Origin: Patescibacteria group bacterium
GTDB taxonomy: Bacteria; Patescibacteriota; Minisyncoccia; UBA6257; HR35
Reading direction: 5' to 3'
Assembly (NCBI GenBank): GCA_030549845.1
Contig: JAUQQN010000001.1
Location: 30,001-62,000 of the forward strand
DNA length: 32,000 bases
Shown here: positions 1 through 32,000 of the stretch, piece by piece
How the letters are laid out: the number at the start of each line of letters is the position of its first letter
Position numbering within the stretch: position 1 is the stretch's first letter
Position numbers and translations under genes: made by a program
Notes under the pieces: generated by a model
What the model was told of the DNA's origin: nothing
Databases searched by the model: none
The model's input: the letters and a program-made list of their open reading frames with translations, nothing else

Positions 1-624
1 TTTGATTTTTATATCTTTCTTTTTAGCAATTTTAAGTAATTTATAGATTTTTTCATCAGCATCCTTATTTGGTTTAAAAGCATTAATATTTTTAATACCT
101 GCGATAAAAAGGATAATTGAATTTTTTGGTTTTCTTATTAATTCTTTAATATGTTTTTGACCCCTCAAAGAGGGACAGTCAGGATACATAGCAAGATTAT
201 CTCTTTTCATTACAGCACTTTTAATTTCTAAATAATATTTTTTATTTTTGTATTGAACTAAATAATCAATTAGAGAATTATTTAATTTTATATTCTTTTT
301 CAATATTTTTGCTCCTTTAAGCCATGAAATCAAATTTTTTTCAACAGCAATTTCAAAACATTTCATTTGAAGTAAAGTATCTATTATACTTGCTGAGTTT
401 TTGTCTTCTTTAATAAAGGAAAGTCTATATTTTGTTTTTTTAGGATTTTTTAGAGGGGAAAGATAACCAATTTTTCTTTTAATTAAAAATTGTTCTAATC
501 TTCCAGTATTATTTAAAGAAGCTTTAGTAATTTTATTATTAATTTTTACCTCGATAACAAATCTATTTACTCGTCTAACAATTTTAGAGGGGATTAAAGA
601 AGGGATTTTTAAAATGCTTCTCAT
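1..624 (-). CDS. sfsA: SfsA-family (sugar fermentation stimulation protein A-like) nuclease/DNA-binding protein. The C-terminus runs off the window edge.
   Basis: Not in the supplied ORF track because there is no stop in the window. My manual minus-strand translation from the ATG at 624 gives MRSILKIPSLIPSKIVRRVNRFVIEVKINN...NTGRLEQFL...AMYPDCPSLRGQKHIKELI. This matches the SfsA pattern RxNRF...V...GRL...L and the conserved (F/Y)PDxxTxRGxKHLxEL segment. The frame stays open to position 1. Confidence 0.7.
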   Translation of the reverse strand, partial: MRSILKIPSLIPSKIVRRVNRFVIEVKINNKITKASLNNTGRLEQFLIKRKIGYLSPLKNPKKTKYRLSFIKEDKNSASIIDTLLQMKCFEIAVEKNLISWLKGAKILKKNIKLNNSLIDYLVQYKNKKYYLEIKSAVMKRDNLAMYPDCPSLRGQKHIKELIRKPKNSIILFIAGIKNINAFKPNKDADEKIYKLLKIAKKKDIKIK

Positions 625-760
625 CAAACAAAATTCTATTATAATTAATTTCTCATTATCTTGAGAAAATAAGGAAGATTTTCGCTCTGCGCCGTTTTTA
701 CGCTGTAAAGCAATTTTTAAGTAATCTGAAGAAATATTCAATTAAATCCTACCAAATATT

Positions 761-1792
761 TTAATAAACCTGATTTAATTCCAAATATGCTAAAGTTGCA
801 AATGAATAAAGAAAAGTTTTAAAAATACCTGATAATAAAAGAACCCCTCCGAAAACTAATGTGCCTAATATAATTCCAATTATAATTCCTGCTATAGGTG
901 AAATAAAATATAACCCTATAACAAGCATTATAATAATAAAAATTGTAGGGGAAAGAATAAAATATTTAATTCCTGTTTCCAGAGCCATATATATAAGCCA
1001 AGTTAATAAAACATTTTTAGGATTAGCAAATAATAATCTTCCCGCATTCTTTAATGAACCCAAAGCTCCGTTATTTTTTATTACAATAAACCTTTCAGCA
1101 AATATATGTAATATAGAAAGATAAGCTAAGATTAATAACCATAAAATAAGTGAAATTATTCCTACAAAAATAGAAGCGGGGACATTTCTTGTAGTAAAAT
1201 TAAAGTAGAGAAATAGTAAAACAAAAAGTAATAAACTAAAATCACCGAGAAATGAAATAATTAACTTCAAAAAGAACATTCTGAAGAAATAATGAGCTCC
1301 ATCTTTGAATAATTTTCTAAAATTTATTTCTTCCTCTTTTTTAATATTATTTACTCCAGAAATCAATGCAGTCTTTGATATAAAACCTAGGATTATAAAA
1401 ATTAAATAAATTGCAATTAGAATAAATATTATTTCTATATAATCCCACCAAAGGCGCCTTAAAATACTTATATAAGGATCTTCTAAAATCAAGCTTTTCG
1501 CAGTTTCTAAACTATCATATGGAGGGTATATTGGTAATGTCTCTTTTAAAGATTCATGAATAGATGCTAAAAATTTTGTTGACCATATTGGAGGCAGAAA
1601 AAGAAGAGGGAGATTCAAAAACCCTTCTTGCTTAAATTCCTTTAATATATTTAATATATCATTAATATCAATTAAAAATCTCAAATCAATAAAAATAAAC
1701 TCTAATAAAAATGCGAATATTCCAAAGATCCAAAGAAATTTATACTTAAATGTTATTTGCCAAGCTCTTGAAATTATATAAGAATAATTCAT
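761..1792 (-). CDS. Hypothetical polytopic integral membrane protein
   Basis: 343-aa ORF with many long hydrophobic segments (for example FILIAIYLIFIILGFI and IIIMLVIGLYFISPIAGIIIGIILGTLVFGGVLLL). I recognise no catalytic motif. Confidence 0.6.
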   Translation of the reverse strand: MNYSYIISRAWQITFKYKFLWIFGIFAFLLEFIFIDLRFLIDINDILNILKEFKQEGFLNLPLLFLPPIWSTKFLASIHESLKETLPIYPPYDSLETAKSLILEDPYISILRRLWWDYIEIIFILIAIYLIFIILGFISKTALISGVNNIKKEEEINFRKLFKDGAHYFFRMFFLKLIISFLGDFSLLLFVLLFLYFNFTTRNVPASIFVGIISLILWLLILAYLSILHIFAERFIVIKNNGALGSLKNAGRLLFANPKNVLLTWLIYMALETGIKYFILSPTIFIIIMLVIGLYFISPIAGIIIGIILGTLVFGGVLLLSGIFKTFLYSFATLAYLELNQVY

Positions 1793-1837
1793 TTATAGAA
1801 TTATAGAACAAATCAATTCCAAATTTCAATTTAATAG

Positions 1838-1858
1838 TTTCGTAATCAGATTACGGAA
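1838..1858. repeat. Palindromic element, degenerate copy a (TTTCGTAATCAGATTACGGAA)
   Basis: Matches the TTTTCGTAATC-N-GATTACGAAAA family with one arm substitution. It shares the GATTACGGAAGA variant with copy b, about 105 bp away. Confidence 0.8.
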
Positions 1859-1943
1859 GACATGTTATTTTTAGAAGAAAAATTACAAAAAAAATTTTAT
1901 TTATTTAAGGGCACCTCTAGAATTTTTAAGTTCTTTTAATCAC

Positions 1944-1965
1944 TTTTCGCAATCAGATTACGGAA
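1944..1965. repeat. Palindromic element, degenerate copy b (TTTTCGCAATCAGATTACGGAA)
   Basis: Same family, same orientation and same right-arm variant as copy a. It lies in the divergent intergenic region between 761-1792 (-) and 2025-3044 (+). Confidence 0.8.
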
Positions 1966-2024
1966 GAGAGGACTTGTTAAAATAATTTTAAAATAATTTT
2001 AATGTTAAGATAATTTTAAGCAAC

Positions 2025-3044
2025 ATGGGAAATTTTGAAAGACAATTTATTTCAGGACAAAAAAGACAGGAACGAAAAAAATCAGAAATAAAAATTACAC
2101 CAGAACAAAAAGAAATTTTAGAATCTGCAGTAAAATTTGCTGAATATATAGTATCTCGTTTCCCTCAGATTGATGAAAATCGTAGGATAATAATTGAAGT
2201 CAGTGAAGAAGGGCCTACTGTCGAACTTCCCGAGATGCCGGAATTCATAGAAACAGTATTGATGATGTTGAATTACTATTTTTCCGGTTCTTTAGCTACA
2301 ATGCTTTTATCGATGGCTGAGCAATTTACTGAAATAGATGAAAGCGAACTGCCTGGCATAAAAGAAGGTCAAACCCGTACTATTCCAGAAAGTGCGCGAG
2401 AAATCTTAGCAACTTTTGCACGCCCTATAGGAGATTTAGATTATGTTCCTACAGATTTCTATGAAGGGAAAAGAGCACATGTTAGAAGTCTTTATGGAAA
2501 AGTAAGTAGTGAAGAATATCAAAAATTGTGCGCTAAGTTTTTGTGGAAAGGTGGTAGTATAGGGTTTGATGAAATTCCGGAGGAAGCATCTAAATGTCTT
2601 AAACGAGAAGCAACACAATTGAGAATATTCGTTGATCCTCTTGAATGTTATGGCGTGAAACGAGTTGCAAAAATTGTGGTTGCTGGAAAAGAATATTTCA
2701 TAGCGAGACCGGATGCTATGTTTGCTTATAAAGTTTTACATTTGTTGCAAGCGTATGAACAAAAGCCGGAAAAATTTAACGCTGATTTTAGTAAATTGTT
2801 TTCAGCTATGAAGGAAATTTACAGTGAAGACGAATTACTACAAACAGTTTTTCAAGTTCTTAAGGATTATGAAAATGCTATGGAAGCTTCTCATCGCAGA
2901 TGGCATGAAGCCCTAGGTTATGAAAAGCCATACAAATCCGAAATCCCGGCTTTTTGTAAAAAAATTTTAGGCAATCCAAGCATTACACCCGAGATTAGAT
3001 ATGTTATTGAAGAAATTCAAAAAAAATTTACCGTCAAAGAATAA
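2025..3044 (+). CDS. Hypothetical protein (orphan); weak hint of a nucleotidyltransferase-like G-S ... D-x-D pattern
   Basis: 339-aa ORF and one of the few plus-strand genes. G+C is locally higher than in the neighbours by eye. FSGSLATMLL followed by RPIGDLDYV loosely resembles the GS/DxD signature of AbiEii-type or minimal nucleotidyltransferases, but the spacing is atypical. Confidence 0.6.
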   Translation: MGNFERQFISGQKRQERKKSEIKITPEQKEILESAVKFAEYIVSRFPQIDENRRIIIEVSEEGPTVELPEMPEFIETVLMMLNYYFSGSLATMLLSMAEQFTEIDESELPGIKEGQTRTIPESAREILATFARPIGDLDYVPTDFYEGKRAHVRSLYGKVSSEEYQKLCAKFLWKGGSIGFDEIPEEASKCLKREATQLRIFVDPLECYGVKRVAKIVVAGKEYFIARPDAMFAYKVLHLLQAYEQKPEKFNADFSKLFSAMKEIYSEDELLQTVFQVLKDYENAMEASHRRWHEALGYEKPYKSEIPAFCKKILGNPSITPEIRYVIEEIQKKFTVKE

Positions 3045-3080
3045 AATCTTACATATCCTTCAGCCACCAAAAATCTACAG

Positions 3081-3103
3081 TTTTCGTAATCAGATTACGA
3101 AAA
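3081..3103. repeat. Palindromic element, perfect copy c (TTTTCGTAATCAGATTACGAAAA)
   Basis: Perfect 11+1+11 palindrome between convergent genes. It shares extended flanks (CTACAG upstream, TTTATT downstream) with copy d. Confidence 0.9.
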
Positions 3104-3151
3104 TTTATTGTAATTGTAAGTAGTTTTAAAAATAAATTTTTTGTATAAAAT

Positions 3152-4417
3152 CTATAGACCAAATTCTGCTGGAAGGTTGTTTAAGATGAATTCTTGTGGT
3201 TTTTCTGTAAAAATAATTCTTTTTCCTAAAGATTGTGCAAAACCAATTTCTAAAAGAGCTGAAGCTTCAACATATCCATCTGGATCGCAAACTATTAAAG
3301 CATCAGAGTTAATAATTGAGTTTAAATGGTAACGTTCTAATTCTAATGGAGATAAACCTTCCTTGCCGCTAAAAATTACGAATTCTTCTCCAGGATTTTT
3401 AGGTTCAATAAACCTTGGACTAAGAACTTTAACTCCAGAAGCTTCTAATTCTTTCTTTATTTTCAAAATGTAATCTAGATGTTTTCTAAAACTCCCACTT
3501 AAAGTTACATACCTAAACTCTTGTCTAATAACACCATTTATCAAATTAGAATCTGATGGAATAATTTTTAAAATCCCATACTTTTCGCATATAGCTTGCG
3601 AAATAGCCGAAAAAGCTCTTGCCCCATGCATCCATTTTGGATTATCTGGCATTAAATCTTCAAGTTCTTTTAAGGTTATCTTTTCAAAAATTTCCTTATT
3701 TTTAATTTTGTAATCATCAATTGTAATCAAAAAAGGATGATCTTCATCTTCAAATAAATTATTTTTTTGAAGTGGATAATCGGCTAACTTCATATATGTT
3801 AATTCTCCTCCTGTTAAGAAGGCAATTTCAGATTTATTATCTAATACCGGAAGTTTTGACTCCACAAAATTTACAATTTCATCTAACTTTGTCCTAGATA
3901 TATTTTCATTAATCTCAGGAAATTTAGTTAAAATTGTACCAACTCCTATGTCTAGATTCTTTCTTTCAATAGCTTCGTCGCCATACATTACTACTAATTC
4001 AGTCGTTCCTCCGCCAATGTTAATAAGCAAAATAGGTTCTTTTAAACTACATTTTCTTATTAGCGCCTTTTCAAGATAAAAATTTTCTAACTCCTGACTT
4101 ATGATATTAAAATACAACCCCGTTCTTAAAAAAACTTCATCAATAAAATCTGTTTTAGTCGCTGGAGCTAATTTTCTAAAAATTCCTGTAGCATAAATTT
4201 TTATCTGGGCATTTCTATTTTGTGCTTTTATTGCATCCAAAAGTTCGAAAAGTTCTTTTTTAGATTCTGGCGAAATTCCACCTTCAGGGTCAAAATTTTC
4301 TTTAAAAAAGATGGAACGTTTTAATAATAAACTTAATTTTTGACCAGAATATTTATAAACCTTAATAGTTGGAGAACCAATATCCAAAAGAATTTTTTCC
4401 ATATTTATAAAAAACAA
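3152..4417 (-). CDS. Fusion protein: N-terminal Ppx/GppA-like ASKHA phosphatase/ATPase domain plus C-terminal nucleoside 2-deoxyribosyltransferase-like (NDT/Rcl/YtoQ-like) domain
   Basis: ASKHA phosphate motifs LLDIGSPTIKVY and LINIGGGTTELVV, plus FLTGGELTY. The C-terminal ~130 aa show the NDT-like pattern VTLSGSF...ASGVKVLSP...SDALIVCDPDGYVEASALLEIGFAQSLGKRIIF. Confidence 0.7.
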   Translation of the reverse strand: MFFINMEKILLDIGSPTIKVYKYSGQKLSLLLKRSIFFKENFDPEGGISPESKKELFELLDAIKAQNRNAQIKIYATGIFRKLAPATKTDFIDEVFLRTGLYFNIISQELENFYLEKALIRKCSLKEPILLINIGGGTTELVVMYGDEAIERKNLDIGVGTILTKFPEINENISRTKLDEIVNFVESKLPVLDNKSEIAFLTGGELTYMKLADYPLQKNNLFEDEDHPFLITIDDYKIKNKEIFEKITLKELEDLMPDNPKWMHGARAFSAISQAICEKYGILKIIPSDSNLINGVIRQEFRYVTLSGSFRKHLDYILKIKKELEASGVKVLSPRFIEPKNPGEEFVIFSGKEGLSPLELERYHLNSIINSDALIVCDPDGYVEASALLEIGFAQSLGKRIIFTEKPQEFILNNLPAEFGL

Positions 4418-4532
4418 AATTTGATTAATTTAACAAATTGCTAATCTTTTATGAAAATTATATCAAGTTGCAAATTAAAAAGGTATAATAAATAAGCTAA
4501 AATGAAGAATGAATAATTACAAAATCCTACAG

Positions 4533-4555
4533 TTTTCGTAATCAGATTACGAAAA
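4533..4555. repeat. Palindromic element, perfect copy d
   Basis: Identical 23-mer to copy c, with the same flanks. It lies downstream of the copB stop and upstream of the 3152-4417 start. Confidence 0.9.
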
Positions 4556-4832
4556 TTTATTAGGTTATAAATGGAGAGAACAAAATAAAAAGCAACTAAA
4601 AAAGCAAAGATAATTAAAATGAAAATAATCTTTAGGTTTTAGAACCAAGAAAATTAACTTAGGACTAGTTTTATATTCTGGAGTAAAGTAAATTTGAACA
4701 ATAAGAAAAAGAGAAAAAGAATAAAATTAAAACAATTAAAAAAGCTAAATATATTGGTTTTCGCAAAGGCTTTATAAATATTTGAACATCCATTCAAATA
4801 TTATAAATTAAAAAAATTTTTCTTATCAAGTT

Positions 4833-7061
4833 TTATTTTAATCTCAAAGCATTTAAAGCAACGATTATTGTGGATAAACTCATAAAAATTGCACCTAAAG
4901 CTGGAGAGAGTAAAATTCCTTTAAAAGCTAAAATTCCAGCAGCAAGAGGAAGAGCAATAATGTTATAACCAGTTGCCCAAAATAAATTTTCTATCATTTT
5001 TTGATAAGTTTTTCTTGAAAGTTCAATTATTTTGACAATGTCTCTTGGATCATTCTTTACTAAAATTATTCCTGCAGATTCAATGGCAACATTTGTTCCG
5101 GCGCCAATAGCAACTCCAACATCAGCTTGCATAAGTGCTGGCGTATCATTAATTCCATCACCAACCATCATTACTTTAAAGCCACGCTTTTGTAATTCTT
5201 TAACTTTATTTACTTTCTCTTCTGGTAAAACTTCAGCAAAATATTCATCAATGCCAAGCTCTTTTGAAACTTTCTCAGCAACTTCTTTTTTATCACCAGT
5301 TATCATTGAAACTTTAATGCCTAATTTATGAAGTCCCTTAACTGCTTCAAAAGATTCTTTTCTTATTTCATCTTCCAAAATAATTGCTCCTAAAATATTT
5401 TTCTCTTCAATTAAATAAACTATTGTTCCGATTTCAGATAAAAGTGGTTTTTCAATACCTAATTCTTTTAATAAATTATCACCACCCAAATAATAAAGTT
5501 TACCACCAATTTTTCCCTTAACCCCTCTTCCAGGTAAATTTTCAAAATCTTCAACTTTTAAAAACTCTAATCCATCTTCTTTTGCCTTTTCCAAAATTCC
5601 TTGAGAGATAAAATGAGAAGAATATTGACTTAAAGAAGCTGCAAGTTGAAGGATTGTTAATTCTTGTGAACCTTCTCGCGAACTATTATGTGAATTTTCT
5701 CGAATATTAAATTGTCTTCCGAGGTTCGTTCCGGCGGAGGTATTTAATATCTTTTTCACTTTAAATTTTCCTGAAGTTAAGGTTCCAGTTTTATCAAATA
5801 AAACAATATCTATTTTTCTTGCAAATTCAAGCTGGAGTCTATTTCTAATTAAAAATCCATTATGAACTGCTAAAGATGTTGAAATAGCAGCAACAAGAGG
5901 AACAGCTAAACCTAAAGCATGAGGACAAGCAATAATCAAAATAGTAACTAATCTTTCTAAAGCAAAATCAAAATCTTTTTTAACTAAAAGCCAAAGAGTA
6001 AAACTTAAAAGACCAATAAAAATAGCGATAAATGTTAAATATTTTGCAAAAACATCAGCTAAAACCTGAAGTTTTGATTTTGAAGCTTGGGCTTCTTTAA
6101 TTAGTCTTTTGATACCTGCTAAAAATGTCTCTTCACCAATTTTTGTTACTTTAATTTTCAGCATTCCATCACCATTAATTGTTCCAGCAATAACTTCTGA
6201 ACCAACTTCTTTCAAAACTGGCTTACTTTCACCAGTAATCATACTTTCATTAACTTCTGATTTCCCTTCAATAACAATTCCATCAGCGGGAATTTTTCCT
6301 CCTGGTCTTACTAAAACTATATCGCCTACTTTAATTTCTTCGAGTTTTATTATTTTTATTTCTTCTTTTTTATTAACAGAATCTTCTGCATTATCAAAGT
6401 CATCCTGCGAGCGAGAATCGGGTAGGCCGTGGGTAAATGTTTGATTTAATATTATTACTTCTGCTGTATCTGGTAATAATTTCTCAATTTCTTGTAAAGC
6501 TCTCTGGGCTGAAGAAACTGATTTCATTTCAAAATAATGTCCTAAAAGCATAATCGTAATTAAACTTGTCAGTTCCCAGAAAAATTCATGTCCAATTTTA
6601 AATAAAACAGGAAAAACACTATAAACATATGCAGAAGATATGGCTAAACCAATTAAAGTCATCATCCCGGGATTTTTAGCCTTAAGTTCGCGATATGCAC
6701 CAACAAGAAAAACAAAGCCACCATAGAAAAAAATAATTGAGCCAAGAATTAAAATCAAATATTGAATTCCCTCGAAAGATGGCAATTTTATCCCAATAAA
6801 TTTTTGAAAGACATCAGAATAAAGAATGATAGGAATAGTCAAAATTAAAGAAAGCCAAAATTTATTTAAAAAATCTTCAGCACGGTGGCCATGATGTTTA
6901 TTTTGGGTCGCGAACTTCTGCGAACTTTCTCGCGAACTGATGTGAATACTACTTTCGCTAGAAACATCTTCAACTTCAATGAGTTTCATTCCACAGACAT
7001 GACAATTACCAGGCTTTTCCTGTGGTTCAATACACTGCATTGGGCAAATATATTTCTTCAT
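4833..7061 (-). CDS. copB: Copper-translocating P1B-type ATPase (CPH-motif, CopB-like) with an N-terminal CPMxxx...CxxCGM metal-binding module
   Basis: P-type motifs are present: DKTGTLT, MITGD and MVGDGINDTPAL. The transmembrane metal site is IIACPHALGLAVP (CPH). The actuator region reads ITGESKPV. The N-terminus reads YICPMQC...PGNCHVCGMKL and includes a His-rich stretch, NKHHGHR. I place the start at Met21 of the tracked ORF (7061) because a promoter/operator-like sequence sits at 7072-7102. Confidence 0.93.
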   Translation of the reverse strand: MKKYICPMQCIEPQEKPGNCHVCGMKLIEVEDVSSESSIHISSRESSQKFATQNKHHGHRAEDFLNKFWLSLILTIPIILYSDVFQKFIGIKLPSFEGIQYLILILGSIIFFYGGFVFLVGAYRELKAKNPGMMTLIGLAISSAYVYSVFPVLFKIGHEFFWELTSLITIMLLGHYFEMKSVSSAQRALQEIEKLLPDTAEVIILNQTFTHGLPDSRSQDDFDNAEDSVNKKEEIKIIKLEEIKVGDIVLVRPGGKIPADGIVIEGKSEVNESMITGESKPVLKEVGSEVIAGTINGDGMLKIKVTKIGEETFLAGIKRLIKEAQASKSKLQVLADVFAKYLTFIAIFIGLLSFTLWLLVKKDFDFALERLVTILIIACPHALGLAVPLVAAISTSLAVHNGFLIRNRLQLEFARKIDIVLFDKTGTLTSGKFKVKKILNTSAGTNLGRQFNIRENSHNSSREGSQELTILQLAASLSQYSSHFISQGILEKAKEDGLEFLKVEDFENLPGRGVKGKIGGKLYYLGGDNLLKELGIEKPLLSEIGTIVYLIEEKNILGAIILEDEIRKESFEAVKGLHKLGIKVSMITGDKKEVAEKVSKELGIDEYFAEVLPEEKVNKVKELQKRGFKVMMVGDGINDTPALMQADVGVAIGAGTNVAIESAGIILVKNDPRDIVKIIELSRKTYQKMIENLFWATGYNIIALPLAAGILAFKGILLSPALGAIFMSLSTIIVALNALRLK
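6408..6445. repeat. GC-rich 38-bp element, copy 1 (inside copB, in frame)
   Basis: GCGAGCGAGAATCGGGTAGGCCGTGGGTAAATGTTTGA matches 7433-7470 at 35 of 38 positions. It encodes QTFTHGLPDSRSQ within an insertion relative to the usual A-domain spacing upstream of GDIVLVRPG. Confidence 0.85.
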
Positions 7062-7085
7062 TCTCAAAAATATTATATCATAAAA

Positions 7086-7102
7086 ATACCCCCAGGTGGT
7101 AT
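7086..7102 (-). promoter_or_regulatory. Candidate CsoR operator overlapping the copB promoter
   Basis: The minus strand reads ATACCACCTGGGGGTAT, then TTTTATGATATAAT (a -10-like TATAAT at 7072-7077), then the ATG at 7061. This resembles the known GC-centred CsoR operators of the type TACCC-N-GGGGTA. Confidence 0.55.
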
Positions 7103-7218
7103 ATAGAGTTTTTAAAAACACTAAACTAAAATTTGAAAAAGAATGCTAAGTAAAATTAATAATAAAAAGGTTATTACTAGTCTTTGATAAGGAAAAGCCC
7201 TTCCCTGACGAAGTTGAC

Positions 7219-7674
7219 TTAATTTTTATTTAGCAAAGGTGAAATTAAAATAACCAAACCACCCAAAATTGAATCCAACAAAAATTTATCATAAACATAT
7301 GTTCGATTAAACAAACTTCCATAATCCCCAAATAAATATAAATAAAAAGAACCGATTTCATAGAAATAGAGCTTTAAAGGAAGAACAACGGAGAGAAAAG
7401 AAATTAAAATTAGTAGAAATTTTGCAAGGTTGGCGAGCGAGATTCGGGTAGGCCGTGGGCGAATGTTTGAGCCGAAGCGGAGCGGAGGCCAAACTGGCGC
7501 ATCGAGTGAGCCAACTTGCAAAATATTAGAAAGCCACCATCCTAAAGCAACACTAAAAGCTCCTATCCAAACGCCAATCGCTGATGATTTCATTCCTAAT
7601 TCTCGTGCCAATAAAGCACCTATTTCAACTCCAATAGTACATAAAGGACAATGAGCAAAAGCAAAGATTGGCAA
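7219..7674 (-). CDS. Hypothetical membrane protein with an N-terminal CxxC (AHCPLC)
   Basis: 151-aa ORF in the copper gene string, with several hydrophobic helices. Its central loop is encoded by a GC-rich patch (7430-7520) that contains copy 2 of the 38-bp element. Confidence 0.6.
   Translation of the reverse strand: MPIFAFAHCPLCTIGVEIGALLARELGMKSSAIGVWIGAFSVALGWWLSNILQVGSLDAPVWPPLRFGSNIRPRPTRISLANLAKFLLILISFLSVVLPLKLYFYEIGSFYLYLFGDYGSLFNRTYVYDKFLLDSILGGLVILISPLLNKN
7433..7470. repeat. GC-rich 38-bp element, copy 2 (inside 7219-7674, in a different reading frame from copy 1)
   Basis: GCGAGCGAGATTCGGGTAGGCCGTGGGCGAATGTTTGA. Here it is translated as SNIRPRPTRISLA. Confidence 0.85.
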
Positions 7675-7700
7675 AAAAAATTAAAACTATGATTATTATT

Positions 7701-8195
7701 TTATATTTCCATAAATAATCCTTGATCTTTACCATCTTTGACTGAATGAATTCTGAATGGATAAAATTTAATTCCTGGCATTCCCGGTGAACCAGAAGGC
7801 ATTTCTGGAAGAGCAATGCCATTAATTTTTGGCTTTTCAGTTAAAAGTTTTTCAATTGCTTCAACTGGAATATGGCCTTCAACAAAATAATTGTTCAAAA
7901 AAACTGTATGACAAGACCATAAATTATAAGGAATATTATTTTGCCTCTTAATATTTTCAAGTTCTTCATCAGAAACTTCTCTAACTTCAACTTTAAAGCC
8001 ATTTGCTTTTAAATAATTTGCGTATTGGGCACAACAATTGCAGTTAGGGGATTTATAAATAACTGCTGACATACCAGAAAATTTAGTTCGTTTTGAAGAT
8101 TGATTTTTTATTAAAACCATAATTGACCCAACTAAAAGAAAACCTATTATTAACCCTAAAATTATACTTTTGTTTTTCATTTTTATAATCCACAA
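7701..8195 (-). CDS. DUF411 (CopG-like) metal-binding protein, membrane-anchored
   Basis: YKSPNCNCCAQYANYLKANGFKVEV ... WSCHTVFLNNYFVEGHIPVEAIEKLL ... LPEMPSGSPGMPG closely matches the DUF411 signature (CxCC, SCHT, EGHVP, PGMPxGSPGM). The protein has an N-terminal signal anchor. Confidence 0.85.
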   Translation of the reverse strand: MWIIKMKNKSIILGLIIGFLLVGSIMVLIKNQSSKRTKFSGMSAVIYKSPNCNCCAQYANYLKANGFKVEVREVSDEELENIKRQNNIPYNLWSCHTVFLNNYFVEGHIPVEAIEKLLTEKPKINGIALPEMPSGSPGMPGIKFYPFRIHSVKDGKDQGLFMEI

Positions 8196-9271
8196 CCTCC
8201 GCCAGATGATTGAAGTTCTGGCAAATTTAATTTTGCTAATTTTTGTTCGACGTTTTGAAGATAACCCGAAATTGAAGAATATTTAGCTGACATAATTTCT
8301 TTGGGGTCAACATTTTGCCAGTCGATATTTTCAACTAATTTTAAATACATAGCAATCTTAACATAATTTTGAGGAAACCAAAAAGAATTTAACTGAAGAG
8401 CCAATTTATAAAGTTCATCCTTTGTATATCCTTGACTAGCTGCAAGTTCTAAAGCTCCAAGTAAAGCTGAACCGTGATTACAATCTTGAGCAAAAGTTGA
8501 ATTATCACAACAAGGCCTAAAAGTATTTTGAGCAACCTCATAAACAATTTCCTCTTGCTTAGGAGTTAATTTTATAATTTCACATTTATTAAAATATCCA
8601 GCTCCATTATCTTTCTTACCTAACCACCAACCACCAGTTGAAGCTAAATAAGGTAAATCTTTCTCACTAAAAGGAATATTCTTATTAAATTCAGTTTTAT
8701 TTGAAAGTCCCAAGGGCCAGAAAATATTTAACAAGTAATTAGCTGTTTCTTGATCAATAACTAAAGGTTCGTAATAACCATTAATTAACTTTTGAAGATA
8801 TTCAGGAATTTGCCCATTATAAAGTTTCTTCATTTTTTCTAAATCAATTACCCCACAATCAACCATTTTTTTAACAGCATCACCCAAAACTAATCTAGTT
8901 TTAAATCCTTCAAGCGGAAGAACTTGGTTAATTATTTGCTGATATAATTCTTGATTAAAATTTGTTTGTTGGTTTGAAGATTGAGATAAATTTGAAGTAG
9001 TAGGTGAATTACTTAATTTAAAATTAAAAAACAGAAAAACCAAAACACCTCCCAACAAAACACCTATAAGAAGTTGTTGAATGTTGTAAGAGAAAATTTG
9101 GTGATTTATTTCTTCTTTGCCTATACTTTGTTTTATTATTTCTGAATTACAGCTTTTGTGTTCTCTACACCAATTTTCACACTGTTTTGCTAATCCTTCG
9201 GTATCATAATAATAGCCACAAATTTCACACTGATAATAAACTTTGTTCTCCTTTTTAATTTCTTTTACCAT
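8183..9271 (-). CDS. Hypothetical membrane-anchored protein with an N-terminal Cys4 ribbon and a Cys-containing extracytoplasmic domain
   Basis: The N-terminus carries YYQCEICGYYYDTEGLAKQCENWC, a CxxC-x13-CxxxC pattern reminiscent of TRASH/YHS-type modules. It is followed by one TM helix and then a domain containing PCCDNSTFAQDCNHG. The gene sits within the copper string and overlaps its downstream neighbour. Confidence 0.55.
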   Translation of the reverse strand: MVKEIKKENKVYYQCEICGYYYDTEGLAKQCENWCREHKSCNSEIIKQSIGKEEINHQIFSYNIQQLLIGVLLGGVLVFLFFNFKLSNSPTTSNLSQSSNQQTNFNQELYQQIINQVLPLEGFKTRLVLGDAVKKMVDCGVIDLEKMKKLYNGQIPEYLQKLINGYYEPLVIDQETANYLLNIFWPLGLSNKTEFNKNIPFSEKDLPYLASTGGWWLGKKDNGAGYFNKCEIIKLTPKQEEIVYEVAQNTFRPCCDNSTFAQDCNHGSALLGALELAASQGYTKDELYKLALQLNSFWFPQNYVKIAMYLKLVENIDWQNVDPKEIMSAKYSSISGYLQNVEQKLAKLNLPELQSSGGGCGL

Positions 9272-9284
9272 CTTTATATATTAT

Positions 9285-9821
9285 TTATTTATTAATTCCT
9301 TCTTTTAATCTTTTGATTAAATAAATTATTCCCAAAATTAATAAGATTAAAACAAGTATTGGAACAACTAAAATAATTAACATCCAAAAAACACCGACAA
9401 TCGCAAAAATAGGTGCAAAAATACTCCAACCTTTCCAATTAGAAAAATTCCACCATTCCCAATACCCCATCATTGGACCCATCATCCAATTTGACCTACT
9501 ATAACTAACTTCACAACCACTAAATCTTTTACCCATATTTATATGCATTTGTTCTTCAGCTTCTTTGCCATGCATTCTTTCCATCATTTGATTCATTAAA
9601 AGATGATCGCTTCCACCAACCATAAGTTCCATAGCATATTCACCAATTGCATGAAAATCTTCATTGGTTAAATCTTGACAAGTAATTTTTCCTTGTTGCA
9701 ATTTCTCAAAAAGTTCCTTTCCTTTTTGAATTTCAGCATTCAACTCAGCATCTTCACTGTGAGCAAAAGCAAAAGAAATAACGACGAAAAATAATAAAAT
9801 AATAATTAAAAGCTTTTTCAT
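9285..9821 (-). CDS. Secreted Met/His-rich protein with a C-terminal membrane anchor (candidate copper-binding)
   Basis: It has a signal peptide, MKKLLIIILLFFVVISFAFA. A Met/His-rich region follows (HLLMNQMMERMHGKEAEEQMHINM, WMMGPMMGYW). There is a C-terminal TM helix. The gene overlaps csoR by 4 nt. Confidence 0.55.
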   Translation of the reverse strand: MKKLLIIILLFFVVISFAFAHSEDAELNAEIQKGKELFEKLQQGKITCQDLTNEDFHAIGEYAMELMVGGSDHLLMNQMMERMHGKEAEEQMHINMGKRFSGCEVSYSRSNWMMGPMMGYWEWWNFSNWKGWSIFAPIFAIVGVFWMLIILVVPILVLILLILGIIYLIKRLKEGINK

Positions 9822-10084
9822 TTTCTTTTTGCTAATTTGAAAATTTTCAATAATTCTTTAATAGCGACCTCTTTTTTATTTTTAAAATTTTTAGGAGCGC
9901 AAGTTCGAAAATGATTTTCTAAAATTAAATCCTCAATTCCCGATAGAGCATTTTTTATGGCCATTGATTGAATTAAAATATCAATACAATATTTTTCATT
10001 TTCTATCATTTTCTTTAGCCCATCTAATTGACCTCTTACTATATTTAATCTTTTTAAAATTTTTCTTTTCAATTCTTTCTCCAT
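9818..10084 (-). CDS. csoR: CsoR/RcnR-family (DUF156) metal-sensing transcriptional repressor
   Basis: RLNIVRGQLDGLKKMIENEKYCIDILIQSMAIKNAL...ENHFRTC matches the family pattern RLxRIxGQxxGixxM...YCxDxLxQ...HxxxC, including the Cys-His-Cys ligand positions. Confidence 0.85.
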   Translation of the reverse strand: MEKELKRKILKRLNIVRGQLDGLKKMIENEKYCIDILIQSMAIKNALSGIEDLILENHFRTCAPKNFKNKKEVAIKELLKIFKLAKRK

Positions 10085-10098
10085 AGGTTAATTATACC

Positions 10099-10110
10099 AT
10101 ACCCGGGTAT
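10099..10110 (-). promoter_or_regulatory. Candidate CsoR operator / csoR-operon promoter
   Basis: Perfect palindrome ATACCCGGGTAT. The minus strand reads ATACCCGGGTATGGTATAATTAACCTATG, placing a TATAAT box about 6 nt before the csoR ATG. That spacing suggests a leaderless or near-leaderless transcript. Confidence 0.55.
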
Positions 10111-10165
10111 TTTAACAAAATTTCTTCCTGATTATATTATAGCTTATAATTTAAAAAATCTTCCT

Positions 10166-10519
10166 ATGAAAATAATTTATACTATTGGGCATTCAACAAG
10201 AAAATTAGAAGAATTTATTGAGCTTTTAAAGAATTTTAAAATTGAAGTTTTAATAGACATTCGTCATTTTCCCCATTCAAAACATAATCCTCAATTTAAC
10301 AAAGAAATTTTAGAAAAAGAATCACCGAAAGAAGGAATAGATTATCTTTGGCTTGAAGAACTTGGCGGATTTAGAAAGGGAGGTTACTTAGCTTACACTG
10401 AAACACAAGATTTTAAAGAAGGATTAAGAAAACTTACAAAAATTACTGAAGAAAAAGTAACCAATTTTCGTAATCAGATTACGAAAATTTTAGGAATTCA
10501 TTGCAATTTTAGGTTTTAA
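10166..10519 (+). pseudogene. DUF488-family gene, 3'-truncated at a palindromic element
   Basis: MKIIYTIGHSTRKLEEFIELLKNFKIEVLIDIRHFPHSKHNPQFNKE...LGGFRKG...FKEGLRKL matches the TIGHS-type DUF488 N-terminal two-thirds. After ...EEKV the frame reads through palindrome copy e (NFRNQITK) and stops. The conserved C-terminal segment of the family is absent. Confidence 0.65.
10465..10487. repeat. Palindromic element, perfect copy e (extends to a 27-bp palindrome at 10463-10489)
   Basis: TTTTCGTAATCAGATTACGAAAA, located at the point where similarity to DUF488 ends. Confidence 0.9.
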
Positions 10520-10550
10520 TTCATAGAAGATTATTTACTTTATTATCCAA

Positions 10551-11597
10551 TTACTCTATCTCGATAATGCTCTTTTGGATACCAAATTTGTTTTCAATTT
10601 CCCTGAACCTTTCCATAAGTTTGTTGCTATCCATTTGCATAATTCTTGGCAAAACTTGGGATTTTAGATATTTCTCAGCCTCTAAATCTATCAATTCCTG
10701 CAACTTTTTCAACGCATTAAGTTTGTAAGGGTCTTCATCATTTTCAAGAATTTTCCAAAATACCTTATTGTACTGTGCTAATTCATCAGCTATTATCAAT
10801 AAGGCAATATACTGTGCTTTCTCATAAAGACTTAAAGGGTTTTGCTGTTCTTTTGTAGTTCTGTTTTCTGCTATTCTATTTAAAGAATACTCTAATTGCT
10901 GGTTGAATATTTCGTTATCTTTAGGGTTGAATATAAATTGGACAATATGGCTAGCAATTTCGGTTTTAATTTGACTTATCAATCCATCATCTCGCTCTAA
11001 ATGAGTTAATTCGTGAACAATAGAGGCAGCAAGGTGCTTTTGTTGGCTATCTATTTCTTTTTTATTTTTAGCCTTAATTGCTTCTATTAAAGGCATTAAT
11101 TCTCGGTAACTAATCCTAATCCCCCCGATATCTCCAGCTTCCATACCAAAATGCTTACTTCCTTCAATAACAAACCCTTTTGGTTTGTATCGCCAGTTGT
11201 AAAAATGAATTGCGCTATTGTAGGTTTCGATAAGCAGTTTATTAACCTCCTCAATAATTTCAGGCTGCTCGGTTAAGTCTTTCCATGCCTCTTGAGGTAT
11301 TGTTTCGTAGGTATAAAGCAACTCCTCAGATTTGTTATAAATCCAAATTACATGGTTCAGTCGTTTTTCTTGCTCATTTTCTATTTCATACAAATAAACA
11401 GCATCTCTATTTAGAGAAATAATGTTATGAATGTTTGCTTGAGCTAGCGAGTTTGTAGTATAATTCTCCCAATATTCTTTAAATCTTTTATCAATTCTAG
11501 CAATACCTTCTATTCGTTCTCTCCTCTGCCTGGCTAATTCTTCCCTCTCTTCTTCAGATAACTTTTTAAATCTTGATTCAAATATTTCGGGATTCAT
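10551..11597 (-). CDS. Hypothetical protein with an HExxH motif (putative zinc metallopeptidase-like)
   Basis: 348-aa ORF. IVHELTHLERDD is the only motif I recognise. G+C is locally elevated compared with the neighbours. It is flanked by palindrome copies e and f. Confidence 0.55.
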   Translation of the reverse strand: MNPEIFESRFKKLSEEEREELARQRRERIEGIARIDKRFKEYWENYTTNSLAQANIHNIISLNRDAVYLYEIENEQEKRLNHVIWIYNKSEELLYTYETIPQEAWKDLTEQPEIIEEVNKLLIETYNSAIHFYNWRYKPKGFVIEGSKHFGMEAGDIGGIRISYRELMPLIEAIKAKNKKEIDSQQKHLAASIVHELTHLERDDGLISQIKTEIASHIVQFIFNPKDNEIFNQQLEYSLNRIAENRTTKEQQNPLSLYEKAQYIALLIIADELAQYNKVFWKILENDEDPYKLNALKKLQELIDLEAEKYLKSQVLPRIMQMDSNKLMERFREIENKFGIQKSIIEIE

Positions 11598-11632
11598 CTT
11601 AATAAAAAATAATTTTATAAAGATTTCTCAAT

Positions 11633-11654
11633 TTTTGTAACCTGATTACGAAAA
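11633..11654. repeat. Palindromic element, degenerate copy f (TTTTGTAACCTGATTACGAAAA)
   Basis: The right arm, GATTACGAAAA, is intact and the left arm has decayed. The central base is T. Confidence 0.7.
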
Positions 11655-11811
11655 TATTAATTCATGGATTTCTTTTATCTTAAGATGATATTCTTCTCAT
11701 ATAGTTTCTTTTAATTGAGGTGTTATCGTAATAAAAACTTTTGAATAAAAAAGACTAACAAATCCATCAAAAATTAAAACCATTAACTGAGTAAAATTTT
11801 TATCCCTATTT

Positions 11812-12861
11812 TTATTGTCTCGGCACTGGGGTACAAACATTATTAACACATTTTATTCTAAATTGGCCAGTAAAACCCGTACAAAAATCAGGACATTCTC
11901 TTGAAGTATCAATAAATCTTTTATTTCCAAAAGCACATTTTTTTGTTTCTTTATCAACTCCGCAGGCACAATCAGCATCAGTTTGGCAAAACATTTTACC
12001 TACTTCTGAAGGAAAACCTGGAAATTGTGATCCTGGCGGAAAACTAGGAAGTTCTGAAGTTTTCTTACAAGCTTTAAGATCATTATCAGTGAAATTTGGT
12101 AAGCCTCCATCCATACCAAAATTAGTAAGCATAATTGATCTCTGCTGTATCCCTATTCTTTCTTTAAACATTACAAAATAAATTGGTACTTCTCCTGAAA
12201 GCCAAAATTCATTTATTACTTTTTCATTTTCCATTACCCCTTCTTTTTTAAATTTAGCAACTTTAATCTTTTTACCTGACTCCAAAGTTATTTCTTCTTC
12301 GCCAACAAAATTCCATTCAGAAAGATTAACTTTATATTCTTTTTCTAAATTCTCATTTGAAAATGCTACATCTGGTAAACCACCAACAAATCCCTTCATA
12401 AATTTTTCTTTCAAGCATTGAGTGGGCATCCCCTTACCTTTTGCTAAATAAAGAGATTCCCCTGTTTCTTTATTAAACACCATAGCAAATATCATTCCTC
12501 CCATTAATTCGTCACTATCCATTTCAATTCCAACATATTCTTTACCACCAATCGGAAGAGAAATAAGTTTGACTAAAGCTTTAAAAATTCTTGGCGTCTC
12601 TTTACTACCCATTAAACTTACTCCATAACCTTCAAGCTTATATTCTAACCAAGCTTCTTTTTTAAACCCAATTCCTGGAATTATTTTAAAATTATCCCCT
12701 TCTACTTTGGGCACTTCATAACCTTCTGGCGCTTTATATCCACCAATTTCTGGAACTTGATAACTTCCTTTTTGTGATTTTCCTTTAAGAACAAAAAATC
12801 CAATCACCATAACTAAAACCATTATCCCTACTAAAATAAAAAGTAAAAATTTTTTATCCAT
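11812..12861 (-). CDS. Hypothetical secreted/membrane-anchored protein with a Cys-rich C-terminal module
   Basis: It has an N-terminal signal anchor, FLLFILVGIMVLVMVIGFFVL. The C-terminus reads CQTDADCACGVDKETKKCAFG...CPDFCTG...CVNNVC. Confidence 0.6.
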   Translation of the reverse strand: MDKKFLLFILVGIMVLVMVIGFFVLKGKSQKGSYQVPEIGGYKAPEGYEVPKVEGDNFKIIPGIGFKKEAWLEYKLEGYGVSLMGSKETPRIFKALVKLISLPIGGKEYVGIEMDSDELMGGMIFAMVFNKETGESLYLAKGKGMPTQCLKEKFMKGFVGGLPDVAFSNENLEKEYKVNLSEWNFVGEEEITLESGKKIKVAKFKKEGVMENEKVINEFWLSGEVPIYFVMFKERIGIQQRSIMLTNFGMDGGLPNFTDNDLKACKKTSELPSFPPGSQFPGFPSEVGKMFCQTDADCACGVDKETKKCAFGNKRFIDTSRECPDFCTGFTGQFRIKCVNNVCTPVPRQ

Positions 12862-12966
12862 TTTTTTATTATATTTTTAATGCCGCCCTCTTTGGATAAA
12901 TTTTACAATAAAAACTTAAATTTTTATTTTAGTAAATATATCTTTAAAAATAAACTTAAAATTATA

Positions 12967-13158
12967 AATTTTACATTTACAATGCTATAGCATTTTAAAT
13001 TTACAGCCCTTTCAGTAAGCATAGTTTTTTAAATGTGGGCTCATTTTTGAAGGTAGGCTAAGGATTTTAAATTTACAATGCTATAGCATTTTAAATTTAC
13101 AATTCTTTTTAAATAAGCATATTCTTCGAAGGTGGGTTAGAATTTTTCAGAAGCTCCA
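12967..13158. repeat. Tandem direct repeat of two ~96-bp units, each with the core TTTACAATGCTATAGCATTTTAAATTTACA
   Basis: The 30-nt core occurs identically at 12976-13005 and 13072-13101 and contains the 14-bp perfect palindrome AATGCTATAGCATT. The unit tails are about 70% similar (..TAAGCATA..T..GTGGG..). Confidence 0.8.
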
Positions 13159-13421
13159 CTGCAGTGTTTTTTTTAATCTTCATTATAAATAATGGGATTT
13201 TCTGAAGTACTGTAATAAGCAATAAATGCTTTAAAGGATTCAAAGGAATTTCCATCATTGAATTTTCTTCGATTTTTGATATTGTTTCTAGTTTAAATCC
13301 TAGATAGTAGATTATCTCATGACATATTTTATCCGTTATTGATTTTGGCGAGTCATCTTCTGATGGTTTATAAACTATTACAGGATAAAAACCAAACTCT
13401 TTTTTTATACCTATAACTCCA

Positions 13422-14108
13422 TCAACATCGAGAAAGGGTGCTTCGCCTAGAAGTGTGGTAAGGGTGAGTTTTAAGGGATAGAAGAAAATTATTTAAATAA
13501 TAAGTAAATGAGGAAATTATTGAAAAATTGTGTTGGTTAAGAAGATCTTCTAATTCTTTTTTTGAATAATATTTTCTTGCTGATTCTAAATTTTTTATTA
13601 TTTTAAGAAGTAGTTTAAGATAAAAAACATCAGGCGAGGGATCAACTAATAAAAATAAACCATTATCTTTTAAAACTCTTCCTATTTCTTTTAAAGCTGA
13701 GTCTGGATTGTAGAAATGATGGAAAGTATCCACACAGATAACAAAATTAAAACTTCCCTCTTCAAAGGGTAAATTTTCAACATTAGCTTCAATAATTTTT
13801 GTATTATTTAGATTAAAAGTTTTGTTTATTGCTTTTTCAACCATACCTTTTGAGAAATCAACACCGAAGAATTCTACTTCTTTAAATTCTTTTGCTAATT
13901 TGAAAATAACTTCAGCTGTTCCACATCCAACATCTAAAAATTTGCTTTTAGGTTTTAAGTATCCATTTGTTTGATTTTTGATTACTTCGATTACTTTTTT
14001 ATAAAGTTTTTCAAAATAAATTAATCTAAATATCGAAGAATCATAAAACCTTGACCACAAATCAAACTGTTTTTTATTTAAATTTTCAAATTCTTCTTTT
14101 GTCATCAA
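13422..14108 (-). CDS. Class I SAM-dependent methyltransferase (Methyltransf_11/25-like)
   Basis: Motif I is FLDVGCGTAEVIFKLA. The post-I region is GVDFSKGMVEKA, followed by FNFVICVDTFHHF and GLFLLVD. Confidence 0.85.
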   Translation of the reverse strand: MMTKEEFENLNKKQFDLWSRFYDSSIFRLIYFEKLYKKVIEVIKNQTNGYLKPKSKFLDVGCGTAEVIFKLAKEFKEVEFFGVDFSKGMVEKAINKTFNLNNTKIIEANVENLPFEEGSFNFVICVDTFHHFYNPDSALKEIGRVLKDNGLFLLVDPSPDVFYLKLLLKIIKNLESARKYYSKKELEDLLNQHNFSIISSFTYYLNNFLLSLKTHPYHTSRRSTLSRC

Positions 14109-14191
14109 AAGTTTTTTAAATTAAGAATTATATAACCTTAAAAAACTAAAAATAGTATTCAAGATAAAATTGAATTCAAAAATAATTATTT

Positions 14192-14893
14192 TTATATACT
14201 ATTTCTTTTTTCAAAATAACTACAATAAGCACAATTTGGATTAGCAAGTGGAGGAGTTTTGCTATAATAAACCTCTTTTAAGTTTTCTAAAATTTCATCA
14301 TATTTTTCATAATCTAAATTTTCTACCAAAACAACATCTCTTTCTTCAATTATTAAGGTTTCTCGCCTGTTTGAATCCCCTAATTCTTTAATGATATCAA
14401 TTTTAACTACATAAAAAGCTCCATAATTTGCTACTTTTTCTTTATTTTTTAAAAGCAAGTAGCCATAAATTTCTAACTGTCTTTTATAACTCTCATAAAT
14501 TTGAAAATTTTTACTTAATGTTGTTTTGAAATCAAAAGGTACAAGATTATTATGTTTATCAATTAAAAGTTCATCAATCTTCCCCCAATAAATAAAATTA
14601 TGTTCTGGATGATAAAACTCTATGCCTTTACCTCGCCAAGTTTTTAATTTTTCAAAATCATCAAAAAGATCTAATCCAAGTTCTTTTAATTTTTCTGGCT
14701 TAGTAAAGCTTTGGCGGTAATTGTCGAATTCACTTTTAATTAATGGATCGTATTTTTGGCCTATAAACCCACCTGTAATTCCTTCAGGTCTTTTAATATT
14801 ATGTTTAATTTCTAACCAAAAACACCTTGGACAATCAATAAAAAGTTCAATTTTAGCTCTGGATATTTTGATAGTACTGTTTGTATTTTTCAT
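14192..14893 (-). CDS. Cas4-like / RecB-family PD-(D/E)XK nuclease with Cys cluster
   Basis: The N-terminus carries SRAKIELFIDCPRCFW and the C-terminus carries NCAYCSY, a Cas4-type C...CxxC arrangement. The core reads GKIDELLIDKHNNLVPFDFKT (D...D-x-K) and is followed by a QLEIYGY (QxxxY) motif. Confidence 0.8.
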   Translation of the reverse strand: MKNTNSTIKISRAKIELFIDCPRCFWLEIKHNIKRPEGITGGFIGQKYDPLIKSEFDNYRQSFTKPEKLKELGLDLFDDFEKLKTWRGKGIEFYHPEHNFIYWGKIDELLIDKHNNLVPFDFKTTLSKNFQIYESYKRQLEIYGYLLLKNKEKVANYGAFYVVKIDIIKELGDSNRRETLIIEERDVVLVENLDYEKYDEILENLKEVYYSKTPPLANPNCAYCSYFEKRNSI

Positions 14894-15193
14894 GGAAAAA
14901 CATTTTAAATTTCGACATATTCCAATTTTTTAATTATAGAACAATAATTTAAAAAATCTAATAATTTTTATCATTAATCATTCAGCCAACAAAAAAGGCC
15001 TTAAAATTCCTTAGTCATTGTTCAAATTTATTTTCTCAATTTCTAGAGAAAATAAGAAAGGTAAATTTTTAAAATTTCTAAAGTAAATTTTTAAATTTTA
15101 TAAAATACCTTTTTAATTTCGGCCTTTTTGAATAAATTTCGCAATAAAATTTTTATTTTTCAATTTTGGTTAGTATATTTTTAGATACCATGT

Positions 15194-15430
15194 TTAAGCT
15201 GTTTTAAATTTATTATTATTTTTGATCTTTAATACATCCAAAATCTTTTTTTCTAAGTTTTTATTCCAATTTTCTATATCGGTTAATTTATTAATAAAAT
15301 CAACTAATTTGTAATATTCTATAACAAAACAATTATCTAACCCCTGAACATTTTCTATTTTTCCATTTACAAAAACAACAATTGGGATTGTTTTTATATT
15401 GATGTTATTATCCTTTAATAACTCATTTAA
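15194..15430 (-). pseudogene. Displaced C-terminal part of the NERD gene, in a different frame
   Basis: My manual translation gives LNELLKDNNINIKTIPIVVFVNGKIENVQGLDNCFVIEYYKLVDFINKL..., the expected continuation of a NERD domain (..IPxVVF..). It would join 15427-16020 if the T7 run (coding strand) at 15429-15435 had 8 T. Confidence 0.6.
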
Positions 15431-16020
15431 AAAAATTCTCTTTCTAAAATTTGGCGAATCGGATTTTTATAATAAAGTTTATATCTCATTTTACCTTTTT
15501 CTTTGCGATATAATTCTTGACCACTAACCCTAAATAATCCGTGGTAATTTTTAATCTCTAATAAAATTATTCCTTTAGGCCCTATTAGTATTCCATCAAT
15601 ATCACCTGTCTCTATATTGGATAATTCATAATTTTTAATATAATTGGATAATTCATAATTTTTAATATAAACATATTTATCACTCAAATGTCTTTTTAAA
15701 AATTTTATAACCCTATTTTCTCCTTCTTCGCCTTTTATCAAAGAGTCTAATTTATCAATTAAACTATCTAAATACTCAAAACCTCCTAAAATAGAAAATA
15801 ATAAAAATACAATTAAAAAGAAAATTGCTATACTGGAAAAGAATTTTTTGACAGGCTCTAAGAATTTAAGAAATTCTGGTAATGGTACTAATGAAAAAAC
15901 GCCTGTAAAAACAAAAATAAGCAAAAATACTAATAAAAGTAAAAGAATAATTGTTGGTTTATTGCCAATTTTTTCAAGTTCTTTGGCGAGGTATGATTTT
16001 TGATATTCTATTATCCTCAT
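15427..16020 (-). CDS. NERD (nuclease-related domain) protein with N-terminal TM helices, interrupted by a frameshift
   Basis: GEEGENRVIKFLKRHL...GDIDGILIGPKGIILLEIKNYHG...NPIRQ matches the NERD pattern. The ORF ends immediately after a homopolymer run. Confidence 0.75.
   Translation of the reverse strand: MRIIEYQKSYLAKELEKIGNKPTIILLLLLVFLLIFVFTGVFSLVPLPEFLKFLEPVKKFFSSIAIFFLIVFLLFSILGGFEYLDSLIDKLDSLIKGEEGENRVIKFLKRHLSDKYVYIKNYELSNYIKNYELSNIETGDIDGILIGPKGIILLEIKNYHGLFRVSGQELYRKEKGKMRYKLYYKNPIRQILEREFF
15616..15669. repeat. Perfect 27-bp tandem duplication inside the NERD ORF
   Basis: ATTGGATAATTCATAATTTTTAATATA occurs twice back to back. It is in frame and duplicates YIKNYELSN. Confidence 0.9.
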
Positions 16021-16130
16021 TTATAAAAATCAAATATAAACATATTTTTATCTCATAAATTGACTTTAAAAAAATTTTTATTTTGATACATTGATTATCG
16101 TAGTTTTTATCTCGATTAATTTATTAAACA

Positions 16131-19022
16131 TCACAACTTGCCTTTTGTAAAATTTACAATGTTTTCTAAGATCTTATCAAAATTTTCAAACCAATAATCT
16201 TTATAGCCGGAAGATCTAACTCTATCTTCATCTTCTGTGTATAGAAAACAAAAAATATAACAATTTAGATTTTTGTATTGGAATTTTTTAGGCTTATTTT
16301 CTTCTTCGAAAATTTCTTTATATCCTAAAACTTTATCTTCAAAATTCCTATAACTTGTACTCTTAGGATCAACAAAAACTATATAATAATCATTCCCTCT
16401 CTTAAGCCAAAAAATAAAGTCTGGTTTGAAGTTTTCAAACTGGGATTTTTCATAATTATAGTAAGGAATATAGACATCATCTAAATTTTCATCAATTTTG
16501 CTAAATAACCACCAATCAAAATTATTGAATTTACTTTCTTTACTAGCAATATATTTTTCTAACTCTTCTATAAATTTAATCTCGCTTTTAGTTTTTATTA
16601 TATGTTTTATATATTCCACTCTCTCATTTCTTTGCAAAATCAAAGGAAGATAATAATGTTGAGGAATGTATTTTAAATCTAATTCTCTGCCATATACTGA
16701 AGTTTTTTTATTTTCAAATACATTCTTTATTAAATTTTCAAAATTTTTAAAGTCTGCTTCTTCTAATTCAACAATAATTTTTTTATAATGCTTTATCTCA
16801 TCCTTTAATTCTTCAATATTTTCTAATTCTCTTAATTCTTTATTCCAGAAATTAAAAATATTATTCAAAACTACTACGGGATTTTTGACAATTGACTGAT
16901 CTACAAATTTGTAAAACTGATTTTCTCTTTCAAAAGAATTTTTAACAAATTTCAAAAGTTTAGGCTCAACATTGTAATTAACTAACAAAATTCTTTCATC
17001 TTTAATAAATTCGTAAAATTCTCTAACCAAACTCAATTCATCTCGTGATAATTTAAACCTTGATTTTACTTCACTTTCTTCAAATAACTTTTTATCTGCA
17101 AGCTTGTATTTAGGAATTAAGAGAATTTTATCTTTTATAATTTCTTCATTTTTAAATAGACGAAGTTCTTTTTTAGCTTTTGTTTCTTTTTTAAACTCTT
17201 CTGTTTCTTTTAAGATCGTCTCCAATGCTGATTTGTTAGTGCCAAATATAAATAAAGTTTCTATAGAAGGCACAAAATCTTTAATTTTTTGAAAAACATC
17301 CTTAAACTCTGGATCTAAATCTATATATATTCCTCTTTTCCTTTGATTTTTAACAGGTTCAATTCTTACCCCTCTCCCTATTGACTGCAAAACAAATTTC
17401 CTAGCATTTTTCTGCGTGCCAATATTTATAAACATTATTATATTCGGCCTATTGGAATCCCATCCTTCATAAAATACTCTTGAACCAAGTAAGATGTTTA
17501 CTGAAGATTCTTCATCATTTACCCTTTCAAAAAATCCTTCATTTTCGAATGTATGATTTACTTCAAAATTCAATAACTCATTTTTAAGCCAATTTGGCAT
17601 TTGTCCGGTTTTACTAAGACAAAAATGAGAATCTGATGTTTTTAATTTAAAAGCAACTTCACTATTATTTGAAGGATTAAAAGATATTTCTATTTCTCCA
17701 GGTTTTTCCGAATTAAACACATATCTTAAAATATCTCGGTAATTTATTGATTGTAAAAGTTGGTCATCAAATTCAATTTCCTCGTTTGGCAGTATATATT
17801 CCTTTTTATTATTTAATTCTTCTATAATTTCATTTTTAGCCTCTTCAATAATTTTTTCTTCTACTTTTCCTTTCCCTATCTTCTCTAATTCTTTAAATAT
17901 TTTCTTTAAATCAGCTAATTCATTATCAACAGAGTTTACTAATACTAAAATTAATGGCTTATGATATAAATTGGTTTTGATTTTTCTAATCTCTTCAAGA
18001 TTCTTTTTAATATATGTCAAAAGAATTAATGCTTTAAGAATAATTTTTTGTTTAGTTAAATCATCAAAATCTTCTTTATTTCTAAAAGCATCAATATCTC
18101 TTTCGAAAATATAAATTTTCTTACCGAATCCTTTTTCAATAAAACTTGAAAGATTAAATTCATAAACGCAAGTTACTAAATCTCTAATATCATCAAAAGT
18201 CGCTGAAAAATTAAAAAGAAAACCATTTTGTGAAAGAATAGAATAGATATGTTGTCTTTTTGATTCATCTTTGTCGCCTTTATGAGCTTCGTCCAAAATT
18301 AAATACCATTTACCTTCATTATAATAATTTCTAAAATCTATAATTTTTTCTTTCTCTTCATCGCTAAACAAATCTGATCTATAATAAAAAACAATATTTT
18401 CTTTAAAAAGTTTTAAAGAAGATTTTATTTTCTCATAATCCTTAAAATTACAAAGTTCAATTCTATTTTGTATATTAAACTTATTATATTCATCTATGTG
18501 CTCTTGAAATTGCTTTATTAAATCTTCCCTATGAGTCAGAAATAAAATGTCATAATCAGGTATTTCTCTTCTTTGAATCAAATTTTTGAGAATTTCTATA
18601 AGTTTAATAATCACCAAAGTCTTTCCGCTCCCAGTTGCCATCCAAAAACTCATCCTATTAATGAAATGCTTAAAACTTATCTCGTTATTTTCTAACTCGT
18701 AATAATCAAAAATAAATTTATGCTTTCTTTCTTCCTTGTATTTATGAGAAACTTCTTGAGGATTTAAGCCCCAATCTAAATATTTTTCATACAAAATTTT
18801 CTTTCTTCGCTCATTAATTTCTAAATTTTCATTTTCAAAATAGTCATACTCTTTATCATAGTAGAACCATAAAATTTTTAAAGCATTCTCTAGAGCTTCT
18901 TTTTGAAAATCATAAAGTTTTTTATTCTCAGAGAAATTATCTAAATCAAAATTCTGCCAATTAAAAGATAATTGATTTTTATCAATATTTTCAGCTATTT
19001 TTTGAAGAATTAACTTTGCCAT
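16131..19022 (-). CDS. res: Type III restriction enzyme Res subunit (SF2 helicase plus C-terminal PD-(D/E)XK nuclease)
   Basis: Walker A is WMATGSGKTLV. Motif II is LILDEAHKG. Motif III is FNFSATF. Motif VI is QSIGRGVRI. The C-terminal FKPDFIFW...IVFVDPKS is a nuclease-like motif. Confidence 0.88.
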   Translation of the reverse strand: MAKLILQKIAENIDKNQLSFNWQNFDLDNFSENKKLYDFQKEALENALKILWFYYDKEYDYFENENLEINERRKKILYEKYLDWGLNPQEVSHKYKEERKHKFIFDYYELENNEISFKHFINRMSFWMATGSGKTLVIIKLIEILKNLIQRREIPDYDILFLTHREDLIKQFQEHIDEYNKFNIQNRIELCNFKDYEKIKSSLKLFKENIVFYYRSDLFSDEEKEKIIDFRNYYNEGKWYLILDEAHKGDKDESKRQHIYSILSQNGFLFNFSATFDDIRDLVTCVYEFNLSSFIEKGFGKKIYIFERDIDAFRNKEDFDDLTKQKIILKALILLTYIKKNLEEIRKIKTNLYHKPLILVLVNSVDNELADLKKIFKELEKIGKGKVEEKIIEEAKNEIIEELNNKKEYILPNEEIEFDDQLLQSINYRDILRYVFNSEKPGEIEISFNPSNNSEVAFKLKTSDSHFCLSKTGQMPNWLKNELLNFEVNHTFENEGFFERVNDEESSVNILLGSRVFYEGWDSNRPNIIMFINIGTQKNARKFVLQSIGRGVRIEPVKNQRKRGIYIDLDPEFKDVFQKIKDFVPSIETLFIFGTNKSALETILKETEEFKKETKAKKELRLFKNEEIIKDKILLIPKYKLADKKLFEESEVKSRFKLSRDELSLVREFYEFIKDERILLVNYNVEPKLLKFVKNSFERENQFYKFVDQSIVKNPVVVLNNIFNFWNKELRELENIEELKDEIKHYKKIIVELEEADFKNFENLIKNVFENKKTSVYGRELDLKYIPQHYYLPLILQRNERVEYIKHIIKTKSEIKFIEELEKYIASKESKFNNFDWWLFSKIDENLDDVYIPYYNYEKSQFENFKPDFIFWLKRGNDYYIVFVDPKSTSYRNFEDKVLGYKEIFEEENKPKKFQYKNLNCYIFCFLYTEDEDRVRSSGYKDYWFENFDKILENIVNFTKGKL

Positions 19023-19057
19023 TTATTAAATTTTAAAATTAGGATTTATTGTTGCTG

Positions 19058-19834
19058 TCATATAATTAATTTTTCTAAAATATTCCTATCTAATCTCTTT
19101 AAATATTCATTAACATAAAAATAGTCTGGTTCTTGTTTAATCGCTCTTGTTATTATTCTAAAAGCTTTATCTAAGCCTATATCTTCTTTCAAAACTTGAT
19201 TGACATTGAAAAGAATTAAACCTATTCCAAATCTTAAACATAAAGATTCTAATCTACTTAAATCAACCTGAGATATTGTCTCTGGTAATACTAAATAAAC
19301 TTTATGACTAAATAATTTATAAGAACAAGCTTGACCAAAAGCAATAATTGGCTGATTAGTATCTATTTTAATTTCAGCACTAATTATTTCTGGTAATGGT
19401 TCAATTATTGATGGCTTCGAGATTTTATAAATTCCTAAAACATCTGGAGTACCCCATCTATCTCTAAACACACTACCTCCTAATGGTATAGTTTTTGTAC
19501 ATCCTTCTAATTCTTGTACTAAATAATCAGCAAATTTTTGATAGATTGTCTCTTCTCTAATTTTTGTTTCTTCTTCAAATATTTTTTCTTCCTTAAGATT
19601 TTCATAAAATTTCCTTAAAATATAGAGCCCTCTTTCTGGTTTTATTACATCTTTGATTTTTTTATCTAAATTCCATATTTCCCATTGAATAAGTTTTAAT
19701 TTAATTTCTGGATATTCTTCGTAAATTTTATTTACTAATTTAGAATACCTTATTCCTTGAGGTGAATTTTCTAAAATCTCCAAAGCTTTTTCTCTTATTG
19801 CTTCCTGTTTTTGTTTATGGGTTAGTTTTTTCAT
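19058..19834 (-). CDS. Hypothetical protein: N-terminal winged-helix-like region plus PD-(D/E)xK-like core
   Basis: 258-aa ORF between mod and res. The N-terminus (ILENSPQGIRYSKLVNKIYEEYP...ERGLYILRK) looks wHTH-like. The central region, E...WGTPDVLGIYKI...IISAEIKID...FGQACSY, fits an E/D...ExK...Q nuclease-fold pattern. The function is inferred only. Confidence 0.45.
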   Translation of the reverse strand: MKKLTHKQKQEAIREKALEILENSPQGIRYSKLVNKIYEEYPEIKLKLIQWEIWNLDKKIKDVIKPERGLYILRKFYENLKEEKIFEEETKIREETIYQKFADYLVQELEGCTKTIPLGGSVFRDRWGTPDVLGIYKISKPSIIEPLPEIISAEIKIDTNQPIIAFGQACSYKLFSHKVYLVLPETISQVDLSRLESLCLRFGIGLILFNVNQVLKEDIGLDKAFRIITRAIKQEPDYFYVNEYLKRLDRNILEKLII

Positions 19835-20504
19835 TTTTATAATTTAAATACTTCAAAAGATATATAAAATCCTCTTTAACACCAACAATTTCACTAATAC
19901 TCATAGGGGTAATATTTTTTTTCATAACAATATGTAAGGATAATGTATGATTACTAGGTTTAATTTTCATTGTTTTTATTTGAAAATATTTTAATATTTC
20001 ATTAAACATTTTTTGAATATAATCAATTATCTCTTTTAATTCATCTATGATGTCATTAAATTTAATAACTGATAATATATCTACCGCAGATAATTTTTTA
20101 TTGATATCTATATGGGCTACAACCTTATTTACAGTTTTTAAAATCTCATTAATTTCATTGTTTTTATATTTATCAATTTCTGATTCAATTTCTTTTAATT
20201 TCTGCACATCTTCCAATAAATTTTTGTGTTGGAATTCTTTAGAGAAATAGATTAGGGGAAAATATAAAGAATATACATCATCTCTTTCTCTTTTATCGAA
20301 AATTTTTCTTATTTCTAATAAAGTTATTAAAAGAGTGTTGATAACAAACAAAATAAAAAAATTTCTAAATTTTTTTATTAGAATATGATTCCTATATTCT
20401 TCTAGTACATTTAAATTTGTTTTAACAAAAGCAATTTCTTTTGCCAAAATATCTTTCCACTCTTCCAGTTTTTTAATTGCATTTTTATTTAAAATTTCTT
20501 CCAT
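19815..20504 (-). CDS. Hypothetical protein, possibly HEPN-like (AbiU2-type layout) with a non-canonical N-x4-H motif
   Basis: 229-aa all-helical-looking ORF. It has a hydrophobic helix, FFILFVINTLLITLLEI. ILKTVNKVVAHIDINKK sits where AbiU2/HEPN families carry R-x4-6-H. There is a 4-nt gap to the mod stop and a 20-nt overlap with the next gene. Confidence 0.35.
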   Translation of the reverse strand: MEEILNKNAIKKLEEWKDILAKEIAFVKTNLNVLEEYRNHILIKKFRNFFILFVINTLLITLLEIRKIFDKRERDDVYSLYFPLIYFSKEFQHKNLLEDVQKLKEIESEIDKYKNNEINEILKTVNKVVAHIDINKKLSAVDILSVIKFNDIIDELKEIIDYIQKMFNEILKYFQIKTMKIKPSNHTLSLHIVMKKNITPMSISEIVGVKEDFIYLLKYLNYKNEKTNP

Positions 20505-20508
20505 CTTT

Positions 20509-23064
20509 TCACCACCAAATTAATTTTTTAATTTCTGGCAAATGTTTTTCTAATTGATTTAAACTTACTTTTTCTCCATCTTCAAATTCAACTTCATTTT
20601 CTGAAATTTTTTTAAGCCACTTGCCTTTTAAACAAGAAAGTGTTTCAGCAATATCTACATTTGAATAAATTTTACTAAAATCAATTTTTATCTTGTTATT
20701 TTCATAATTAATTTCTAAGGCTTCTAACATTTTAGGGTCAGCCATAAATATATAATTAAAATCTTCTTTAAATAATTTAGGTGATTCTTTTTCAGTCAAA
20801 TATTTTGCTTTATCCAAAATATCTGGAAATTGCTCAAGTTCATAATATTTGAAAAATCCACCTGCTTTATCTTCGTTATATTTTTCCTTAACATCCTTTT
20901 CTTTTGATATTCCAAATTTATCATAAGCTAAAACCTTTTTCATTCTTGGTAAAACTACTGTATAAAAATGCTCTCCCATCTCTACACCAATCCATTTTCT
21001 TTTTAGTTTATGTGCTACTGCTGTTGTTGTGCCACTTCCTAAAAAGAAATCCATAACTAAATCGTCTTCGTTGGAAGTAGATTCTATGACACGTTTGAGA
21101 AGGATTTCAGAGTTTTCGGTAGGGAAACCAGTTGATTTGGATATAACGTAAGTGTAGCCTAAAATATCTGTCCAGTCATTATTTACAGGAACCTCTCGTC
21201 TTAAATAGAAAGCATCAAACTCCCTAGAGCTACATTTTTGACAACAGAGAATCTTTAGATTAGGATCAGTATTTTGATATTCCCATCCACAATTCTTACA
21301 CACGATTTTTATATTTCCTTTACTTATTTCAATTTCTATTCTCTCTTGAGAAAATTGCCAATGAGTTCCTTTTGGTGCTTTAATAATCATTCCCCAAAAT
21401 ACCCGTGTTGGTTCTCCTCGTTCCCCAGGGAAAAACATTATTGTCCATTCTAGCTTTTCGTCAGGTTTAGGTCTTAAAGGTATAGTTATGGTTGCTTTTT
21501 GTTTATTCACGGAAAAAAATATTAAGCTTTCTGTATCATTTTCAAATTTATTTCTCTCTTTACTCTCAGTTCTCTTTCCTTTTCTTACTATTATCTCATT
21601 CCTAAAATTCTCCTTTCCAAAAATCTCATCCATCAAAGGTCTTACAATCCAATTCCCATTGTAATCACATCTAACAAAAATACTTCCTGTATCTTTTAAC
21701 AACTCTCTTGCAAGCCTTAGTCTATTTTCAAGCATTGTAGCCCAGGTGGAGTCTTTGTATTTTACAGAATAGAAATAATCTGCTTCTTGTTCTTTATTAA
21801 ATGGTGGATCGATATAAATAGTTTGCACTTTTTCTTTAAATTTTGGTAAGATTGTATTTAATGCTTGATAATTTTCGCTCTTTATTAACCAACCATCTAA
21901 ATTTTCATCTAAATTATCAAAAAGGCTTAAAATTTCAAGTTCTAAATCTTTAAAGTATTTTGTATCTATAGGTAAAAATTGATATTTTTTGTTTAAATTT
22001 TTGCCACTTAAATCTTTTTGAATGATTTTATTTTTGTCAAAATCTTCATCAATTATATTTAATTCTTTCCATTCTTTTATTTGTTCACTAAAATTTTTAT
22101 GATTTATTATCTTTTCAATAATTTGGATTCCCTTTTCATGATTTTGTTTTACTAATCTATCTAAAGTGATAACATAATTCGAATTTAAAACAAATCTTGG
22201 TTTATTCCATATTTTTACAAGTTCATCCTCAAATTTAGAGACAAAATCAATAATAAATTCTGCGCATTCCCTTAACTTATTTATCTGATCGATTCTTTCT
22301 GGAGTATAATCTTGGTTAGTTGAGAAAAATTTATTATAGATAAATAGTTTTAATTGTTCGGTTAAAAAAGCTTTTGCATTTTTATGAATAAAATAATCTA
22401 TTTCTGATTGTTGTTCAAATTTTTTGAATGCTTTTTCTAAAATTTCTTCTGTTAACTTGATATTCTTGTTTTTAAATTTATTTTTTAATTTTTTGAGAAT
22501 TTCATCTATTTTTGTTGTTTTCCCTTTTTCTGAATAATAAACTTTAAAAACAAATCTTTCTTCTGATGTTTGACTTTCATCTAATTCATAAATAAGCTCT
22601 CTTTTCTCATTTGCTTTTTTAGCTTCAAGAGTTGAAACATCAAAGTAAAATCTAAATTCTTTATTATTTTCTTGTAAGACAACTTCTAATGATTTATATA
22701 TTCTATCGGTTTTAAGATAATAAAGATCACGGGTTTTCCAAAATAAAATTATGTCTTCTTTATCTGTATAAACCCTGTCATAAATTTGATGATAGTATGG
22801 AGTATTAACAAAATAGATTGATCCTGATTCTGAAAAATATCGAGAAAAGAAAGTATAAATTTTTTCAAAAAGTTCTTCCTTAAAATTTGGGTATTTCTTT
22901 AAAATTTCTTTTATTTTTTGTTCGAGCTTAGGTTTAAAAACTTCATCGTAATATTTCTTTTTAATTTTCATCAAATTTATATAGCCACCAGTGCCCTCAA
23001 TCTCAGCCCCAACAAACATATTAGTTAAAAGATTGTAAAATTTTTGCTCATAATCTTGTCTCAT
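20509..23064 (-). CDS. mod: Type III-like DNA methyltransferase Mod subunit (beta-class N6A/N4C amino-methyltransferase) with a ~400-aa N-terminal extension
   Basis: Motif IV, IYIDPPFN, lies about 250 aa before motif I, VMDFFLGSGTTTAVAHKL. That order defines the beta class. A Cys4 ribbon, CKNCGW...CCQKCSS, sits in the putative target-recognition region. Confidence 0.88.
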   Translation of the reverse strand: MRQDYEQKFYNLLTNMFVGAEIEGTGGYINLMKIKKKYYDEVFKPKLEQKIKEILKKYPNFKEELFEKIYTFFSRYFSESGSIYFVNTPYYHQIYDRVYTDKEDIILFWKTRDLYYLKTDRIYKSLEVVLQENNKEFRFYFDVSTLEAKKANEKRELIYELDESQTSEERFVFKVYYSEKGKTTKIDEILKKLKNKFKNKNIKLTEEILEKAFKKFEQQSEIDYFIHKNAKAFLTEQLKLFIYNKFFSTNQDYTPERIDQINKLRECAEFIIDFVSKFEDELVKIWNKPRFVLNSNYVITLDRLVKQNHEKGIQIIEKIINHKNFSEQIKEWKELNIIDEDFDKNKIIQKDLSGKNLNKKYQFLPIDTKYFKDLELEILSLFDNLDENLDGWLIKSENYQALNTILPKFKEKVQTIYIDPPFNKEQEADYFYSVKYKDSTWATMLENRLRLARELLKDTGSIFVRCDYNGNWIVRPLMDEIFGKENFRNEIIVRKGKRTESKERNKFENDTESLIFFSVNKQKATITIPLRPKPDEKLEWTIMFFPGERGEPTRVFWGMIIKAPKGTHWQFSQERIEIEISKGNIKIVCKNCGWEYQNTDPNLKILCCQKCSSREFDAFYLRREVPVNNDWTDILGYTYVISKSTGFPTENSEILLKRVIESTSNEDDLVMDFFLGSGTTTAVAHKLKRKWIGVEMGEHFYTVVLPRMKKVLAYDKFGISKEKDVKEKYNEDKAGGFFKYYELEQFPDILDKAKYLTEKESPKLFKEDFNYIFMADPKMLEALEINYENNKIKIDFSKIYSNVDIAETLSCLKGKWLKKISENEVEFEDGEKVSLNQLEKHLPEIKKLIWW

Positions 23065-23099
23065 TAATTTAATTTTATCACTTTTTAGGAAGGATCAGT

Positions 23100-23122
23100 T
23101 TTTCGTAATCTGATTACGAAAA
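23100..23122. repeat. Palindromic element, perfect copy g (central base T)
   Basis: TTTTCGTAATCTGATTACGAAAA, 36 nt upstream of the mod start and downstream of the stop of 23162-23638. Confidence 0.9.
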
Positions 23123-23161
23123 GGTGTAAGTTATACAACTTATACCAAAATAAATAAAAAT

Positions 23162-23638
23162 TTACTTAAACCTGATTGGTAGTTCGAAATAGTATTGATT
23201 TTCTAAAAGGCCTGACGGGTTAGAATTTCTAAAAATTAATGTTCCTCGATGAGAAAAATGGTTAATGTCAGTATTTGGAAAGGATGGGTTTTTAAATTCT
23301 AATTTTCCTTCAAAAGTAACAAAATCTTCTGTCATCCAATTATCTTTTGCTTCAACATAGCTTTCAGTAATAATCTTTCCGTCCCAATCAACTAAAGTAA
23401 CTGGGAAGGTTGCTTCAAAAAACCAATTACCTTTTGCTTTACCTTTAATAATAAGTGGAGAGTCAATAACATCATTTGCTTTTGGAGATTCGATTATTAT
23501 TGTTTTTGATATTTCTTTTTCTGTTTTTATTTCTTTTTGTGGTTTAAAATAAAGTTTTTCAAGATAAGAACGAGACAAAAATAATAAAATTAACAGAGTT
23601 ACTGATGTTATTATAAAAATTATTATTTTCTTAAGCAT
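23162..23638 (-). CDS. Gmad2 immunoglobulin-like domain protein, membrane-anchored
   Basis: It has a signal anchor. IIESPKANDVIDSPLIIKGKAKGNWFFEATFPVTLVDWDGKII matches the Gmad2 pattern (P..g..v.SP..i.G.A.g.wFEa.f.v.l.d..G). Confidence 0.8.
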   Translation of the reverse strand: MLKKIIIFIITSVTLLILLFLSRSYLEKLYFKPQKEIKTEKEISKTIIIESPKANDVIDSPLIIKGKAKGNWFFEATFPVTLVDWDGKIITESYVEAKDNWMTEDFVTFEGKLEFKNPSFPNTDINHFSHRGTLIFRNSNPSGLLENQYYFELPIRFK

Positions 23639-24797
23639 TGATTTTTAGTGATTTTAGAAGAATTAAAAGAGAAATTGACATTAAGATTATACCGATTGTG
23701 AACGAATAAGTAAAGCCAAATTTTGTCCAGATATAACCAGCAAGTGAACCACCAAGAAGTTGGCCTATGCCAAAAAGAGCATTTAAAGTGCCTTGGGAGG
23801 TTGCTAAATATTCAGAAGAAACATTCTTGCCTATATAAACCATTTTTATCCCATCTATTGAAGCTAAACTAAATGCTAAAACAATAATTCCTAAAATCAC
23901 AAGTAAATTAATATTTATTAGAAATAAGAAGTAAGAACTAATTGCAGTTAAAAATCCAATAATTAAAACTTTATCTTCGCCTAATTTATCAGCGGTTTTT
24001 CCTAGAAAAAAAGCAAAAATTACAAAAGATAAATTAAAAATAAAATAAAACAATGGGAAAAATTTTAATGAAGGATCAATTGTTTGAGTCCTTAAAAGAA
24101 CTAAAGCTAAAGGAAAATAACCTAAAGAAAAAATAAAAAATGAAAGAAGATAAAGCTTTATTTTGGATGAAAAAATTTTGAAATCAAAAATAAATTTTTT
24201 GTTTTTATTATGAGGTTCTTTTTTGTCTTCAACAAAAATAAAAGTTAAAATTGCTAAAAAACCAATAAGTGTTCCGAACAAAAATAAACTTTTATAATTC
24301 AAATTTAAAAAATAGTTTAAGAGAAAAAAGCCTAAAAGAGGGCCTAAAATAGCGCCAATAGTATCAAAAGCTCTATGAAAATTAAATGATTTATTAAGCT
24401 CTTCTTTGTCTGAAGAAAGATATAGTAAAGCATCGCGAGGTGCATCTCTTAATCCCTTCCCTACTCTATCAATAATTCTTAAGGTAAATACTTGCCAAAT
24501 GCTATTTACAAAATAAAGCATAAACCTTGTAAGATTAGAAATTGTATAGCCTAAAACAGCAAATATTTTTCTTTTATTGTAATAGTCAGAAAGTCTTCCC
24601 GAAAAAATTTTAAAGATATTGACTAAAGCATCAGCAGTTCCTTCTAAAAAACCAACAAACCATAAGGGTGCATTTAAACTTTTAACTAAAAAAGCAGGCA
24701 TAACAGAATAAATCATCTCACTTGAAAAATCATTAAATAAACTCACAAGACTTAAAAAGAAAACATTCTTATTTACTCCTAAGATTTTATTTTTCAT
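23631..24797 (-). CDS. MFS transporter
   Basis: 388 aa with about 12 hydrophobic helices. It carries an MFS loop motif, GRLSDYYNKRKIF, and overlaps the downstream gene by 8 nt. Confidence 0.85.
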   Translation of the reverse strand: MKNKILGVNKNVFFLSLVSLFNDFSSEMIYSVMPAFLVKSLNAPLWFVGFLEGTADALVNIFKIFSGRLSDYYNKRKIFAVLGYTISNLTRFMLYFVNSIWQVFTLRIIDRVGKGLRDAPRDALLYLSSDKEELNKSFNFHRAFDTIGAILGPLLGFFLLNYFLNLNYKSLFLFGTLIGFLAILTFIFVEDKKEPHNKNKKFIFDFKIFSSKIKLYLLSFFIFSLGYFPLALVLLRTQTIDPSLKFFPLFYFIFNLSFVIFAFFLGKTADKLGEDKVLIIGFLTAISSYFLFLININLLVILGIIVLAFSLASIDGIKMVYIGKNVSSEYLATSQGTLNALFGIGQLLGGSLAGYIWTKFGFTYSFTIGIILMSISLLILLKSLKINA

Positions 24798-24847
24798 ATC
24801 TTTTATTATTTATTATATATTTTTATTAATAAACGCGATAACTTCGT

Positions 24848-25150
24848 TCAGCACTTCCAACAACTCATCGATTCTATGAATTCTTTTTTCCCAACAAGAA
24901 TTTGATCTTGCGGATAACGAGGTTTAGGAGATAATTTTATTTCTGATTGCATTGTATTTATCAATTGAGATAAATAAATTATAAACCTCATGCATAAAGC
25001 TTCGTCTTCATAATTATCAATTAGATTCCATAACACATCTTCACTTACAGCTAATAAAATTACTGGTAAACCCTCAATATTTGTTGTTAATTCAAAACTC
25101 TTATTTTCTTTAAGTCTGAAACCAAAAACAATCGTAGCGCCTTTTTCCAA
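24848..25150 (-). pseudogene. Hypothetical ORF fragment (TTG start), probably part of a decayed gene
   Basis: It is one of several short, consecutive, differently framed ORF pieces between 24848 and about 25540. I recognise no motif. Confidence 0.3.
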
Positions 25151-25161
25151 ATCAATTCTTC

Positions 25162-25362
25162 TTACTTTATTTTTTTCTCTTGATATCTAAGTGAGTTTAC
25201 ATCAGCAATGTCGTCTATAGTTGTAATTAATTCACCACTGTTCATATCTACAATAATATTATCTATTCCATTAAAATAATCATTATATTCAGCACTTCTT
25301 AAACATAAAAACTCTCTTTCAATTAAGTATTTATTTAAAATAAAAGTTTTAAAAATTTCCAA
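25162..25362 (-). pseudogene. Hypothetical ORF fragment, probably part of the same decayed gene
   Basis: The frame is open upstream of the Met to about 25437. More stop-interrupted pieces lie further upstream. Confidence 0.3.
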
Positions 25363-25563
25363 GGCTTCACCAGAAGATAATATAGATTTTTTCTCATTTA
25401 TTCTTAATTCATCAATAATAGGAATTTCAGGAAATCTTTATTCAATTTGTTTATGGATTTTTTTTATAATATTTCTTAATCTTTCAGTCCTATTTCTTTT
25501 TCTTCTCTTTCACTTTTTCTTAATACATAAAATTCAGGATTATATTTATATATAGAATAAATC

Positions 25564-25995
25564 TTATAAAATCATTAAAATCGCTCCAATAGTTATTAAT
25601 ATTGCTCCCAATAATTTGTAAAAAGTTAATTTTTCCGCTAAGAATAAAACACTAAAAATTAAAACAAAGACAACGCTTAACCTATCTAAAGCAGCAACTC
25701 CTGATGCTGGGCCAAGTTGTAAAGCCAAAAAATAAAATAACCAAGATAAAGCTCCAGAAATTCCGGCCAAAATTATAAAACCTAAAGCTTTTGAATCAAT
25801 TGTTGTTATAAGCTGGTATTTCCCTAGCGCAAAAGATACAAGAATCAAAAATAAAGCCATTATAATAGCCCTTACAGTTGTTGCCAAGGTTGAATCAATA
25901 TTAGAAACTCCAATTTTCCCAAAGATTGCTACCAAAGCTGCAGAAATTGCTGAAAGTAAAGCAAAAATTACCCAGCTCATTTTGATTCCTCCCAT
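25564..25995 (-). CDS. EamA-family (DMT superfamily) small transporter
   Basis: 143 aa with 4-5 TM helices. WVIFALLSAISAALVAIFGKIGV...ATTVRAIIMALFL is typical of single-EamA-domain proteins. Confidence 0.78.
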   Translation of the reverse strand: MGGIKMSWVIFALLSAISAALVAIFGKIGVSNIDSTLATTVRAIIMALFLILVSFALGKYQLITTIDSKALGFIILAGISGALSWLFYFLALQLGPASGVAALDRLSVVFVLIFSVLFLAEKLTFYKLLGAILITIGAILMIL

Positions 25996-26291
25996 TTTTC
26001 TGCATTTTCTAAAATATCTCCTTCTTTAAATAAGATTGCCTTTAATACCTCCCTCCATTTAGGCAATTTTCTTGTTAACCATTCCAAATCGATAGCAAAG
26101 TGTTCAAACTCTTCTGCTTGTGCATGCTCTAAAATTTTTTTTACCTCTGAATCTTTGGTAACAGAAATTCTTTGCTGATACCAATTAATCGCTTCAGCTT
26201 CTTCAATTAATGATGCCATTACTCTTGCAAAATCTTTTGTTTCTTCATTTAATTCTTCTGGTGATTCGTGGTATTGACTAAATCCTGCCAT
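25977..26291 (-). CDS. EncFtn-type (encapsulated-ferritin family) ferritin-like protein
   Basis: HESPEELNEETKDFARVMASLIEEAEAINWYQQRISVTKDSEVKKILEHAQAEEFEHFAIDLEWLTRKLPKW aligns with my recollection of EncFtn (HEPLE.L.EET...EE.EA.DWY.QR...D.EL..IL.H..DEE.EH...LEWLRR), including the di-iron E / ExxH positions. Confidence 0.82.
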   Translation of the reverse strand: MAGFSQYHESPEELNEETKDFARVMASLIEEAEAINWYQQRISVTKDSEVKKILEHAQAEEFEHFAIDLEWLTRKLPKWREVLKAILFKEGDILENAEKWEESK

Positions 26292-26507
26292 TTTTATTTT
26301 TATTAATTAATTATTGACCTTGTTGTAATTTTTAAACTAAATAATGTAAGAAATAAGAAACATAAAAATTATAACAAAAAATTAACCCAGAAATATACTA
26401 GCAAAAGCAAATTGATCTTATTGAAAAACCTTAAAAATAAAGCAAAAATTGTTGCTACTTTTAAAAGATAAAACAACAAAATTTAAAATAGAAGTAAAAA
26501 ATAAATT

Positions 26508-26540
26508 TAATAAAAAGGCCAGCGCCTTAAAGCACTGGCC
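26508..26540 (-). terminator. Rho-independent terminator of 26568-26990
   Basis: On the minus strand the hairpin GGCCAGTGC-TTTAAG-GCGCTGGCC (9-bp stem with one mismatch) is followed by TTTTTATTAAATTT, about 27 nt after the stop codon. Confidence 0.65.
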
Positions 26541-26567
26541 TTCGACCGTCAAAAATTTATTAATTTA

Positions 26568-26990
26568 TTATTGTGAAGTGGAGGTTGATGTAGTTGATGT
26601 TGTAACTGGTGTTGATGTAGGTATCATTAATTGTCTACATTCTGCTTTAATTCTTCTCAATTCTTGATTAAACCATTTGTTCATTTCTTTTATTTCTTGA
26701 TTATAGGTTCTCCTCATCTCTCTTTTTGCCTCAGTAGTTGTTGCATTTTTATATCCTTCTTTAAATTTGCTTAAAGCTTGTTTTTTTCTATTCTGCATTT
26801 CCCTTGTTAGCGCTCTTACCTTTTCACCAACACACGTATTATAAGCTTTATTTTTCTGTAAAAAAGAAGGAGTTGATGTTGTTGAAGTTGCTCTACGATG
26901 AAACATAAATTTTGACCTTTCAGTAGCAGCAAAAGTTAATTGTGTAATTAAGAAAATAACTAAGGCTATAAAGATAAAATATTTTTTCAT
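26568..26990 (-). CDS. Secreted hypothetical protein with Ser/Thr-rich ends and a charged helical core
   Basis: It has a signal peptide, MKKYFIFIALVIFLITQLTFA. The termini carry TSTTSTPS and TSTPVTTSTTSTSTSQ tracts. A good terminator lies downstream. Confidence 0.6.
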   Translation of the reverse strand: MKKYFIFIALVIFLITQLTFAATERSKFMFHRRATSTTSTPSFLQKNKAYNTCVGEKVRALTREMQNRKKQALSKFKEGYKNATTTEAKREMRRTYNQEIKEMNKWFNQELRRIKAECRQLMIPTSTPVTTSTTSTSTSQ

Positions 26991-27050
26991 CTTTAATTAT
27001 TAATATTTTTAATTTTGACCTTATCAATAATTATCCTGTTAATTACCCTA

Positions 27051-27365
27051 TTAATAGACTAAAGGAGGCGAACGAGTATAAAGTTTATTTGTAAAATTAG
27101 CTGGTCGTATAATTTCAAAGGTGATAGATAATTTATTAAAATAATTTTTAAAAATAATAAGGATGATCAAAAATAAATTAACTAAAAGGAGAATTGCATA
27201 AATTAGGTTATTTTCAGGAAAAATAAATTCTAAAATATCATAGTTATCAGGATCAAGAATAAAAATTAAATTTAAATCTGGATCCAAATAGTTATTATAA
27301 AGAAGAACAGGAAGGCTAATAATTAATGATATTAACAAAAATAAAAATAATAAATATTTTTTCAT
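27051..27365 (-). CDS. Small hypothetical membrane protein
   Basis: 104 aa with two hydrophobic helices. No motif recognised. Confidence 0.4.
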   Translation of the reverse strand: MKKYLLFLFLLISLIISLPVLLYNNYLDPDLNLIFILDPDNYDILEFIFPENNLIYAILLLVNLFLIILIIFKNYFNKLSITFEIIRPANFTNKLYTRSPPLVY

Positions 27366-27407
27366 TATTATAATAATTATAGCATAGATAGTATAAAATT
27401 TAAAAAT

Positions 27408-27583
27408 ATCAGCTTTACTTCATACAACTTGCGCTTTAATTACACTATTTTTCTTAACTTATTGGTACTTCTTTAATCCTTCCTTTTGAAAATAAAAATT
27501 TAATTTTAGGAACTTGGCAAAGGGTGGTTTTAGTTGAATTTAATGGACCACGAGAAAGAGAGATTTATATTAGAATTATTTAA
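27408..27583 (+). pseudogene. Degraded partial copy of the yjbQ-family gene at 31113-31502
   Basis: 27414-27450 matches 31226-31258, and 27462-27583 matches 31380-31502 almost base for base, through the TAA stop. About 110 nt between these blocks are missing and the frame is shifted. There is no 5' part and no start codon. Confidence 0.8.
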
Positions 27584-28295
27584 TCTCATAAGTGAGAGTC
27601 ACTAAAATTTTTATTTCTTGGGAGCCGGTTTCAATTTGAGGAGTCCCAATTCCTCCTTGCTCTCCTGCACCTATTCCTTTTGGAAAAATTGCATAAGGCA
27701 GTAATCCAGATGATTCTGTTATATTTACAATTTTGCCAAGTCTAAAGCCTGCTGTTTTAGCAATTTTTTCTGCTTTTTCTTTTGCCTCTTTGATTGCTTT
27801 TTCTCTTGCTTTATCTAAATAGATTTTTTCATCATCAATTGTAAAATTAGGACCATAAATATTATTAGCACCATTTTGAACTGCTCCACTTAAAATTTCT
27901 CCGATTTTCCTTAAATCTCTAATCTTTACAGAAAAACTTTGATTAATTGTATAACCAACTATTTCTGCCACTTGACCATATTTATATTTGGGTGTAATTG
28001 AATAATTTTCTGTACTTATATCTTTCTCTTCAATACCTTGACTTTTTAAAAAATTTATTACTTTATTAAATTTCTCACTATTTTCTTTTTGGAGTTCAAT
28101 TAAATCTTTCCCTTCACTAATTAAACCAATTCTTATTTCAGCAATATTTGGAATAACAATTTCTTTTCCCTCACCCGAAACAGAAAAAGTTCTTTGAGGC
28201 GTGATTGTTTTTGAATATTCATAAACAAACCAAAATACTGCGGTGACAAGAAGGAAAATTCCAATAATTATTGAATTTCTTAGTGCTTTGTCCAT
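27576..28295 (-). CDS. SIMPL-domain (DUF541) protein, membrane-anchored
   Basis: It has a signal anchor. FSVSGEGKEIVIPNIAEIRIGL ... ENYSITPKY ... GYTINQSFSVKIRDL fits the DUF541/SIMPL pattern. Confidence 0.82.
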   Translation of the reverse strand: MDKALRNSIIIGIFLLVTAVFWFVYEYSKTITPQRTFSVSGEGKEIVIPNIAEIRIGLISEGKDLIELQKENSEKFNKVINFLKSQGIEEKDISTENYSITPKYKYGQVAEIVGYTINQSFSVKIRDLRKIGEILSGAVQNGANNIYGPNFTIDDEKIYLDKAREKAIKEAKEKAEKIAKTAGFRLGKIVNITESSGLLPYAIFPKGIGAGEQGGIGTPQIETGSQEIKILVTLTYEIK

Positions 28296-28359
28296 TTATA
28301 TAAAAATTTTAATCTCGGCCAAAGTTATAATTTTTCTTCTAACTTTTTATGAATTTTAT

Positions 28360-28746
28360 CTATTTTTTAACAATTAAAGACGAATGATGATGTAAAATCT
28401 CCCAATTATTGTTTTTATGCCAAACAAATGTAAACTTAGCATCTACTTTTTTCTTCTTATTTTTGTTTTGAATTTCAAATTGATATAAACCGCAATGAAT
28501 ATAACAAATCTCTGAAATAATTTTGGTTTTTTCCTCAACAATATTAACTTTAGGTTTTTTCTTTATAAATTCTTCAAAATACCTTTGAATTTCTTTTCTT
28601 CCAATTCTTATTTTTTTATCAAATGTAGGAAGTAATATAGCATTTTTAGAATATAGATTTAAAATCTCATTAATATTTTGGTTTTCTAATGCCTTTTTCC
28701 ATTTATTAAAATTTTCTTTTGCAATATTTTTCATTTTTAAATTCAA
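28360..28746 (-). CDS. NTF2-like fold protein (DUF4440 / SgcJ-EcaC-like)
   Basis: 128 aa. W.KALENQNINEILNLYSKNAILLPTF...GRKEIQRYFEEF...FTFVW...WEILHHHSS matches the DUF4440/CaMKII-association-domain-like layout. Confidence 0.65.
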   Translation of the reverse strand: MNLKMKNIAKENFNKWKKALENQNINEILNLYSKNAILLPTFDKKIRIGRKEIQRYFEEFIKKKPKVNIVEEKTKIISEICYIHCGLYQFEIQNKNKKKKVDAKFTFVWHKNNNWEILHHHSSLIVKK

Positions 28747-28786
28747 GTCTATCTAATTTAAAAACGACCTTTTGTTGTTATAATAT

Positions 28787-30970
28787 TTATTCTTCTAAAG
28801 AAAGCTCTTTTATGGCTTCGAAGTTTTTTTCGTCTAAAACTATAATTTTATTTTCGCTTATTACATAAAGATAATCATTGATATAAATAGCCCTTTTAAC
28901 ACTATAGTTTGATATTGATTTTACCAAATTTAACTTATCATCTTTATACGAAAAAATATAGCCACCATTACTTGCAGGCAAGAAAAATATTTGATGTTTG
29001 TCATCAAGTAAGAAAGCATGAAAGTTATTTAAAACTTCGCTCCAATATTCACTTAATACATATTTGTCTTTCTCGATTGGATTTTCAGGATTTGATACAT
29101 CAAAAAGAGAAATTTTTACTTCTTGTCCATCTTTACCTATTCCTAAGATTTTGTCTTTTGTAATTGGATGCAAATATGATGACCAACCTGGAATTTTTAA
29201 TTCTCCTTTCAAAACAGGATTTTGTGGGTTACTTAGATCTAAAACATAAAATGGATCAGTTTCTCTAAATGTTACTACGTATCCCTTATCTTCTATAAAT
29301 CTAACTGAATATATTCTTTCGCCCTTTCCTAAATCTAAAACATAACTTAAGACTTTTAAGTTTTTATCTAAAATATAAACATCATTTACGCTTTCTCTAC
29401 TTCCAATGAATAGTCCCATCTCCCAAAATCTTTCTCCTATAGTTACTGCTATCCTCAAATTATCGTTATATTCATCTAAAGAAAACTGATTAAGCGGATA
29501 ACCAGGAACTTCGCCTGTTGAATCTATTTCTAATGTGTCATTATTTATTTTAACTATTATTGTTTTTTCAAATTTTCTTTTATTTAAAGAATAATATTTC
29601 TTAAATCTATTTATAATCTCATTTTGAATTCTTAAAACCTCATCTGAATTGAGTGTTTTAGAGTAATTTTCTAATATAAATTCAATTTCATTTAATTTTG
29701 AATAACTGCTTATTTCATAATTTTTTAATTGAGATAATTTTTTAATAACCGAAGAAGGCAACAAATCTGATAATTGGGTGAAGAAATCAATAATCAAGTT
29801 AGGGGTTTCTTCATTATAGCTGTAAGTTAAATAAATATTTTTATAAGACATATAAAAAACCGAATCTTGAGTAGAACCCAAGAAAGAAACTTGTTTTTCA
29901 ATTTCACCATTTTTAGGATTAATCACTGAAACAACAAATAATGCATTTGTTGGGAATAAAATATTAGGATGATAAATTTCTTTGCAGTTTAAAATTATTT
30001 CTTTATTATTTAACAAAAATAATTTTATCGGACAAGCTTCATTAATTTCTATAAATCTTTTTGTTGCTAAATAAATTTTATTTTTAAACAATCGAGCTGT
30101 TATTATTGAGGTATTTTCTAGGCTAATGTTCCATTTTTCTTTAGGATTTTGAGGTTCAGAAATATCATAACCATAGATTTTGTTTAAATTTTTATCGAAT
30201 ATTATTAAAATTTTTTCATCTTTCAAAAGCAATAAATCTCCAGCTTTATCAATTTTAGAAAGAACCCTTAAATTCTCAACAGGAAAGGCATTTATTAGTA
30301 ACAATAATGATTCTATTTCATAATATGGAGATATAAAATTACTTTCTTTTGGAGGCCTTGAAATTACATAACGAGGCTCTTTTGAAAAATAAATATTATA
30401 ACCATCAGTTTTTACTATATCAGGCTCATCAATTCCCTTAATTTGAACTGTAGTTTCTGAAACTCTTTCGGGGCTTGGTGTTAAAGAAGTAGCCTCAGGC
30501 ATTTCTAGTATCATACCTTTGGATATTCCCAGCCCTTTTAGTTCTCTATCTTTATTTGCTAATAATAAATAATTCATAAAATCTTTTTCAGATTTAAATC
30601 TTTCAAATTTTATTTTTGAAGTTTTAGAAGGTAAAAGTGTAACAAGTTCTTTTAATTTTTTAATCCCTAATTGCCCAATACTATATCCACTTACATTACC
30701 ATACCAAAGTTTATAAAATTCTTTAACTGCTTCTATTGTTTGCTTTCCATAATAACCTGTAGCGCCAGAAGGAATATTGATTCCTATCTTAATTAAACAT
30801 AATTGCAAATTTTTTACATAATAGCCAGATTGTTTATATTTAATCGGAATTAATTTTTGTGGGTTGCAGTCACTTATTTTTTGCGCAAAGCTTATATTTG
30901 TAAATCCAAAAATTATGAGAAATAACAAAAAAGAAATCAATATTACTTTTTTAATTTTTAACAAGTACAT
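28787..30970 (-). CDS. Secreted beta-propeller domain protein (PF09826-like) with an N-terminal peptidoglycan-binding-like repeat
   Basis: It has a signal peptide. VKNLQLCLIKIGINIPSGATGYYGKQTIEAVKEF resembles PG_binding_1. The C-terminal half reads GERIYSVRF..DKGYVVTFRETDPFYVLDLSNPQNPVLKGELKIPGWSSYLHPI...ISLFDVSNPENP, typical of that beta-propeller family. Confidence 0.78.
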   Translation of the reverse strand: MYLLKIKKVILISFLLFLIIFGFTNISFAQKISDCNPQKLIPIKYKQSGYYVKNLQLCLIKIGINIPSGATGYYGKQTIEAVKEFYKLWYGNVSGYSIGQLGIKKLKELVTLLPSKTSKIKFERFKSEKDFMNYLLLANKDRELKGLGISKGMILEMPEATSLTPSPERVSETTVQIKGIDEPDIVKTDGYNIYFSKEPRYVISRPPKESNFISPYYEIESLLLLINAFPVENLRVLSKIDKAGDLLLLKDEKILIIFDKNLNKIYGYDISEPQNPKEKWNISLENTSIITARLFKNKIYLATKRFIEINEACPIKLFLLNNKEIILNCKEIYHPNILFPTNALFVVSVINPKNGEIEKQVSFLGSTQDSVFYMSYKNIYLTYSYNEETPNLIIDFFTQLSDLLPSSVIKKLSQLKNYEISSYSKLNEIEFILENYSKTLNSDEVLRIQNEIINRFKKYYSLNKRKFEKTIIVKINNDTLEIDSTGEVPGYPLNQFSLDEYNDNLRIAVTIGERFWEMGLFIGSRESVNDVYILDKNLKVLSYVLDLGKGERIYSVRFIEDKGYVVTFRETDPFYVLDLSNPQNPVLKGELKIPGWSSYLHPITKDKILGIGKDGQEVKISLFDVSNPENPIEKDKYVLSEYWSEVLNNFHAFLLDDKHQIFFLPASNGGYIFSYKDDKLNLVKSISNYSVKRAIYINDYLYVISENKIIVLDEKNFEAIKELSLEE

Positions 30971-31112
30971 TTTTGTTTATTAACATAATATTTAATTTAA
31001 TACCCGACTGTTTCAAGACTTAATTATAACTTAAAATTTAAATCTACTTAAAGTATGTATTATCGAAAGCTGGATTTTAATTGTTTAAAATTATAATAAA
31101 GTTATTCAAAAA

Positions 31113-31502
31113 ATGAAGATTTTGAAAATAAAAACAAATAAAGAAAAACAAATTTTAGACATAACGGGGGAGATTAATAAATTATTACAAAATCAAAACA
31201 AAAATGAAGGCTTGATTTATCTTTTTTTACTTCATACAACCTGTGCTTTAACTACTGCTGATCTAGATCCAGGGGCAGATTTAGATTATTTAAATGCTTT
31301 TGAAAAAATTGCTCCTAAATTAAAATATCGTCATCCACATAACCCAGCGCATTTTCCTGATCATTTTCTTTCTTCAGTTGTTGGTACTTCTTTAATTCTT
31401 CCTTTTGAAAATAAAAATTTAATTTTAGGAACTTGGCAAAGGGTGGTTTTAGTTGAATTTAATGGACCAAGAGAAAGAGAGATTTATATTAGAATTATTT
31501 AA
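31113..31502 (+). CDS. yjbQ: YjbQ/UPF0047 family protein (secondary thiamine-phosphate synthase-like)
   Basis: HTTCALTTADLDPGADLDYL...YRHPHNPAHFPDHFLSSVVGTSLILPFENKNLILGTWQRVVLVEFNGPREREIYIRI matches the UPF0047 signature (HTTa...E..dp...D...H.......AH....l.G.S..iP...g.L.LGTWQ.i...E.dg.r.R). Confidence 0.88.
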   Translation: MKILKIKTNKEKQILDITGEINKLLQNQNKNEGLIYLFLLHTTCALTTADLDPGADLDYLNAFEKIAPKLKYRHPHNPAHFPDHFLSSVVGTSLILPFENKNLILGTWQRVVLVEFNGPREREIYIRII

Positions 31503-32000
31503 TGAAAAAAGGTAATAAATTACTTGTATTTTTATCCTTAATTTTGGTGATTTTTATAATAATTTATTTTGCTAAAGAGATAAATAAAACGCCATCTAAA
31601 CCACTAATTAAAAATTTAGAAAAATCTCAAAATATTGAAAAAATAAAAGAAAGAAAATTAGATTGGGCTTTATTATTACCCGAAATAAAAGAAATAATTT
31701 CGCAAAGTTTAAAAATTCCATCTTCGACTTTAGAAGTAACAATTCATCAAGAAATTGATCTAAATAATGATAAAGTAAATGAAGTTATTGTTGAAATATT
31801 AAACCCATATCATGGTGCAGTTGCCTTAGAACAGTATGCTATTTTTAAAATAGGAGAAAATAATAAACCAGAGTTTATTAAATTAAAAGAAAAAAGTGGT
31901 GAGATACAAGAAGCAATGTTTTCACAAGGTGAAGGTGGAGCAGGAAGATATGGATTTAATTTTGGATTTTTACCAGAAAAACAAATTATATATAGACAAG
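31502..32000 (+). CDS. Hypothetical membrane-anchored protein; the 3' end runs off the window
   Basis: Not in the ORF track because there is no stop in the window. The ATG overlaps the yjbQ stop (TAATG). Translation gives MKKGNKLLVFLSLILVIFIIIYFAKE... and the frame stays open to position 32000. Confidence 0.5.
   Translation, partial: MKKGNKLLVFLSLILVIFIIIYFAKEINKTPSKPLIKNLEKSQNIEKIKERKLDWALLLPEIKEIISQSLKIPSSTLEVTIHQEIDLNNDKVNEVIVEILNPYHGAVALEQYAIFKIGENNKPEFIKLKEKSGEIQEAMFSQGEGGAGRYGFNFGFLPEKQIIYRQ

Follow-up and report, generated by a model that had tools for sequence, protein, structure and literature searches.

A 23-bp palindrome family in a Patescibacteria genome, possibly a young REP-like repeat

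The genomes of CPR bacteria (Patescibacteria) are small and streamlined, and their repeats, regulators and terminators are little known. These bacteria are thought to rely on DNA uptake. Paired DNA uptake sequences (the DUS of Neisseria and the USS of Haemophilus) act as terminators, and in the genomes that carry them inverted pairs are far less numerous than single copies. A bidirectional intrinsic terminator is built as A-tract, stem and T-tract. On Acinetobacter plasmids, the pdif sites that lie around gene modules are XerC/D sites of 28 bp, and the attC sites of integrons measure 57–141 bp. REPs are short (about 20–40 nt), repeated, extragenic, hairpin-forming and species-specific, they are often found past genes or between convergent genes, and their copies show descent from one another (PMC3337134). 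Among operators, a Zur site with a 7-3-7 arrangement has been predicted in Desulfovibrio (PMC545781).

The window analysed here is a whole stretch of 32,000 nucleotides from a Patescibacteria genome, a host with TATAAT promoters and no Shine-Dalgarno sequences. Accessory and defence genes are numerous in the region. When up to three mismatches are allowed, the window contains seven sites for TTTTCGTAATC-N-GATTACGAAAA, each with 0–3 mismatches. The chance expectation is 0.01 sites per dinucleotide shuffle, and none of 100 shuffles reached seven. The original prediction had reported seven copies of this palindrome and considered their recurrence beyond chance, and both statements are borne out; its coordinates were exact for the perfect copies and one base off for the degenerate ones, which are given here with their new limits.

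Copy a, 1837..1859, no strand: GTTTCGTAATCAGATTACGGAAG, 3 mismatches; in a divergent region, with ATG 1792 (minus strand) 45 bp downstream and a promoter-like site, TTGAAA-18-TATAAT, 7 bp downstream.
Copy b, 1944..1966, no strand: TTTTCGCAATCAGATTACGGAAG, 3 mismatches; 59 bp upstream of ATG 2025 (plus strand).
Copy c, 3081..3103, no strand: perfect; between convergent genes, 37 bp past the stop of a 339-aa gene and 49 bp past the stop of a Ppx-like gene.
Copy d, 4533..4555, no strand: perfect; the extended -10 TGATATAAT follows about 65 bp downstream and the conserved Ppx start (ATG 4402) at 131 bp, and the CopA stop precedes the copy by 278 bp.
Copy e, 10465..10487, no strand: perfect; between convergent gene ends, 64 bp past the stop of a 348-aa gene.
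Copy f, 11632..11654, no strand: TTTTTGTAACCTGATTACGAAAA, 2 mismatches; 35 bp upstream of ATG 11597 (minus strand).
Copy g, 23100..23122, no strand: perfect, with T at the centre; 40 bp past the stop of a Gmad2-domain gene; the ATG (23064) of a type III methylase (mod) is 36 bp downstream.

Two extra copies, a0 and a1, are found on an overlapping Logan contig (L028, positions 59–81 and 1593–1615), 0.15 and 1.7 kb to the left of the window. This gives at least nine copies in about 34 kb of this genome, against 0.01 expected. A search with the 15-bp core alone returned the same seven sites in the window, against an expectation of 0.51. The family is discrete: there are no copies with 4–6 mismatches, and matches with seven mismatches occur at background level. 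Isolated half-sites are not enriched either, and the element is present only as a complete dyad. Its architecture is 11-1-11, fully symmetric apart from the central A/T, and four of the nine copies are identical across the 22 specified bases. The conserved unit is the 23-mer alone, with flanks that are unrelated except in copies c and d. Eight of the nine copies are intergenic, and the ninth (copy e) replaces the 3' end of a truncated gene; the copies settle in intergenic DNA at transcription-unit boundaries.

Several features show how the copies are related to each other. The flanks CTACAG and TTTATT, which copies c and d had been predicted to share, are indeed common to both, and 14 of 20 flank positions agree (background P about 5e-4). 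Copy c with its flanks (3068–3109) matches copy d, so that the two form 42-bp near-identical direct repeats around one gene. Both coincide with the ends of short-read contigs, namely L028, which stops one base beyond copy c, and a 1,462-bp Ppx contig. The variant GATTACGGAAG(A), also noted earlier, is carried by both a and b, which have two identical derived substitutions in common (P about 0.004). Shared flanks in one pair and shared derived substitutions in the other argue for copying rather than for independent evolution of sites. The copies are also concentrated in the intergenic gaps at the left end (Fisher P about 0.003). These observations show that copies derive from other copies, preferentially from nearby ones.

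A second strain from another sample, whose DNA is 98.6% identical, allows two copies (e and f) to be checked. Both recur at the same positions, copy f identical and copy e with one SNP; no copy was seen to be inserted or missing in one strain relative to the other, and the one comparable module is unchanged. In more distant relatives, searched over up to 20 kb each and with up to six mismatches allowed, no copy was found, neither with the Ppx relatives at 78–84% identity (L037, L038, L040, L041, L043) nor with the relatives of the 348-aa protein at 57–62% identity (L029–L032, L034–L036). The same slots in these genomes hold unrelated GC-rich hairpins or ordinary hairpin terminators. Judged by this comparison, the family is lineage-specific, present in two strains and absent beside orthologs in relatives at 57–84%. 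The Ppx-like and 339-aa genes are members of conserved CPR families, with 561 and 83 homologs, and are not cassettes. It was therefore the repeats that arrived beside the genes; the genes did not bring the repeats along. In 596 Gb of representative genomes there was only one other full copy, a single one in L004; if that MAG is a near relative, its lone copy argues against hundreds of copies.

The explanation that we favour, at a probability somewhat short of even, is that the 23-mer is a young, lineage-specific palindromic repeat of this CPR genome that can be described as REP-like and has spread by copying with a local bias. Copying would make use of the hairpin or palindrome. The agent might be a single-strand transposase of the IS200/IS605-RAYT type that recognises hairpins and has its gene in another part of the genome; alternatively, copies might recombine with one another in a manner like gene conversion. 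Any cellular role would then be secondary and differ from copy to copy, for instance as a 3' RNA hairpin, as a weak terminator for the plus strand (c, d and e) or, at f, as the source of a borrowed -35-like hexamer. The original prediction had rightly kept several readings alive once chance was excluded, and the REP/RAYT-like one is the best-fitting of them; its enzyme is another matter, as the 34 kb (window and L028) encode no RAYT or IS200-like gene. Scans of the ORFs of both with Pfam, NCBIfam, PADLOC and PHROGs revealed no mobilising enzyme, be it a Y1/HUH transposase, a recombinase or another kind. This speaks against a REP-like repeat, and so do other observations: the identity of four of nine copies over 22 bases could instead reflect strong selection for protein binding, copies a, f and g lie next to or over a -35 position, and the two strains show no difference in presence or absence.

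The positions of the copies relative to genes can be read in two directions. Seven of the nine lie downstream of some stop codon; for a0, a1, c, e and g the distance is 37–64 bp. It is true, as predicted, that five copies sit just past 3' ends, but most sit equally just upstream of the next gene, with start codons 35–131 bp away (1792, 2025, 4402, 11597 and 23064). Copies a and b have no gene upstream; they occupy a divergent promoter region, as had been seen before, at a distance from each other of 107 bp (about 10 helical turns). Copies a, f and g are directly next to a -35 position or overlap with one. For copy g this belongs to the extended -10 TGATAAAAT; in copy f, mutation has turned one arm into GTTACA (minus strand), and a TAAAAT hexamer resembling a -10 follows 18 nt further downstream.

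Such placement would suit an operator or another kind of protein-binding site, the five copies upstream of start codons and the phasing of a and b in particular. A dimeric, sequence-specific DNA-binding protein encoded elsewhere, for example of the Fur family and Zur-like, would bind with each monomer reading TCGTAAT in a 7-3-7 spacing, and its targets would be the genes for a 343-aa membrane protein, the 339-aa NTase-like protein, the Ppx-like protein and the 348-aa HExxH protein, and the type III mod operon. We regard this as unlikely. Occurrence as a complete dyad, never as half-sites alone, is in line with it, and so is the retention in all nine copies of a C and a G beside the centre that cannot pair in a hairpin, while substitutions are never compensatory. 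The Zur box of Gram-positives (TAAATCGTAATnATTACGATTTA, PMC545781) has the same inverted 7-nt half-site (TCGTAAT/ATTACGA), A/T-rich flanks and a total of 23 bp; its half-sites, however, are 1 nt apart and those of the 23-mer 3 nt, and the 7-3-7 spacing is unlike every characterised Zur box. The adjacent genes are not concerned with zinc homeostasis and do not form a zinc regulon, and a search of the window ORFs found neither a Fur-family nor another candidate regulator. Two of the four perfect copies (c and e) occupy gaps between convergent genes, which contain no promoter, whereas a and b, in the purely divergent promoter region, are the most degenerate. The distance to the -10 box varies from overlap of the -35 to about 65 bp upstream. 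In a genome of about 1 Mb, a regulon could be specified by far less information than the 22 conserved positions hold, and the relationships within c/d and a/b indicate copying. The window also contains a genuine operator for contrast, in the form of CsoR boxes at 10099–10110 and 7086–7102 that overlap the -10 boxes of their promoters or sit just upstream of them. A similar CsoR-type box is kept before the csoR homologue of a relative (L031 7897), while the orthologs in the 57–84% relatives have no 23-mer upstream. Both the perfect copies away from promoters and the different behaviour of the CsoR operator count in favour of the REP-like repeat.

The position of copies past stop codons also raises the question of termination. 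As DNA, the hairpin of the 23-mer has -7 kcal/mol (z about -5), and the RNA hairpins of the perfect copies range from -7.8 to -11.2 kcal/mol (z -2.6 to -4.7). Copies c, d and e are followed on the plus strand by TTTATT or TTTTAG, and the relatives have their ordinary hairpin terminators in corresponding slots. All this would agree with copies that are primarily terminators or RNA 3'-end hairpins and share one sequence by happenstance, which we nevertheless hold to be very improbable. The T4-stem-A4 shape had been proposed as a bidirectional terminator, but its polarity is backwards, as the U run comes before the hairpin on either strand. The stem has only three G-C pairs. A terminator with A-tract, stem and T-tract in the proper order does occur in a relative (L031 7810, AAAATCCGCCTTGGGCGGATTTT), and a scan for the terminator consensus called none of the copies of the 23-mer. 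Read on the strand that carries the upstream gene, in most cases the minus strand, only about 3–4 of the nine copies have a U-tract after the element, and it is missing at a1, c, d, f and g. There is no gene to terminate before a and b, and copies f and d are far from any stop (158 and 278 bp). Copy b and several other variants no longer fold, with no compensatory changes, and identical 23-mers are neither needed for termination nor explained by it.

Copy e deserves separate mention. It had been predicted to coincide with a gene truncation, and it does: the copy supplies the final codons (FRNQITK) of a C-terminally truncated DUF488 ORF, whose Pfam match ends at profile position 89 of 121. The lost end was sought after copy f and not found, and its absence, as opposed to displacement, would fit a deletion that has one of its ends in the site. 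The 23-mers might be core sites of site-specific recombination, pdif- or attC-like, that bracket one-gene modules (333 aa; SfsA with 343 aa; 339 aa; Ppx; 348 aa) to be shuffled, inserted or deleted. Single genes are indeed bracketed by two copies in a0/a1, b/c, c/d and e/f, the direct repeats at c/d enclose one of them, and accessory and defence genes are plentiful. A copy with two mismatches is also present on an unrelated contig (L015), 40 bp upstream of a small recombinase gene of the Phage_integrase family (E 3e-24), but this is a single match, and chance alone should produce a few such matches in these collections. Recombination at such sites is nonetheless improbable, given that the site has no asymmetric 6–8-bp crossover region as in the sites of tyrosine recombinases, that no recombinase is encoded within the 34 kb, that the bracketed Ppx-like and 339-aa genes are not mobile cassettes, and that the module comparable between strains is unchanged.

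An unlikely possibility is that the 23-mer is the recognition site of a Patescibacteria protein. This could be a recombinase or transposase specific for the hairpin or dyad, by which one-gene modules are built and reshuffled, or else a regulator resembling Fur whose 7-3-7 Zur-type box would be without precedent. The cluster would then be a functional, protein-operated array in a type of genome thought to be nearly free of repeats and regulators, and a site bound by protein would give rare, sharply defined access to gene regulation or genome plasticity in an uncultured lineage. If the family is instead a discrete, self-copying perfect palindrome, it would exemplify REP-like intragenomic DNA in a CPR lineage and raise the question of its mobiliser in a genome with so few enzymes. 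The copies could also serve as strain markers. No report of such a repeat family in Patescibacteria was found in the literature searched.

Compared with known systems, the 23-mer resembles DUS and USS in that identical short sequences form inverted pairs at gene ends, yet single half-sites are not enriched at all here. Like pdif and attC, it is a repeated palindromic site around units of one or a few genes in a region rich in metal-resistance and defence genes; it differs in its length of 23 bp, in having neither an asymmetric spacer nor a recombinase gene in 34 kb, and in bracketing genes that include conserved, core-like CPR genes. From the REP/REPIN-RAYT system of Proteobacteria it differs in several respects. 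Classical REPs are imperfect and G+C-rich, whereas the 23-mer is perfect, A+T-rich and without an asymmetric head. They often occur as inverted doublets, whereas the sole doublet here (a/b) is direct, and the fold of that doublet as a REPIN-like unit (1830–1973) has a z of -1.6, with 15 of 200 shuffles folding as well. The host here is a CPR bacterium, with no RAYT among the ORFs of the 34 kb. As in REPs, the 23-mer is short, repeated, overwhelmingly extragenic, palindromic, hairpin-forming and lineage-specific, with several copies just past genes or between convergent genes and with copies that are related by descent.

The 23-bp palindrome TTTTCGTAATCNGATTACGAAAA belongs to a repeat family that is both discrete and real, with a copy number far beyond chance. 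At up to 3 mismatches the pattern TTTTCGTAATC-N-GATTACGAAAA has seven sites in the window (copies a to g, starting at 1837, 1944, 3081, 4533, 10465, 11632 and 23100), four of them perfect, where dinucleotide-preserving shuffles of the window give an expectation of 0.01; the original prediction of seven copies therefore holds. The 15-bp core alone recovers the identical seven sites (0.51 expected). There are no sites with 4 to 6 mismatches in the window, and those with 7 mismatches are as frequent as in the background. On its left side the window is continued for 1,745 bp by a Logan contig that overlaps it (L028), and this stretch holds copies a0 (1 mismatch) and a1 (2 mismatches), giving a total of nine copies per ∼34 kb. 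Isolated half-sites are not enriched, which rules out an uptake signal of the DUS/USS type.

Conservation among the copies is limited to the 23-mer. Of 72 pairwise flank comparisons only that of c and d stands out: the two agree at 14 of 20 positions in their flanks (background P ∼5e-4). Copies a and b, which are 107 bp apart, carry two identical derived substitutions (P ∼0.004); the common flanks of c and d and the GATTACGGAAG variant shared by a and b had both been predicted correctly. Taken together, these flanks and substitutions mean that at least two adjacent pairs are related by copying, not by independent evolution. All five leftmost intergenic gaps carry a copy, compared to 3 of 16 elsewhere (Fisher P ∼0.003). 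In another strain, found in a separate sample (contig L033, 98.6% identity over 1,584 bp), copies e and f are retained in place, with one SNP beside the centre of e. Copies demonstrably derive from copies, and they persist between strains. By description the element is a repetitive extragenic palindrome (REP), and the reading that we put first, tentatively and at somewhat under an even chance, is a REP-like family that has spread through copying with a local bias. We infer the mechanism of this copying, as we would any cellular role.

The variants differ by about nine independent substitutions (11 substituted positions in total), among which there are no compensatory changes and no structure-conserving covariation: all of them break or wobble pairs, and copy b has lost hairpin folding. 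That the palindromes primarily serve as terminators is very improbable. The T4-stem-A4 shape had originally been taken for a possible bidirectional terminator, but its polarity is the reverse of one and there are only three G-C pairs. Read in the direction of the upstream gene, ∼3–4 of the nine copies are followed by a U-rich tail, and a terminator consensus scan calls none. For copies a and b there is no gene upstream that would need termination, and the sequence identity of the copies would in any case not be explained by it. No known RNA family in Rfam was matched at gathering thresholds.

The window is 22–35% G+C, nearly all of its genes are on the minus strand, and its contents include the following.

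Window: copper operon (CopA, DUF411, CsoR)
Window: type III restriction-modification operon with an AbiU2-HEPN gene
Window: NERD and PD-(D/E)XK nucleases
Window: transporters
Window: several proteins without a family match
1793-1810: TATAAT-like -10 box
10085-10100: TATAAT-like -10 box
23065-23082: TATAAT-like -10 box

Homologs of the Ppx/GppA-like protein encoded between c and d number in the hundreds (68–84% identity), and those with a source name mostly carry Minisyncoccia, Parcubacteria or Patescibacteria labels. Homologs of the 348-aa protein encoded between e and f adjoin bacterial RpoD, DnaG, EF-Tu, EF-G and a 198-aa L3. [quoted passage not shown] On this evidence the organism is a CPR bacterium whose leaders are short or missing. 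An archaeal origin is less likely, given these TATAAT promoters and the bacterial RpoD, DnaG, EF-Tu and L3 next to homologs, and where related records bear the name 'Aenigmatarchaeota', an error in binning or labelling is the probable cause. The contigs L004 (JAWAJM010000061.1) and L041 (JAWAZZ010000013.1) and the protein MEM5782596.1 are among the records assigned to 'Candidatus Aenigmatarchaeota archaeon', and their proteins share from 79% to at least 90% identity with those of the host bacterium. In L004 a GGAGGTGA Shine-Dalgarno accompanies a textbook promoter, TTGACA-17-TATAAT, and the neighbours in L041 look archaeal; these records could be CPR contigs mis-binned into DPANN bins, or could reflect CPR-DPANN gene exchange. 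Several genes (140 aa, SnoaL, EncFtn) have an AAGGTC motif 20–35 nt ahead of the start, and the motif is also found upstream of the Ppx orthologs in two relatives (L037 and L043).

The palindrome could also be an operator for a dimeric protein, a possible but doubtful reading. It is found as a full dyad only, and none of the nine copies has lost the unpaired C and G flanking the centre. Start codons follow five of the copies at 35–131 bp, and three copies adjoin or overlap a -35 position. [quoted passage not shown] However, c and e, two of the four perfect copies, are located between convergent genes, the most degenerate copies are those in the only promoter region that is purely divergent, and copy-to-promoter geometry is inconsistent. 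The genes adjoining the copies are not a zinc regulon, no regulator gene is encoded nearby, relatives have no sites upstream of the orthologs, and the common flanks and derived substitutions speak for copying. The CsoR-type boxes of the window show the appearance of an operator in this DNA and are an internal positive control: ATACCCGGGTAT (10099-10110) overlaps the -10 of csoR, and ATACCACCTGGGGGTAT (7086-7102) is upstream of copA, just ahead of the -10 of its promoter. A similar box, CATATACCCCCCGGGGGTATATG, precedes a csoR homologue in a relative (L031, at 7897).

Several single genes have a copy on either side, and copy e coincides with the truncation of a DUF488 gene, as predicted: the reading frame ends exactly there, and the remainder of the gene is missing. 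This arrangement would suit recombination sites, a reading that is nevertheless unlikely. No recombinase gene was found in the 34 kb examined, no crossover region of the asymmetric kind is present in the palindrome, two of the bracketed genes (Ppx-like and 339-aa) belong to conserved CPR families and are not cassettes, and the only module that can be compared between strains is unchanged. Splitting of DUF488 by insertion of a module was rejected on finding the missing C-terminus absent from the far side of the module, and integron attC sites, CRISPR or TIGR arrays and parS were rejected by inspection (size, spacing and sequence misfit).

Among the unannotated proteins near copies, none resembles a transposase, recombinase or regulator. 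Four ORFs of 339–349 aa in the flanks are unrelated (19–22% identity) and are not a hidden transposase family. The 339-aa protein (2025-3044, between b and c) is at the centre of the cluster, and has no Pfam match and a confident AlphaFold model (pLDDT 89.9) without a significant PDB match. One homolog is annotated 'Trp operon repressor', but the protein was rejected as a DNA-binding partner: the weak structural matches of the model are nucleotidyltransferase folds (ANT(2''), MenT, TglT). The family is conserved in CPR with an invariant GS...DxD...D (G88-S89, D137, D139, D204), and judging from the model the protein may be a novel NTase-like enzyme. A 258-aa ORF in the restriction-modification operon has only a marginal winged-helix match (E 0.001, below the Pfam cutoff). 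The 348-aa protein (10551-11597) has no family match; it contains an HExxH motif (HELTH), and its homolog in L031 adjoins a CsoR-thioredoxin-ABC-CobW cluster, and it may thus be a metal-dependent enzyme.

In relatives, gene order around the orthologs differs in every case examined. At up to 6 mismatches, no sites were found in L037, L038, L040, L041 and L043 (Ppx 78–84% identical) or in L029–L032 and L034–L036 (348-aa protein 57–62% identical), contigs of 1.2–20 kb each. Some relatives have unrelated G+C-rich hairpins in equivalent slots, and L031 has a canonical A-tract/stem/T-tract terminator, AAAATCCGCCTTGGGCGGATTTT, after the ortholog. The slot of copy d is occupied by hairpins of the relatives' own (L043 1-70; L037 upstream of 7722), which are G+C-rich and read agtccgcc-ttcg-ggcggact and gcccggcc-tttg-gccgggc. 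Lineages other than the host may have their own repeat families at the Ppx boundary. In public assemblies, many Ppx-bearing contigs are only 1.44–1.51 kb; the inference that these short contigs mark assembly breaks in other species was dropped, the contig of the 84% relative (L043) being without the palindrome at its ends.

When 185,579 representative genomes, the JGI metagenome collection and IMG/VR were scanned for the 19- or 17-base core, the source genome not being among them, matches were single, scattered and roughly at chance numbers. The full 23-mer was matched only in L004, a hot-spring MAG contig that may come from a near relative of the host, where it is perfect and intergenic. One match (L024) lies inside a coding region and encodes FRNQITK, and another (L015), with 2 mismatches, precedes a small tyrosine recombinase gene by 40 bp. 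Immediately upstream of this 2-mismatch copy is a second, unrelated inverted repeat (440-490) with 11-bp arms (ATACGTTATAT...ATATAACGTAT); both inverted repeats precede the recombinase gene (188 aa), which is followed by a Dcm methylase gene.

The window also contains other repeats. A 142-nt direct repeat (94% identity; 27443-27584 and 31362-31503) points to a past duplication or rearrangement, the right-hand copy being the 3' end of a UPF0047 gene (31113-31502) and the left-hand copy a stray fragment between a 104-aa ORF and a SIMPL gene. Two 45-nt repeats (91% identical, 96 bp apart; 12968-13012 and 13064-13108) in the 560-bp gap upstream of a 349-aa gene each hold a perfect 14-bp palindrome, AATGCTATAGCATT (∼12981-12994 and ∼13077-13090), and look like a putative paired operator for a different regulator. 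A 38-nt G+C-rich repeat, GCGAGCGAGAATCGGGTAGGCCGTGGGTAAATGTTTGA (92% identical; 6407-6444 and 7433-7470), is found within the 5' part of copA and within a 151-aa ORF; its composition is unusual for this DNA of 27% G+C.

In comparison with classical REPs, the palindrome described here is perfect and A+T-rich, no RAYT is visible so far in the 34 kb examined, and the copies are not in REPIN doublets, an arrangement ruled out by a folding test of the a/b doublet. Like REPs, the element is short, repeated, intergenic, hairpin-forming and lineage-specific, with descent from copy to copy.

Follow-up and report, generated by a model that had tools for sequence, protein, structure and literature searches.

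Two candidate defence genes embedded between mod and res of a Type III-like restriction-modification operon

In the 32,000-nucleotide stretch of DNA analysed here (the window), the modification and restriction genes of a Type III-like restriction-modification (R-M) operon are separated by two other genes, a layout unlike that of EcoP1I and EcoP15I, in which mod and res are adjacent. The question raised by this locus is whether the four genes encode one composite defence system, as the initial annotation had proposed, or an R-M backbone into which independent genes have been inserted. All four genes lie on the minus strand, in the order mod (20509-23064, 851 aa), X (19815-20504, 229 aa), Y (19058-19834, 258 aa) and res (16131-19022, 963 aa). 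The layout given in the annotation agrees exactly with the list of open reading frames and with the sequence: mod and X are separated by 4 nt, X overlaps Y by 20 nt, and 35 nt lie between Y and res. No terminator-like sites were found on the minus strand within the cluster, in a scan of DNA that at 25% GC offers little information, and a sigma-70 promoter scan returned 59 sites where 58 were expected, which is chance level; the closest relative being an archaeal metagenome-assembled genome, the sigma-70 model probably does not apply. X and Y are probably co-transcribed with the mod/res operon.

The motifs by which mod and res had been recognised were all found. Mod is a Type III-like, beta-class N6/N4 DNA methyltransferase with an N-terminal extension of about 400 aa, matching Pfam N6_N4_Mtase (1e-40) and, over its full length, the PADLOC Type III methyltransferase model PDLC03638 (MTase_III; 3e-293). 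Its DPPF motif at residue 419 is followed by a variable region and then by FLGSG at residue 674, the beta-class order with a central target-recognition domain; this domain occupies about residues 500-640 (21126-21573, minus strand) and includes a CxxC...CxxC zinc ribbon. DPPF points to m6A as the product, and homology and motifs together predict that the central recognition domain determines where Mod methylates host DNA. A search for phase-variation repeats in mod found none.

Res is a predicted SF2 helicase-nuclease subunit (Pfam ResIII, 3e-18) with GSGKT at residue 131, DEAH at 244, QSIGR at 546, and a C-terminal PDF (867)...DPK (885) nuclease motif. Across seven homologues GSGKT, DEAH, PDF and the D and P of DPK are invariant, the K of DPK being replaced by H in one locus (L015), while only Q, S, G and R of the QSIGR motif are invariant, within the pattern QSxGRGxR. 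The match of Res to the PADLOC REase_III model is weak (61 bits), and neither the full protein matched Pfam RE_endonuc nor did its isolated C-terminal 344 aa match any Pfam family; homologues of Res carry PF27151 (YagJ). By homology and motifs, Res would be an SF2 ATPase with its own PD...DxK nuclease, cutting unmethylated incoming DNA together with Mod. We rejected the idea that Y supplies a nuclease missing from Res, because the PD...DxK motif of Res is conserved.

Downstream of res lies a gene for a membrane-anchored NERD protein (15206-16020, minus strand; Pfam NERD, 1.5e-15), which is conserved in close relatives and intact in loci L166 and L167, where it encodes 263 aa. In the window it is frameshifted, with the tblastn match passing from one reading frame to another near residue 188, and it has a duplication of 9 aa; an exact 27-nt tandem repeat is found at 15616-15670, inside the span of the gene.

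Related loci were collected by a Res-centred metagenome search, from which the 80 top-ranking loci of each scan were taken; their genes were called naively as longest open reading frames under code 11, and many of the contigs were incomplete. Among the 59 loci carrying both a window-type mod and a window-type res, mod abuts res directly in 33, and the other 26 (44%) carry one to three genes at the junction. These 26 loci hold 41 junction proteins that fall into 30 clusters. The Pfam families represented include RhuM and Fic (five each), AAA_21/AAA_15, DarT, MNT with HepT/HEPN, AAA_13, RE_CfrBI, Schlafen, NYN, KAP, ThsB_TIR, and DUF4365; PrrC-like ATPases are among the junction proteins, and some of the junction genes match the PADLOC candidates PDC-S05 and PDC-S23. 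The initial annotation had noted that its two inserts did not resemble DUF4391, and this held: neither X nor Y matches that family in Pfam at E 0.1 or better, and a literature search on DUF4391 returned nothing.

The most direct comparison is offered by the window and two close relatives, L166 and L169: the three loci are near-identical, yet no two of them agree in their cargo set or in their Mod recognition domain. Res of the window is 97% identical to that of L166 and 97.5% identical to that of L169, and Y is 96% and 94% identical, respectively. X, on the other hand, is replaced in L166 by an unrelated gene of 288 aa in the same place, and in L169 it is only 38% identical, with an extra Fic gene also present. 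The recognition region of mod gave no blastn alignment to L166, whereas its flanks are 92-97% identical; at the protein level Mod is 12-32% identical to its L166 and L169 counterparts in the recognition region and 92-100% identical elsewhere. This comparison of sequences shows the mod|res junction to be a cargo slot with rapid turnover, and the trio neatly illustrates, in nature, how the modules of an archaeal R-M locus turn over.

These observations bear directly on the four-gene proposal, in which mod, X, Y and res would form one obligate system and X and Y would serve the restriction complex as subunits for specificity, sensing or effector functions. In its favour, the genes all run in one direction and are closely packed, with some overlap, and the mod-X-Y order does recur in L169, but it is absent from most mod/res loci. 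With 33 of the 59 loci insert-free and the inserts of the remainder drawn from about 30 unrelated families, a composite system requiring these two genes does not hold up. Nor are X and Y a fixed pair: X has no adjoining Y in L170 and L172, and in the latter res comes straight after X; conversely, Y is found without X in L166 and in L015, L017 and L148, the last three having the order mod-Y-res. In addition, Res has its own nuclease motif, and most Y homologues have no R-M neighbour. The survey, together with the loci in which X and Y occur apart, led us to reject an obligate four-gene system, and X and Y as subunits of a single machine is a very improbable reading. To read a four-subunit system into four tightly packed genes is tempting, but we consider it an over-reading, which is here corrected.

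The reading that we prefer, with a probability of about 0.65, is that the window encodes a Type III-like R-M backbone plus two independent embedded defence genes, X and Y, forming a consortium at the level of the operon. The annotation's broader idea of restriction combined with an abortive-infection-like second layer fits this reading. It had also reasoned that the idea would fail if X and Y were an independent module that had inserted by chance; what we found is essentially independent insertion, but chance does not describe it, as insertion at this junction is recurrent and non-random. The mechanisms discussed below for X and Y are proposals drawn from their sequences.

X was predicted to be a HEPN protein of the AbiU2 type, and this was borne out by a match to Pfam HEPN_AbiU2 (PF18734; 4e-8, 33.3 bits against a cut-off of 26.8) over residues 11-165. 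Just three homologues, all distant, were found among 1.84 billion representatives, and one of these (P0122) is likewise annotated as PF18734. All four members of the family lie in a window-type mod|res slot (window, L169, L170 and L172); X directly follows mod wherever the upstream gene is visible (window, L169 and L170), and Y was seen beside it in the window and L169. The AlphaFold2 model of X (pLDDT 74) is a bundle of long helices, and a Foldseek search of the PDB gave no match below E 0.28, with the HEPN toxins 7bxo and 5yep at non-significant values of E 0.7-1.3. An exact look-up of X in the contig index returned no record. On its sequence, X is a rare, fast-evolving and very divergent sub-lineage of AbiU2-like HEPN proteins and a hypervariable cargo gene occupying the first slot after mod.

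The Rx4-6H motif is absent from X, where the corresponding sequence reads VNKVVAH, with V in place of the catalytic R. H131 is invariant in the family, and the motif arginine is found only in the distant homologues P0123 and P0124. X lacks the canonical catalytic arginine and therefore may be a HEPN protein of weak or non-canonical activity, or one that only binds. No NTPase domain was matched by profiles within its 229 aa, and there is no N-terminal ABC ATPase of the kind present in PrrC. Its most likely role, judging from its family and position, would be that of a PrrC-like second line, kept silent by the R-M proteins; once R-M was neutralised, X would be released, attack or bind RNA, and stop growth.

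A described two-gene module, such as a toxin-antitoxin pair that landed between mod and res by chance, would also place X and Y side by side. The 20-nt overlap suggests translational coupling, and HEPN proteins are frequent toxins of such pairs (PMC3710099). The families, however, differ greatly in size, with four members for X and more than 1,600 for Y, each is found without the other, and neither matches PADLOC or NCBIfam models. The PADLOC search that had been suggested as a check of the inserts gave no match for X or Y to any model of PADLOC-DB v2.0.0 (zero families at E 0.1 or better), and no NCBIfam toxin-antitoxin or defence model was matched. We regard a toxin-antitoxin pair as extremely improbable.

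The second inserted gene, Y, belongs to a much larger family. The winged helix and PD-(D/E)xK nuclease first guessed for it agree with an AlphaFold2 model of pLDDT 86, for which Foldseek returned the winged-helix proteins Rok and Rpa2, as well as AF2093, BsaWI, MspJI, XisH, SfsA and MUS81, which we read as PD-(D/E)xK-type nucleases. The profile match to Rok was 0.003. Residues D131, E154, K156, Q168 and Y172 are invariant across 49 homologues, so that the architecture is that of a Rok-like winged helix joined to a nuclease with intact catalytic residues (D131, E154 and K156) and a QxxxY motif, which we take to be RecB/NucS-like. The family comprises 1,647 homologous proteins with 45-65% identity across bacteria and archaea, matched no entry in profile searches of Pfam, NCBIfam and PADLOC, and is patchily spread, its 338 loci coming from a set of 185,579 species genomes. 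It is scarcely seen in viruses or on plasmids: INPHARED gave no record, IMG/VR gave two contigs out of 2.9 million, and plasmids gave one distant match.

The genomic neighbourhoods of Y are diverse. Window-type res adjoins Y in 6 of the best 80 genome loci of the scan, and Y also sits inside other Type III families (L012/L022, L078 and L036), giving at least three Type III families in all. It is found beside small methyltransferases in L029, L037 and L041/L045, it adjoins at least six unrelated methyltransferase families in total, and a Novosphingobium homologue that is 33% identical adjoins an Eco57I-like enzyme. Other neighbours include restriction enzymes, STAND or ABC ATPases and an ABC-3C system. 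In the majority of the loci examined no adjacent R-M gene, methyltransferase or helicase was detected, and several copies lie beside housekeeping genes (AlaRS in two phyla, AspRS, LeuRS and PurL). On a neighbour-joining tree of Res, which carries no support values, the Y-bearing loci are scattered; Y is fixed in the clade of the window, L166, L169, L005, L006 and L002, and is missing from the sister loci L086 and L087 of the same clade.

This distribution allows several readings other than an independent defence nuclease. Where it is fixed, Y might be an accessory subunit of the Type III-like enzyme, either a second nuclease, whose task would be to finish the double-strand break or to degrade DNA already cut, or a DNA-loading factor. 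Its conservation within the clade of the window, which parallels that of Res, and its repeated acquisition by three Type III families, always beside res or mod, would be expected of such a subunit; the Y-less sister loci L086 and L087, the intact nuclease motifs of Res, and the many homologues with neither helicase nor methyltransferase alongside argue against it, and we consider it unlikely. A second reading makes Y an ordinary Type II restriction endonuclease, sequence-specific and paired with the neighbouring methyltransferase as its cognate enzyme. Several loci in which no res is seen do have an N6_N4 methyltransferase directly adjoining Y, and one such pairing has been kept across phyla (the L041 and L045 methyltransferases are 70% identical). 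Y as the cognate Type II endonuclease of its neighbour was rejected, however, because the partner methyltransferases are unrelated to each other, as the Eco57I-like neighbour of the Novosphingobium homologue also illustrates, and because Y remains 94-96% identical while the Mod recognition domain beside it has been swapped; most Y genes, moreover, have no methyltransferase nearby. The chance that Y is such an enzyme is accordingly very small.

Y could also be a nuclease of DNA repair or recombination, or a selfish endonuclease of the homing type, that merely hitch-hikes in R-M operons. The copies beside tRNA synthetase and other housekeeping genes, the QxxxY motif, and the unusually high conservation of the family are in keeping with such a role. 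Its patchy spread is not, nor is its repeated, exact insertion between mod and res of different families or its company of restriction enzymes, STAND or ABC ATPases and ABC-3C, and we judge a function outside defence quite unlikely.

Under the preferred reading, Y would be an autonomous DNA nuclease that binds DNA through its Rok-like winged helix and cuts through its intact PD-ExK/QxxxY site. Its targeting would have to be independent of the methylation site of its neighbour, because its sequence has persisted through the Mod recognition-domain swap, it accompanies many unrelated methyltransferases, and it mostly has none nearby. The most likely mode, by analogy, would be modification-dependent cutting of the Type IV kind, by which Y would cover viruses whose modified DNA escapes the Type III enzyme, in the way that mrr stands beside hsdRMS or BrxU inside BREX. 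Mrr consists of an N-terminal winged helix and a C-terminal PD-(D/E)xK domain, and the predicted architecture of Y matches this. A homologous relationship to Mrr, however, found no sequence support: there was no Pfam match to Mrr_N or Mrr_cat at E 0.1 or better, and hhalign of the Y profile against EcoKMrr gave a probability of 1%. We therefore retain Mrr solely as an architectural analogy, and the Type IV idea is purely one of architecture and context.

A more far-reaching proposal can be formulated, which we offer as a long shot. Y may represent a new, widespread family of stand-alone defence nucleases that is drawn to N6/N4 methyltransferase operons by reading a generic methylation-related state of DNA (unmethylated or hypermodified) instead of a sequence, and that would serve as a plug-in restriction module for methyltransferases of many unrelated kinds; in Type III-like systems, the mod|res junction would then be a dedicated, previously unsurveyed cargo hotspot. 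Should Y turn out to be a nuclease that works autonomously and by a new self/non-self rule, the catalogue of defence systems would gain a useful entry. Y is the more valuable candidate of the two, being a member of a large, strongly conserved family with a predicted intact catalytic site that at least three Type III families have taken up on repeated occasions, in bacteria as well as archaea, the tiny-genome CPR and DPANN lineages among them.

The embedding of variable genes is itself already known, so that the locus is not of an undescribed kind, as had been suggested; X and Y are nonetheless members of uncharacterised families. R-M systems of all four types include variable additional genes, of which PrrC is one example (PMC3632139), AbiU2-family HEPN proteins have been reported in R-M operons (Table 1 of Anantharaman et al. 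2013, PMC3710099), and the nesting of defence genes within defence systems has been used for discovery as 'guilt-by-embedding' (Payne et al. 2024, bioRxiv 10.1101/2024.01.29.577857). The last survey covered Hma, BREX, DISARM and Type I R-M and left out Type III. Our analysis extends the embedded-defence-gene principle to a Type III-like family, and by the same principle flags X and Y as unannotated candidate defence families. The likeness lies in variable toxin, Abi or nuclease genes nested between core genes, as also among the PADLOC PDC candidates; the differences are the Type III-like host and the lack of any PADLOC model for X and Y.

Compared with EcoP15I and EcoP1I, the backbone is alike in architecture and motifs, with a beta-class Mod bearing a central variable recognition domain and a Res that joins an SF2 ATPase to a putative C-terminal PD-(D/E)xK nuclease, but it differs in the long N-terminal extension of Mod, in the splitting of mod from res by cargo, and in a Res that lacks RE_endonuc and matches REase_III weakly, its homologues carrying YagJ instead. 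PrrC of the Type Ic system EcoprrI is a HEPN protein encoded between the modification and restriction genes and is thought to act as a second line once R-M has been neutralised (PMC3632139, PMC3710099). X resembles it as a HEPN-family protein encoded inside an R-M operon, with all four members in one R-M family; it differs in having neither an ABC-ATPase domain nor the HEPN arginine, and in a host that is Type III-like and not Type I. With the AbiU2 HEPN proteins of R-M operons X shares both the Pfam family and the reported context, although its tiny family is very divergent and the arginine of Rx4-6H has become valine. Finally, Y differs from EcoKMrr in lacking detectable sequence homology and in a winged helix that is closest to Rok, but, like EcoKMrr beside hsdRMS in the immigration control region of E. 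coli (hsdSMR-mrr) and like BrxU, mentioned as an embedded gene inside BREX (bioRxiv 10.1101/2024.01.29.577857), it is a predicted stand-alone nuclease encoded beside a methylation-based system.

Four open reading frames in the same direction occupy the minus strand of the window, exactly where the initial annotation had placed them: mod (20509-23064, 851 aa), X (19815-20504, 229 aa), Y (19058-19834, 258 aa) and res (16131-19022, 963 aa). The spacings it had reported also match the sequence: 4 nt separate mod from X, X and Y share 20 nt, and 35 nt lie between Y and res. No terminator-like sites were found on the coding strand within the four-gene cluster, and a scan for sigma-70 promoters scored at chance level for this 25% GC DNA; the consensus probably does not apply to the host, since the nearest relative is a MAG of Aenigmatarchaeota, a DPANN archaeon.

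Judged by homology and motifs, the mod/res backbone is a Type III-like restriction-modification (R-M) system. Mod is covered over its whole length by the PADLOC Type III methyltransferase model PDLC03638 (3e-293) and matches Pfam N6_N4_Mtase (1e-40). Two of its motifs, DPPF (residue 419) and FLGSG (674), flank a region that bears a zinc ribbon; the DPPF motif suggests m6A methylation, at a site that would be set by Mod's own recognition domain. Res, which on similar grounds would contribute the ATPase and nuclease functions, matches Pfam ResIII, DEAD and SWI2_SNF2 and has the motifs GSGKT (131), DEAH (244), QSIGR (546) and a C-terminal PDF (867)...DPK (885), all kept across seven homologues apart from one substitution, H for the K of DPK, in related locus L015. 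The pair is named Type III-like because PADLOC REase_III matches Res weakly (61 bits), RE_endonuc does not match it, and its homologues are assigned to the newer Pfam family PF27151 "YagJ". In one metagenome locus (L122), two full-length window-type mod genes, that is, homologues of the window's own, stand in tandem (819 and 811 aa) upstream of a single res at 6200, an arrangement that resembles Type III loci with several mod genes known from Mycoplasma.

The initial annotation had proposed mod-X-Y-res as a candidate four-gene system, a reading contradicted by comparisons centred on Y, on Res and on close relatives. Metagenomes were scanned with a Res alignment; from each scan the best 80 loci entered the analysis, genes being called as the longest ORF under genetic code 11, and many contigs of related loci are truncated. 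Both mod and res were visible in 59 of the 80 loci. In 33 of these 59, mod abuts res with gaps mostly of -34 to +16 bp and no insert; the mod-X-Y order did recur in L169, there followed by Fic and res. The other 26 hold one to three genes at the junction (41 proteins in 30 clusters), and by Pfam they span a catalogue of domains linked to toxins, Abi and defence: RhuM (5), Fic/DOC (5), AAA_21/AAA_15, AAA_13 (PrrC-like), DarT, MNT with HepT/HEPN, RE_CfrBI, Schlafen AlbA_2, NYN, KAP NTPase, DUF4365, DUF6119, ThsB_TIR and SeqA_C, with PADLOC matches to PDC-S05 and PDC-S23. Y is among the cargo in two of the 26 occupied junctions and lies near Res in 6 of the 79 loci where a Res was detected. In a neighbour-joining tree of Res, which has no support values, Y-bearing loci fall at about nine scattered positions, and Y is fixed in one clade (the window, L166, L169, L005, L006 and L002). 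One recurrent cargo gene encodes a 330-aa AAA_15/AAA_21 ATPase; it follows Y and is paired with a 156-aa gene in L005 (9538-12370), and it directly follows an X homologue in L170 (871-1863), which indicates combinatorial shuffling of cargo modules.

The closest relatives of the window locus show the same turnover at short range. In the Aenigmatarchaeota locus, L166, the order is mod, an unrelated 288-aa gene without a Pfam match, Y, res and NERD; in L169 it is mod, an X homologue, Y, Fic, res and a 263-aa gene. Identities to the window in L166 and L169 are 97 and 97.5% for Res, 96 and 94% for Y, and 82.5 and 82.8% for Mod, while X is missing from L166 and 38% identical in L169. DNA homology between the window and L166 is interrupted exactly at X (20504-19815) and at the centre of mod (21573-21126). 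The latter encodes Mod residues ~500-640, between DPPF and FLGSG and including a CxxC...CxxC zinc ribbon, where identity to both relatives is 12-32% versus 92-100% elsewhere. This divergence is a classic Type III recognition-domain swap and implies three methylation specificities on one backbone; the comparison thus yields three nearly identical backbones with three specificities and three cargo sets. Downstream of res, the window has a membrane-anchored NERD gene (15206-16020, minus strand) that a frameshift near residue 188 interrupts and that contains an exact 27-nt tandem duplication (15616-15670; 9 aa, YIKNYELSN twice); it is either a pseudogene or an artefact of assembly. The intact counterpart in L166 and L167 is 263 aa, and res is followed by a NERD gene in L118 and L161 as well. 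A segment of ~2.2 kb (12946-15110), with ORFs for a PDDEXK_1/Cas4-like nuclease (14192-14893) and a SAM-dependent methyltransferase (13422-14108), is not in the otherwise collinear L166 and may be a further insertion beside the R-M island.

The domains guessed for the two inserts were borne out, for X by Pfam and for Y by alignment, model and Foldseek. X matches HEPN_AbiU2 at 33.3 bits (threshold 26.8; E 4e-8). X is extremely rare: a word-indexed search of 5.8 billion proteins returned only X itself, and 1.84 billion representatives, scanned exhaustively with HMMER, included three relatives, 33-40% identical. All four aligned sequences have the HEPN histidine, H131; at the arginine position of Rx4-6H, X and its closest relative have valine, and only the two more distant sequences have arginine. 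The AlphaFold2 model (pLDDT 74) is a bundle of long helices with a C-terminal hairpin, for which Foldseek against the PDB gave nothing significant, HEPN toxins appearing only at E about 1. All four family members sit in the mod|res slot: mod-X-Y-res in the window, mod-X-Y-Fic-res in L169, a Mod C-terminus followed by X and AAA_15/21 in L170, and, in L172, X with the Res N-terminus directly after it. These contexts make X specific to the window-type R-M family yet independent of Y. The closest paradigm is PrrC in EcoprrI, a HEPN effector restrained by R-M proteins and freed when R-M is disabled (PMC3632139, PMC3710099), and X may likewise be an effector held in check by R-M proteins and let loose on their disablement. 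X lacks the arginine and an NTPase domain and its fold evidence is weak, so catalytic RNase activity is uncertain.

Y had no convincing match in Pfam, NCBIfam or PADLOC (WH_Rok was sub-threshold only), and its family of 1,647 proteins (E 1e-3 or better) is labelled hypothetical throughout. Five residues (D131, E154, K156, Q168 and Y172) never vary across 49 aligned members and form the pattern PD...ExK...QxxxY. AlphaFold2 gave a good model (pLDDT 86), and Foldseek matched it to AF2093, BsaWI, MspJI, XisH, SfsA, YaeQ and MUS81, which we take to be PD-(D/E)xK-type nucleases, and its N-terminal winged helix to Rok, Rpa2 and Fur. Rok was the sole match in a profile search of PDB sequences (0.003), no sequence homology to Mrr was found, and Y is essentially absent from viral collections. 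Two members, P0032 (331 aa) and P0103 (321 aa), have a second, tandem N-terminal winged-helix domain (columns 1-85 of the family alignment).

Scanning a single genome per species yielded 338 loci that encode Y relatives, over a very wide taxonomic range that takes in CPR/Patescibacteria, DPANN, ANME and Methanophagales, Planctomycetota, Dehalococcoidia, Aquificota and others. Among the best 80 of these, Y adjoins a window-type Res in only six (L005, L006, L010, L015, L017, L036); L002 was added by protein look-up. Y also lies within two other Type III families, ordered methyltransferase (MTase), Y and a different ResIII protein in L012 and L022, and ResIII+RE_endonuc, Y and MTase in L078. In L036 (4288-13996) it stands between two Res families, with a canonical ResIII+RE_endonuc upstream and, beyond three genes (558, 369 and 169 aa), a window-type Res downstream. 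Elsewhere Y is beside small N6_N4 MTases without res (L029, L037, L041, L045) or STAND or SMC-like ATPases (L052, L064). The ~335-aa MTases immediately upstream of Y in L041 and L045 are 70% identical between a Pirellulales and a Desulfobacca MAG and may form with Y a mobile two-gene unit. On Novosphingobium resinovorum megaplasmid pSA1 (L085, 5539-13733), a 33% identical homologue directly follows a 1,148-aa Eco57I/MmeI-like methylase, opposite an ABC-3C system (MC5, CTD9, SMC-like ATPase) on the other strand; the PLSDB gene table for pSA1 has one feature only, and the L085 genes are not among its entries. Y-adjacent MTases belong to at least six unrelated groups, and most Y genes in the best 80 of the 338 loci had no detected MTase or helicase neighbour. 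Several adjoin housekeeping genes: alanyl-tRNA synthetase directly, in two unrelated phyla (L068 and L071, Thermocrinis; L084, Planctomycetota), AspRS (L041), LeuRS (L070) and PurL (L063, L064).

Guest genes in R-M operons are a known kind of layout, since three sources already describe the pattern: R-M systems of all four types have been described as including variable additional genes (PMC3632139), linkage of HEPN domains to R-M systems has been reported (PMC3710099, whose Table 1 already includes AbiU2 in R-M operons), and a 2024 "guilt-by-embedding" preprint surveyed Hma, BREX, DISARM and Type I R-M, without Type III (10.1101/2024.01.29.577857). What is new is a Type III-like family with a junction slot occupied in 44% of loci (26/59), the unannotated Y family as a recurrent guest, and a tiny X lineage confined to window-type R-M.

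The mod|res junction is a landing pad with high turnover, whose guests, given the gene spacing, would inherit operon transcription. Y is predicted, with a probability of about 60%, to be an autonomous, independent DNA nuclease effector. Its specificity cannot be tied to a neighbour's methylation site, because it remains 94-96% identical despite the recognition-domain swap, the MTases next to it are unrelated to one another, and no MTase adjoins most copies. Targeting of AT-rich DNA in the manner of Rok was also rejected, as it would kill a host with a 25% GC genome. With both set aside, modification-dependent cleavage is the best guess, and we tentatively suggest, at odds well short of even, that Y cleaves modified DNA in a Type IV-like manner that would complement the R-M system, its position being comparable to that of mrr beside hsdRMS in E. 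coli or of BrxU in BREX.
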